Part shown: piece by piece, positions 1-64,000 of the stretch
Layout of the letters: the number at the start of each line of letters is the position of its first letter
Numbering within the stretch: position 1 is the first letter of the stretch
Assembly (NCBI GenBank): GCA_951406725.2
Contig: OX597827.1
Span: forward strand, 64,356,001 to 64,420,000
Source: Octopus vulgaris
Lineage: Eukaryota
DNA length: 64,000 nt
Direction of reading: 5' to 3'
The notes under the pieces: model-generated
The model's input: the letters and a program-made list of their open reading frames with translations, nothing else
The model's database searches: none
What the model was told of the DNA's origin: nothing
Position numbers and translations under genes: made by a program

Positions 1-194
1 CGTCTGTCTGGTAAGTCATAGATTACGAATCTGCAAATAAATTTTTTTTTTAAAGACGATTTTTGTCACGGTTTTCTAACGAAAAGCTTTTTTTTTAAAA
101 TTTTTTTTTTTACTAATTTGTTTTAAACATCTGAAATTATTATTCGTTAAAATTATGTTTTGCAGATCCTTAAGCTACAATGTTGAGAGGTACT

Positions 195-462
195 ACTAGC
201 GAACAGTGGTCCCGGTGCGCGCACACGCTAGCTAGTCGTAAGTAGTCGATCCTACAACGACTTTTAACCCTAACCTTAGTTTGTTTATAAAAATAATTCA
301 TTTACTTAGTTTAAAAAATTATTTACTTTGTTCGAAAAATATTTAATTTTCTTTTGATATGTATTCAGCCTTGAAATACGAACATACGCGCAAGTCGTCT
401 TACGATCGACTACTTTACGACTAGCTAGCGCGGATGCGCGCACCGGACCACTGTTCGCCAGT
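195..462. mobile_element. MITE-like element with ~70-bp terminal inverted repeats
   Basis: 195-263 (ACTAGCGAACAGTGGTCCCGGTGCGCGCA...ACGACTT) is the near reverse complement of 392-462 (AAGTCGT...TGCGCGCACCGGACCACTGTTCGCCAGT). AT-rich interior. No clear target-site duplication. Confidence 0.75.
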
Positions 463-648
463 GAGCAATTAATTAAGAGCTTGGGTTACTCAAGTGTCTG
501 CAGCTGTTTATCATATCACTGATAGGACAGAATGCGTAGGCGCATAACATACGTTGTTCGTTCGAGTTTAGACTTGTTGCCTCCCGCCACCTTTGTTAAA
601 GACCTTGACGGAATTCTAGTTGAGGTGCGTGCCTAAACAAGGATTTCG

Positions 649-1198
649 GGATCTTTTCCTTTTGAAAGGCACATGTCAACACAATTTTCTAGTTAACTAA
701 ACACTTTAAAACTTCGTATACTGGTAGAATGTGTCAAATTTGTAATTCGCTTGTTTAACGTAGTTTAATTTTTCGAATTTTAATCAACCATTTTGTCTAA
801 TTGAGCTAAAATCATTTGCTGCGCCTAAAACTGAGACAACATCCTGTCACTAACCCAAACCCTAAATTTTAGCCTTTCGTTTTTTTTTTCTTAATTGTTA
901 AATTAATTTAAGGATAACAATTTAGAAAAAAAAAAAAAACGAAAGGCTAAAATTTAGGGTTTTGGTTAGTAACAGGATGTTGTCTCAGTTTTAGGCGCAG
1001 CAAATGGTTTTAGCTCAATTAGAGGCGATTCATTGGTTAAAATTCAAACTACGTTAAACTAACAAATTACAATTTTCTCAAGAAAGCCAAGAGAAAAAAG
1101 AATTTTACTTTGAACACATTCTACCAGTATACGAAGTTTTAAAGTGTTTAGTTAACTAGAAATTGTGTTGAAAACTGCCGTTCAAAAGGAAAAGATCC
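649..1198. mobile_element. Foldback/MITE DNA transposon, almost fully palindromic, with probable 8-bp TSD
   Basis: Ends GGATCTTTTCCTTTTGAAAGGCA and TGCCGTTCAAAAGGAAAAGATCC. Inner arms also pair (680-740 with 1110-1170; 798-890 with 926-1021) around a ~35-bp loop. Flanks GGATTTCG (641-648) and GGATTGCG (1199-1206) match 7/8. Confidence 0.85.
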
Positions 1199-2280
1199 GG
1201 ATTGCGCCAAGAAATAACGGGTTAATTGGAGGGAGACCCCTCAGCTTCGGTCACCCTGTCCGACTTACATCGGCCTTTTTTCGAACATATTTAAAAGCAT
1301 AAAAATTAATAATAATAAAACATTATCAAAGTTTGGCGATCTAAAAAAAAAAAAAAAAAAAGATTTTTACGGAAACCGACGGAAAGGTCTACTAGAGACG
1401 AAAGATAGCCCTGCCCAAAGTTTATACTGAAGTGGAAATAAAATGTGAAAATATGTGCAAATCAGTTATTAAAACAGATGTTACGTCGGGTTTTCGAAGA
1501 AAGTCGCATTAACTGCAACAAATTACCGACGTAAGTTGAGGTAAAAAGACGATACTGTATGTAAATGAGGAAAAAAAAGAAAAACAGGATTAAGCGAAGT
1601 CTAAGAATGCAAATAAAATATCGAAACCTGTTATGACGTGTCACTGTCCCGACGAACGAAATTAAAAAGCGGACGGAATTCTGGCTTTTATACACAATAA
1701 TCTAAATTTTTTTTTTTGATTTGTGTTCACACGAGAATTCATTATTATCAAAAAAAAAAAAAAAGAAAAAGAAAAACTGGGTGCGTGTTATTTAGCAGTT
1801 ATTTTTAGCACCTCTCACGACCACTTCTTTGTGACTCAGACACGTATCGATGTTTTTAAATATTTTTCTGCCTGCAAACACAATGGAGTGATTTATGCGC
1901 CCAGTGGCGGCGGCCCATTGTTGGGATTCAAGCAAAAAATTTTGACTGTCCGTTAATTTAAAACTCTGATTTGGAAAAAAAAAAAAAAAAAAAAATTGAA
2001 AATGAGTCGAAATTTTAGGATCTACTTTTTTTTTCTTCGTGAGCGTATGAATTCCAGTGTTTCGCAAACATCAAAAAAGTCCATAAAATATAAAAAGTTA
2101 TAACGGGTTTTCACAAGGTACTTTAAACCAGAATTCCGCCAATGGTAGTTCACTTTAGTTGGTGGTTAGATTTATACAGTGTGTTATCAACTTTAAGCGG
2201 GACTTCGGACCCGAACTTAATACATAGTGAAACATGCTTAAAATATATAGGTCATTTATTATTGAAAACGTAGTAAAAAT

Positions 2281-2583
2281 CTTTTGTACCACATCGCTAG
2301 AATTTTTTAAAATATTACACATGGTGGAAAATAATTTCGACCATGTCTAAAAATAATAATAAAGTCATATAAATTTTTTAATTTCTATTAAAAAACTTCA
2401 TTTCTGTATTAAGTATATTCCGGTCCCAATGTCAGACAAGTCGGGACATGAATTACACATAATACAGAAATGAAGTTTTTTTTTTTATAGAAATTTTTAT
2501 GACTTTCTCATAAGATATCGTAGGAAAGCAAATTTTCCACCATGTGTAATATTAAAAAAAAAATTTATGGTGGGGTACAAAAG
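2281..2583. mobile_element. Degenerate hairpin (MITE-like) element
   Basis: CTTTTGTACC...AATATTACACATGGTGGAAAAT pairs with ATTTTCCACCATGTGTAATATT...GGTACAAAAG, and AAAAAACTTCATTTCTGTATTA pairs with TAATACAGAAATGAAGTTTTTT, around a ~50-bp centre. True ends uncertain. Confidence 0.6.
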
Positions 2584-5324
2584 GAAATCTTTCCCCTTTT
2601 ATTTTAATATTTCGATAACGAAACATATTTTAAAAGGCGAAAATATCTTTTCATAAAACAAACCATTTAGAAGCATCTTAAACGTTCGGCTGAATTTTGA
2701 GAAGCAAATACCCTTGCTTGTTGCTTTTTTTTTGTTTTAATAATACTTTATTACAATTAATCACTGAAAGTGTTTCCAATTCATCGTTTTTGTAAAAAAA
2801 AAAAAAAAAATTACGTTAGGAATATTTTAGTGTAAAAAAGCAAGGCATAAATTAGATAAGAGTGCTCCCATATTATATGCATTTTTTTTTCTTTCTACTT
2901 GGAATTTCAATATAATAGTAATCTAAACCATCTCAAACGGGTTTGTAAAATATTCATTGCAAAAATAACCCTTTTTCTGAAAATTATAAGAAAACAAATT
3001 CCTGAGGCGGGAGTGGCGCGCACTAGAGTAGCTATGTGAAGGGCCGTTAAGGAGATTGTACATAAAAAGGCCTGACACAGCATAATGGGTGATACGGTCT
3101 TCTAAGAACACGAGGGGGCACCCATAAGTATTCCTCGCTTTTACAGTTCTAAATTGCAGCAGATTTAAATTGTTTTACAAAAACTAAAATTTCAAGTATA
3201 CTACTCCACTTATAAAATCGCTTAACCCGTAACTAAAAATACATCGGGGGAAATCTGTATTTTCTGCTGGACTACTTACGAACACAACGACGACACTCCT
3301 TATCTAAGATTCTGTATGAATAATCCTAATTAAAAATTGTAGCCATGCAAACATATTTAGTGGCATACGAAGTTTTTCAAGGGACACGCAGAACAAAAGT
3401 GAGGGATACCCTAGGGAATTCTCGCTTTAACGGCCCCTAACTGGTTTTTAAAAAAATTCGAAATAGTCCGTTCCACACATAAATCTTTTAAGAAATTGTG
3501 CCAATTAATGAGAGGACTACTTTTGTGTTAAACTCAAGGCCATTACCAGTAAACATCCGCATATAGATGTAATAATGATAAAGGCGATGCAGCAAGTAAT
3601 TAAAAAAAAAAACCGCATCGTAACGGAAAATTTTACAAAACTGCATATATTACATTTTTATAGATTGGTAACCGTCTGAATATTGTTTGAAATTAGTCAA
3701 GGCAGGGCTCTGCGCACCATTTATTCATATGTAAAAACTATCGAGAATTCAATGGTGTTTTAGCATACCATTCAACACAATATTTTTTTTTTACTCTTTT
3801 CTATACACGCACTATGCCTAAAATTTTAGGGAAGAAAGCTAGTAGTTCGATTATATCGATTCTAGCACAAAACTGGTACTTATTTTATCAGCGCTGAAAG
3901 TCTGAAATTTAAAGTAGACCTCGGAGGATTTCAATTAAGGACGTAGGCGTCAGTAGTAAATGACTACACAACACAATATCCAATTCGTGAGAAACGTATT
4001 AAATTAAAAACTGCCCATTTTGCATTTTGATGTCCAGCCACGAATTAAATTATAATTTAGGATCACAAAAAGCGCAGTGAAACGACTAAAATGTAAAAGC
4101 GATAATAATTATACGTATATAGCAAAAAATATAAATGAAATAATAATAATAATAAAAATCTATATTACTAACTGTTTAAAGCGTCATTCAGCAAGGATGA
4201 AATTGAGGACTTCCTCCATGAAGCTTCCTCGAGTGAATGAAGGTTATTAATAACCACGAGGGAAAGTTGGTGAGAGGAGAAAATAGGTAGATTAAAAAAG
4301 AAACGAAACGAAGATGGTTCAGATACACTAAAATAGAACGGAACGAATAAAATTTTTAACTAGTGTAGTAGTAAGCAAGGTGATATTTAAAAAAAATAAA
4401 GTTTTGACCAATAAAAGTGACAATAGATTGCTCTAAAAACAATATTGATATTACAAAAATAAAGACAACTGCAATCTACATAAATATAGATAATCATTGT
4501 AGTAAAGAAATAAATTTAATATTATTCACGACATATGATGACGGAAATATAAAAATATAATACAGTGAAAGTGAAAAATATAAGATGAAACGAAATCGTA
4601 AAATGGTGGGTGTTTTCCATTTTTTAAAGTTTAAGGATAATTCATCAACCGTACAACAGGAAAGGGAAAAAGAGACAGAAAGAGAACTGAAATGTAGTAT
4701 ATTTGTGTGTTGAGTTTTTATAGTAATTATTTGGCAAAAAGTGGCAGAACTTACGATGCTACAATTTTCTAGTTACTTATTGCAAAGGAGGCAGTGTTTA
4801 CATGCGGGAGAGATAGTATTGCGCAATCACATGTAATAGGTTAGCTTCGGAAACATTTCGTTTTTCAGTAAAACAATTTTGCTTTTTACACTTTTGTCTC
4901 AGTTTACCAACAACGTTTTTGCAGCAAAATCTACCGCACTGAAAATGATAGATGTGTTATAAGTTACACCTCATCCGATCTTCTTACAAATTGAAAAGTA
5001 GAATTAAAAATAAACAAACAGGTAAATGTGGAGAATTACAGCATATTTACGAAGAAATCGGGAATATTTAAAAACAGCACCAAGGTTTACTTGAAATACT
5101 GAAACGAAGACTAAATATTTCTTACTACAATATCTATCTTGCCTTTTGCGACCTACCGTATGCTTCTTTCATTTTGTAGAATAATGATTTTAATGATTTT
5201 AAACATATTTCATACTACCAACATTTGGTCGATATCATACTATAGTAGCAGCGATGGTACTGCAAGTGGTTGCCAAAAAAGAAAAACTAGAATGAAACGA
5301 AACGTTGTTTATTATAATCTTTGT

Positions 5325-5400
5325 TTAAGTCATTGGGCTGTGGCCATGCTGGGGCTCCATCTCGAAGCATTTAATCGACCAAATCAACCCTAGTACTCAT
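5325..5400 (-). mobile_element. Degenerate SINE 3' tail fragment
   Basis: AGTCATTGGGCTGTGGCCATGCTGGGGC resembles the tail AGTCATTTGACTGCGGCCATGCTGGAGC of the SINE copies at 6801 and 9688. Confidence 0.6.
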
Positions 5401-6012
5401 TTCTTTATTTCTTACTGTTCACAAGGGGCTAAATATAGAGGGGACAGACAAAGAAATTAAGTCGATTACATCGACTCCAGTGCCTAACTGGTACTTAATT
5501 TATCGACCCCGAAAGGATGAAAGGCAAAATCGACCTCGGCGGAATTTGAACTCAGAACGTAACGGCAGACGAAATACCTATTTCTTTACTACCCACAAGC
5601 GGCTAAACACAGAGGGGACAAAAAAGGACAGACAAAAGGATTAAGTCGATTATATCGACCCCAGTGCACAACTGGTACTTAATTTATCGACCCCGAAAGG
5701 ATGAAAGGCAAAGTCGGCCTCGGTGGAATTTGAACTCAGAACGTAACGGCAGACGAAATAATGCTAAGCATTTCGCTCGGGGTGCTAACGTTTCTTATTT
5801 CTTTATTGCCTACAAGGGGCTAAACACAGAGGGGGCAAACAAGGACTGACAAAAGGATTAAGTCGATTATATTGACCCCAGTGCACAACTGGTACTTAAT
5901 TTATCGACCCCGAAAGGATGAAAGGCAAAGTCGGCCTCGGTGGAATTTGAACTCAGAACGTAACGGCAGACGAAATAATGCTAAACATTTCGCCCTAAGT
6001 GCTAACGTTTCT
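5401..6012 (-). mobile_element. Three head-to-tail copies of a tRNA-derived SINE (second family)
   Basis: Copies at ~5401-5578, 5579-5795 and 5796-6012 share ACAAGGGGCTAAA...GGTACTTAATTTATCGACCCCGAAAGGATGAAAGGCAAAGTCG...GGAATTTGAACTC. The minus strand carries the Pol III B-box-like GAGTTCAAATTCC. Resemblance to octopus SINEs is from memory. Confidence 0.85.
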
Positions 6013-6800
6013 ACAAATCTCTCTATATCACGGGCTAAATCCTGATTTTTCTCACTTTTCTCAATTTCTTTGATACCCAAACAATTATCATATATTATTG
6101 CAAACTATGATCTTATACTGTGTGTTTTTTTTTAAAATCCAGTCATATCTGGTCTTTTTATTTCAATAGTCTGGTCAGTCATTCTGGAAAAATCCCATAT
6201 CTTTCAATTATTACTCACCACTTTTCTGTCACTTTGAATTCACTCACCCAGCTAACGTCCCTATGCACTCACTTACTGACACATTCATACCTATACTTAT
6301 ACTCTTGTCGTGTTAGCTCAGTCATCCATTTAAAAGACAGTTAATACTTTCCCCTCCTTCTCCACAAATTCTGCTTTTCCTCTCTGACTGAGTTTTATCA
6401 ATCTTCTAACATTCTAATTACTAGTTGCTGATCGGCTATAATTAATGTTTTTCTTTCTCACTTCAGATTTCTATCTGTCAGCCACAACCAGCGTTTCCGA
6501 CATCCAACAACCTCAGTTTGTTGCATGAATTAACCATGTAATTCCTTCTCTTTTTAGTGATTTGTCTTGCCATATTTCTTTCTTTTCTTGAAATCACGTA
6601 CAGTTTCAATAACTTTTTGGATATTCCTTGCCACAGACTGTATCATTTTACTACACAGAAGATCATTTTTCAAGCTCAATAGTGTAGTACTAATGGCGTC
6701 TTCTTGCCGAGTCGAGACTATCAATGTTACATGTAGGATATTAAATTTGATTTCGTCCTGGTTATTATTTCTTTCCTGGTGATTAACGTTGAAAAATAAG

Positions 6801-7218
6801 TTTACTCTTTTTTTTTTACTCTTTCACTTGTTTCAGTCATTAGACCGTGGCCATGCTGGAGCACCGCCTTTTAGTCGAGCAAATCGACCCCAGGACTTAT
6901 TCTTTGTAAGCCTAGTACTTATTCTATCGGTCTGTTTTGCCGAACCGTTAAGTTACGGGGACGTAAACACACCAGCATCGATTGTCAAGCTATGTTGGGG
7001 GACAAACCCAGACACAAACATATACACACACATACATTTATATATATACATATATACGATGGACTTCTTTCAGATTCCGTCTATCAAATCCACTCAAAAG
7101 GCTTCGGTTGGCCCGAGCTTATAGTAGAAGTCACCTGCCCAAGGTGTCACGCAGTGGGACTGAACCCGGAACCATGTGGTTCGTAAGCAAGCTACTTACC
7201 ACACGGCCACTCCTACGC
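6801..7218 (-). mobile_element. Full-length tRNA-derived CORE-type SINE
   Basis: Minus strand reads: A-box-like TGGCCGTGTGG, B-box-like GGTTCAGTCCC, CORE-like ACCTTGGGCAGGTG, internal (TA)/(TG) microsatellite, then tail GGCGGTGCTCCAGCATGGCC...TGAAACAAG and a GAGTAAA-like simple tail. Homologous copies occur elsewhere in the window. Confidence 0.9.
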
Positions 7219-7469
7219 TAACAATTCAACATCCTTTATGCTCAACATGCTCGCAGGTGTTTATCAAACTCCATGACAACCACGTAGACTGGTCCTAGCC
7301 CAGAGATCAATATTGATCACTTTGCCTACCTGGTTGAAAAGAAGAAAAAAAAACATGAAACAAAGTACAAAAAACGAAACAAGACAAAGAAAAAAAAAGA
7401 AAGAAAAAAGCACGGTGATGTGAAAGTGTAAATCAATACTGTGTAAATCAATGGAGAATTGTTTGAGCA

Positions 7470-7915
7470 TATGTGTGTATGTGTGTGTGCGTGTATATAC
7501 ACATATGTATATACATATGCGCACACACACACACATATATATGTATAAATACTCACACATACACACATGTATGTATGTATGTTTGTATGTATGTATGTAT
7601 GCATGTATGTATATACATACATAGATATGTTTGTGTGTGTGTGTGTGCGTGTGTGTCTGTGTATGTATGTATGTATATATGTATGTATGTACGTATGTAT
7701 ATACATACATACATCCATCCATCCATACATACATCCATACATACATAAATCCATACATACATACATACATGCATACATCCATCCATCCATCCATCCATAC
7801 ATACATACATACATACATGCATGCATGCATACATACATACATACATACATGCATACATGCATACATACATACATACATACATACATACATACATACATAC
7901 ATACATACATGCATA
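7470..7915. repeat. Compound microsatellite (TG)n/(TATG)n then (CATA)n/(CATC)n
   Basis: Read directly; orientation flips near 7700. Confidence 0.95.
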
Positions 7916-8010
7916 CGTCCCCGTAACTTAGCGGTTCGGCGAAAGAGACCGATAGAATAAGTACTAGGTCGATTCGTTCGACTAAAGGCGGTGCTGAAGC
8001 AAGTAAGAGA
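7916..8010 (+). mobile_element. Internally deleted 3' fragment of the CORE-type SINE
   Basis: CGTCCCCGTAACTTAGCGGTTCGGCGAAAGAGACCGATAGAATAAGTACTAGG...CGACTAAAGGCGGTGCT is the reverse complement of parts of 6860-6963. Confidence 0.85.
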
Positions 8011-8288
8011 ATAAAAGAATAACCACACACACACACATGTATATAGCAATCAAAAATATACGCAGCAATCAAATTTCCTTCTAATTCCATACTACTGCTT
8101 TAGATGAGGAATGGTATAATGATAATCTTCTCCTAGATATACAGTAGCAATAGATGGTTCTTCAAGACGTAGCAACAATCCAACCATCCATAATTAGAGC
8201 GTCGAGAGCATTCTAGGATACTTCCACTATAGGGGTCTATCTATATTTTCCTGCTGGACTCCCAAGCGAGATAGACTGACAATATTTA

Positions 8289-8736
8289 CCGTAAATCCTC
8301 GAGTATAGTCCGCCCTTGAGTATAATACGCAAGGGATTTTTAAGAGGCTGTACCTCTGAAAAACCTAAACCTTGTGTATAATACGCACCCCTTCTCTAAC
8401 TTGAGTCAAGGAGGTCTATATAACGTCCTTGGTTTATAAAAATGTATACGGTAACATCCTTTATTATTATTGTATATATAACATAATGCAAACGTGTAGC
8501 TTTTTTGTGCATTTTGTTTGCGGAAAATAAAGAAATAACAGTAATAACTTTTAATAAATGTTGCTAACTGCCCGACATCAGAAAATGCGTCTGAATAAAC
8601 ATTGCTGGACAGCGAATAGAGACTCGGACATTGCTTAGGAAATAATTTTCATTTTTAACCTCTTATATAGTACGCACTAGGGATTTTGACCTTTAAATTT
8701 TGGGAAAAAATGCGGATTATACTCGAGGATTTACGG
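8289..8736 (+). mobile_element. Non-autonomous Tc1/mariner-pogo-type MITE, copy 1
   Basis: Perfect TIRs CCGTAAATCCTCGAGTATA and TATACTCGAGGATTTACGG, flanked by TA on both sides (8287-8288, 8737-8738). Second copy at 12886. Strand is arbitrary. Confidence 0.9.
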
Positions 8737-8751
8737 TATGTTATATTTATA

Positions 8752-9557
8752 CTAGCTGACGCCGTGCCCTCAAAAATGACGGTTAATTGTAGTATTTTAT
8801 ACATAAATAAGGTACAAAACCAAGTTTAATAATTCTATTATTACGAAATTTTTTGGTGAAAAATCTCTCCTTTGGCCGCTTGTTTTCCTTTCTTCCTGTA
8901 CGACTTGAAGCCACATAAAGCTGGCCGGGACTAAATGCGGGATAGAATATGGATGGCAAATCGAATTAATACGCTTGTCAATGTTATCTAGTGGTTGGTT
9001 TTTGAGATGTGATATCGATCATCGTTTGTTACTGAAAAAATGCTGGTTCACACATACAAACATTCACATACTTCTCTTGTACACACACACACGCATACAC
9101 ACACACACGCACACACACACACACACATACGCAAACACACACGTACACACAAACACACATATACTTACACAGAGCTGAAACGCTGTTTGATTTTTCCTTT
9201 CAGCGTTGAATGTTCACCATCCCACCTCCATTGCACGCGCAAACACAGACACACACACACACACATTCACAAACACATACATATACGCAAACACACACAC
9301 ACACATATACTCAAACAAAGCTGAAACGCTGTTTGAATTTTCTTTTCACCGTTGAATGTTCACCATCCCACTTCCATTGCGCGCGCACGCACACACGCAC
9401 GCATTCACATACCTCCCTTTTACACACATACACAGTTGAAACGCCCCCACTACCGTTTCGCCATCATCCCTTCCTTCCTTATTCATCTATCACCCCTTCC
9501 TTTCTCATTCATGTGTTGTGACGGAGAAACACTCAAGAGTATTATTATAGTAGAAGA
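8752..9557 (-). mobile_element. Non-autonomous Helitron-like element
   Basis: Minus strand begins A|TCTTCTACTATAATAAT and ends ...GGCGTCAGCTAG|T (5' TC, 3' CTAG, inserted between A and T). Imperfect subterminal hairpin CCCTCA-AAAA-TGACGG near 8768-8783. Interior has (CA)n tracts and a tandem duplication (AGCTGAAACGCTGTTTGA at ~9172 and ~9319). Confidence 0.75.
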
Positions 9558-9687
9558 TTATCCGACTATTTCGTTCTTAGTATACCATTAAATCTCTTAT
9601 CGGTTAACTCGCTTTGAAGAATCATTCTTGCGGTTCGTTCCCGTGTCCATAAAAAAGTAGCGAGTCGACCTGTGGAAACTAGGCACC

Positions 9688-10069
9688 CTCTTTCACTTGT
9701 TTCAGTCATTTGACTGCGGCCATGCTGGAGCACCGCCTTTAATCGAGCAACTCGATCCTGGGACTTATTCTTTTGTAAGCCCAGTACTTATTCTATCGGT
9801 CTCTTTGCCGAACCGCTAAGTAACGGGGACATAAATACACCAGCATCGGTTGTCAAGCAATGCTAGGGGGACAAACACAGACACACGCATTTATATATAT
9901 ATATACATATATATGACAGGCTTCTTTCAGTTTCCGTCTACCAAATCCACTCACAAGGCTTTGGTCGGCCCGAGGCTATAGTAGAAAACACTTGCCCAAG
10001 GTGCCACGCAGTGGGACTGAACCCGCAACCATGTGGTTGGTAAACAAGCTACTTACCACACAGCCACTC
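9688..10069 (-). mobile_element. CORE-type SINE, near full length
   Basis: Collinear and highly similar to 6801-7218. Confidence 0.9.
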
Positions 10070-10860
10070 GTTGAATAAAGCTACACCAGATATCCTCGAA
10101 GGGACCCCATTTATGTAGCTTCTTGTTATCGTATTCCTTTGGTTATTATTCAACATTCTTGATAATAAGCAAGTATAAGCACGAAAAACTACACTGAAAT
10201 TAGAATATTTTCACGTTTTACCAGTAGTAGCTCAGCTATTGGGAATATTTACCTCCCTTGAATAAGAACAAGAGTTATCTCCCTTGAACATATTAATTCT
10301 TTTTTTGTGTATCCTTGACTAAAATGATTGGAAAAAAATTATCATTATCAATCACGTAATATTAATATTGTCGTGATTTTTGTTTGTTAGTGATTTTCTG
10401 TTTTTTTTTTCCTGGAGCTCAGCGTCTCCTGTTACCGAATGGTGCTTTATAAACACATTCTCCCCATGTTTTTAATAAAACCTACGAAAACGAAAAGCAC
10501 AGAAACAAAAAAAAAAAATCAAAACAGCAGATTATTTTAATTAAACAGATTTCTACTAATTAACACCGGTTTTTTTTTTCCACAACCAACACAGCAGGTT
10601 CGTGAGATGGCTGTGATCTGTGAACAGTTTTGAGTTGGAACCGGTAAAAGAAGAATGAGTACGCAATGTGCATGTGCACGATGGATTCGTAAAACGGAAG
10701 AGAAGGATAAAAATGCAATGCGCATGTCAAAATAAAACGGAAGAGAAGAATAGAAACGTAATGCGCATGTCAAACAAGTTATATGCCACGTCAGACACCA
10801 CTATCACGCAGCTTCCTGCAATTTTCTTGTTGTCCATATATTCTTATATTAAATCTGGAA

Positions 10861-12180
10861 ATGTATGTATGTATGTATGTATGTATGTATGTATGTATGT
10901 ATGTATGTATGTATGTATGTATGTATGTATGTATGTATGTATGTATGTATGTATGTATGTATGTATGTATGTATGTATGTATGTATGTATGTATGTATGT
11001 ATGTATGTATGTATGTATGTATGTATGTATGTATGTATGTATGTATGTATGTATGTATGTATGTATGTCCATGTATGTATGTATGTATGTATGTATGTAT
11101 GTATGTATGTATGTATGTATGTATGTATGTATGTATGTATGTATGTATGTATGTATGTATGTATGTATGTATGTATGTATGTATGTATGTATGTATGTAT
11201 GTATGTATGTATGTATGTATGTATGTATGTATGTATGTATGTATGTATGTATGTATGTATGTATGTATGTATGTATGTATGTATGTATGTATGTATGTAT
11301 GTATGTATGTATGTATGTATGTATGTATGTATGTATGTATGTATGTATGTATGTATGTATGTATGTATGTATGTATGTATGTATGTATGTATGTATGTAT
11401 GTATGTATGTATGTATGTATGTATGTATGTATGTATGTATGTATGTATGTATGTATGTATGTATGTATGTATGTATGTATGTATGTATGTATGTATGTAT
11501 GTATGTATGTATGTATGTATGTATGTATGTATGTATGTATGTATGTATGTATGTATGTATGTATGTATGTATGTATGTATGTATGTATGTATGTATGTAT
11601 GTATGTATGTATGTATGTATGTATGTATGTATGTATGTATGTATGTATGTATGTATGTATGTATGTATGTATGTATGTATGTATGTATGTATGTATGTAT
11701 GTATGTATGTATGTATGTATGTATGTATGTATGTATGTATGTATGTATGTATGTATGTATGTATGTATGTATGTATGTATGTATGTATGTATGTATGTAT
11801 GTATGTATGTATGTATGTATGTATGTATGTATGTATGTATGTATGTATGTATGTACGTATGTATGTACGTATGTATGTACGTATGTATGTACGTATGTAT
11901 GTATGTATGTACGTATGTACGTATGTATGTACGTATGTATGTACGTATGTACGTATGTACGTATGTATGTACGTATGTATGTATGTATGTACGTATGTAC
12001 GTATGTTTGTACGTATGTATGTATGTATGTACGTATGTATGTACGTATGTACGTATGTATGTACGTATGTATGTATGTATGTACGTATGTACGTATGTAC
12101 GTACGTACGTACGTACGTATGTTTGTATGTATGTATGTATGTATGTATGTATGTATGTATGTATGTATGTATGTATGTAT
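10861..12180. repeat. ~1.3-kb (ATGT)n microsatellite
   Basis: Pure ATGT except one interruption at ~11069; ACGT variants cluster at ~11855-12120. Confidence 0.98.
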
Positions 12181-12374
12181 CAGATTGATAGGCCTTCAGT
12201 TTCATATTGTATGTCTCAACAAATAACACACATGCACATTGGAGGGGTGATGCATACCCTGCGCGCAGATAATTTTTTTTCGCAATTATAGCTTACCCAT
12301 GCTTTTCAATTGAATTGAATTAATTATTTGTTTTTAAAGTATCACCATTACAGTAATCCCTCGATTATCGCGTT

Positions 12375-12443
12375 TTTCTTTGCCGAACCGCTAAGGTTAC
12401 GGTGACGTAAACACACCAACACCGGTTATCAAGCGGTGATAGG

Positions 12444-12490
<47 letters not shown>

Positions 12491-12661
12491 ACATTCATAC
12501 GACAGCCTTCTTTCAGTTTCCGTCTCTAGCAAATCCACTCACAAGGCACTGGCCGGCTCGAGGCTCTAGTAGAAGGCATTTGTCCAAGGTACCATACAAT
12601 GGGATTGAAACCGGAACTATGTAGTTGGGAAATAAGCTTCTTACCACTCAGCTACGCCCCT
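12375..12661 (-). mobile_element. Diverged, 3'-truncated CORE-type SINE
   Basis: GCCGAACCGCTAAG...(CA)n...CTTCTTTCAGTTTCCGTCT...AAATCCACTCACAAGG...CTTACCAC matches the other copies. Confidence 0.85.
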
Positions 12662-12885
12662 ATCTTCAATTATATTATCTAAAATAGTCTTTCTAGTCTT
12701 ACGTTTTCAAATAGTTGACTGGCGTTTAAGGTGGTAAACTGAAAGAATTGATTGAATGTCCGACAAAATAACGTGCGGTTAAATTTTGTGATTCTCAAAA
12801 TAGGAATCATAAAAATAAAAATTGAAGGGATGCAACTCTTCGTACAGACGGGAAACAACCTTGTTTTTAATAATTAAAAATAATA

Positions 12886-13369
12886 CCGTAAATCCCCCAA
12901 ATTTAAAGGTCAAAATCCCTAGTGCATACTATATACGAGGTTAAAAATGAAAATTATTTTCTAAGTGTCCGAGTCTCTATTTGCTGTCCGGCAATGTTTA
13001 TTCAGACGCATTTTGTGATGTCGGGCGCGAAAATACCTTAAGCTAAGCCTGAAAGCGATGAAGTCATAAAAGAATCACCCATAACTTGCAGTAAGCAACA
13101 TTTATTGAACGTTATTACTGTTATTTCTTTATTTTCTGCAAACAAAATGCACAAAAAGCTACACGTTTGCATAATGTTATATATACAATAATAATAAAGG
13201 ACGTTACCGTATACATTTTTACAAACCAATGACGTTAAATAGACCCCCTTGACTCAAGTTAAAGAAGGGGTGCGTATTATACAAAGGGTTTAGGATTTTC
13301 AGAGGTACAGACCCCTAAAAATCCCAGGCGTATTATACTCAAGAGCGGACTATACTCGAGGATTTACGA
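12886..13369 (-). mobile_element. Tc1/mariner-pogo-type MITE, copy 2, inverted relative to copy 1
   Basis: Reverse complement of 8289-8736. TA|CCGTAAATCC at left (deletion just inside the TIR) and TATACTCGAGGATTTACGA|TA at right. Carries ~60 extra bp around 13028-13090. Confidence 0.88.
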
Positions 13370-13952
13370 TAATTCCATCTTTTGTTTATTTTTTGAGATT
13401 TTTTGTAGAAGTAATTGAAAGAAAAAAAAAACGCTAAAATTAAAAAAGCAATTATGTCATCGAAAAAAAGACTCCACCTCCAAAATTGAAAAGTGACATG
13501 AAAAAAAAATGGGTGAGGCGATAATTATGTAGCGAAACATAGCGGGTTGTGGTGGGAGCAATAGTGTGTGATCAGTGTTCTCAAATTGACCTGCTGGGTT
13601 CGGCTGTTCTGCATTGATTAGGAAAATAGTCTGCAGATGCCTGGCCAGCAAGAGGAAACGGCTGACCCCTCTGTTCGAAGGTTATAATGGACTCAGGTTC
13701 GTGTGTCACGTAGTTAGCTAGAGGCGATCGCCTCTTGGAGCTAATCAACGGCAGTATTCGTTCTATATTTTTGGACTGCCATAGTAGCTTGGCAATAACT
13801 ATTAATAATTGCAAATAGTTATCTCCCTTGGACTATGTCAATAGTTACCTCCCCTGGATTTATGTTTTTTGAAAATATATTTCCAACAACAAAATAATAT
13901 ATCTTCATCCAAAGCAACGATATTATAACACCTTATTCCGTTATTCGTTTGA

Positions 13953-14371
13953 TTGTTTCAGTCGTTTGACTGCGGCCATGCTGGAGCATCACCTTTAGCC
14001 GAGCAAATCGACCCCAGGACTTATTCTTTGTAAGCCTAGTACTTATTCTATCGGTCACTTGTGCTGAACCGCCAAGTTACGGTGACATAAACACACCAGC
14101 ATCGCAAACACCCCCCACACACACACACGCGCGCGCGTGCACGCACATATACATACGACGGGCTTCTTTCAGTTTCCGTCTATCAAATCCACTCATAAGG
14201 GTTTGGCGATAATTATGTAGCGAAACATAGCGGGTTGTGGTGGGAGCAATAGTGTGTGACCAGTGTTCTATAGCCCGAGGCTATAGTAGAAGACATTTGC
14301 CGACGTCGCCACGCAGTGGGACTGAACCCGCAACCATGTGATTGGCAAGCAATCTACTTACCACACAACCA
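13953..14371 (-). mobile_element. CORE-type SINE carrying a 65-bp foreign insertion
   Basis: Collinear with 6801-7218 except at 14205-14269, which duplicates 13517-13581. Confidence 0.88.
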
Positions 14372-14627
14372 AGTCGATGGCTTTCCGAACTGTTTGAATG
14401 TCTCTTGAGCATTGTTCAGTTCAGAATGGTTCTGATATCAAGCACAACTGAGGTTAACTCTCTTTTATCATCATTCAAAAGTTGATAATATAAAGAACCA
14501 ATAAAGTACTGGGATCGATATATAATCGATTGTTCTCCCCAGCCTTTTCCTAATGTAAGAAGTCGTTATTAGTGTGGAAACTGAGTGATAACGAAAGCCA
14601 GAATTGCAGATTCACCCCAAACACCGG

Positions 14628-15023
14628 TCTGTTTATCTGTCTGTCTGTCTGTCTGTCTGTCCGTTTGTCTGTCTGTCTGTTTGTCTGTCTGTCTATCTCT
14701 CTCAATCTGTCTCTGTCTGTTACTCTCTCTCTTTCACTCCTCTGTCTGTTACTCTCTCTCTTTCCCTCTATCTGTTACTCTCTTTCTGTCTGTTATTCTC
14801 TGTCTGTCTGTTACTCTCTCTCTCTGTCTGTTACTCTCTCTCTGTCTGTCAGTTGCTCTCTCTTTCCCTCTCTCTCTCTCCCCGGTTTGAATTGGAGTAG
14901 GTTTCTTCCAGTATACATTTATCACCGTCAGATGATAAATATATACTCTCTATCAATCTCTCTCACTCTCTCACTCACTCACTCACTCACTCACTCACTT
15001 ATTCTCCCTCCCCCTCTCTCTCT
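14628..15023. repeat. Compound pyrimidine-rich microsatellite (TCTG)n/(CT)n/TGTTACTCTC/(TCAC)n
   Basis: Read directly. Confidence 0.9.
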
Positions 15024-15226
15024 TAAGAGTATACCCTCTTAAGGCCTTTGCTTCCTATGGAGCTAAATTCATCAACGACTTTCGTCAACTGCTCTCAAAT
15101 CTCATTTCATCTTTTCTGCTTTTCTCGAGTTAGATCTGGGTTTTTTTCAGCTTTGCCTCAGTTTCTGTCTCCAGCTATTTTTAGGGCATCTGCTCTCCTC
15201 CCTCTCTGTGGACTCCAAGAATAAAA

Positions 15227-15228
<2 letters not shown>

Positions 15229-15277
<49 letters not shown>
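15229..15277. repeat. (AT)n microsatellite
   Basis: Read directly. Confidence 0.95.
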
Positions 15278-15278
<1 letters not shown>

Positions 15279-15380
15279 CGCTGTGAAGCTAAAACAATTA
15301 AACATGAATTATTTGCTATCGACATATATCGTCCCAGTACGCAGCTGGTGTGACGAAAAGTGGGTCTATTGCAGTGGTGT

Positions 15381-18300
15381 AAATGTTTGATGATAAATGT
15401 TTGATGAAAATGTTTGATGAAAATGTTTGATGAAAATGTTTGATGATAAATGTTTGATGAAAATGTTTGTTGATAAATGTTTGATGAAAATGTTTGATGA
15501 AAATGTTTGATGATAAACATTTGATGAAAATGTTTGATGAAAATGTTTGGTGAAAATGTTTAATGAAAACGTTTGATGATAAATGCTCGATGAAAAATGT
15601 GTGATAACAAATATTTGATGAAAATGTTTAATGATAAATGTTTGATGAAAATGTTTGATGAAAATGTTTGATGAAAATGTTTGATGATAAATGTTTGATG
15701 AAAATGTTTTAATAAATGTTTAATGAAAATGTTTGATGAATATGTTTGATGAAAATGTTTGATGATAAACATTTGATGAAAATGTTTGATGAAAATGTTT
15801 GGTGAAAATGTTTAATGAAAACGTTTGATGATAAATGTTCGATGAAAAATGTGTGATAACAAATATTTGATGAAAATGTTTATTGATAAATGTTTGATGA
15901 AAATGTTTGATGAAAAGTGTTTGATGATAAATGTTTGATGATAAATGACGATAAATGTTTGATGATAAATGTTTGATGATAAATGATTGATGAAAATGTT
16001 TGATGAAAATACTTGATTAAGATGTTTAATGAAAATGTTTGATGAAAATGTTTGAGTAAGATGTTTGAGGAAAATGTTTGATGAAAATGTTTGATTAAGA
16101 TGTTTGATGAAAATGTTTGATGTAAATGTTTGATGAAAATGTTTGATGAAAATGTTTGGTGAAAATGTTTAATGAAAACGTTTGATGAAAATGTTTGATG
16201 AAAATGTTTGATTAAGATGTTTGCTGAAAATGTTTAATGCAAATGTTTGATGAAAATGTTTGATGAAAATGTTTGATGAAAATGTTTGATGAAAATGTTT
16301 AATGAAAAATGTTTGATGATACATGTTTGATGATAAATGTTTGATGAAAATGTTTGATGAAAATGTTTGATGAAAGTGTTTGATGAAAATGTTTGATGAA
16401 AAATGTTTGATGATACATGTTTGATGATAAATGACGATAAATGTTTGATGATAAATGTTTGATGATAAATGATTGATGAAAAATGTTTGATGATACATGT
16501 TTGATGATACATGTTTGATGATAAATGTTTGATGAAAATGTTTGATGAAAATGTTTGATGATAAATGTTTGATGATAAATGTTTGTTGATAAATGTTTGT
16601 TGATAAACGTTTGATGAAAGTGTTTGATGATAAATCTTTGATGAAAGTGTTGTGATGAAAATGTTTGATAAAAATGTTTGATGATAAATGTTTGATGATT
16701 AATGTTTGATGAAAATGTTTGATGATAAATGTTTGATTAAAAAGTTTGAAGAACATGTTGGATGAAAATGTTTGATGAAAATGTTTGATGAAAATGTATG
16801 ATGAAAAATGTTTGATGATAAATGTTTGATGAAAAATATTTGATGATATATGTTTGATAAATGTTTGATGAAAATGTTTGATGATAATTGTTTAATGATA
16901 AATGTTTGATGAAAATATTTGATGAAAATGTTTGATGAAAAATGTTTGATGAAAATGTTTGATGAAAGTGTTTGGATGAAAATATATGGTGAAAATGTTT
17001 GATGAAAATGTTTGATTAAGATGTTTGATGAAAATGTTTGATGAAAATGCTTGATTAAGATGTTTGATGAAAATGTCTGATGAAAATGTTTGATGATAAA
17101 TGTTTCATGAAAATGTTTGATGATAAATGTTTAATGAAAATGTTTGTTGATAAATGTTTGATCATAAACGTTTGATGAAAATGTTTGGTGAAAATGTTTC
17201 ATGAAAACATTTGATGAAAATGTTTGATGAAAATGTTTGATTAAGATGTTTGCTGAAAATGTTTGATGTAAACGTTTGATAAAAATGTTTAATGAAAACG
17301 TTTGATGAAAATGTTTGATGAAAATGTTTGATTAAGATGTTTGCTGAAAATGTTTAATGTAAATGTTTGATGAAAATGTTTGATGAAAGTGTTTGATGAA
17401 AATGTCTGATGAAAAATGTTTGATGATAAATGTTTGATGATAAATGTATGATGAAAATGTTTCATGAAAAAAAATGTTTGATGATAAATGTTTGATGATA
17501 AATGTTTGTTGATAAATGTTTGTTGATAAACGTTTGATGAAAATGTTTGATGAAAGTGTTGTGATGAAAATGTTTGATAAAAATGTTTGATGATAAATGT
17601 TTGATGAAAATGTTTGATGATAAATGTTTCATGAAAATGTTTGATGAAAACGTTTGATGATAAACGTTTGATGAAAAAAGTTTGATGGAAATGTTTGGTG
17701 AAAATGTTTAATGAAAACCTTTGATGATAAATGTTTGATGAAAAATGTTTGATGATAAATGTTTGACGAAAATGTTTGTTGATAAATGTTTGATGATAAA
17801 TGTTTGATGATAAATGTTTGATTAAAACGTTTGATGAAAACGTTTGAGGTAAATATTTGATGAAAATATTTGGTGAAAATGTTTGATGAAAATGTATGAT
17901 GAAAATTGTTTGATGATAAATGTTTGATGAAAAATATTTCATGATAAATGTTTGATGATAAATGTTTGATGAAAATGTTTGATGATAATTGTTTAATAAT
18001 AAATGTTTGATGAAAATATTTGATGAAAATGTTTGATGAAAAATGTTTGATGTAAATGTTTGATGAAAGTGTTTGGATGAAAATATATGGTGAAAATGTT
18101 TGATGAAAATGTTTGATTAAGATGTTTGATGATATTGTTTGATGAAAATGTTTGATTAAGATGTTTCCTAAAAATGTTTGATGTAAATGTTTGATGAAAA
18201 GGTTTGATGAAAATGTTTGATGAAAATGTTTGATGAAAGTGTTTGATGAAAATGTTTCATGAAAATGTTTGATGAAAATGTTTGATGAAAGTGTTTGATG

Positions 18301-18417
18301 AAAATATTTGATGAAAAATGTTTGATGATACATGTTTGATGATAAATGTTTGATGAAAATGTTTGAAGAAAATGTCTGATGAAAAATGTTTGATGAAAGT
18401 GTTTGATGAAAGTGTTT
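15381..18417 (+). repeat. Satellite A main block, units TGATGAAAATGTT (13 bp) and TGATGATAAATGTT (14 bp)
   Basis: ~3 kb tandem array in one orientation, with internal duplications (e.g. 15500-15640 versus 15750-15890). Confidence 0.97.
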
Positions 18418-19430
18418 GAACTGGTTTGATCTGGTTTTATCCGGTTTGAACCAGTTTGAACTGGTTTGATCCGGTTTGAACTGGTTTGATCCGGCTTGAA
18501 CTGGTTTGATCCGGTCCAAACCGGACCAAACAAGTTCAAACTGGCTCAAACCGGTTCAACCCAGATCAAACCAGTTCAAACCAGATGAAACCGTTTTAAA
18601 CCGGTTCAAACCGGTTCATAACGGGTCAAACCAGTTCAAATCGGATCAATACGGTTCAAAACGTATCAAACCAGTTCAAACTAGATCAAACCGGTTCAAA
18701 CTGGTTCAAGCCGGTTCAAAACGGATCAAACCAGTTCAAACCAGATCAAACCGGTTCAAACCGAATCAAACCAGTTCAAACCAGATCAAACCGGTTCAAG
18801 CTGGTTCAAAACGGTTCAAACCGGTTCAAACCGGTTCAAAACAGATCAAACCAGTTAAAACCGTATCTAACCGGTTCAAAACGGATCAAACCAGTCCAAA
18901 CCGGATCAAATCGGTTCAAACCGGTTCAAACCGGATCAAGCCAAATTTCAGAATATTTAAAAATTTTATGAAAATTTTTCAAATATTTTATGAAAATTTT
19001 TGGTCAAAATTTTTTGAAAGTTTTGATCAAAGCGGTTTAAACCGGATCAAACCGGATGAAACTGGTTTGACCCTGTCTGGTTCGATCAGGTTTTGATCGG
19101 TCAGGTTCAAACCAGATCAAACCGGACCAAACAGGTGGAAACCGGATAAAACCGGTTCAACCCGGTTCAAAACAGATCAAACCAGTTCAAACCGGATCAA
19201 ACCGGTTCAAACCGTTTCGAAGCGGATCAAACCAGTTCAAATCGGTTCAAACTCGTTCAAACCGGATCAAACTGGTTTGAACTGGTTTGACCAATATTTC
19301 AGCCAAAATTTGACCAAACCGGCTTGACTGAAATTTTCAAAATATTTTCCAAAAAATTTTGACCAGTTTTAACCGGTTCGATCCGGTTTGAAGGTTCGAT
19401 CCGGTTTGAACCGGTTGCACCAAAAATTTT
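18418..19430. repeat. Satellite B, 10-bp unit AAACC(G/A)GTTC / AAACCGGATC
   Basis: Tandem 10-mers with orientation flips (e.g. ~18515), interrupted by AT-rich TGAAAATTTT-type stretches at ~18941-19030 and ~19290-19360. Confidence 0.95.
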
Positions 19431-19446
19431 TACAAGCGTTTTCAAA

Positions 19447-22400
19447 AAAATCCCCCTCTCAAATCCCCCTCTCTGGAATGTTCAACAATACTTCCTCCCC
19501 TTCCTCCTCTTCACCCCTCAAATCCCCACCTCTGGAATGTTCAACATTCCATCCTCCCTTTCCTCCCCTTCAGCCCTCAAACCCCCCTCTGTGGAATGTT
19601 CAACATTCCTTCCTCCCCTTCCTCCGCTTCACCTCTCAAATCCCACTCTCTGGAATGTTCAATATTCCTTCCTCCCCTTCCTCTACTTCACCCCTCATAT
19701 CACCCTCTCTGGAATGTTCAACATTCCTTCCTCCCCTTCATCTCTCAAATCCCCCTCTCTGGAATGTTCAATATTCCTTCCTCTCCTTCACCCCTGAAAT
19801 CCCCCTCTCTGGAATATTCAATGCGGTTCAAACCAGTTCAAACCGGATAAAACCGGTTCAAACCGGATCAAACCAGTTCAAACCGCATCAAACCGGTTCA
19901 AACCGGTTCAAACCGGATCAAACCTGTTCAAACCGGACCGAACTAGACAGGGTCAAACCAGTTTGATCCGGTTTGATCCGGTTTAAAACGGTTTCACCAA
20001 AACTGTTTCACCAAAATTGTTTGATGAAAATGTCTGATGAAAATGTTTGATGAAAATGCTTGATGAAAGTGTTTGATGATAAATGTTTTATGAAAATGTT
20101 TGATGTAAATGTTTGATGAAAATGTTTGATGAAAATGTTTCATGAAAAATGTTTTATGAAAATGTTTGATGATAAATGTTTGATGATAATTGTCTGATGA
20201 AAATGTTTGTCGATAAATGTTTGATGATAAAAGTTTGATGAAAATGTTTCACCTCTCAAATCCCCCTCTCTGGAATGTTCAATATCCTTTCCTCACATTC
20301 ACCTCTCAAATCCCCCTCTCTGATATGTTTAATTTTCGTTCCTCCCCTTCCACCGCTTCACCCCTCAAAACCCCCTCTCTGGAATGTTCAATATTCCTTC
20401 CTCCCCTTCCTCCCCTTCACCCCTCAAATCCCCCTCTCTGGAATGTTCAACATTCCTTCCTCCCCTTCCTCTTCTTCACCTCTCAAATCCACCTCTATGG
20501 AATGTTCAATATTCCTTCCTCCCCTTCACCCCTGAAATCCCCCTCTCTGGAATGTTAAAAATTTCCTTCCTCCCCTTCATCTCTCAAATCCCCCTCTCTG
20601 GAATGTTCAATATTCCTTCCTCTCCTTCACCCCTGAAATCCCCCTCTCTGGAATATTCAATGCGGTTCAAACCAGTTCAAACCGGATAAAACCAGTTCAA
20701 ACCGCATCAAACCGGTTCAAACCGGTTCAAACCGGATCAAACCTGTTCAAACCGGACCGAACTAGACAGGGTCAAACCAGTTTGATCCGGTTTGATCCGG
20801 TTTAAAACGGTTTCACCAAAACTGTTTCACCAAAATTGTTTGATGAAAATGTCTGATGAAAATGGTTGATGAAAGTGTTTGATGATAAATGTTTTATGAA
20901 AATGTTTGATGTAAATGTTTGATGAAAATGTTTGATGAAAATGTTTCATGAAAAATGTTTTATGAAAATGTTTGATGATAAATGTTTGATGATAATTGTC
21001 TGATGAAAATGTTTGTCGATAAATGTTTGATGATAAAAGTTTGATGAAAATGTTTCACCTCTCAAATCCCCCTCTCTGGAATGTTCAATATCCTTTCCTC
21101 ACATTCACCTCTCACATCCCCCTCTCTGATATGTTTAATTTTCGTTCCTCCCCTTCCACCGCTTCACCCCTCAAAACCCCCTCTCTGGAATGTTCAATAT
21201 TCCTTCCTCCCCTTCCTCCCCTTCACCCCTCAAATCCCCCTCTCTGGAATGTTCAACATTCCTTCCTCCCCTTCCTCTTCTTCACCTCTCAAATCCACCT
21301 CTATGGAATGTTCAATATTCCTTCCTCCCCTTCACCCCTGAAATCCCCCTCTCTGGAATGTTCAATATTCCTTCCTCCCTTTCACCCCTCAAATCCCCCT
21401 CACTGGAATGTTCAACATTCCTTCCTCCCCTTCACCCCTCAAATCCCCCTCTGTGGAATGTTCAACATTCCTTCCTTTCTTCCTCCCCATTACCTCTCAA
21501 ATCCCCCTTTCTGGATTGTTCAATATTCCTTCCTCCCCTTCCTCTCCTTCACCCCTCATATCCCCCCTCTGGAATGTTCAACATTCCCTCCTCCCCTTCC
21601 TCCCCTTCATTTGAAAAATCCCCCTCTCTGGAATGTTCAACATTCCTTTCTCCCCTTCCTCCACTTCACCCCTCAAATCCCCCCTCCGGAATGTTCAATA
21701 TTCCTTTCTCGCCATTCCTCCCCTTCACCTCTCAAATCCCCCTTTCTGGAATGTTCTACATACCTTCCTCCCCTTCCTCCCCTTCACTCCTCTAATCCCC
21801 CTCTCTGGAATGTTCGATACGAATCAAACCAGTTCAAACCGGACAAAACCGGTTCAAACAGGATCAAACCAGTTCAAACCGGTTCAAATTGGTTCAAACC
21901 GATTGAAACCGGATCAAATCTGTTCAAACCGGACCGAACCAGACAGGGTCAAACCAATTTGATCCGGTTTGATCCGGTTTAAACCGGTTTAACCAAAACT
22001 TTCAAAATTGTTTGATGAAAATGTCTGATGAAAATGTTTGATGAAATGTCTGATGAAAATGTTTGATGGAAATGTTTGATGAAAATGTTTGATGGAAATG
22101 TTTGATGAAAAATGTTTTATGTAAATGTATGATGATAACTGTTTCATGATAAATGTCTGATGAAAATGTTTGTTGATAAATGTTTCATGATAAACGTTTG
22201 ATGAAAATGTTTGTTGATAAATGTTTGAGGTAAATGTGTGATGAAAATGTTTGATGAAAATGTTTGATGAAAAATGTTTTATGAAAATGTGTGATGATAA
22301 ATGTTTCATGATAATTGTCAGATGAAAATGTTTGTTGATAAATGTTTGATGATAAACGTTTGATGAAAATGTTTTGTGACAATGTTTAATAAAAACTTTT

Positions 22401-22470
22401 GATGATAAATGTTTGATGACAATGAAAAGTGTTAGATGATAAATGTTTGATGATAAATGAGGATAAATCT
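19447..22470 (+). repeat. Three C-B-A satellite modules, including an ~806-bp tandem duplication
   Basis: C at 19447-19820, 20249-20659 and 21056-21815, each followed by B then A. The A-to-C junction ...GTCGATAAATGTTTGATGATAAAAGTTTGATGAAAATGTTTCACCTCTC is identical at ~20209 and ~21015. Confidence 0.93.
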
Positions 22471-25285
22471 TTGATCGGTCCAGTTCAAACCGGTTCAAAC
22501 CGGACCAAACCGGTACAAACCGAATAAAATCGGTTGAACGGGTAAAACCGGTTAAAACCAAGTCAAACCGTTTTAAACCGGTTCAAACCAAGTTCAAACC
22601 GGATCAAACCGTTTCAAACCGGTTCAGACCGGATCAAACCAGTTCAAACCGATTCAAACTGGTTCAAACTGGTTCAAAACGGTTCAAACCGGATCAAACC
22701 AGTTCAAACACTTTCATGAAACACTTTCATGAAAGATTTTTCATCAGACATTTTCATCAGATATTTTCATCAAACATTAAACCGGTTCAAACCGGCTCAA
22801 ACCAGATCAACCAGATCAGACAAGTTCAAACCGGGTCAAACTAATTCAAACCGGTTCAAACTGGTTCAAACCGGTACAAATCGAATAAAACCGGTTCAAA
22901 CCGGATCAAAATGTCTAATGAAAATGTTTGATGAAAAATGTTTGCTGAAAATGTTTGATGAAAAGGTCTAATGAAAAATGTTTGATGAAAGAGTTGGATG
23001 AAAGTGTTTGAACTTGTTTGATCTGGTTTGATCCGGTTTCAACCAGTTTGAACCAGTTTGAACCTGTTTGAACAAGTTTGAACCGGTTTGAACTGGTTTG
23101 ATCCGGTTCGAACCGGTTTGAACCAGTTTGAACTGGTTTGATCCGGGTCGAACCGGACCAAACCGGTATAAATCGAATAAAACCGGTTTAAACCAGATCA
23201 AAATGTCTGATGAAAATGTTTGATGAAAATGTTTGATGAAAATGTCTGATGAAAATGTCTGATGAAAATGTCTGATTAAAATGTCTGATGAATATGTCTG
23301 ATTAAAATGTCTGATGAAAAATGTTTGATGAAAATGTTTGATGAAAATGTCTAATGAAAAATGTTTGATGAAAGTGTTTGATGAAAGTGTTTGAACTTGT
23401 TTGATCTGGTTTGATCCTGTTTGAACCAGTTTGAACCGGTTTGAACCAGTTTGAACCAGTTTGAACCGCTTTGAACCAGTTTGAACTGATTTGACACGGT
23501 TTGATCTGGTTTGGACTGGTTTGATGCAGTTTGAACCGGTTTGAACCAGTTTGAAATGGTTTGAAACGGTTCAAACCGGACCAAACCGGTACAAATCGAA
23601 AAAACCCAGTTCAAACCGGATCAAAATGTCTGATGAAAATGCTTGATGAAAATGTCTGATGAAAATGTCTGATGAAAAATGATTGATGAAAAGGTTTGAT
23701 GAAAATGTCTCATTAAATATGTTTGATGAAAGTGTTTGAACTGGTTTGATCCTGTTTGATCAGGTTTGAACCGGTTTGAACCGGTTTGAACCAGTTTGAG
23801 CCGCTTTGAACCGGTTTGAACCAGCTTGAACCGGTTTGAACTGGTTTGATCCGGTTTGAACTAGTTTGATATGGTTTGATACGGTTTAAACCGGACCAAA
23901 CCGGTACAAATCGAAAAAAACCGGTTCACACCGGATAAAAATATCTGATGAAAATGTTTGATGAAAATGTTTGACGAAAATGCTTGATGAAAATGCTTGA
24001 TGAAAATGTTTGATGAAAATGTTTGATGAAAATGTTTGATGAAAATGTTTGATGAAAATGTCTGATGAAAGTCTTTGAACTGGTTTGATCTGGTTTGATC
24101 CTGTTTGAACCGGTTTGGACCGGTTTGAACCAGTTTGAACCAGTTTGAACTGATTTGACACGGTTTGATCTGGTTTGGACTGGTTTGATCCTGTTTGAAC
24201 CGGTTTGAACCAGTTTGAACAGGTTTGAAACGGTTCAAACCGGACCAAACCGGTACAAATCGAAAAAACCCAGTTCAAACCGGATCAAAATGTCTGATGA
24301 AAATGTTTGATGAAAATGTCTCATTAAAAATGTTTGATGAAAGTGTTTGAACTGGTTTGATCTTGTTTGATCAGGTTTGAACCGGTTTGAACCAGTTTGA
24401 GCCGGTTTGAACCGCTTTGAACCAGTTTGAACTGGTTTGATCCGGTTTGAACCAGTTTGAACTGGTTTGATACGGTTTAAACCGGACCAAACCGGTACAA
24501 ATCGAATAAAACCGGATCAAAATGTCTAATGAAAATGTTTGATGAAAATGTTTGTTGATAAATTTTTGATGATAAAAGTTTGATGAAAATGTTTGATGTA
24601 AATGTTTGGGGAAAATGTTTGAAGAAAGTGTTTGATGAAAGTGTTTGAACTGGTTTGAACTGGTTTGATCCGGTTTGAACAAGTTTGAACCGGTTTGAAC
24701 CAGTTTGAACCGGTTTGAACTGGTTTGTCCCGGTTTGAGCCGGTTTGAACTGGTTTGACCCGGTTTGAACTGGTTTGAACCAGTTTGAACTGGTTTGATA
24801 CGGTTCAAACCGGACCAAACCGGTACAAATGGAATAAAACAGGTTCAGACCGGATCAAAATGTCTGATGAAAATGTTTGATGAAAATGTTGGATGAAAAT
24901 GTTTGAGGAAAATGTTTGATGAATATGTCTGATGAAAATATTTGATGAAAAATGTTTGATGAAAATGTCTAATGAAAAATGTTTGATGAAAGTGTTTGAT
25001 GAAAGTTTTTGAACTGGTTTCATCCGGTTTAAACCGGTTTGAACCAGTTTGAACCAGTTTGAACCGTTTTGAATTGGTTAGATCCGGTTTGAACTTGTTT
25101 GATGTGGTTGATCCCGTTTGAGCCGGTTTGAACCGGTTTAATGTTTGATGAAAATGTCTGATTAAAATTTCTGATGAAAAATGTTTGATGAAATGTTTGA
25201 TGAAAGTGTTTGGACTGGTTTGATCCGGTTTGAACCGGTTTGAACAGTTTGAACCAGTTTAAACCGGTTTGAACTGGTTTGATCA
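22471..25285. repeat. Alternating A/B modules of ~300-400 bp joined by a conserved linker
   Basis: Linker AAACCGGACCAAACCGGTACAAATCGAA(T/A)AAAACC...GGATCAAAATGTCT recurs at ~22870, 23155, 23575, 23890, 24240, 24480 and 24810. Confidence 0.93.
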
Positions 25286-25294
25286 TGTCTGAAC

Positions 25295-28200
25295 TCTATG
25301 GAATGTTCAATATTCCTTCTTCCCATTCCTCCCCTTTACCTTCAAATACCCCTCTCTGGAATGTTAAATATTCCTTCTTCCCATTCCTCCCCTTCACCTT
25401 CAAATCCCCCTCTCTGAAATGTTCAATATTCCTTCTTCCCATTCCTCCCCTTTACCTTCAAATCCCCCTCTCAGGAATGTTCAATATTCCTTCTTCACAT
25501 TCCCCCCCTTTATCTTCAAATCCCCCTCTCTGGAATGTTCAATATTCCTTTTTCCCATTCCTCCCCTTGACCTTCAAATCCCCCTCGATGGAATGTTCAA
25601 TATTCCTTCTTCCCATTCCTCCCCTTCACCTTCAAATCCCCCTCTCTGGAATGTTCAATATTCCTTCTTCCCATTCCCCCCCTTTACCTTTAAATCGCCC
25701 TCTAAGGAATGTTCAATATTCCTTCTTCACATTCCACCCATTCACCTTTAAATCCCCCCCTCTGGAATGTTGAATATTCCTTCTTCCCATTCCTCCCCTT
25801 CACCTTCAAATCCAACTGTATGGAATGTTCAATATTCCTTCTTCCTATTCCTCCCCTTTACCTTTAAATCCCACACTCTGGAATGTTGAATACTCCTTCT
25901 TCCCATTCCTCCCCTTCACCTTCAAATCCCCCCCTCTGGAATGTTAAATATTCCTACTTCCCATTCCACCCATTCACCTTCAAATCCCCGTCTCTGGAAT
26001 GTTCAATATTCTTTCTTCCCATTCCACCCATCCATCTTCAAATCCCCCTCTCTGGAATGTTGAATATTCCTTTTTCCCATTCCCCCCCTTCACCTTCAAA
26101 TTCCCCCCTCTGGAATGTTGAATATTCCTTCTTCCCATTCCACCCATTCACCTTCAAATATCCCTCCCTGGAATGGTGAATATTCCTTCTTCCCATTCCT
26201 CCCCTTCACCTTCAAATCCCCCCTCTGGAATGTTGAATATTCCTTCTTCCCATTCCTCCCCTTTACCTTCAAATCCCCCTCTCTGGAATGTTCAATATTC
26301 CTTCTTCCCATTCCTCCCCTTCACCTTCAAATCCCCCCCCCTGGAATGTTGAATATTCCTTCTTCACATTCCTCCCCTTCACCTTCAAATCCCCCCTCTG
26401 GAATGTTGAATATTCCTTCTCCACATTCAACCCATTCACCTTCAAATCCCCCTCTCTGGAATGTTGAATATTCCTTCTTCCCATTCCTCCCCTTCACCTT
26501 CATATCCACCCCTCTGGAATGTTGAAAATTCCTTCTTACCATTCCTCCCCTTTACCTTCAAATCCCCCTCTCTGGAATGTCCAATATTACTTCTTCCCAT
26601 TCCACCCATTCACCTTCAAATCCCCCTCTCTGGAATGTTCAATATTGCTTCTTCCCATTCCTCCCATTCACCTTCAAATCCCCCCCTCTGGAATGTTGAA
26701 TATTCCTTCTTCCCATTCCTCCCCTTCACCTTCAAATCCCCCCTCTGGAATGTTCAATATTCCTTCTTCCCATTCCACCCATTCACCTTCAAATCCCCCT
26801 CTCTGGAATGTTCAATATTCCTTTTTCCCATTCCTCCCCTTCACCTTCAAATCTCCCTCTCTGGAATGTTGAATATTACTTCTTACCACTCCTCCCCTTC
26901 ACCTTCAAATCTCCCTCTCTGGAATGTTGAATATTACTTCTTACCACTCCTCCCATTCACCTTCAAATCCCCACCTCTGGAATGTTCAATATTCCTTCTT
27001 CACATTCCACCCATTCACCTTCAAATCCCCCTCTCTGGAATGTTCAATATTCCTTCTTTCCATTCCTCCCAATCACCTTCAAATCCCCCTCTCTGGAATG
27101 TTGAATATTCCTTCTTTCCATTCCTCCACTTCACCTTCAAATCCCCCTCTCTGGAATGTTGAATATTCCTTCTTCCCATTCCTCCCCTTCACCTTCAAAT
27201 CCCCCTCTCTGGAATGTTCAATATTCCTTCTTCCCATTCCTCCCCTTCACCTTCAAATCCCCCTCTCTGGAATGTTGAATATTCCTTCTTCCCATTCCTT
27301 ACCTTCACCTTCAAATCCCCCTCTCTGGAATGTTGAATATTCCTTCTTCCCATTCCTCCCCTTTACCTTCAAATCCCACTCTCTGGAATGTTCAATATGC
27401 CTTCTTCCCATTCCACCCATTCACCTTCAGATCCCCCTCTCTGCAATGTTAAATAGAGTGGGATTTGAAGGTGAAGCGGAGGAATGGGAAGAAGGAATAT
27501 TGAACATTCCAGAGAGGGAGATTTGGAGGTGAAGGGGAGGAATAGGAAGAAGGAATATTGAACATTCCATAGAGGGGGATTTGAAGGTGAAGGGGAGGAA
27601 TGGGGAGAAAGAATATTGAACATTCCAGAGAAGGGGATTTGAAGGTGAAGGGGAGGAATGGGAAGAAGGAATATTGAACATTCCAGAGAGGGGGATTTGA
27701 AGGTTAAGGGGAGGAAGGGGAAGAAGGAATATTGAACATTCCAGAAAGGGGGATTTGAAGGTAAAGGGGAAGAATGGGAAAAAGGAATATTGAACATACC
27801 AGAGAGGGGGATTTGAAGGTGATGGGGAGGAAGAGTAGGAAGGAATATTGAACATTCCAGAGAGGGGGATTTGAAGGTAAAGGGGAAGAATGGGAAAAAG
27901 GAATATTGAACATACCAGAGAGGGGGATTTGAAGGTGATGGGGAGGAAGAGTAGGAAGGAATATTGAACATTCCAGAGAGTGGGATTTGAAGGTGCAGGG
28001 GAGGAAGGAATATTGAACATTCCAGAGAGGGGGATTTGAAGGTGATGGGGAGGAAGGGTAGGAAGGAATATTGAATATTCTAGAGAGTGGGATTTGAAGG
28101 TGCAGGGGAGGAAGGAATATTGAACATTCCAGAGAGGGAGATTTGGAAGTGAAGGGGAGGAATGGGAAGAAGGAATATTGAACATTCCATAGAGGGGGAT

Positions 28201-28472
28201 TTGAAGATGAAGGGAGGAAGGAATATTGAACATTCCAGAGAAGGGGATTGGAAGGTGAGGAGGAGGAATTGGATGAAGGAATATTCAACATTCCAGTGAG
28301 TGGGATTTGAAGGTAAAAGGGTGGAATGGGAAGAAGGAATATTGAACATTCCAGAGAGGGGGATTTGAAGGTGAAGGGGAGGAAAGGGAGGAAGGCATAC
28401 TGAACATTCCAGAGAGGGGGATTTGAAGGTGAAATGGAGGTAGGGGAAGAAGGAATATTGAACATTCCAAAG
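25295..28472. repeat. Satellite C main block, 58-bp unit, with an internal inversion at ~27455
   Basis: Unit TGGAATGTTCAATATTCCTTCTTCCCATTCCTCCCCTTCACCTTCAAATCCCCCTCTC. Pyrimidine strand on + up to ~27455, purine strand on + thereafter. Confidence 0.97.
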
Positions 28473-28475
28473 AGG

Positions 28476-29290
28476 TATCTATAAATAGAAACTATAAATA
28501 GAATCTATAAGTAGAATCTGTAAATAGAATCTATAAATAGATTCCTTCCTCCACTTCCTCCCCCTTCCTCCCGGTTTGAACCGGTTTGAACCAGTTTGAA
28601 CCGGTTTGAACTGGTTTGACCCGGTTTGAACCGGTTTGAACCAGTTTGAACTGGTTTGATACGGTTTAAACCGGACCAAACCGGTACAAATCGAATAAAA
28701 CCGGTTCAAGCCGGATCAAAATGTCTGATGAAAATGTTAGATGAAAATGTTTGATGAAAGTGTTTGAACTGGTTTGAACTGTTTTGATCCTGTTTGAACC
28801 GGTTTGAACCGGTTTGAACCAGTTTGAACCGGTTTGAACCAGTTTGAACCGGTTCGAACTGGTAAGACCCGGTTTGAACCGGTTTGAACTGGTTTGACCC
28901 GGTTTGAACCGGTTTGAACCAGTTTGAACGGGTTTGATACTGTTCAAACTGGACAAAACCGGTACAAATCAAATCCGGTTGAGACCGGATCAAAATGTCT
29001 GATGAAAATGTTTGATGAAAATGTTTGATGAAAATGTTTGATGAAAATGTCTGATGAAAATGTCTGATGAAAAATGTTTGATGAAAATGTCTAATGAAAA
29101 ACGTTTGATGAAAGTGTTTGATGAAAGTGTGTGAACCGGTTTGATCCGGTTTAAACCGGTTTGAACCAGTTTGAACCAGTTTGAACCGTTTTGAATTGGT
29201 TAGATCCGGTTTGAACTTGTTTGATGTGGTTGATCCGGTTTGAGCCGGTTTGAACCGGTTTAATGTTTGATGAAAATGTCTGATGAAAAT
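28476..29290. repeat. Junction cassette: D, C fragment, B, A, B, A, B, A
   Basis: A closely related cassette recurs at 55406-55990 and, inverted, at 58776-59268. Confidence 0.9.
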
Positions 29291-32200
29291 TTATTTGTAG
29301 ATTCTATTTATAGATTCTATTTATATATTCTATTTATAGATTCTATTTATAGATACTATTTATAGATTCTATTTATAGATTCTATTTATAGATTCTATTT
29401 ATAGATTCTATTTATAGATTCTATTTATAGATTCTATTTATAGATTCTATTTATAGATTCTATTTATAGATACAATTTATTTACTTATTTATTTATTTAG
29501 AGATTCTATTAACAGATTCTATTTATAGATTCTATTAATAGATTCTATTAATAGATTCTATTTATAGATTCTATTTATAGATTCTATTAATAGATTCTAT
29601 TTATAGATTCTATTTATAGATTCTATATATAGATTCTATTTATAGATTCTATTTATTTATTTATTTATTTATTTATAGATTCTATTAACAGATACTATTT
29701 ATAGATTCTATTAATAGATTCTATTAATAGATTATATTTATAGATTCTATTTATAGATTCTATTTATAGATTCTTTTTATAAATTCTATTTATAGATTCT
29801 ATTCATTTATTTATTTATTTATTTATAGATTCTATTTATAGATTCTTTTTATAGATTCTATTTATAGATGCTATTTATAGATTCTATTTATAGATTCTAT
29901 TTATAGATTCTATTTATAGATTCTATTTATAGATTCTATTTATAGATACAATTTATTTACTTATTTATTTATTTATAGATTCTATTTATAGATTCTATTT
30001 ATAGATTCTATTAATAGATTCTATTAATAGATTCTATTAATAGATTCTATTTATAGATACTATTTATAGATTCTATTTATAGATTCTATTTATAGATTCT
30101 ATTAATAGATTCTATTAATAGATTCTATTTATAGATTCTATTTATAGATTCTATTTATAGATTCTATTAATAGATTCTATTTATAGATTCTATTTATTTA
30201 TTAATTTATTTTTTAATTTATAGATTCTATTTATAGATACTATTTATAGATTCTATTAATAGATTCTATTTATAGATTCTATTTATAGATTCTATTTATA
30301 GATACAATTTATTTACTTATTTATTTATTTATAGATTCTATTAATAGATTCTATTTATAGATTCTATTAATAGATTCTATTAATAGATTCTATTTATAGA
30401 TTCTATTTATAGATTCTATTAATAGATTCTATTTATAGATTCTATTTATAGATTCTATATATAGATTCTATTTATAGATTCTATTTATTTATTAATTTAT
30501 TTTTTTATTTATAGATTCTATTTATAGATTCTATTTATAGATTCAATTTATAGATTCTATTTATAGATTCTATTTATAGATTCTATTTACTTATTTATTT
30601 ATAGATTCTATTTATTAATAGATTCTATTAATAGATTCTATTTATAGATTCTATTTATAGATTCTATTAATAGATTCTATTTATAGATTCTATTTATAGA
30701 TTCTAATTATAGATTCTATTTATAGATTCTATTTATAGATTCTATTTATAGATTCTATTTATAGATTCTATTTATAGATTCTATTAATAGATTCTATTTA
30801 TAGATTCTATTTATAGATTCTATTTATAGATTCTATTTATAGATTCTATTAATAGATTCTATTTATAGATTCTATTTATATATTCTATATATAGATTCTA
30901 TTTATAGATTCTATTTATTTATTTATTTATTTATTTATAGATTCTATTTATAGATTCTCTTTATAGATTCTATTTATAGATTCTATTTATAGATTCTATT
31001 TATAGATTCTATTTATAAATACAATTTATTTACTTATTTATTTATTTATAGATTCTATTAACAGATTCTATTTATAGATTCTATTAATAGATTCTATTTA
31101 TTTATTTATTTATTTATAGATTCTATTTATAGATTCTATTTATAGATTCTATTTATAGATTCTATTTATAGATTCTATTTATAGATTCTATTTATTTATT
31201 TATTTATTTATAGATTCTATTTATAGATTCTATTTATAGATTCTATTTATAAATTCTATTTATAGATTCAATTTATAGATTCTATTTATAGATACTATTT
31301 ATAGATTCTATTAATAGATTCTATTTATAGATTCTTTTTATAGATTCTATTTATAGATACAATTTATTTAATTATTTATTTATTTATAGATTCTATTAAT
31401 AGATTCTATTTATAGATTCTATTAATAGATTCTATTAATAGATTCTATTTATAGATTCTATTTATAGATTCTATTTATTTATTTATTTATTCATAGATTC
31501 TATTTATAGATTCTATATATAGATTCTATTTATAGATTCTATTTATTTATTAATTAATTTATTTATTTATAGATTCTATTTATAGATTCTATTTATAGAT
31601 TCTATTTATAGATTCTATTTATAGATTCTATTTATAGATTCTATTTATAGATTCTATTTACTTATTTATTTATAGATTCTATTTATTAATAGATTCTATT
31701 AATAGATTCTATTTATAGATTCTATTTATAGATTCTATTAATAGATTCTATTTATAGATTCTATTTATAGATTCTATATATAGATTCTATTTATAGATTC
31801 TATTTATTTATTTATTTATTTATTTATTTATAGATTCTATTTATAGATTCTATTTATAGATTCTATTTATAGATTCTATTTATAGATTCTATTTATAGAT
31901 TCAATTTATAGATTCTTTTTATAGATTCAATTAATAGATTCTATTAATAGATTCTATTTATAGATTCTATTAATAGATTCTATTTATAGATTCTATTTAT
32001 AGATTCTATTTATACATTCTATTTATAGATTCTATTTAGTTATTTATTTCTGTATTTATTTATTTATTTATAGATTCTATTTATAGATTATATTTATAGA
32101 TTCTATTTATAGATTCTATTTATAGATTCTATTTATAGATTCTATTTATAGATACAATTTATTTACTTATTTATTTATTTATAGATTCTATTTATAGATT

Positions 32201-34870
32201 CTATTTATAGATTCTATTAATAGATTCTATTAATAGATTCTATTTATAGATTCTATTTATAGATTCTATTAATAGATTCTATTTATAGATTCTATTTATA
32301 GATTCTATATATAGATTCTATTTATAGATTCTATTTATTTATTTATTTATTTATTTATTTATAGATTCTATTTATAGATTCTATTTATAGATTCTATTTA
32401 TAGATTCTATTTATAGATTCTATTTATAGATACAATTTATTTACTTATTTATTTATTTATAGATTCTATTTATAGATTCTATTTATAGATTCTATTTATA
32501 GATTCTATTAATAGATTCTATTTATAGATTCTATTAATAGATTCTATTAATAGATTCTATTTATAGATTCTATTTATAGATTCTATATATAGATTCTATT
32601 TATAGATTCTATTTATTTATTTATTTATTTATAGACTCTATTTATAGATTCTATTTATAGATTCTATTTATAGATTCTATTTATAGATTCTATTTATAGA
32701 TTCTATTTATAAATACAATTTATTTACTTATTTATTTATTTATAGATTCTATTAACAGATTCTATTTATAGATTCTATTAATATATTCTATTTATTTATT
32801 TATTTATTTATAGATTCTATTTATAGATTCTATTTATAGATTCTATTTATAGATTCTATTTATAGATTCTATTTATAGATTCTATTTATAGATTCTATTT
32901 ATTTATTTATTTATTTATAGATTCTATTTATAGATTCTATTTATAGATTCTATTTATAGATTCAATTTATAGATTCTATTTATAGATACTATTTATAGAT
33001 TCTATTAATAGATTCTATTTATAGATTCTTTTATAGATTCTATTTATAGATACAATTTATTTAATTATTTATTTATTTATAGATTCTATTAATAGATTCT
33101 ATTTATAGATTCTATTAATAGATTCTATTAATAGATTCTATTTATAGATTCTATTTATAGATTCTATTTATTTATTTATTTATTCATAGATTCTATTTAT
33201 AGATTCTATATATAGATTCTATTTATAGATTCTATTCATTTATTAATTAATTTATTTATTTATAGATTCTATTTATAGATTCTATTTATAGATTCTATTT
33301 ATAGATTCTATTTACTTATTTTTTTATAGATTCTATTTATTAATAGATTCTATTAATAGATTCTATTTATAGATTCTATTTATAGATTCTATTAATAGAT
33401 TCTATTTATAGATTCTATTTATAGATTCTATATATAGATTCTATTTATAGATACTATTTATTTATTTATTTATTTATTTATTTATAGATTCCATTTATAG
33501 ATTCTATTTATAGATTCTATTTATAGATTCTATTTATAGATTCTATTTATAGATTCTTTTTATAGATTCTATTAATAGATTCTATTAATAGATTCTATTT
33601 ATAGATTCTATTTATAGATTCTATTAATAGATTCTATTTATAGATTCTATTTATATATTCTATATATAGATTCTATTTATAGATTCTATTTATTTTTATT
33701 TTTTTATTTATTTATAGATTCTATTTATAGATTCTATTTATAGATTCTATTTATAGATTCTATTTATAGATTCTATTTATAGATACAATTTATTTACTTA
33801 TTTATTTATTTATAGATTCTATTAACAGATTCTATTTATAGATTCTATTAATAGATTCTATTAATAGATTCTATTTATAGATTCTCTTTATAGATTCTAT
33901 TAATAGATTCTATTTATAGATTCTATTTATAGATTCTATTTATAGATTCTATTTATAGATTCAATTTATTTATTTATTTATTTATTTATTTATAGATTCT
34001 ATTTATAGATTCTATTCATAGATTCTATTTATAGATTCTATTTATAGATTCTATTTATAGATTCTATTTATAGATTCTATTTATAGATACAATTTATTTA
34101 CTTATTTTTTTATTTATAGATTCTATTTATAGATTCTATTTATAGATTCTATTAATAGATTCTATTTATAGATTCTATTAATAGATTCTTTTAATAGATT
34201 CTATTAATAGATTCTATTAATAGATTCTATTTATAGATTCTATTTATAGATTCTATATATAGATTATATTTATAAATTCTATTTATTTATTTAGTTATAT
34301 ATAGATTCTATTTATAGATTCTATTTATAGATTCTATTTATAGATTCTATTTATAGATTCTATTTATAGATTCTATTTATAGATATAAATAGTATCTATA
34401 AATAGAATCTATAAATAGAATCTATAAATAAAAATAAATAAATAAATAAATAAATAGTATCTATAAATAGAATCTATAAATAGAATCTATAAATAGAATC
34501 TATAAATAGAATCTATCGATAGAATCTATAAATAGAATCTATAAATAGAATCTATAAATAGAATCTATAAATAAATAAATAAATAAATAAATATTATCTA
34601 TAAATAGAATCTATTAATAGAATCTATAAATAGAATCTATAAATAAATAAATAAATAAATAAATAAATAGAATCTATAAATAGAATCTATAAATAGAATC
34701 TATAAATAGAATCTATAAATAAATAAAAAAATAAATAAATAGAATTTATAAATAGAATCTATAAATAGAATCTATAAAAAGAATCTATAAATAAATAAAT
34801 AAATAAATAGTATCTATAAATAGAATCTATAAATAGAATCTATAAATAGAATCTATATATAAATTAATAA

Positions 34871-34910
<40 letters not shown>

Positions 34911-35146
34911 AAAGAATCTATTAATAGGATCTATAAATAGAATCTATAAATAGAATCTATAAATAGAATCTATAAATAGAATCTATAAATCGAATCTATA
35001 AATAGAATCTATAAATAGTATCTATAAATAGAATCTATAAATAGAATCTATAAGTAGAATCTATAAATAAATAAATAAATAAATAAATAATTAGTATCTA
35101 TAAAAATAATCTATAAAGAGAATCTATAAATAGAATCTATAAATAG
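29291..35146. repeat. Satellite D, 13-bp unit GATTCTATTTATA with (TTTA)n interruptions
   Basis: Forward up to ~34383, then reverse complement (TATAAATAGAATC). Confidence 0.98.
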
Positions 35147-38122
35147 ATTATGTATATATATGCCAATTAGGTATATATATATGCAAATTATGTATATATA
35201 TGCAAATTATGTATATATATATATGCAAATTATGTATTTATTTTTGCAAATTATGTATATATATATGCAAATTATGTATATATATATGCAAATTATGTAC
35301 ATATATATGCAAATTATGTATATATATATATATATATATGCAAATTATGTATATATATATGCAAATTATCTATATATATAAATATGAAATTATGTATATA
35401 TATGCAAATTATGTATATATATGCAAATTATGTATATATATATGCAAATTATGTATATATATATATATATATGCAAATTATGTATATATATATGAAAATT
35501 ATGTATATATATGCAAATTATGTATAGATATATTTAAATTATGTATATATATATGCAAATTATGTATATATATACATAATTTGCATATATATACATAATT
35601 TGCATATATATGCAAATTATGTATATATTTATGCAAATTATGTATATATATATGGAAATTATGTATATATATATGGACATTATGTATATATATATGCAAA
35701 TTATGTATATATATATATATGCAAATTATGTATATATATATGCAAATTATGTATATATATATATGCAAATTATGTATATATATATGCAAATTATGTATAT
35801 AAATATTCAAATTATGTATATATATATATGAGAATTATGTATATATATATGCAAATTATGTATATATATATTCAAATTATGTTTATATGCAAATTATGTA
35901 TATATATATGCAAATTATATATATATATTCAAATTACGTATATATATATGCAAATTATGTATATATATGCAAATTATGTATATATATGATAATTATGTAT
36001 ATATATATGCAAATTATGTATATATATATATAGCAAATTATGTATATATATATATGCAAATTATGTATATATTATATGCAAATTATATATATATGCAAAT
36101 TATGTATATATATATGCAAATTATGTATATATATATGCAAATTATGTATATATATATATATATGCAAATTATGTATATATATATGAAAATTATGTATATA
36201 TATGCAAATTATGTATAGATATATTTAAATTATGTATATATATATGCAAATTATGTATATATATACATAATTTGTATATATATACATAATTTGCATATAT
36301 ATGCAAATTATGTATATATTTATGCAAATTATGTATATATATATGGAAATTATGTATATATATATATGGACATTATGTATATATATATGCAAATTATGTA
36401 TATATATATATATGCAAATTATGTATATATATATGCAAATTATGTATATATATATATGCAAATTATGTATATATATATGCAAATTATGTATATAAATATT
36501 CAAATTATGTATATATATATGAGAATTATGTATATATATATGCAAATTATGTATATATATATGCAAATTATGTTTATATGCAAATTATGTATATATATAT
36601 GCAAATTATATATATATATTCAAATTACGTATATATATATGCAAATTATGTATATATATGCAAATTATGTATATATATGCAAATTATGTATATATATATG
36701 CAAATTATGTATATATATGCAAATTATGTATATATATATATGCAAATTATGTATATATATATGCAAATTACGTATATATATGCAAATTATGTATATATAT
36801 GCAAATTATGTATATATATATATGCAAATTATGTATATATATATATATGCAAATTATGTATATATATATATGAAAATTATGTATATATATGCAAATTATG
36901 TATAAATATATGCAAATTATGTATATATATATGCAAATTATGTATATATATATGCAAATTATGTATATATATGCCAATTATGTATATATATATGCAAATT
37001 ATGTATATATATATGCAAATTATGTATATATATATGCAAATTATGTATTTATTTTTGCAAATTATGTATATATATATGCAAATTATGTTTATATATATGC
37101 AAATTATGTATATATATATGCAAATTATGTATACATATATATATGCAAATTATGTATATATATATATGCAAATTATCTATATATATATATGAAATTATGT
37201 ATATATATGCAAATTATGTATATATAGATATGCAAATTATGTATATATATATATGCAAATTATGTATATATATGCAAATTATGTATTTATTTTTGCAAAT
37301 TATGTATATATATATGCAAATTATGTTTATATATATGCAAATTATGTATATATATATGCAAATTATGTATATATATATGCAAATTATCTATATATATATA
37401 TGAAATTATGTATATATATGCAAATTATGTATATATATGCAAATTATGTATATATATATATGCAAATTATGTATATATATATGCAAATTATGTATATATA
37501 TATGAAAATTATGTATATATATGCAAATTATGTATAGATATATGCAAATTATGTATATATATATGCAAATTATGTATATATATATGCAAATTATGTATAT
37601 TTAGATATGCAAATTATGTATATATATATGCAAATTATATATATATATATGCCAATTATGTATATATATATGCAAATTATGTATATATATATGCAAATTA
37701 TGTATATATATATTGAAATTAAGTATATATATATGCAAATTATGTATATATATATGCAAATTATGTATATATATATGCAAATTATGTATATATATATATG
37801 CAAATTATGTATATATATATGCAAATTATGTATATATATATATATGCAAATTATGTATATATATATGCAAATTATGTATATATATATGCAAATTATGTAT
37901 ATATATATGCAAATTATGTATATATATATATGCAAATTATGTATATAAATATTCAAATTATGTATATATATGCAAATTATGTATATATATATGCAAATTA
38001 TGTATATATATATGCAAATTACGTATATATATGCAAATTATGTATATATATGCAAATTATGTATATATATGCAAATTATGTATATATATATATGCAAATT
38101 ATGTATATATATATGCAAATTA
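35147..38122 (+). repeat. Satellite E block 1, unit TATGCAAATTATG(TA)n
   Basis: ~20-26-bp units with variable TA tract. Short inverted patches at ~35572 and ~36264. Confidence 0.98.
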
Positions 38123-39637
38123 ATATATTCTATTTATAGATTCTATTTATAGATTCTATTAATAGATTCTATTTATAGATTCTATTTATAGATTCTATAT
38201 ATAGATTCTATTTATAGATTCTATTTATTTATTTATTTATTTATAGATTCTATATATAGATTCTATTTATAGATTCTATTTATAGATTCTATTTATAGAT
38301 TCTATTTATAGATTCTATTTATAGATTATATTAATAGATTATATTAATAGATTCTATTTATAGATTCTATTTATAGATTCTATTTATAGATTCTATTAAT
38401 AGATTCCATTTATAGATTCTATTTATATATTCTATATATAGATTCTATTTATAGATTCTATTCATTTATTTATTTATTTATTTATTTATAGATTCTATTT
38501 ATAGATTCTATTTATAGATTCTATTTATAGATTCTATTTATAGATTCTATTTATAGATTCTTTTTATAGATTCTATTAAAAGATTCTATTAATAGATTCT
38601 ATTTATAGATTCTATTTATAGATTCTATTAATAGATTCTATTTATAGATTCTATTTATATATTCTATATATAGATTCTATTTATAGATTCTATTTATTTA
38701 TTTATTTATTTATTTATTTATAGATTCTATTTATAGATTCTATTTATAGATTCTATTTATAGATTCTATTTATAGATTCTATTTATAGATTCTATTTATA
38801 GATACAATTTATTTACTTATTTATTAATTTATAGATTCTATTAACAGATTCTATTTATAGATTCTATCAATAGATTCTATTAATAGATTCTATTTATAGA
38901 TTCTATTTATAGATTCTATTAATAGATTCTATTCATAGATTCTATTTATAGATTCTATATATAGATTCTATTTATAGATTCTATTTATTTATTTATTTAT
39001 TTATTTATAGATTCTATTTATAGATTCTATTTATAGATTCTATTTATAGATTCTATTTATAGATTCTATTTATAGATACAATATATTTATTTTTTTTATT
39101 TATAGATTCTATTTATAGATTCTATTTATAGATTCTATAATTAGATTCTATTTATAGATTCTATTAATAGATTCTATTAATAGATTCTATTAATAGATTC
39201 TATTTCTAGATTCTATTTATAGATTCTATAAATGGATTATATTTATATATTCTATTTATTTATTTATTTATTTATAGATTCTATTTATAGATTCTATTTA
39301 TAGTTTCTATTTATAGATTCTATTTATAAATTCTATTTATATATTCTATTTATAGATTCTATTAGTATCTATAAATAGAATCTATAAATAGAATCTATAA
39401 ATAAATAATTAAATAAATAAATAAATAGTATCTATAAATAGAATCTATAAATAGAATCTATAAATAGAATCTATAAATAAATAAATAAATAAATAAATAA
39501 ATAGAATCTATAAATAGTATCTATAAATAGAATCTATAAATAGAATCTATAAATAAATAAATAAATAAAGAGTATCTATAAATAGAATCTATAAATAGAA
39601 TCTATAAATAGAATCTATATATAAATAAATAAATGAA

Positions 39638-39668
<31 letters not shown>

Positions 39669-39905
39669 ATAGATTCTATTAATAGGATCTATAAATAGAA
39701 TCTATAAAAAGAATCTATAAATAGAATCTATAAATAGAATCTATAAATCGAATCTATAAATAGAATCTATAAATAGTATCTATAAATAGAATCTATAAAT
39801 AGAATCTATAAGTAGAATCTATAAATAAATAAATAAATAAATAAATAATTAGTATCTATAAATAGAATCTATAAAGAGAATCTATAAATAGAATCTATAA
39901 ATAGA
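38123..39905. repeat. Satellite D, forward then reverse (switch ~39363)
   Basis: Read directly. Confidence 0.97.
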
Positions 39906-42811
39906 TTATGTATATATATGCCAATTAGGTATATATATATGCAAATTATGTATATATATATGCAAATTATGTATATATATATGCAAATTATGTATTTATT
40001 TTTGCAAATTATATATATATATATGCAAATTAAGTATATATATATGCAAATTATGTATATGTATATGCAAATTATGTATATATATATGCAATTTATGTAT
40101 ATATATATATGCAAATTATGTATATATATATGCAATTTATCTATATATATATATATGAAATTATGTATATATATGCAAATTATGTATATATATGCAAATT
40201 ATGTATATATATATATGCAAATTATGTATATATAAATATATGCAAATTATGTATATATATATGAAAATTATGTATATATATGCAAATTATGTATAGATAT
40301 CTTTAAATTATGTATATATATATGCAAATTATGTATATATATATGGAAATTATGTATATATATATGGACATTATGTATATATATATGCAAATTATGTATA
40401 TATATATGAGAATTATGTATATATATATGCAAATTATGTATATATATATGCAAATTATATACATATATGAAAATTATATATATATATATATGCAAATTAT
40501 GTATTTATTTTTGCAAATTATGTATATATATATGCAAATTATGTATATATATATGCAAATTATGTATATATATATGCAAATTATGTATATATATATATAT
40601 ATATGCAAATTATGTATATATATATGCAAATTATCTATATATATATATATGAAATTAAGTATATATATGCAAATTATGTATATATATGCAAATTATGTAT
40701 ATATATATGCAAATTATGTATATATATATATATATGCAAATTATGTATATATATATGAAAATTATGTATATATATGCAAATTATGTATAGATATATTTAA
40801 ATTATGTATATATATATGCAAATTATGTATATATATACATAATTTGATATATATACATAATTTGCATATATATGCAAATTATGTATATATTTATGCAAAT
40901 TATGTATATATATATGAAATTATGTATATATATATGGACATTATGTATATATATATGCAAATTATGTATATATATATATATGCAAATTATGTATATATAT
41001 ATGCAAATTATGTATATATATATGCAAATTATGTATATATATATGCAAATTATGTATATAAATATTCAAATTATGTATATATATATGAGAATTATGTATA
41101 TATATATGCAAATTATGTATATATATATGCAAATTATGTTTATATGCAAATTATGTATATATATATGCAAATTATATATATATATTCAAATTATGTATAT
41201 ATATATGCAAATTATGTATATATATGCAAATTATGTATATATATGCAAATTATGTATATATATATATGCAAATTATGTATATATATATGCAAATTATGTA
41301 TATATATATGCAAATTATGTATATATATGCAAATTATGTATATATATGCAAATTATGTATATATATATATGCAAATTATGTATATATATATATATGCAAA
41401 TTATGTATATATATATATGAAAATTATGTATATATATGCAAATTATGTATAAATATATGCAAATTATGTATATATATATGCATATTATGTATATATATAT
41501 GCAAATTATGTATATATATGCCAATTATGTATATATATATGCAAATTATGTATATATATATGCAAATTATGTATATATATATGCAAATTATGTATTTATT
41601 TTTGCAAATTATGTATATATATATGCAAATTATGTTTATATATATGCAAATTATGTATATATATATGCAAATTATGTATACATATATATATGCAAATTAT
41701 GTATATATATATGCAAATTATCTATATATATATATGAAATTATGTATATATATGCAAATTATGTATATATATGCAAATTATGTATATATATATATGCAAA
41801 TTATGTATATATATGCAAATTATGTATATATATATATGCAAATTATGTATATATATATGCATATTATGTATATATATATGCAAATTATGTATATATATAT
41901 GCAATTATGTATATATATATGCAAATTATGTATATATATATGCAAATTATGTATTTATTTTTGCAAATTATGTATATATACGCAAATTATGTTTATATAA
42001 ATGCAAATTATGTATATATATATGCAAATTATGTATATATATATATATGCAAATTATGTATATATATATGCAAATTATCTATATATATATATGAAATTAT
42101 GTATATATATGCAAATTATGTATATATATGCAAATTATGTATATATATATATGCAAATTATGTATATATATATGCAAATTATGTATATATATATGAAAAT
42201 TACGTATATATATGCAAATTATGTATAGATATATGCAAATTATGTATATATATATGCAAATTATGTATATATATATGCAAATTATGTATATTTAGATATG
42301 CAAATTATGTATATATATATGCAAATTATATATATATATATGCCAATTATGTATATATATATGCAAATTATGTATATATATATGCAAATTATGTATATAT
42401 ATATGGAAATTAAGTATATATATATGCAAATTATGTATATATATATGCAAATTATGTATATATATATGCAAATTATGTATATATATATGCAAATTATGTA
42501 TATATATATGCAAATTATGTATATATATATATATGCAAATTATGTATATATATATGCAAATTATGTATATATATATGCAAATTATGTATATATATATGCA
42601 AATTATGTATATATATATATGCAAATTATGTATATAAATATTCAAATTATGTATATATATGCAAATTATGTATATATATATGCAAATTATGTATATATAT
42701 ATGCAAATTACGTATATATATGCAAATTATGTATATATATGCAAATTATGTATATATATGCAAATTATGTATATATATATATGCAAATTATGTATATATA
42801 TATGCAAATTA
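39906..42811 (+). repeat. Satellite E block 2
   Basis: Same entry (AGATTATGTATATATATGCCAATTAGG) and exit (TGCAAATTAATATATTCTAT) junctions as block 1. Confidence 0.98.
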
Positions 42812-44736
42812 ATATATTCTATTTATAGATTCTATTTATAGATTCTATTAATAGATTCTATTTATAGATTCTATTTATAGATTCTATATATAGATTCTAT
42901 TTATAGATTCTATTTATTTATTTATTTATTTATAGATTCTATATATAGATTCTATTTATAGATTCTATTTATAGATTCTATTTATAGATTCTATTTATAG
43001 ATTCTATTTATAGATTCTATTAATAGATTCTATTAATAGATTCTATTTATAGATTCTATTTATAGATTCTATTTATAGATTCTATTAATAGATTCCATTT
43101 ATAGATTCTATTTATATATTCTATATATAGATTCTATTTATAGATTCTATTCATTTATTTATTTATTTATTTATAGATTCTATTTATAGATTCTATTTAT
43201 AGATTCTATTTATAGATTCTATTTATAGATTCTATTTATAGATTCTATTTATAGATTCTTTTTATAGATTCTATTAATAGATTCTATTAATAGATTCTAT
43301 TTATAGATTCTATTTATAGATTCTATTAATAGATTCTATTTATAGATTCTATTTATATATTCTATATATAGATTCTATTTATAGATTCTATTTATTTATT
43401 TATTTATTTATTTATTTATAGATTCTATTTATAGATTCTATTTATAGATTCTATTTATAGATTCTATTTATAGATTCTATTTATAGATTCTATTTATAGA
43501 TAAAATATTTATATTTACTTATTTATTAATTTATAGATTCTATTAACAGATTCTATTTATAGATTCTATTAATAGATTCTATTAATAGATTCTATTTATA
43601 GATTCTATTTATAGATTCTATTAATAGATTCTATTCATAGATTCTATTTATAGATTCTATATATAGATTCTATTTATAGATTCTATTTATTTATTTATTT
43701 ATTTATTTATAGATTCTATTTATAGATTCTATTTATAGATTCTATTTATAGATTCTATTTATAGATTCTATTTATAGATACAATATATTTATTTTTTTTT
43801 ATTTATAGATTCTATTTATAGATTCTATTTATAGATTCTATTAATAGATTCTATTTATAGATTCTATTAATAGATTCTATTAATAGATTCTATTAATAGA
43901 TTCTATTTCTAGATTCTATTTATAGATTCTATATATGGATTATATTTATAGATTCTATTTATTTATTTATTTATTTATAGATTCTATTTATAGATTCTAT
44001 TTATAGTTTCTATTTATAGATTCTATTTATAAATTCTATTTATATATTCTATTTATAGATTCTATTAGTATCTATAAATAGAATCTATAAATAGAATCTA
44101 TAAATAAATAATTAAATAAATAAATAAATAGTATCTATAAATAGAATCTATAAATAGAATCTATAAATAGAATCTATAAATAGAATCTATACATAGAATC
44201 TATAAATAGAATCTATAAATAGAATCTATAACTAGAATCTATAAATAAATAAATAAATAAATAGTATCTATAAATAGAATCTATGAATAGAATCTATAAA
44301 TAGAATCTATAAATAAATAAATAAATAAATAAATAAATTGAATCTATAAATAGTATCGATAAATAGAATCTATAAATAGAATCTATAAATAAATAAATAA
44401 ATAAATAGTATCTATAAATAGAATCTATAAATAGAATCTATAAATAGAATCTATATATAAATAAATAAATGAATAAATAAATAAATAAATAAATAAATAA
44501 ATAGATTCTATTAATAGGATCTATAAATAGAATCTATAAATAGAATCTATAAATAGAATCTATAAATAGAATCTATAAATCGAATCTATAAATAGAATCT
44601 ATAAATAGTATCTATAAATAGAATCTATAAATAGAATCTATAAGTAGAATCTATAAATAAATAAATAAATAAATAAATAATTAGTATCTATAAATAGAAT
44701 CTATAAAGAGAATCTATAAATAGAATCTATAAATAG
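42812..44736. repeat. Satellite D, forward then reverse (switch ~44066)
   Basis: Near copy of 38123-39905, sharing rare variants (GATTCCATT, ATTTCTAG, TGGATTAT, TAGTTTCT). Confidence 0.97.
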
Positions 44737-47700
44737 ATTATGTATATATATGCCAATTAGGTATATATATATGCAAATTATGTATATATATATGCAAATT
44801 ATGTATATATATATATGCAAATTATGTATTTATTTTTGCAAATTATGTATATATATATGCAAATTATGTATATATATATGCAAATTATGTATATATATAT
44901 GCAAATTATGTATATATATATGCAAATTATGTATATATATATATGCAAATTATGTATATATATATGCAATTTATCTATATATATATATATGAAATTATGT
45001 ATATATATGCAAATTATGTATATATATGCAAATTATGTATATATATATATATGCAAATTATGTATATATAAATATATGCAAATTATGTATATATATATGA
45101 AAATTATGTATATATATGCAAATTATGTATAGATATCTTTAAATTATGTATATATATATGCAAATTATGTATATATATACATAATTTGCATATATATACA
45201 TCATTTGCATATATATGCAAATTATGTATATATTTATGCAAATTATGTATATATATATGGAAATTATGTATATATATATGGACATTATGTATATATATAT
45301 GCAAATTATGTATATATATATATATGCAAATTATGTATATATATATGCAAATTATGTATATATATATGCAAATTATGTATATATATCTGCAAATTATGTA
45401 TATAAATATTCAAATTATGTATATATATATGAGAATTATGTATATATATATGCAAATTATGTATATATATATGCAAATTATGTATATATGCAAATTATGT
45501 ATATATATATATGCAAATTATATATATATATGCAAATTACGTATATATATATGCAAATTATGTATATATATGCAAATTATGTATATATATGCAAATTATG
45601 TATATATCTGCAAATTATGTATATATATATATGCAAATTATGTATATATATATATATGCAAATTATGTATATATATATATGAAAATTATGTATATATATG
45701 CAAATTATGTATAAATATATGCAAATTATGTATATATATATGCAAATTATGTATATATATATGCAAATTATGTATATATATGCCAATTATGTATATATAT
45801 ATGCAAATTATGTATATATATATGCAAATTATGTATATATATATATGCAAATTATGTATTTATTTTTGCAAATTATGTATATATATATGCAAATTATGTT
45901 TATATATATGCAAATTATGTATATATATATGCAAATTATGTATACATATATATATGCAAATTATGTATATATATATGCAAATTATCTATATATATATATG
46001 AAATTATGTATATATATGCAAATTATGTATATATATGCAAATTATGTATATATATATATATATATGCAGATTATGTATAAATATATGCAAATTATGTATA
46101 TATATATGCAAATTATGTATATATATATGCAAATTATGTATATATATGCCAATTATGTATATATATATGCAAATTATGTATATATATATGCAAATTATGT
46201 ATATATATATGCAAATTATGTATTTATTTTTGCAAATTATGTATATATATATGCAAATTATGTTTATATATATGCAAATTATGTATATATATATATGCAA
46301 ATTATGTATATATATATGCAAATTATTTATATATATATGCAAATTATCTATATATATATATGAAATTATGTATATATATGCAAATTATGTATATCCACGG
46401 CCTTTAAACTAAGAAAAAATAGTGTAATTGGTGTAAAACTACTTGTTCTAAACGAGTATCAAGAACACACACTCACACATGAATCATAAAATCATATTTC
46501 GCAAAAAAAAAAAATATAAGAGAAGAAATTCTGGAAAAAGTGAAGAAATGTTGGATCTCCGCCATGTGAATCAAAACACCTAAAAGCTCCACGAGGCTCC
46601 GGCAGGGGATGGTGGTGATCCCTGCTGTACTCTTTCACCACTCTAAAAGGCGGTGCTCCAGCATGGCCGCAGTCAAATGACTGAAACAAGTACAAAAAAA
46701 AAAAAAAAAAAAAAAATGCAAATTATGTATATATATATATGCAAATTATGTATATATATATGCAAATTATGTATATATATATGAAAATTATGTATATATA
46801 TGCAAATTATGTATATATATATGCAAATTATGTATATATATATGAAAATTATGTATATATATGCAAATTATGTATATATATATGCAAATTATGTATATAT
46901 ATGCAAATTATGTATATATATGCAAATTATGTATAGATATATGCAAATTATGTATATATATATGCAAAATATGTATATATATATGCAAATTATGTATATA
47001 TAGATATGCAAATTATGTATATGTATATGCAAATTATATATATATATGCCAATTATGTATATATATATGCAAATTATGTATATATATATGCAAATTATGT
47101 ATATATATATGCAAATTATGTATATATATATGCAAATTATGTATATAAATATTCAAATTATGTATATATATATGCAAATTATGTATATATATATGGAAAT
47201 TATGTATATATAAATGCAAATTATGTATATATATATGCAAATTATATATATATATATATATGCAAATTATGTATATATATATGCAAATTATGTATATATA
47301 TATGCAAATTATGTATATATATATGCAAATTATGTATATATATATGCAAATTATGTATATAAATATTCAAATTATGTATATATATATGCAAATTATGTAT
47401 ATATATATGCAAATTATGTATATATATGCAAATTATGTATATATATGCAAATTATGTATATATATGCAAATTATGTATAAATATATGCAAATTATGTATA
47501 TATATATGCAAATTATGTATATATATATGCAAATTATGTATATATATGCCAATTATGTATATATATATGCAAATTATGTATATATATATGCAAATTATGT
47601 ATATATATATGCAAATTATGTATTTATTTTTGCAAATTATGTATATATATATGCAAATTATGTATATATATATAAATTATGTATATATATATATATGCAA

Positions 47701-48392
47701 ATTATGTATATATATATGCAAATTATCTATATATATATATGAAATTATGTATATATATGCAAATTATGTATATATATGCAAATTATGTATATATATATAT
47801 GCAAATTATGTATATATATATGCAAATTATGTATATATATATGAAAATTATGTATATATATGCCAATTATGTATATATATATGCAAATTATGTATATATA
47901 TATGCAAATTATGTATTTATTTTTTAAATTATGTATATATATATGCAAATTATGTATATATATATGCAAATTATGTATATATATATGCAAATTATGTATA
48001 TATATGCAAATTATGTATAGATATATGCAAATTATGTATATATATATGCAAATTATGTATATATATATGCAAATTATGTATATATAGATATGCAAATTAT
48101 GTATATATATATGCAAATTATGTATATATATGCCAATTATGTATATATATATGCAAATTATGTATATATATATGCAAATTATGTATATATATATGGAAAT
48201 TAAGTATATATATATGCAAATTATGTATATATATATGCAAATTATGTATATATATATATATGCAAATTATGTATATATATATGCAAATTACGTATATATA
48301 TATGCAAATTATGTATATATATGCAAATTATGTATATATATGCAAATTATGTATATATATATATGCAAATTATGTATATATATATGCAAATT
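44737..48392 (+). repeat. Satellite E block 3, interrupted by a retroposed insert
   Basis: Same entry junction as blocks 1 and 2. Confidence 0.98.
46395..46716 (+). mobile_element. Poly(A)-tailed non-LTR retroposed insertion sharing the SINE 3' tail
   Basis: ~250 bp not found elsewhere in the window, then GGCGGTGCTCCAGCATGGCCGCAGTCAAATGACTGAAACAAGT (reverse complement of ~9696-9737) and a ~23-nt poly(A). Confidence 0.85.
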
Positions 48393-51300
48393 AATAGATT
48401 CTATTTATAGAATCTATTAATAGATTCTATTTATAGATTCTATATATAAATTCTATTTATAGATTCTATTTATTTATTTATTTATTTATTTATTTATAGA
48501 TTCTATTTATAGATTCTATTTATAGATTCTATTTATAGATTCTATTTATAGATTCTATTTATAGATTCTTTTTATAGATTCTATTAATAGATTCTATTAA
48601 TAGATTCTATTTATAGATTCTATTTATATATTCTATTAATAGATGTTATTTATAGATTCTATTTATATATTCTATATATAGATTCTATTTATAGATTCTA
48701 TTTATTTATTTATTTATTTATTTATTTATAGATTTTATTTATAGATTCTATTTATAGATTCTATTTATAGATTCTATTTATAGATTCTATTTATAGATTC
48801 TATTTATAGATACAATTTATTTACTTATTTATTTATTTATAGATTCTATTAACAGATTCTATTTATAGATTCTATTAATAGATTCTATTAATAGATTCTA
48901 TTTATAGATTCTATTTATAGATTCTATTAATAGATTCTATTTATAGATTCTATTTATAGATTCTATATATAGATTCTATTTATAGATTCTATTTATTTAT
49001 TTATTTATTTATTTATTTATAGATTCTATTTATAGATTCTATTTATAGATTCAATTTATAGATTCTATTTATAGATTCTATTTATAGATTCTATTTATAG
49101 ATTCTATTTATAGATTCTATTTATAAATTCTTTTTATAGATTCTATTAATAGATTCTATTAATAGATTCTATTTATAGATTCTATTTATAGATTCTATTA
49201 ATAGATTCTATTTATAGATTCTATTTATATATTCTATATATAGATTCTATTTATAGTTTCTATTTATTTATTTATTTATTTATTTATAGATTCTATTTAT
49301 AGATTCTATTTATAGATTCTATTTATAGATTCTATTTATAGATTCTATTTATAGATTCTATTTATAGATTCTATTTATAGATACAATTTATTTACTTATT
49401 TATTAATTTATAGATTCTATTAACAGATTCTATTTATAGATTCTATTAATAGATTCTATTAATAGATTCTATTTATAGATTCTATTTATAGATTCTATTA
49501 ATAGATTCTATTTATTGATTCTATTTATAGATTCTATATATAGATTCTATTTATAGATTCTATTTATTTATTTATTTATTTATTTATAGATTCTATTTAT
49601 AGATTCTATTTATAGATTCTATTAATAGATTCTATTTATAGATTCTATTTATAGATTCTATTTATAGATACAATTTATTTACTTATTTATTTATTTATAG
49701 ATTCTATTTATAGATTCTATTTATAGATTCTATTAATAGATTCTATTAATAAATTCTATTTATAGATTCTATTTATAGATTCTATATATAGATTCTATTT
49801 ATAGATTCTATTTATTTATTTATTTATAGATTCTATTTATAGATTCTATTTATAGATTCTATTTATAGATTCTATTTATAAATACAATTTATTTACTTAT
49901 TTATTTATTTATAGATTCTATTAACAGATTCTATTTATAGATTCTATTAATAGATTCTATTTATTTATATATTTATTTATAGATTCTATTTATAGATTCT
50001 ATTTATAGATTCTATTTATAGATTCTATTTATAGATTCTATTTATAGATTATATTGATAGATTCTATTTATAGATTCTATTTATAGATTCTATTAATAGA
50101 TTCTATTAATAGATTCTATGTATAGATTCTATTTATAGATTCTATTTATTTATTTATTTATTCATAGATTCTATTTATAGATTCTATATATAGATTCTAT
50201 TTATAGATTCTAGTTATTTATTAATTAATTTATTTATTTATAGATTCTATTTATAGATTCTATTTATAGATTCTATTTATAGATTCTATTTATAGATTCT
50301 ATTTACTTATTTATTTATAGATTCTATTTATTAATAGATTCTATTAATAGATTAGATTTATAGATTCTATTTATAGATTCTATTTATAGATTGTATTTAT
50401 AGATTCTATTTATAGATTCTATTTATAGATTCTATTTATTTATTTATTTATTTATTTATTTATAGATTCTATTTATAGATTCTTTTTATAGATTCTATAA
50501 ATAGATTCTATTAATAGAATCTATAAATAGATTCTATTTATAGATTCTATTAATAGATTCTATTTATAGATTCTATTTATATATTCTATATATAGATTCT
50601 ATTTATAGATTCTATTTATTTATTTATTTATTTATTTATTTATAGATTCTATTTATAGATTCTATTTATAGATTCTATTAATAGATTCTATTTATAGATT
50701 CTATTTATAGATTCTATTAATAGATTCTATTTATAGATTCTATTTATAGATTCTATATATAGATTCTATTTATAGATTCTATTTATTTATTTATTTATTT
50801 ATTTATTTATAGATTCTATTTATAGATTCTATTCATAGATTCTATTTATAGATTCTATTTATAGATACAATTTATTTACCTATTTATTTATTTATAGATT
50901 CTATTTATAGATTCTATTTATAGATTCTATTAATAGATTCTATTTATAGATTCTATTAATAGATTCTATTAGATTCTATTAATAGATTCTATTTATAGAT
51001 TCTATTTATAGATTCTATTTATAGATACAATTTATTTACTTATTTATTTATTTATAGATTCCATTAATAGATTCTATTTATAGATTCTATTAATAGATTC
51101 TATTAATAGATTCTATTTATAGATTCTATTTATAGATTCTATTAATAGATTCTATTTATAGATTCTATTTATAGATTCTATATATAGATTCTATTTATAG
51201 ATTCTATTTATTTATTTATTTATTTATAGATTCTATTTATAGATTCTATTTATAGATTCTATTTATAGATTCTATTTATAGATTCTATTAGTATCTATAA

Positions 51301-51553
51301 ATAGAATCTATAAATAGAATCTATAAATAAATAAATAAATAAATAGTATTTATAAATAGAATCTATAAATAGAATCTATAAATAGAATCTATAAATAGAA
51401 TCTATAAATAGAATCTATAAGTAGAATCTATAAATAGAATCTATAAATAGAATCTATAAAAAGAATCTATAAATAAATAAATAAATAAATAGTATCTATA
51501 AATAGAATCTATAAATAGAATCTATAAATAGAATCTATACATAAATAAAAAAA

Positions 51554-51588
<35 letters not shown>

Positions 51589-52285
51589 ATAGAATCTATT
51601 AATAGGATCTATAAATATAATCTATAAATAGTATCTATAAATAGAATCTATAAACAGAATCTATAAATCGAATCTATAAATAGAATCTATAAATAGTATC
51701 TATAAATAGAATCTATAAATAGAATCTATAAATAGAATCTATAAATAAATAAATAAATAAATAAATAATTAGTATCTATAAATTGAATCTATAAAGAGAA
51801 TCTATAAATATAATCTATAAATAGAATCTATAAATAGAATCTATAAATAGAATCTATAAATAGTATCTATAAATAGAATCTATAAATAAATAAGTAAATA
51901 AATAAATAGAATCTATGAATAGAATCTATAAATAGAATCTGTAATTAGAATCTATAAATAGAATCTATAAATAGAATCTATAAATCGAATCTATTAATAG
52001 AATTTATAAATAGAATCTATAAATAGAATCTATAAATAGAATCTATAAATAGAATCTATAAATAAGTAAATAAATAAATAGTATCTATTAATAGAATCTA
52101 TAAGTAGAATCTATAAATAGAATCTATAAATAGAATCTATAAATAGAATCTATAAATAGAATCTATAAGTAGAATCTATAAATAGAATCTATAAATAGAA
52201 TCTATAAATAGAATCTATAAATAAATAAATAAATAAATAGTATCTATAAATAGAATCTATAAATAGAAACTATAAATAGAATCTA

Positions 52286-52328
<43 letters not shown>

Positions 52329-53761
52329 ATAGAATCTATTAATAGGATCTATAAATAGAATCTATAAATAGAATCTATAAATAGAATCTATAAATAGAAT
52401 CTATAAATAGAATCTATAAATAGTATCTATAAATAGAATCTATAAATAGAATCTATAAATAGAATCTATAAATAAATAAATAAATAAATAATTAGTATCT
52501 ATAAATAGAATCTATAAAGAGAATAAATAAATAGAAGCTATAAATAGAATCTATAAATAGAATCTATAAATAGTATCTTTAAATAGAATCTATAAATAGA
52601 ATCTATAAATAAATAAATAAATAAATAAATAGAATCTATAAATAGAATCTATAAATAGAATCTATAAATAGAATCTATAAATAGAATCTATAAATAAATA
52701 AATAAATATATAAATAGTATCTATAAATAGAATCTATAAATAGAATCTATAAATAGAATCTATAAATAGAACCTATAAATAGAATCTATAAATAGAATCT
52801 ATAAATAGAATATAATAAATAAATAAATAAATAAATAAATAAATAGTATCTCTAAATAGAATCTATAAATAGAATCTATAAATAGAATCTATAAATAGAA
52901 TCTATAAATAGAATCTATAAATAGAATCTATTAATAGAATCTATAAATAAATAAATAAATAAATAAATAAATAGTATCTATAAATAGAATCTATGAATAG
53001 AATCTATAAATAGAATCTATAAATAGAATCTATAAATAGAATCTATAAATAGAATCTATAAATAAATAAATAAATAAATAGTATGTATAAATAGAATCTA
53101 TAAATAGAATCTATAAAGAGAATCTATAAATAGAATCTATAAATAGAATCTATAAATAGAATGTATAAATAAATAAATAAATAAATAAATAGTATCTATA
53201 AATAGAATCTATAAATAGAATCTATAAATAGAATCTATAAATAGAATCTATAAATAGAATCTATAAATAAATAAATAAATAAATAAATAAATAGTATCTA
53301 TAAATAGAATCTATAAATAGAATCTATAAATAGAATCTATAAATAGAATCTATACATAGAATCTATAAATAGAATCTATAAATAGAATCTATAAATAGAA
53401 TCTATAAATAAATAAATAAATAAATAGTGTCTATAAATAGAATCTATAAATAGAATCTATAAATAAATAAATAAATAAATAAATAGAATCTATAAATAGT
53501 ATCTATAAATAGAATCTATAAATAGAATCTATAAATAAATAAATAAATAAATAGTATTTATAAATAGAATCTATAAATAGAATCTATAAATAGAATCTAT
53601 AAATAGAATCTATAAATAGAATCTATAAGTAGAATCTATAAATAGAATCTATAAATAGAATCTATAAAAAGAATCTATAAATAAATAAATAATTAAATAG
53701 TATCTATAAATAGAATCTATAAATAGAATCTATAAATAGAATCTATATATAAATAAAAAAA

Positions 53762-53796
<35 letters not shown>

Positions 53797-54501
53797 ATAG
53801 AATCTATTAATAGGATCTATAAATATAATCTATAAATAGTATCTATAAATAGAATCTATAAATAGAATCTATAAATCGAATCTATAAATAGAATCTATAA
53901 ATAGTATCTTTAAATAGAATCTATAAATAGAATCTATAAATAGAATCTATAAATAAATAAATAAATAAATAATTAGTATCTATAAATAGAATCTATAAAG
54001 AAATCTATAAATATAATCTATAAATAGAATCTATAAATAGAATCTATAAATAGAATCTATAAATAGTATCTATAAATAGAATCTATAAATAAATAAATAA
54101 ATAAATAAATAGAATCTATGAATAGAATCTATAAATAGAATCTATAATTAGAATCTATAAATAGAATCTATAAATAGAATCTATAAATCGAATCTATTAA
54201 TAGAATTTATAAATAGAATCTATAAATAGAATCTATAAATAGAATCTATAAATAGAATCTATAAATAAGAAAATAAATAAATAGTATCTATTAATAGAAT
54301 CTATAAGTAGAATCTATAAATAGAATCTATAAATAGAATCTATAAATAGAATCTATAAATAGAATATATAAATAGAATCTATAAGTAGAATCTATAAATA
54401 GAATCTATAAATAGAATCTATAAATAGAATCTATAAATAAATAAATAAATAAATAGTATCTATAAATAGAATCTATAAATAGAAACTATAAATAGAATCT
54501 A

Positions 54502-54536
<35 letters not shown>

Positions 54537-55405
54537 ATATATAAATAAATAAATAGAATCTATTAATATGATCTATAAATAGAATCTATAAATAGAATCT
54601 ATAAATAGAATCTATAAATAGAATCTATAAATAGAATCTATAAATAGTATCTATAAATAGAATCTATAAATAGAATCTATAAATAGAATCTATAAATAAA
54701 TAAATAAATAAATAATTAGTATCTATAAATAGAATCTATAAAGAGAATAGATAAATAGAAGCTATAAATAGAATCTATAAATAGAATCTATAAATAGTAT
54801 CTTTAAATAGAATCTATAAATAGAATCTATAAATAAATAAATAAATAAATAAATAGAATCTATAAATAGAATCTATAAATAGAATCTATAAATAGAATCT
54901 ATAAATAGAATCTATAAATAAATAAATAAATATATAAATAGTATCTATAAATAGAATCTATAAATAGAATCTATAAATAGAATCTATAAATAGAACCTAT
55001 AAATAGAATCTATAAATAGAATCTATAAATAGAATATATAAATAAATAAATAAATAAATAAATAAATAGTATCTCTAAATAGAATCTATAAATAGAATCT
55101 ATAAATAGAATCTATAAATAGAATCTATAAATAGAATCTATAAATAGAATCTATAAATAGAATCTATAAATAAATAAATAAATAAATAGTATCTATAAAT
55201 AGAATCTATGAATAGAATCTATAAATAGAATCTATAAATAGAATCTATAAATAGAATCTATAAATAAGGAAATAAATAAATAAATAAATAAATAAATAGA
55301 ATCTATAAATAGTATCTATAAATAGAATCTATAAATAGAATCTATAAATAAATAAATAAATAAATAGAATCTATAAATAGAATCTATAAATAGAATCTAT
55401 AATTA
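48393..55405. repeat. Satellite D, forward up to ~51288 then reverse, with an ~2.2-kb internal duplication
   Basis: Rare variants recur ~2.2 kb apart: AGAAGCTATA at ~52533 and ~54757, GAACCTATA at ~52769 and ~54993, TATCTCTAAA at ~52847 and ~55070. Confidence 0.97.
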
Positions 55406-55990
55406 GATTCCTTCCTCCCATTCCTCCGACTTCCTCCCGGTTTGAACCAGTTTGAGCCGGATTGAACCGGTTTGAACCAGTTTGAACCAGTTTGAACTGG
55501 TTTGATCTGGTTTGAACTGGTTTGACCCTGTTTGAACCGGTTTGAACCGGTTTGTACTGGTATGACCCGGTTTGAACCGGTTTGAAATGGTTTGACCTGG
55601 TTTGAACCTGTTTGAACCAGTTTGAACGGGTTTGATACGGTTCAAAGTGGACCAAACCGGTACAAACCGAATAAACCGGTTCAAACCGGATCAAAATGTT
55701 TGATGAAAATGTTTGATGAAAATGTTTGATGAAAATGTTTGATGAAAATTTTTGATGAAAATGTCTGATGAAAATGTCTGATGAAAAATGTTTGATGAAA
55801 ATGTCTAATGAAAAACGTTTGATGAAAGTGTTTGAACTGGTTTGATCCGGTTTGAACCGGTGTGAACCAGTTTGAACCAGTTGGAACCGTTTTGAATTGG
55901 TTAGATCCGGTTTGAACTTGTTTGATGTGGTTGATCCGGTTTGAGCCGGCTTGAACCTGTTTAATGTTTGATGAAAATGTCTGATGAAAT
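55406..55990. repeat. Junction cassette: C fragment, B, A, B, A (second copy)
   Basis: Homologous to 28540-29290. Confidence 0.92.
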
Positions 55991-56077
55991 TTATTTATTT
56001 ATAGATTCTATTTATCGATTCAATTTTATAGATTCTATTTATAGATTCTATTTACAGATTCTATTGATAGATTCTAT

Positions 56078-56112
<35 letters not shown>

Positions 56113-58652
56113 TAGATTCTATTTATAGATTCTATTTATAGATTCTATATATAGATACTATTTATAGATTCTATTTATAGATTATATTTATAGATACTAT
56201 TTATAGATTTGAACCAGTTTGAACCGGTTTGAACCAGTTTGAACCGGTTTGAACTGGTTTGACCCGGTTTGAACCGGTTTGAATTTATAGCTACTATTTA
56301 TAGATTCTATTTATAGATTCTATTTATAGATTCTATTTATAGATTCTATTTATAGATTCTATTAATAGATTCTATTTATAGATTCTATTTATTTATTTAT
56401 TTATTTATAGATTCTATTTATAGATTCTATTTATAGATTCTATTTATAGATACTATTTATAGATTCTATTTATAGATTCTATATATAGATTCTAATTATA
56501 AATTCTATTTATAGATTCTATTCATTTATTTATTTATTTATTTATTTATAGATTCTATTTATAGATTCTATTTATAGATTCTATTTATATATTTATTTAT
56601 TTATTTATAGATTCTATATATAGATTCTATTTATAGATTCTATTTATAGATTCTATTTATAAATTCTATTTATAGATTCTATTCATTTATTTATTTATTT
56701 ATTTATTTATAGATTCTATTTATAGATTCTTTTTATAGATTCTATTTATAGATTCTATTTATAGATTCTATTTATAGATTCTCTTTATAGATTCTATTTA
56801 TAGATTCTATTTATAGATTCTATTTATAGATACAATTTATTTACTTATTTTTTTATTTATAGATTCTATTTATAGATTCTATTTAAGGATTCTATTAATA
56901 GATTCTATTTATAGATTCTATTAATAGATTCTATTAATAGATTCTATTAATAGATTCTATTTATAGATTCTATTTATAGATTCTATATATAGATTCTATT
57001 TATAGATTCTATTTATTTATTTATTTATTTATAGATTCTATTTATAGATTCTATTTATAGATTCTATTTATAGATTCTATTTATAGATTCTATTAGTATC
57101 TATAAATAGAATCTATAAATAGAATCTATAAATAAATAAATAAATAAATAGTATTTATAAATAGAATCTATAAATAGAATCTATAAATAGAATCTATAAA
57201 TAGAATCTATAAATAGAATCTATAAGTAGAATCTATAAATAGAATCTATAAATAGAATCTATAAAAAGAATCTATAAATAAATAAATAAATAAATAGTAT
57301 CTATAAATAGAATCTATAAATAGAATCTATAAATAGAATCTATACATAAATATTCTATTTATTTATTTATTTTTTTATTTATTTATTTATTTATTTTTTT
57401 ATTTATGTATAGATTCTATTTATAGATTCTATTTATAGATTCTATTTATAGATACTATTTATTTATTTATTTATTTATAGATTCTTTTTATAGATTCTAT
57501 TTATAGATTCTATTTATAGATTCTACTTATAGATTCTATTTATAGATTCTATTTATAGATTCTATTTATAGATTCTATTTATAGATTCTATTTATAAATA
57601 CTATTTATTTATTTATTTATTTATAGAATCTTTTTATAGATTCTATTTATAGATACTAATAGAATCTATAAATAGAATCTATAAATAGAATCTATAAATA
57701 GAATCTATAAATAGAATCTATAAATAAATAAATAAATAAATAGAATCTATAAATAGAATCTATATATAGAATCTATAAATAGAATCTATAAATAGAATCT
57801 ATTAATAGAATCTATTAATAGAATCTATTAATAGAATCTATAAATAGAATCTATTAATAGAATCCTTAAATAGAATCTATAAATAGAATCTATAAATAAA
57901 AAAATAAGTAAATAAATTGTATCTATAAATAGAATCTATAAATAGAATCTATAAATAGAATCTATAAATAGAATCTATAAATAGAATCTATAAATAGAAT
58001 CTATAAATAGAATCTATAAAAAGAATCTATAAATAGAATCTATAAATAAATAAATAAATAAATAAATGAATAGAATCTATAAATAGAATTTATAAATAGA
58101 ATCTATAAATAGAATCTATAAATAGAATATATATATAGAATCTATAAATAAATAAATAAATATATAAATAGAATCTATAAATAGAATCTATAAATAGAAT
58201 CTATAAATAGAATCTATAAATAAATAAATAAATAAATAAATGAATAGAATCTATAAATAGAATTTATAATTAGAATCTATATATAGAATCTATAAATAGA
58301 ATCTATAAATAGTATCTATAAATAGAATCTATAAATAGAATCTATAAATAGAATCTATAAATAAATAAATAAATAAATAGAATCTATAAATAGAATCTAT
58401 TAATAGAATCTATAAATAGAATCTATAAATAGAATCTATAAATAGAATCTATAAATAGAATCTATAAATAGTAGCTATAAATTCAAACCGGTTCAAACCG
58501 GGTCAAACCAGTTCAAACCGGTTCAAACTGGTTCAAACCGGTTCAAACTGGTTCAAATCTATAAATAGTATCTATAAATATAATCTATAAATAGAATCTA
58601 TAAATAGTATCTATATATAGAATCTATAAATAGAATCTATAAATAGAATCTA

Positions 58653-58687
<35 letters not shown>

Positions 58688-58775
58688 ATAGAATCTATCA
58701 ATAGAATCTGTAAATAGAATCTATAAATAGAATCTATAAAATTGAATCGATAAATAGAATCTATAAATAAATAAA
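55991..58775. repeat. Satellite D containing the centre of the giant palindrome and two mirrored B inserts
   Basis: B inserts at ~56208-56283 and ~58482-58557. Symmetry centre ~57376. Confidence 0.95.
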
Positions 58776-59268
58776 TTTCATCAGACATTTTCATCAAACA
58801 TTAAACAGGTTCAAGCCGGCTCAAACCGGATCAACCACATCAAACAAGTTCAAACCGGATCTAACCAATTCAAAACGGTTCCAACTGGTTCAAACTGGTT
58901 CACACCGGTTCAAACCGGATCAAACCAGTTCAAACACTTTCATCAAACGTTTTTCATTAGACATTTTCATCAAACATTTTTCATCAGACATTTTCATCAG
59001 ACATTTTCATCAAAAATTTTCATCAAACATTTTCATCAAACATTTTCATCAAACATTTTCATCAAACATTTTGATCCGGTTTGAACCGGTTTTATTCGGT
59101 TTGTACCGGTTTGGTCCACTTTGAACCGTATCAAACCCGTTCAAACTGGTTCAAACAGGTTCAAACCGGGTCAAACCATTTCAAACCGGTTCAAACCGGG
59201 ACATACCAGTACAAACCGGTTCAAACCGGTTCAAACAGGGTCAAACCAGTTCAAACCAGATCAAACCA
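58776..59268 (-). repeat. Inverted copy of the 55490-55990 A/B cassette
   Basis: Near-exact reverse complement, including the rare variants GGTTCAAAGTGGACC and GGTGTGAACC. Confidence 0.95.
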
Positions 59269-60391
59269 CTATTTATTTATTTATTTATTTATAGATTCTA
59301 TTTATAGATTCTATTTATAGATTCTATTTATAGATTCTATGTATAGATTCTATTTATAGATTCTATTTATAGATTCTATTTATAGATTCTATTTATAGAT
59401 ACTATTTATTTATTTATTTATTTATTTATTTATAGATTCTATTTATAGATTCTATTTATAGATTCTATTTATAGATTCTATTTATAGATTCTATTTATAG
59501 ATACTATTTATTTATTTATTTATTTATTTATACATTCTATTTATAGATTCTATTTATAGATTCTATTTATAGATTCTATTTATAGATTCTCTTTATAGAT
59601 TCTATTTATAGATTCTATTTATACATACTATTTATTTATTTATTTATTTATAGATTCTATTTATAGATTCTATTTATAGATTCTATTTATAGATTCTATT
59701 TATAGATTCTATTCATAGATTCTATTTATAGATACTATTTATTTATTTATTTATTTATTTATAGATTCTATTAATAGATTCTATTTATAGATTCTATTTA
59801 TAGATTCTATTTATAGATTCTATTTATAGATTCTATTTATAGATTCTATTTAGAGATACTATTTATTTATTTATTTATTTATTTATATATTCTATTTATA
59901 GATTCTATTTATAGATTCTATTTATAGATTCTATTTATAGATTCTATTTATAGATTCTATTTATAGATTCTATTTATAGATATTATTTATATATTTATTT
60001 ATTTATTTATTTATAGATTCTATTTATAGATTCTATTTATAGATTCTATTTATAGATTCTATTTATAGATTCTATTTATTTATTTATTTATTTATTTATA
60101 GATTCTATTTATAGATTCTATTTATAGATACTATTTATAGATTCTATTTATAGATTCTATTTATAGCTTCTATTTATCTATTCTATTTATAGATTCTATT
60201 TATAGATACTAATTATTTATTTATTTATTTATTTATAGATTCTATTTATAGATTCTATTTATAGATTCTATTTATAGATACTATTTATAGATTCTATTTA
60301 TAGATTCTATTTATAGATTCTATTTATAGATTCTATTTATAGATTCTATTTATAGATCATATTTATAGATTCTATTTATTTATTTATATAT

Positions 60392-60426
<35 letters not shown>

Positions 60427-61129
60427 TAGATTCTATTTATAGTTTCTATTTATAGATTCTATTTATAGATACTATTTATTTATTTATTTATTTATAGATT
60501 CTATTTATAGATTCTATTTATAGATTCTATTTATAGATTCTATTATAGATTCTATTTATATATTCTATTTATAGATTCTATTTATAGATTCTATTTATAG
60601 ATTCTATTTATAGATTCTATTATAGATTCTATTAATAGATACTATTTATTTATTTTCTATTTATAGATTCTATTTATAGATTCTATTTATAGATTCTATT
60701 TATAGATTCTATTTATAAATTCTATTAATAGATTCGATTTATAGATTCTATTTATAGATTCTATTTATAGATTCTAATTATAGATTCTATTTATAGATTC
60801 TATTCATAGATTCTATTTATTTATTTATTTATTTATTTATAGATTCTATTTATAGATACTATTTATAGATTCTATTTATAGATTCTATTTATAGATTCTA
60901 TTTATAGATTATATTTATAGATTCTCTTTATAGATTCTATTTATAGATACTAATTATTTATTTATTTATTTATTTATAGATTCTATTTATAGATTCTATT
61001 TATAGATTCTATTTAAAGATTCTATTTATAGATTCTATTTATAGATTCGATTTATAGATTCTATTTATAGATTCTATTTATAGATACTATTTATAGATTA
61101 TATTTATAGATCCTATTAATAGATTCTAT

Positions 61130-61164
<35 letters not shown>

Positions 61165-61940
61165 TTTTATTTATATATAGATTCTATTTATAGATTCTAT
61201 TTATAGATTCTATTTATAGATACTATTTATTATTTATTTATTTATAGATTCTTTTATAGATTCTATTTATAGATTCTATTTATAGATTCTATTTATAGAT
61301 TCTATTTATAGATTCTATTTATAGATTCTATTTATAGATTCTATTTATAGATTCTATTTATAAATTTATTTATTTATTTATTTATTTATAGATTCTATTT
61401 ATAGATTCTATTTATAGATACTATTTATAGATTCTATTTATTTATTTATTTATTTATTTATAGATTCTATTTATAGATTCTATTTATAGATTCACTATTT
61501 ATTTATTTATTTATTTATAGATTCTATTTATAGATTCTATTTATAGATTCTATTTATAGATTCTATGTATAGATTCTATTTATAGATTCTATTTATAGAT
61601 TCTATTTATAGATTCTATTTATAGATACTATTTATTTATTTATTTATTTATTTATAGATTCTATTTATAGATTCTATTTATAGATTCTGTTTATAGATTC
61701 TATTTATAGATTCTATTTATAGATACTATTTATTTATTTATTTATTTATTTATACATTCTATTTATAGATTCTATTTATAGATTCTATTTATAGATTCTA
61801 TTTATAGATTCTATTTATAGATTCTATTTATACATACTATTTATTTATTTATTTATTTATAGATTCTATTTATAGATTCTATTTATAGATTCTATTTATA
61901 GATTCTATTTATAGATTCTATTTATAGATTCTATTTATAG

Positions 61941-61972
<32 letters not shown>

Positions 61973-62586
61973 TAGATTCTATTTATAGATTCTATTTATA
62001 GATTCTATTTATAGATTCTATTTATAGATTCTATTTATAGATTCTATTTATAGATTCTATTTAGAGATACTATTTATTTATTTATTTATTTATTTATTTA
62101 TATATTCTATTTATAGATTCTATTTATAGATTCTATTTATAGGTTCTATTTATAGATTCTATTTATAGATTCTATTTATAGATTCTATTTATAGATATTA
62201 TTTATTTATATTTATTTATTTATTTAGATTCTATTTATAGATTCTATTTATAGATTCTATTTATAGATTCTATTTATAGATTCTATTTATTTATTTATTT
62301 ATTTATTTATAGATTCTATTTATAGATTCTATTTAAAGATACTATTTATAGATTCTATTTATAGATTCTATTTATAGCTTCTATTTATTTATTCTCTTTA
62401 TAGATTCTATTTATAGATACTAATTATTTATTTATTTATTTATTTATAGATTCTATTTATAGATTCTATTTATAGATTCTATTTATAGATACTATTTATA
62501 GATTCTATTTATAGATTCTATTTATAGATTCTATTTATAGATTCTATTTATAGATTCTATTTATAGATCCTATTAATAGATTCTAT

Positions 62587-62625
<39 letters not shown>

Positions 62626-63321
62626 TAGATTCTATTTATAGTTTCTATTTATAGATTCTATTTATAGATACTATTTATTTATTTATTTATTTATAGATTC
62701 TATTTATAGATTCTATTTATAGATTCTATTTATAGATTCTACTTATAGATTCTATTTATAGATTCTATTTATAGATTCTATTTATAGATTCTATTTATAG
62801 ATTCTACTTATAGATTCTATTAATAGATACTATTTATTTATTTACTTATTTATAGATTCTATTTATAGATTCTATTTATAGATTCTATTTATAGATTCTA
62901 TTTATAAATTCTATTAATAGATTCATTTATAGATTCTATTTATAGATTCTATTTATAGATTCTAATTACAGATTCTATTTATAGATTCTATTCATAGATT
63001 CTATTTATTTATTTATTTATTTATTTATAGATTCTATTTATAGATACTATTTATAGATTCTATTTATAGATTCTATTTATAGATTCTATTTATAGATTAT
63101 ATTTATAGATTCTCTTTATAGATTCAATTTATAGATACTAATTATTTATTTATTTATTTATTTATTTATAGATTCTATTTATAGATTCTATTTATAGATT
63201 CTATTTATAGATACTATTTATAGATTCTATTTATAGATTCGATTTATAGATTCTATTTATAGATTCTATTTATAGATACTATTTATAGATTATATTTATA
63301 GATCCTATTAATAGATTCTAT

Positions 63322-63366
<45 letters not shown>

Positions 63367-64000
63367 TTTATGTATAGATTCTATTTATAGATTCTATTTA
63401 TAGATTCTATTTATAGATACTATTTATTTATTTATTTATTTATAGATTCTTTTTATAGATTCTATTTATAGATTCTATTTATAGATTCTACTTATAGATT
63501 CTCTTTATAGATTCTATTTATAGATTCTATTTATAGATTCTATTTATAGATTCTATTTATAAATACTATTTATTTATTTATTTATTTATAGATTCTATTT
63601 ATAGATTCTATTTATAGATACTAATAGAATCTATAAATAGAATCTATAAATAGAATCTATAAATAGAATCTATAAATAGAATCTATAAATAAATAAATAA
63701 ATAAATAGAATCTATAAATAGAATCTATATATAGAATCTATAAATAGAATCTATAAATAGAATCTATTAATAGAATCTATAAATAGAATCTATAAATAGA
63801 ATCTATTAATAGAATCTATTAATAGAATCTATAAATAGAATCTATTAATGGAATCTATAAATAAATAAATAAGTAAATAAATTGTATCTATAAATAGAAT
63901 CTATAAATAGAATCTATAAATAGAATCTATTAATAGAATCTAATAGAATCTATTAATAGAATCTATAAATAGAATCTATTAATAGAATCTATAAATAGAA
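59269..64000. repeat. Satellite D, right arm of the giant palindrome, running off the window
   Basis: Rare variants mirror those at ~50900-55200. Confidence 0.95.

Follow-up and report, generated by a model that had tools for sequence, protein, structure and literature searches.

The window, a stretch of 64,000 nucleotides from contig C14 of the Octopus vulgaris genome, holds the beginning of a composite satellite array that runs from about 64,371,400 to about 64,476,400 of the contig, a length of about 105 kb, and continues for about 56 kb past the window end. The units that build this array and its relatives are named here by a letter followed by the unit length; five of them are interleaved in the array of the window (Table 1). 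Flips of strand within one type of unit are frequent, with 27 in this array. The left junction, at which the array starts abruptly, has no terminus in common with other arrays. At about 105 kb this is the longest array observed, a value to be read with the proviso that the assembly may collapse arrays. Contig C14 also contains dozens of long single-frame protocadherin matches. A link between the arrays and protocadherin clusters was considered and set aside, as the nearest listed gene on C14 lies about 15 Mb away.

Table 1. Parts of the satellite array within the window (window positions; strand as recorded)
Feature	Position	Strand	Description
Composite satellite array	15381..64000	.	five interleaved units: A13, B10, C59, D13, E21
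Left junction	15300..15381	+	abrupt array start after a fragment resembling a dispersed SINE-like repeat (5400-6010)
A13 array	15381..18419	+	13/14-bp unit; shorter blocks up to 25212
B10 blocks	18414..25295	.	CP2/LSF-type candidate site repeating every 10 bp; in both orientations, among A13 and C59 blocks
AT-rich linker	18940..19024	.	by eye like the Kat repeat at the ends of other arrays
C59, three short blocks	19458..21815	+	58/59-bp unit with a perfect TEAD site
C59 array	25294..28475	.	strand flip at 27455
B10 blocks, further	28571..29261	.	with A13
D13 array	29292..63992	.	13-bp unit; MEF2 site, 9/10 to Mef2a; many strand flips
E21, three blocks	35153..48393	+	~21-bp unit; perfect Oct2 octamer; within the D13 array
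B10/A13 blocks	55437..56283	-	within the D13 array
B10/A13 blocks	58482..59267	+	inverted counterpart of 55437-56283

Composition and decay of unit B

The preliminary description presented positions 18418 to 25285 as a satellite of unit B. The 10-bp B units are real, but they make up only about 2,800 of the 6,868 bases and are mixed with the 13-bp unit (about 1,700 bases) and the 58/59-bp unit (about 1,500 bases). The period itself holds well: it is followed by 307 of the 336 CNRG-to-CNRG steps of 5-16 bp in this interval and by 685 of the 689 B core steps across all loci. The idea that this phasing reflects a constraint peculiar to B does not survive, since the periods of units D (1088/1096), G (264/265), and H (424/429) are no less regular. 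B was also rightly singled out as CpG-rich among CpG-poor satellite; its blocks contain 52.7 CpG per kb versus 0.6-4.7 in four other repeat types.

The variants of B were tallied in 181 units of the window array, a sample that was taken inside arrays and over-represents alternating units, and repeating the count with a check of orientation changed it little. CNRG, within which the common variants had been said to stay, is kept in 136 of these units, among them 70 with an intact CpG core, 29 with a G>A change, and 27 with a C>T change, but it is broken in the remaining 45. The commonest variant, a T>A change directly after CNRG (38% of the 181), had gone unmentioned. This change leaves CNRG intact and breaks the Grainyhead 8-mer, which is perfect in the B consensus but is found in only 29 of the 181 units.

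CCAG and CTGG can be taken either as variants that selection has held within the consensus or, alternatively, as products of CpG decay, and the counts favor decay. The two CpG transitions are symmetric (29 versus 27 of 181, at rates of 0.19 and 0.22), and transitions at the outer C and the outer G are about threefold lower (0.066 each). Furthermore, the outer contact bases are unprotected: the outer C deviates by 13% and the outer G by 12%, compared with 10% for the spacer C and 1-3% for the three A's. The outer C and G are the bases most needed by GRHL1 (PMC5829564). At other loci the CpG transitions of B are mostly lower (0-0.19), indicating that the CpG decay is specific to the array. Most flanks show no CpG depletion (0.84-1.11 at 10 of 12 flanks, with 0.32 and 0.52 at the other two), and the flank values do not follow the decay of B. 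Constraint is not evident from B alone; the copies in the window array decay without protected contact bases.

A dispersed chimeric family

About ten unrelated short units, B among them, make up a chimeric satellite family that is dispersed through the genome. An exact 27-bp B pattern has at least 184 matches in the 2.8-Gb genome (227 contigs), and its reversed control has none; patterns for two other units have at least 83 and at least 100 matches. Sixty stretches of 10 kb, fetched around matches to these patterns, were stitched into 33 groups on 12 contigs, so at least 12 contigs carry the family, in arrays of 0.1 to about 105 kb. At these other loci, B, C, or D is joined to further units: F22, G9, H13, K52, Kat (AT-rich and K-like), M26/27, and P20. 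K52 is known from one array on contig C2 only, and its exact 39-bp pattern has no match genome-wide. A 34-bp array on the same contig, 870 bp from an H13 array, was excluded from the family, and E21 blocks shorter than about 270 bp at other loci were disregarded as likely TA microsatellites. Among the matches listed, about ten arrays lie on contig C13 between 55 and 71 Mb, and such an uneven spread over contigs argues against a centromeric satellite, with its one large array per chromosome.

Direct contacts within the 33 groups interconnect all types of unit, joining B to F in 13 groups, F to G in 11, and B to G in 8. Over 22 groups, B and F lie on the same strand in 82 of their 84 junctions, and the units succeed one another cyclically, with 53 junctions of B>F, 25 of F>G, and 22 of G>B. 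There is also a second arrangement, in which G is inverted relative to F (25 junctions). Given this fixed polarity and cyclic order, the units with CP2, TCF, and TEAD matches spread as a composite. The content and order of units vary between loci.

Neither shared termini nor target-site duplications were found at 24 arrays. The 400-bp flanks have only common host repeats in common, and the longest direct repeat is 3-7 bp in 22 of the 24; in the other two it is 11-12 bp, and the bounds used there still contained repeat. A transposon carrier of the Helitron, MITE, or foldback kind was rejected, given the absence of shared flanks and of duplications at these arrays. Flanking ORFs of at least 150 aa look by eye like retrotransposon-like fragments or low-complexity frames, and one array is centered within an inverted duplication of its own flank (93% over 400 bp). 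Copying into breaks with template switching and reinsertion of amplified circles are both established mechanisms. Either of them, acting on arrays that carry no flanking sequence, would leave the junction pattern that is seen.

The arrays can also be followed in sequencing runs. The stretch from 18418 to 25285 is recovered in runs of one organism from two studies, with shares of 0.47, 0.30, and 0.27, the best of which may come from the source run. In four runs labelled as four organisms, from four studies, there are 364, 380, 215, and 397 B-type contigs, and one contig in each of the four joins B to the same unique flank, that of a 92-bp B array. The presence of B at this flank in four labelled organisms indicates that the family is not an assembly artefact and that it is older than the split of these lineages. 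In two of the four runs, loose B ends extend into F22-like sequence. No empty site at the 92-bp array was seen in the four runs, of which one covers the left flank. As to expression, no RNA run is listed among those that contain the stretch, and four further runs have 36, 1, 0, and 0 B-type contigs, the run with 36 being guessed to be RNA but possibly DNA.

Units as candidate factor sites

The HOMER consensuses with which the units were compared reflect vertebrate specificities, which are expected to carry over to a mollusc host. They come from supplementary Table S10 of PMC10572670, of which about rows 32-440 were used; most forkhead motifs probably stand in the rows above these. Against these consensuses, the B dimer has no mismatch in 20 positions to Tcfcp2l1, C59 and G9 each have none in 10 to TEAD, and E21 has none in 10 to Oct2. 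P20 matches Mef2a in all 10 positions and D13 in all but one. K52 has no mismatch in 12 to STAT4 and one in 10 to NF-kB, and F22, the two-part TCF unit, has one in 10 to LEF1 and none in 7 to the worm Helper site. M27, the unit of Cux/Onecut type, has none in 10 to Cux2, a low-information motif. Two units have no clean match among the roughly 430 library motifs: A13, whose nearest is Atf4 with 3 mismatches in 10, and H13, whose nearest is an NF1 half-site with 2 in 8. Given the omission of the first rows of the table, either of these may fit a forkhead motif. Repeats of 32 bp and 34 bp, whose kinship to the family is doubtful, give by eye 9/10 or low-information motif matches.

F22, G9, H13, K52, M27, and P20 were found after the idea of factor sites had been noted, and the other loci served in this way as a forward test. 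In two of these units the spacing of the candidate sites also agrees with known systems. The gap between the HMG site of F22 and the Helper site behind it is 5 bp, or 6 bp in a 23-bp subtype; the two sites are oriented as in the 6x HMG-Helper Wnt reporter, which has a gap of 6 bp (PMC3916239). G9 repeats every 9 bp, as does the cooperative TEAD double motif, for which a 1-bp deletion is predicted to weaken binding (PMC12008814), and the single polymorphic position of G9 (53%) is one that both descriptions of the motif leave free.

A single perfect high-information match has a chance of 0.00015-0.0005 on random sequence. Multiplied by the roughly 430 library motifs, this becomes 0.06-0.21 for B, G9, P20, E21, C59, and K52 and 1 for the rest, and so no unit is significant alone. 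Counted as nine lineages (B, C/G, D/P, E, F, K/Kat, M, A, and H), with C59 and G9 as well as D13 and P20 treated as not independent, six have either a perfect match of high information content or, in the case of F, the two-part TCF site. At a chance of 0.15 each, a rough binomial worked by hand gives about 0.001, a figure that the redundancy of the library makes conservative and the matching of palindromic units to dimer motifs makes anti-conservative. Palindromes or near-palindromes form the cores of B, D/P, K, and C, from which more chance matches to the motifs of dimeric factors are to be expected.

The genes of the host bear on which factor might recognize B. A family search of the host genome gave one exon of the CP2 subfamily, on contig C4 at 34.45 Mb, with TFCP2 as the best match of this single exon (E 2.5e-32, versus 7e-12 for GRHL2). 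TEA-domain exons are also present, and no Grainyhead-type exon appears among the matches listed. A CP2 tetramer binds CNRG-N5/6-CNRG (PMC9223585, PMC5829564), and CP2 binding is synergistic on three to four consecutive half-sites (PMC9223585). The GRHL2 double motif of HOMER has, in our reading of its consensus, a period of 9 bp (PMC10572670 supplement), as opposed to the 10 bp of B. Thus, the proposal that B resembles a CP2-type site is borne out as a candidate assignment by the perfect dimer match and the TFCP2-like exon. The Grainyhead alternative, with its perfect 8-mer in the consensus, fits less well in the scarcity of that 8-mer among the units and in the period. In part, then, the preliminary description appears to have named the right factor family for reasons that fail testing. 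At the level of copies, the variants fit CpG decay and the phasing is not peculiar to B, but other units are factor-site-like too, and it is because these other units of the family also match transcription-factor sites that the CP2 reading gains support.

Conservation was compared between cores and linkers. Gapped profiles, with equal weight for each stretch, were made for C59 and F22 only. The TEAD core of C59 deviates by 0.023 versus 0.090 elsewhere (18 stretches, about 1,390 units, p=0.0001), and the HMG and Helper cores of F22 by 0.066 versus 0.206 (26 stretches, about 2,870 units, p=0.002), p-values that are optimistic, as copies and loci are related. The cores of both units thus vary 3-4 times less than the linkers, and they remain the less variable part when C/G and A/T positions are considered separately. 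The non-core positions of F22 number only 6, however, and linkers made of C runs may mutate faster than cores. In C59, one A/T stretch that is not part of the core shows no more variation than the core does, and a variant present at 37-43% disrupts the second, inverted TEAD half-site. The other units were profiled without gaps, the rows for E and P being dropped because D13 copies matched them. In ungapped profiles, the cores of K52 and M27 are no better kept than their flanks, the commonest change in D13 exchanges A and T at the center of its MEF2 site, and the Helper CpG of F22 has hardly decayed (0.04, 0.05).

Explanations and known systems

What is notable is the family: unrelated units, mostly what would be optimal and well-spaced candidate sites, that are joined and dispersed together. 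The explanation preferred here, tentatively, is that bound templates were favored during spread and that inserted copies then decay. Host orthologues of CP2, TEAD, TCF, MEF2, POU, and STAT would bind the sites in the units, and their binding would keep an array open and accessible. Rolling-circle or template-switching copying into breaks would then draw more often on open arrays as its donors, and this would also account for the chimeric junctions and the strand flips. Selection would thus act on the donor templates, and each inserted copy would expand by slippage and then decay. Against this explanation, the arrays and runs examined revealed neither a donor element nor a circle nor a polymorphic insertion, and it is weakened by A13 and H13, which are both abundant and match nothing cleanly. 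The more specific proposal, that a selfish mobile array with no termini recruits units as optimal, cooperatively spaced sites for Wnt, Hippo, JAK/STAT, MEF2, POU, and CP2 factors, and that it spreads by way of chromatin opened by these factors, falls on the unlikely side.

It is harder to credit that the units are pieces of an enhancer that once belonged to an ancestral mobile element, a virus, or a host gene, with sites that were then under selection and have since been amplified regardless of binding. Such an origin would agree with the fixed polarity and the B>F>G order, which suggest one ancestral module, and satellites are often derived from parts of transposons (PMC12692304). A separate dispersed minisatellite of 86 bp, found beside one array and with 261 matches, has words in common with E21 (11 bp, p=0.005) and Kat (13 bp, p=0.002), but none that is significant with B, F, G, C, D, H, K, or M. 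In addition, no parent element or shared flank was found in the flanks of the 24 arrays or at 14 of the 86-bp loci, and cores are better kept than linkers at many amplified loci, unlike what neutral amplification would give.

Equally hard to credit is that chance, helped by palindromes, produced the matches. Units would be born by slippage, palindromes would amplify or invert more easily, hundreds of motifs would provide look-alikes, and the variants of B would be CpG and GC-to-AT decay. It is true that no single unit passes the library-wide correction, that two of the nine lineages have no motif match, that the decay of B looks neutral, and that even the 32-bp and 34-bp repeats give matches of a sort. 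However, chance would have to supply the matches of six lineages, and the TCF, TEAD-double, and octamer sites are not palindromic. Nor would it explain why the unit periods equal cooperative spacings (10 for CP2 and 9 for TEAD) or why the cores of C59 and F22 are conserved.

The least credible alternative is that the host has selected the arrays to act on pathways such as Hippo, Wnt, and JAK/STAT, either as hubs of enhancers or as sinks, a role that has been proposed for human HSat3, which binds TEAD and recruits YAP (PMC11526998); multimerized HMG sites do suffice for a Wnt response in reporters (PMC3916239) and one short B array is kept at the same flank in four labelled organisms, but B copies decay with unprotected CP2 contact bases, units differ in content and order from locus to locus, the flanking ORFs are mostly retrotransposon-like fragments by eye, and the nearest listed protocadherin gene on the contig is some 15 Mb off.

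No published account of the family was found for cephalopod or mollusc satellites with factor sites, in a search that lay outside subscription papers, repeat databases, and bioRxiv supplements. The satellites that are bound by transcription factors elsewhere consist of a single repeat with one or a few factors, and no mosaic of unrelated site units is known among them. They include those bound by Pax, Foxd3, and YY1 in mouse and by HSF1, DUX4, Ikaros, and EWS-FLI1 in human (PMC11526998), and they share with the family the recognition of motifs on repeated DNA. HSat3 is the nearest known case, as its tandem arrays are likewise rich in motifs for signalling effectors, TEAD included (PMC11526998). 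HSat3 is one family derived from a pentamer, megabase-sized and pericentromeric, with several motifs arising from one repeat and with binding shown by experiment (PMC11526998). In contrast, the family described here has about ten unrelated units, each with its own candidate factor and spacing, in dispersed arrays of 0.1-105 kb. F22 and G9 have the site, orientation, and period of synthetic reporters and motifs (6x HMG-Helper POPHHOP, PMC3916239; the TEAD double motif, PMC12008814), but they would be natural counterparts, diverged and present at many loci among host repeats in several organisms. A review of satellites covers transposon-derived and dispersed arrays (PMC12692304); minisatellites borne by Helitrons, MITEs, or foldback elements resemble the family in their short dispersed arrays and frequent inversions, and the family differs from them in having no shared termini or target-site duplication at the 24 arrays.

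If bound templates were indeed favored, the family would be direct evidence of protein binding selecting satellite sequence, and a clean test would be available, since bound and unbound units share arrays. The unmatched units, A13 and H13, would predict unknown host binders. Which short sequences become satellites is an open question, for which drift and slippage are the usual answer. The cephalopod lineage is known for heavy genome rearrangement. Thousands of strong candidate sites for Wnt, Hippo, and STAT factors, in dispersed blocks, could rewire or titrate signalling, and if the arrays are selfish in the way proposed, they would be natural multi-pathway reporter constructs throughout the genome, with the potential to act as signal-responsive enhancers or sinks.

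Open frames, genes and other repeats

An open frame that looks BTB-like by eye is located ~9 kb from the satellite-family array at 20.8 Mb of contig C11, and the protocadherin clusters on the window's own contig (G000:C14:1-15 Mb and 79-83 Mb) are far from the window's array.

An 86-bp minisatellite, with 261 matches scattered across dozens of loci and copies ~72-100% identical among the matches listed, includes an octamer-like word also present in E21, the ~21-bp unit, and an AT-rich word also present in Kat, the AT-rich repeat. Comparison of its flanks at 14 loci revealed none in common. Kat itself is often found at the ends of arrays. The 34-bp array on contig C2 is close to the satellite family, without a direct junction to family units; by eye, its unit combines a Onecut/Cux-like word and an antioxidant-response-like word.

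Features in the window and at other loci (L, genomic stretches with local positions)
Feature	Position	Remarks
349-aa open frame, BTB-like by eye	L060:1851-2897	minus strand
86-bp minisatellite	L025:3673-3983; L076-L089	
Inverted duplication of unique flank	array L029:3997-7449	array at its centre
Kat at array ends	L037:2931-3595, L037:6806-6908; L032:6313-6410; L017:~4750-4890	
Large inverted duplication	window 55437-56283 and 58482-59267	within window's array
Tetranucleotide microsatellite, nearly pure	window 10861-12180	1.3 kb; 3 kb upstream of array
Two inverted-repeat elements, MITE-like by eye	window ~180-470 and ~690-1200	
34-bp-unit array	L054:5605-10000 + L068:1-6945	11 kb; C2, ~100 kb from contig end
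32-bp repeat	L021:4980-6976	alternates with inverted B (10-bp unit) blocks and Kat

History and possible local spread

The duplicate arms flanking the L029 array are inverted and 93% identical over 400 bp. At L054:3950-4340, a SINE-like element interrupts an array of H13, a 13-bp unit, and thus this array is older than the insertion. Finally, ~10 satellite-family arrays are grouped inside 16 Mb of contig C13 (G000:C13:55.6-71.4 Mb), a clustering that suggests local hopping of these arrays.

What the first reader, a model, noticed from the sequence alone, without database searches (positions are those of the whole stretch)
29291..64000. Satellite D: on the order of 1,500 perfect MEF2 boxes in a quasi-palindromic 13-mer
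Seen: each unit contains CTATTTATAG, and the frequent variants CTATTAATAG and CTATATATAG also fit CTA(A/T)4TAG. The count is a rough estimate from ~24 kb at 13 bp per unit, less the (TTTA)n tracts. Established: CTA(A/T)4TAG is the MEF2 MADS-box consensus, and the opposite strand reads TATAAATA, a TATA box. The unit joins two imperfect palindromes (ATAGA-T-TCTAT, CTAT-TT-ATAG), so it should fold back easily. Inference: potential MEF2 or TBP sink, and a hairpin-prone array.
Basis: partly seen in the sequence, partly recalled or inferred. Interest (0 to 1): 0.72.

Follow-up and report, generated by a model that had tools for sequence, protein, structure and literature searches.

The report
AT-rich octopus-type satellite spelling MEF2 sites
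This stretch is a 13-letter repeat DNA family of an octopus-type genome whose unit happens to spell the binding site of the muscle and nerve regulator MEF2 1,143 times; the site letters mutate as freely as the other letters, so the match is likely a by-product of an ordinary, inversion-prone satellite and not a maintained protein trap.

Summary
Window 29291-64000 holds 1,143 exact CTA(A/T)4TAG matches, not about 1,500. Shuffled sequence gives about 9 in the whole window. The region is not one satellite. It holds 24.2 kb of the 13-mer (D) in both orientations, 9.5 kb of an unrelated 21-mer (E) and 1 kb of two other repeats.

D is a multi-locus satellite family, seen on at least seven chromosome-scale contigs. 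This locus lies in a ~106-kb composite satellite island.

The genome encodes a MEF2 whose DNA-binding exon is 65 of 67 residues identical to human MEF2A, so binding in vitro is likely.

I found no selection for the site:
- Box-breaking substitutions are as common as box-preserving ones (36 versus 25 locally amplified variants, p 0.22).
- In a sister satellite (G) that carries CTAAAAATAG, box and linker positions vary equally.
- A shuffled unit gives a MEF2 box 0.5% of the time, but it matches one of only 30 recalled consensus motifs of 12 bits or more 31% of the time.

The hairpin inference holds in silico. The array carries eight D-to-D orientation switches and a ~6-kb-arm palindrome, but non-palindromic neighbours flip too.

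Verdict: an ordinary satellite and a new member of a known kind. MEF2 occupancy is untested.

The parts
29291..34380 (+). Satellite D, + orientation (13-mer CTATTTATAG+ATT), interrupted by CTA(TTTA)nTAG expansions
34390..35152 (-). Satellite D, - orientation; the junction at about 34380 has its own sequence
35153..38120 (+). Satellite E, unrelated 21-mer TATATATATGCAAATTATGTA; no MEF2 boxes
38121..39929 (.). D+ (to about 39360), then D- after a fold-back junction at 39353; second copy of the about 4.7-kb D+/D-/E composite
39930..42810 (+). Satellite E block 2
42811..44769 (.). D+ then D-, same junction 30-mer at 44056; third copy of the composite
44770..48390 (+). Satellite E block 3
48391..51290 (+). 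Satellite D, + orientation
51279..51308 (+). Fold-back junction 30-mer TAGATTCTATTAGTATCTATAAATAGAATC. It has 6 copies in the whole genome, all in this window (39353, 44056, 51279, 57084 on +; 57639, 63604 on -)
   Evidence: hairpin fold (z -10.0)
51300..55436 (-). Satellite D, - orientation; outer part of the left palindrome arm
55437..55990 (+). Short block of 10-mer CCGGTTTGAA and 13-mer GATGAAAATGTTT repeats inside the left arm
55991..57340 (.). D+ (56002-57084), then D- (57107-57334); inner part of the left arm
57341..57405 (.). Palindrome centre (about 57372): T-rich (TTTA)n-like spacer between D- and D+. Arms of 6,000 bp are 98.8% identical in aligned columns (71 mismatches, 46 gap events)
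   Evidence: (z -13.8)
57406..58799 (.). D+ (57410-57637), then D- (57660-58755); inner part of the right arm
58800..59270 (-). Inverted copy of the 10-mer/13-mer block
59271..63610 (+). Satellite D, + orientation; outer part of the right arm
63611..64000 (-). D- after the junction at 63604; it continues about 3.9 kb into the next stretch (L001), followed by 10-mer/13-mer repeats, D+ and a 58-mer array

Best explanation
Satellite D is a non-coding, 87% A+T, 13-bp satellite DNA family whose unit spells a perfect MEF2 consensus; the site is likely an unselected by-product of the unit, not a maintained protein-binding function.

Shown:
- D forms tens-of-kb arrays on several chromosomes, always inside patchworks with other short satellites (E, G, a 10-mer, a 13-mer, a 58-mer).
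- Each locus has its own amplified variants, which indicates local homogenisation.
- This locus was built by local direct and inverted segmental duplications. These are an about 4.7-kb D+/D-/E composite present three times, a palindrome with about 6-kb arms, and one fold-back junction copied six times and found nowhere else in the genome.
- The (TTTA)n tracts are slippage-type expansions of the box core.

Inferred:
- Arrays grow and shrink by unequal exchange and replication slippage.
- Inversions arise by fold-back template switching or hairpin-capped break repair.
- The unit's near self-complementarity (D+ and D- differ at 3 of 13 positions) may favour inversions, but it is not required for them.
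- The octopus-type MEF2, and TBP or AT-hook proteins, would bind naked D DNA. No sequence evidence indicates that such binding shapes the repeat.
For: Tandem structure and mosaic.

Multi-locus family:
- 893 + 940 exact 3-unit matches genome-wide against 0 for the reversed control. The window holds 213 + 84 of them.
- Six-unit matches on C1, C13 (two loci), C14, C15, C17 and C18 (100 of 181 listed). Three-unit matches also on C8.

Locus-specific amplified variants: CTATTAATAG 134 of 1,258 at C14; ATATTTATAG 54 of 767 at the C18 end; CTATTTATTG 18 of 224 at C8.

No box-specific constraint:
- Window, N = 995 flank-anchored units. Non-consensus counts for positions 1-13 are 15, 22, 28, 19, 46, 131, 3, 18, 9, 34, 9, 1, 50. 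W>S changes are 5.1 and 4.1 per breaking site against 3.7 and 0.67 per linker site.
- Pooled, N = 4,012: same picture.
- 61 locus-level amplified single substitutions: 36 box-breaking and 25 preserving, against a 26:13 expectation (binomial p 0.22).
- Pooled copies per possible substitution: median 20 (breaking) against 16 (preserving), Mann-Whitney p 0.70.
- Sister satellite G: non-consensus per site is 11.6 in the box against 11.4 in the linker (N = 330), and 21.8 against 20.8 (N = 566).

Chance: 0.54% of shuffled units give a MEF2 box. But 31.5% hit at least one of only 30 recalled consensus motifs of 12 bits or more, and 3.7% hit one of 16 bits or more.

Local duplication history.

Core expansions.

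Independent DNA runs: three studies of one organism hold 0.24-0.35 of the sampled words, one of which may be the source sample.
Against: - The match is to a long (16-bit) consensus. The neighbouring, probably homologous, satellite G carries CTAAAAATAG, reported as the highest-affinity 10-mer for MEF2B in SELEX (PMC7470950, passages).
- The three commonest variants at this locus (T6>A, T13>A, T5>A) all keep the box.
- A MEF2 with a near-identical DNA-binding exon exists.
- Absence of per-site constraint does not exclude binding. With thousands of redundant sites, selection on any one site would be negligible, and homogenisation alone keeps the consensus.
- Variant counts are copies, not independent events.
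- Notes by earlier agents on other unit types of this genome reported the opposite trend (AI notes, unchecked).
- Occupancy, chromatin state and transcription were not testable.
Confidence: 0.72

Rival explanations
1. Transcription-factor platform or sink. D (and G) arrays are bound by MEF2 in muscle or neurons and act as a hub or titrating reservoir, as proposed for Human Satellite 3 and TEAD. TBP could be bound likewise through TATAAATA.
For: - 1,143 strict boxes in 34.7 kb, about 1,170 times the density seen in 70.8 kb of non-satellite DNA (2 boxes).
- G carries the optimal 10-mer.
- The MEF2 exon is 65 of 67 identical to human MEF2A residues 17-83.
- A schistosome (flatworm) Mef2 binds CTATTTTTAG, CTAAAAATAG and CTATATATAG by EMSA (PMC3250504, passages).
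- Precedent of TF-bound satellites: PMC11526998 (abstract).
Against: - No box-specific constraint in D or G.
- Box-destroying core expansions are tolerated 165 times.
- Arrays are tens of kb, not megabases.
- The sampled satellite stretches plus the window hold about 6,150 strict boxes. A very rough 8x10^4 are expected genome-wide from background density (n = 2 hits), and far more under YTAW4TAR. A titrating effect would therefore be modest.
- A motif match of some kind is common for shuffled units.
Confidence: 0.1
2. Generic AT-rich heterochromatin satellite. D would be bound by AT-hook or HMG-type satellite-binding proteins through its 8-bp W runs and help bundle chromatin, independent of the exact MEF2 spelling. 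The D1/HMGA1 precedent is recalled, not read here.
For: - 87% A+T.
- Every unit has TATTTATA.
- It co-occurs with other AT-rich satellites (E, G) in islands on several chromosomes.
- Per-site indifference to the MEF2 half-sites fits a composition-level readout.
Against: No protein, chromatin or imaging data. D is absent, as perfect 3-unit runs, from C2-C7 and C9-C12 in the ordered listing, so it is not a universal chromosomal element. Total amount is small (inferred to be about 150-300 kb).
Confidence: 0.12
3. Dyad symmetry is what the amplification mechanism favours. Short near-palindromic units are easier to slip, fold back and copy, and because dimeric transcription factors read dyads, such satellites look like TF sites without being selected for them.
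For: - D is a double quasi-palindrome and folds (z -4.8 to -7.6). The 10-mer satellite is also dyad-symmetric and folds (z -10.3).
- The C18-end satellite contains GCGCATGCGC.
- The two frequent C14 variants, CTATTAATAG and CTATATATAG, are exactly the two perfect palindromes reachable from the box by one change. That is the direction expected for quasipalindrome template-switch mutation (PMC7202029, abstract in the listing).
- Link between inverted repeats and dimeric TFs: PMC13100816 (abstract in the listing).
Against: - The palindrome-perfecting variants are common only at C14 (165 and 54 of 1,258) and rare elsewhere, so they look like a few amplified events and not a recurrent hotspot.
- G, E, the 58-mer and the 13-mer B are not dyad-symmetric, and G and the 58-mer do not fold, yet they are equally successful satellites.
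- Orientation switches occur in G (4 in about 15 kb) and E (19 in about 19.5 kb), against D's 32 in about 65 kb.
Confidence: 0.15
4. Part of the large-scale structure (palindrome, inversions, triplicated composite) is an assembly artefact of long-read fold-back or chimeric reads, not real genome structure.
For: - Satellite arrays are error-prone to assemble.
- 100-N runs sit in five of the other fetched stretches.
- The junction 30-mer is confined to this one locus.
Against: - Palindrome arms differ (71 mismatches and 46 gap events in 6 kb), and composite copies are 96-98% identical, not identical.
- Similar orientation switches recur at independent loci.
- The satellite words themselves are present in runs from more than one study.
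- Read-level support was not examined.
Confidence: 0.1

Closest known systems
Human Satellite 3 as a transcription-factor binding platform (Franklin et al., PMC11526998; abstract read)
   Same: A tandem satellite whose short unit carries very many copies of a consensus site for a signalling or developmental transcription factor.
   Different: HSat3 arrays are megabase-scale, and binding (TEAD, YAP) was shown by screens, imaging and sequencing. Here arrays are tens of kb, nothing is known about occupancy, and the site letters show no excess conservation.
Canonical MEF2 sites, YTAW4TAR / CTAWWWWTAG (PMC7470950 and PMC3250504; passages read)
   Same: CTATTTATAG, CTATTAATAG and CTATATATAG all fit the strict consensus. 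CTATATATAG and G's CTAAAAATAG / CTATTTTTAG are sequences shown to be bound by Mef2 proteins in those papers.
   Different: Known functional sites are single or few, in enhancers and promoters. Here there are 1,143 in phase-shifting runs of mean 3.6 units, in non-coding repeat DNA with no gene in view.
Quasipalindrome-associated template-switch mutagenesis and fold-back inversions (PMC7202029 and PMC8604942; abstracts in the listing)
   Same: Imperfect inverted repeats that can form hairpins, variants that make the dyad perfect, and inversion junctions with spacers of a few bases.
   Different: Those studies concern single loci in bacteria and yeast. Here the substrate is a tandem array. The perfecting variants are locus-restricted, and non-palindromic neighbours invert as well.
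The patchwork of short satellites noted by earlier agents in this same genome (e1-9501265, e1-8662695, e1-8662736, e1-9513861, e1-8669500; AI notes)
   Same: Same island type. My satellite E is the 21-bp POU-octamer repeat of e1-9501265. The 10-mer, 13-mer and 58-mer blocks flank D here.
   Different: Those notes report that spreading variants tend to spare the sites in some unit types. For D and G I find no such bias.

Membership tests
MEF2 binding site | Sequence fits CTA(A/T)4TAG (strict) or YTAW4TAR (wide) | tested here: met
   1,143 strict and 1,330 wide matches in 29291-64000. Consensus taken from PMC7470950 and PMC3250504 passages.
MEF2 binding site | A MEF2 protein with a conserved MADS/MEF2 DNA-binding domain is encoded by the genome | tested here: met
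   PF00319 hits on C4. The L029 exon is 65 of 67 identical to human MEF2A residues 17-83 (3kov_A, E 3e-40). A second MEF2-type exon is in L030.
MEF2 binding site | Half-sites (CTA/TAG) evolve more slowly than unconstrained neighbouring positions | tested here: not met
   D: (36 breaking against 25 preserving amplified variants, p 0.22; Mann-Whitney p 0.70). G: box 11.6 against linker 11.4, and 21.8 against 20.8, non-consensus per site.
MEF2 binding site | Occupied by MEF2 in vivo or bound in vitro | not testable with these tools
   No ChIP, CUT&RUN or EMSA data available.
Satellite DNA family | Long head-to-tail arrays of one unit, at several loci, with locus-specific homogenised variants | tested here: met
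   TRF; loci on C1, C8, C13, C14, C15, C17, C18; locus-specific top variants.
TF-platform satellite (HSat3 type) | Megabase-scale arrays with demonstrated TF binding | tested here: not met
   This locus holds 24.2 kb of D in the window plus about 7 kb beyond it. The largest locus seen is over 80 kb of mixed D/G/E. Binding is untestable.
Centromeric satellite | Present at one main locus on every chromosome | tested here: inconclusive
   The ordered listing of 3-unit matches jumps C1 > C8 > C13. There are two loci on C13 and at least three on C18. Counts are lower bounds, and only the first 100 rows of each listing were shown.
TATA box / core promoter | TATAWAWR plus transcription starting downstream | tested here: inconclusive
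   TATAAATA occurs 1,216 times. 6.3% of shuffled units also give TATAWAWR. Transcription was not testable.
Hairpin- or cruciform-forming quasipalindrome | A single strand folds better than composition-matched shuffles; extrusion in supercoiled DNA | tested here: met
   First part met: z -4.8, -5.7, -7.6, with 0 of 200 shuffles as good. Stability is low (-15 to -27 kcal/mol per 104-130 nt). Extrusion is not testable here.

The most novel reading that the evidence does not exclude
D and its sister G are MEF2-docking satellites. They would be part of an octopus-lineage patchwork in which each block type is an array of near-ideal sites for one developmental transcription factor (MEF2, POU, Grainyhead/CP2-like, TEAD-like). 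The arrays would gather or titrate these factors in muscle and neurons, and factor binding itself, not per-site selection, would promote their amplification.
Probability: 0.08. Interest if true: 0.75.

Novelty: new member of a known kind. Interest (0 to 1): 0.3.

Why it matters
If the ordinary reading holds, the value is cautionary and descriptive. A perfect 16-bit transcription-factor consensus repeated over a thousand times can be a by-product of satellite amplification, and a simple per-position test can show that. The locus also records how a short-unit satellite grows, through core microsatellite expansion, a single fold-back junction copied six times, a triplicated composite and a 6-kb-arm palindrome. 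If the bold reading holds, cephalopods would offer a second, independent case of satellites acting as transcription-factor platforms.

Tried and rejected
- blastn self-comparison of 28001-64000 timed out. It was replaced by rare 36-mer diagonals and targeted global alignments.
- Gapless perfect-palindrome extension found no arm of 40 bp or more, because all junctions have small asymmetric spacers.
- No regular higher-order repeat. Lag-13 identity of 0.81-0.84 decays within about 6 units because core expansions shift the phase; secondary peaks lie at 13k+7.
- Flank comparison of islands for a shared transposon-like boundary gave only other satellites and dispersed SINE-like repeats (output largely cut).
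- D is not related to the other 13-mer, GATGAAAATGTTT: 7 of 13 matches at best, reached by 4,818 of 5,000 shuffles.
- No convincing coding ORF in window 1-15400.
- Sequencing runs: no RNA holder listed.
Read-level support for junctions is therefore open.
- Earlier-findings look-ups by place (near) and by sequence gave nothing on point.
- Literature. 'mef2' + 'satellite dna' + 'binding sites': 26 papers, and none of the 15 listed is on a MEF2-box satellite. Octopus and cephalopod satellite searches: nothing on point among the 15 and 12 listed. The four 10-mers: 211 papers, and none of the 20 listed concerns a satellite.
- Centromere reading: considered and left inconclusive (see membership test).

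Full report
**1. What is in the sequence**

The window is C14:64,356,001-64,420,000 of a 2.8-Gb, 227-contig animal genome. Earlier scan notes call it octopus-type (AI notes), and I did not try to name it further.

TRF reports a period-13 array over 29292-63992 with consensus TATTTATAGATTC. Written box-first, the unit is CTATTTATAG + ATT.

In 29291-64000 the motif CTA(A/T)4TAG occurs 1,143 times:
- 644 CTATTTATAG
- 317 CTATAAATAG (the same box in arrays of the opposite orientation)
- 139 CTATTAATAG
- 38 CTATATATAG
- 5 others

The whole window has 1,148, against 8.57 +/- 2.71 in 100 dinucleotide shuffles. Under the wider consensus YTAW4TAR the region has 1,330. TATAAATA occurs 417 times on + and 799 times on -.

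**2. The region is a mosaic, not one satellite**

Diagnostic words in 250-bp bins and run-length parsing give these blocks:
- D+ 29291-34380
- D- to 35152
- E (21-mer TATATATATGCAAATTATGTA) 35153-38120
- D+/D- 38121-39929
- E 39930-42810
- D+/D- 42811-44769
- E 44770-48390
- D+ 48391-51290
- D- 51300-55436
- a 10-mer/13-mer block 55437-55990
- D+/D- 55991-57340
- a T-rich centre near 57372
- D+/D- 57406-58799
- the inverted 10-mer/13-mer block 58800-59270
- D+ 59271-63610
- D- to the window end

D-type DNA totals 24,215 bp, or 1,863 unit-equivalents, and 61% of these carry a perfect box. Boxes lie in 314 in-phase runs (mean 3.6 units, maximum 19). There are 165 exact (TTTA)n>=3 tracts, 3.5 kb in all. 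These tracts are expansions of the box core itself, CTA(TTTA)nTAG, so they destroy the MEF2 spacing. They also shift the phase, so there is no regular higher-order repeat.

**3. Large-scale history of the locus**

Rare 36-mers define direct diagonals at about 4.7-4.84 kb (the D+/D-/E composite, three copies) and about 2.2 kb. They also define an inverted diagonal centred at about 57372-57460, with arms running from about 50.9 kb.
- Six-kb arms align at 98.8% identity in aligned columns, with 71 mismatches and 46 gap events.
- The composite copies are 96-98% identical.
- I did not align unrelated D blocks as a baseline, so the rare-word diagonals are the stronger evidence for these duplications.

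There are 8 direct D-to-D orientation switches. Six of them use the same 30-mer junction, which occurs 6 times in the whole genome, all in this window. This fits one fold-back event that was later copied by direct and inverted duplication. The junctions and the centre fold as long hairpins with short loops (z -10.0 and -13.8).

**4. Surroundings and relatives**

The locus is the middle of a ~106-kb composite satellite island, running from window 15381 to about C14:64,477,000. Its order is:
- 13-mer, 10-mer and 58-mer blocks
- the D/E mosaic, which runs about 7 kb past the window end
- about 42 kb of the 58-mer
- 10-mer and 13-mer blocks

. No convincing ORF lies in window 1-15400.

D is a family. 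Exact 3-unit matches number 893 + 940 genome-wide (a lower bound; the reversed control gives 0), and the window holds 213 + 84 of them. Matches lie on:
- C1 (15.08 Mb)
- C8 (91.73 Mb)
- C13 (65.36 and 65.51-65.54 Mb)
- C14 (this locus)
- C15 (30.18-30.20 Mb)
- C17 (53.62-53.65 Mb)
- C18 (9 to over 91 kb from the contig start, 6.42 Mb and 20.25 Mb)

A further 81 six-unit matches were not listed. The ordered listing shows none on C2-C7 or C9-C12.

At C8, C13 and C18 (6.4 Mb), D alternates with E. At C1, C15 and C18 it alternates with a further satellite, G. G has 18- and 20-bp units, CTATTTTTAG+TTGCTGTT and CTATTTTTAG+TTTATTTGTY, which read CTAAAAATAG on the other strand. D and G units align better than shuffles do (14 and 18 of 1,000 shuffles reach the score), so they are probably homologous.

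**5. Is the MEF2 box maintained?**

The trans factor exists. PF00319 finds three MADS exons. The exon in L029 is 65 of 67 identical to human MEF2A residues 17-83, and L030 holds a second MEF2-type exon. From passages I read:
- the family consensus is YTAW4TAR, and CTAAAAATAG was the top 10-mer for MEF2B (PMC7470950);
- a schistosome Mef2 binds CTATTTTTAG, CTAAAAATAG and CTATATATAG in EMSA (PMC3250504).

Binding of naked D and G DNA is therefore likely, but this is inferred.

For selection I used units chosen only by their two flanking units (each within 1 mismatch of the consensus), so the central unit is unbiased.

Window, N = 995. Non-consensus counts at positions 1-13:

| Position | 1 | 2 | 3 | 4 | 5 | 6 | 7 | 8 | 9 | 10 | 11 | 12 | 13 |
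|---|---|---|---|---|---|---|---|---|---|---|---|---|---|
| Non-consensus | 15 | 22 | 28 | 19 | 46 | 131 | 3 | 18 | 9 | 34 | 9 | 1 | 50 |

- The best-kept position is linker T12.
- Within matched mutation classes, box-breaking changes are not rarer. W>S transitions are 5.1 per breaking site against 3.7 per linker site. W>S transversions are 4.1 against 0.67. W>W medians are 7 against 7.

Ten locus groups, N = 4,012. The picture is the same, and the variants amplified at other loci often break the box:
- CTATTTATTG at C8
- CTATGTATAG and CTATTGATAG at C13
- CTATTTAAAG at C15
- ATATTTATAG and CTATTTGTAG at the C18 end

Amplified variants. Of 61 single-substitution variants with at least 5 copies in a locus group, 36 break and 25 keep the strict box. 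The expectation is 26:13 (binomial p 0.22). Pooled copies per possible substitution have a median of 20 (breaking) against 16 (preserving), Mann-Whitney p 0.70.

Satellite G, which has an 8-10-bp linker and so more power. Non-consensus per site is 11.6 in the box against 11.4 in the linker (N = 330), and 21.8 against 20.8 (N = 566, leaving out the polymorphic last position).

Two caveats apply. The counts are copies, not independent events. And with thousands of redundant sites, selection on single sites would be very weak even if binding mattered.

**6. How surprising is the match?**

Units shuffled with the same base counts give a MEF2 box 0.54% of the time.
- 31.5% of the time for motifs of 12 bits or more
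- 9.9% for motifs of 14 bits or more
- 3.7% for motifs of 16 bits or more

A full motif library would raise these figures. The real unit also hits TATAWAWR and a loose FOX string.

As a sink, the arrays are modest. The window and the 30 fetched satellite-locus stretches together hold about 6,150 strict boxes. Background density (2 in 70.8 kb, so very rough) suggests about 8x10^4 genome-wide, and there are far more wide-consensus sites.

**7. Hairpins and inversions**

D+ and D- differ at only 3 of 13 positions (5, 6 and 12), which can be read directly from the unit. Single-stranded D folds with z -4.8, -5.7 and -7.6, and 0 of 200 shuffles did as well. The absolute stability is low (-15 to -27 kcal/mol per 104-130 nt).

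The two commonest box variants at this locus are exactly the two perfect palindromes one step from the box. That is the direction expected from quasipalindrome template switching (PMC7202029, abstract in the listing). But they are frequent only at C14, so they look like a few events amplified locally.

Orientation switches are not specific to D:

| Satellite | Abutting switches | Approximate kb |
|---|---|---|
| D | 32 | 65 |
| E | 19 | 19.5 |
| G | 4 | 15 |
| 58-mer | 1 | 36 |

G and the 58-mer do not fold as single strands (-1.1 and -3.0 kcal/mol) yet have fold-back junctions. So the unit's dyad symmetry may help inversion but is not needed for it.

**8. Comparison and verdict**

D works like any short-unit satellite. 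It meets the tested criteria of a satellite DNA family. It meets the sequence criterion for a MEF2 site and the requirement that the factor is encoded, but it fails the conservation criterion. Occupancy is untested.

The closest functional precedent is Human Satellite 3 as a TEAD platform (PMC11526998, abstract). D differs from it in scale and in having no binding data.

Earlier agents' notes on this genome describe the same patchwork and suggested that spreading variants spare the sites in some unit types. For D and G I find no such bias.

I found no paper describing a MEF2-box satellite or these cephalopod satellites in the listings I saw.

I rate D a new member of a known kind, of low to moderate interest. 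The bold reading, a MEF2-docking satellite, is kept at about 8%.

Noticed in passing
window 35153-38120, 39930-42810, 44770-48390: Satellite E, a 21-mer TATATATATGCAAATTATGTA. Each unit contains ATGCAAAT (recalled as the POU octamer). It always lies downstream of a D- block here, and it alternates with D at C8, C13 and C18 as well.
   Followed up: partly
L009, L010 (C1:15.078-15.098 Mb); L015, L016 (C15); L019-L023, L032 (C18): Satellite G, with 18- and 20-bp units carrying CTAAAAATAG. That is the top-affinity MEF2B 10-mer of PMC7470950. G is interleaved with D and flips orientation without being palindromic.
   Followed up: yes
window 25294-28475: A 58-mer satellite (contains GGAATGTTCAA) switches to its reverse complement at 27455 through a junction that folds as a long hairpin (z -11.4). 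The same 58-mer fills about 42 kb to the right of the D array (L001-L005).
   Followed up: partly
L031 (C18:1-9000): The contig start is about 9 kb of a GC-rich repeat of about 22 bp containing the palindrome GCGCATGCGC (recalled as an NRF1-type site). It is followed directly by over 80 kb of D/G/E arrays. There are no TTAGGG dimers in the first 10 kb.
   Followed up: partly
L029 (C4:77,300,286-77,303,405) and L030 (C4:15,047,768-15,050,887): Two MEF2-type MADS/MEF2-domain exons on one chromosome. The second is diverged (..[36 protein letters not shown]..), so it is possibly a paralogue. A third MADS hit on C10 covers the full domain model, unlike the two C4 hits, which begin at model position 9; I take it to be SRF-like, but I did not check this.
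   Followed up: partly
L017, L018 (C17:53.62-53.65 Mb): D blocks of alternating orientation are separated by kb-scale stretches of 2-8% G+C, presumably runaway (TTTA)n-like expansions of the box core.
   Followed up: no
window 5579-6012; window 10861-12180: A 217-bp dispersed-repeat-like unit is present twice in tandem (94% match); it reminded me of an octopus SINE (recalled). There is also a 1.3-kb (ATGT)n microsatellite at 97% purity.
   Followed up: no
L012, L013, L018, L025, L027: Each of these fetched stretches contains a run of exactly 100 N. These may be assembly gaps or withheld letters, so array lengths at those loci may be understated.
   Followed up: no
window 28477-28541: A five-unit seed of D (- orientation) sits alone between the 58-mer and 10-mer blocks, 750 bp before the main array starts.
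   Followed up: no
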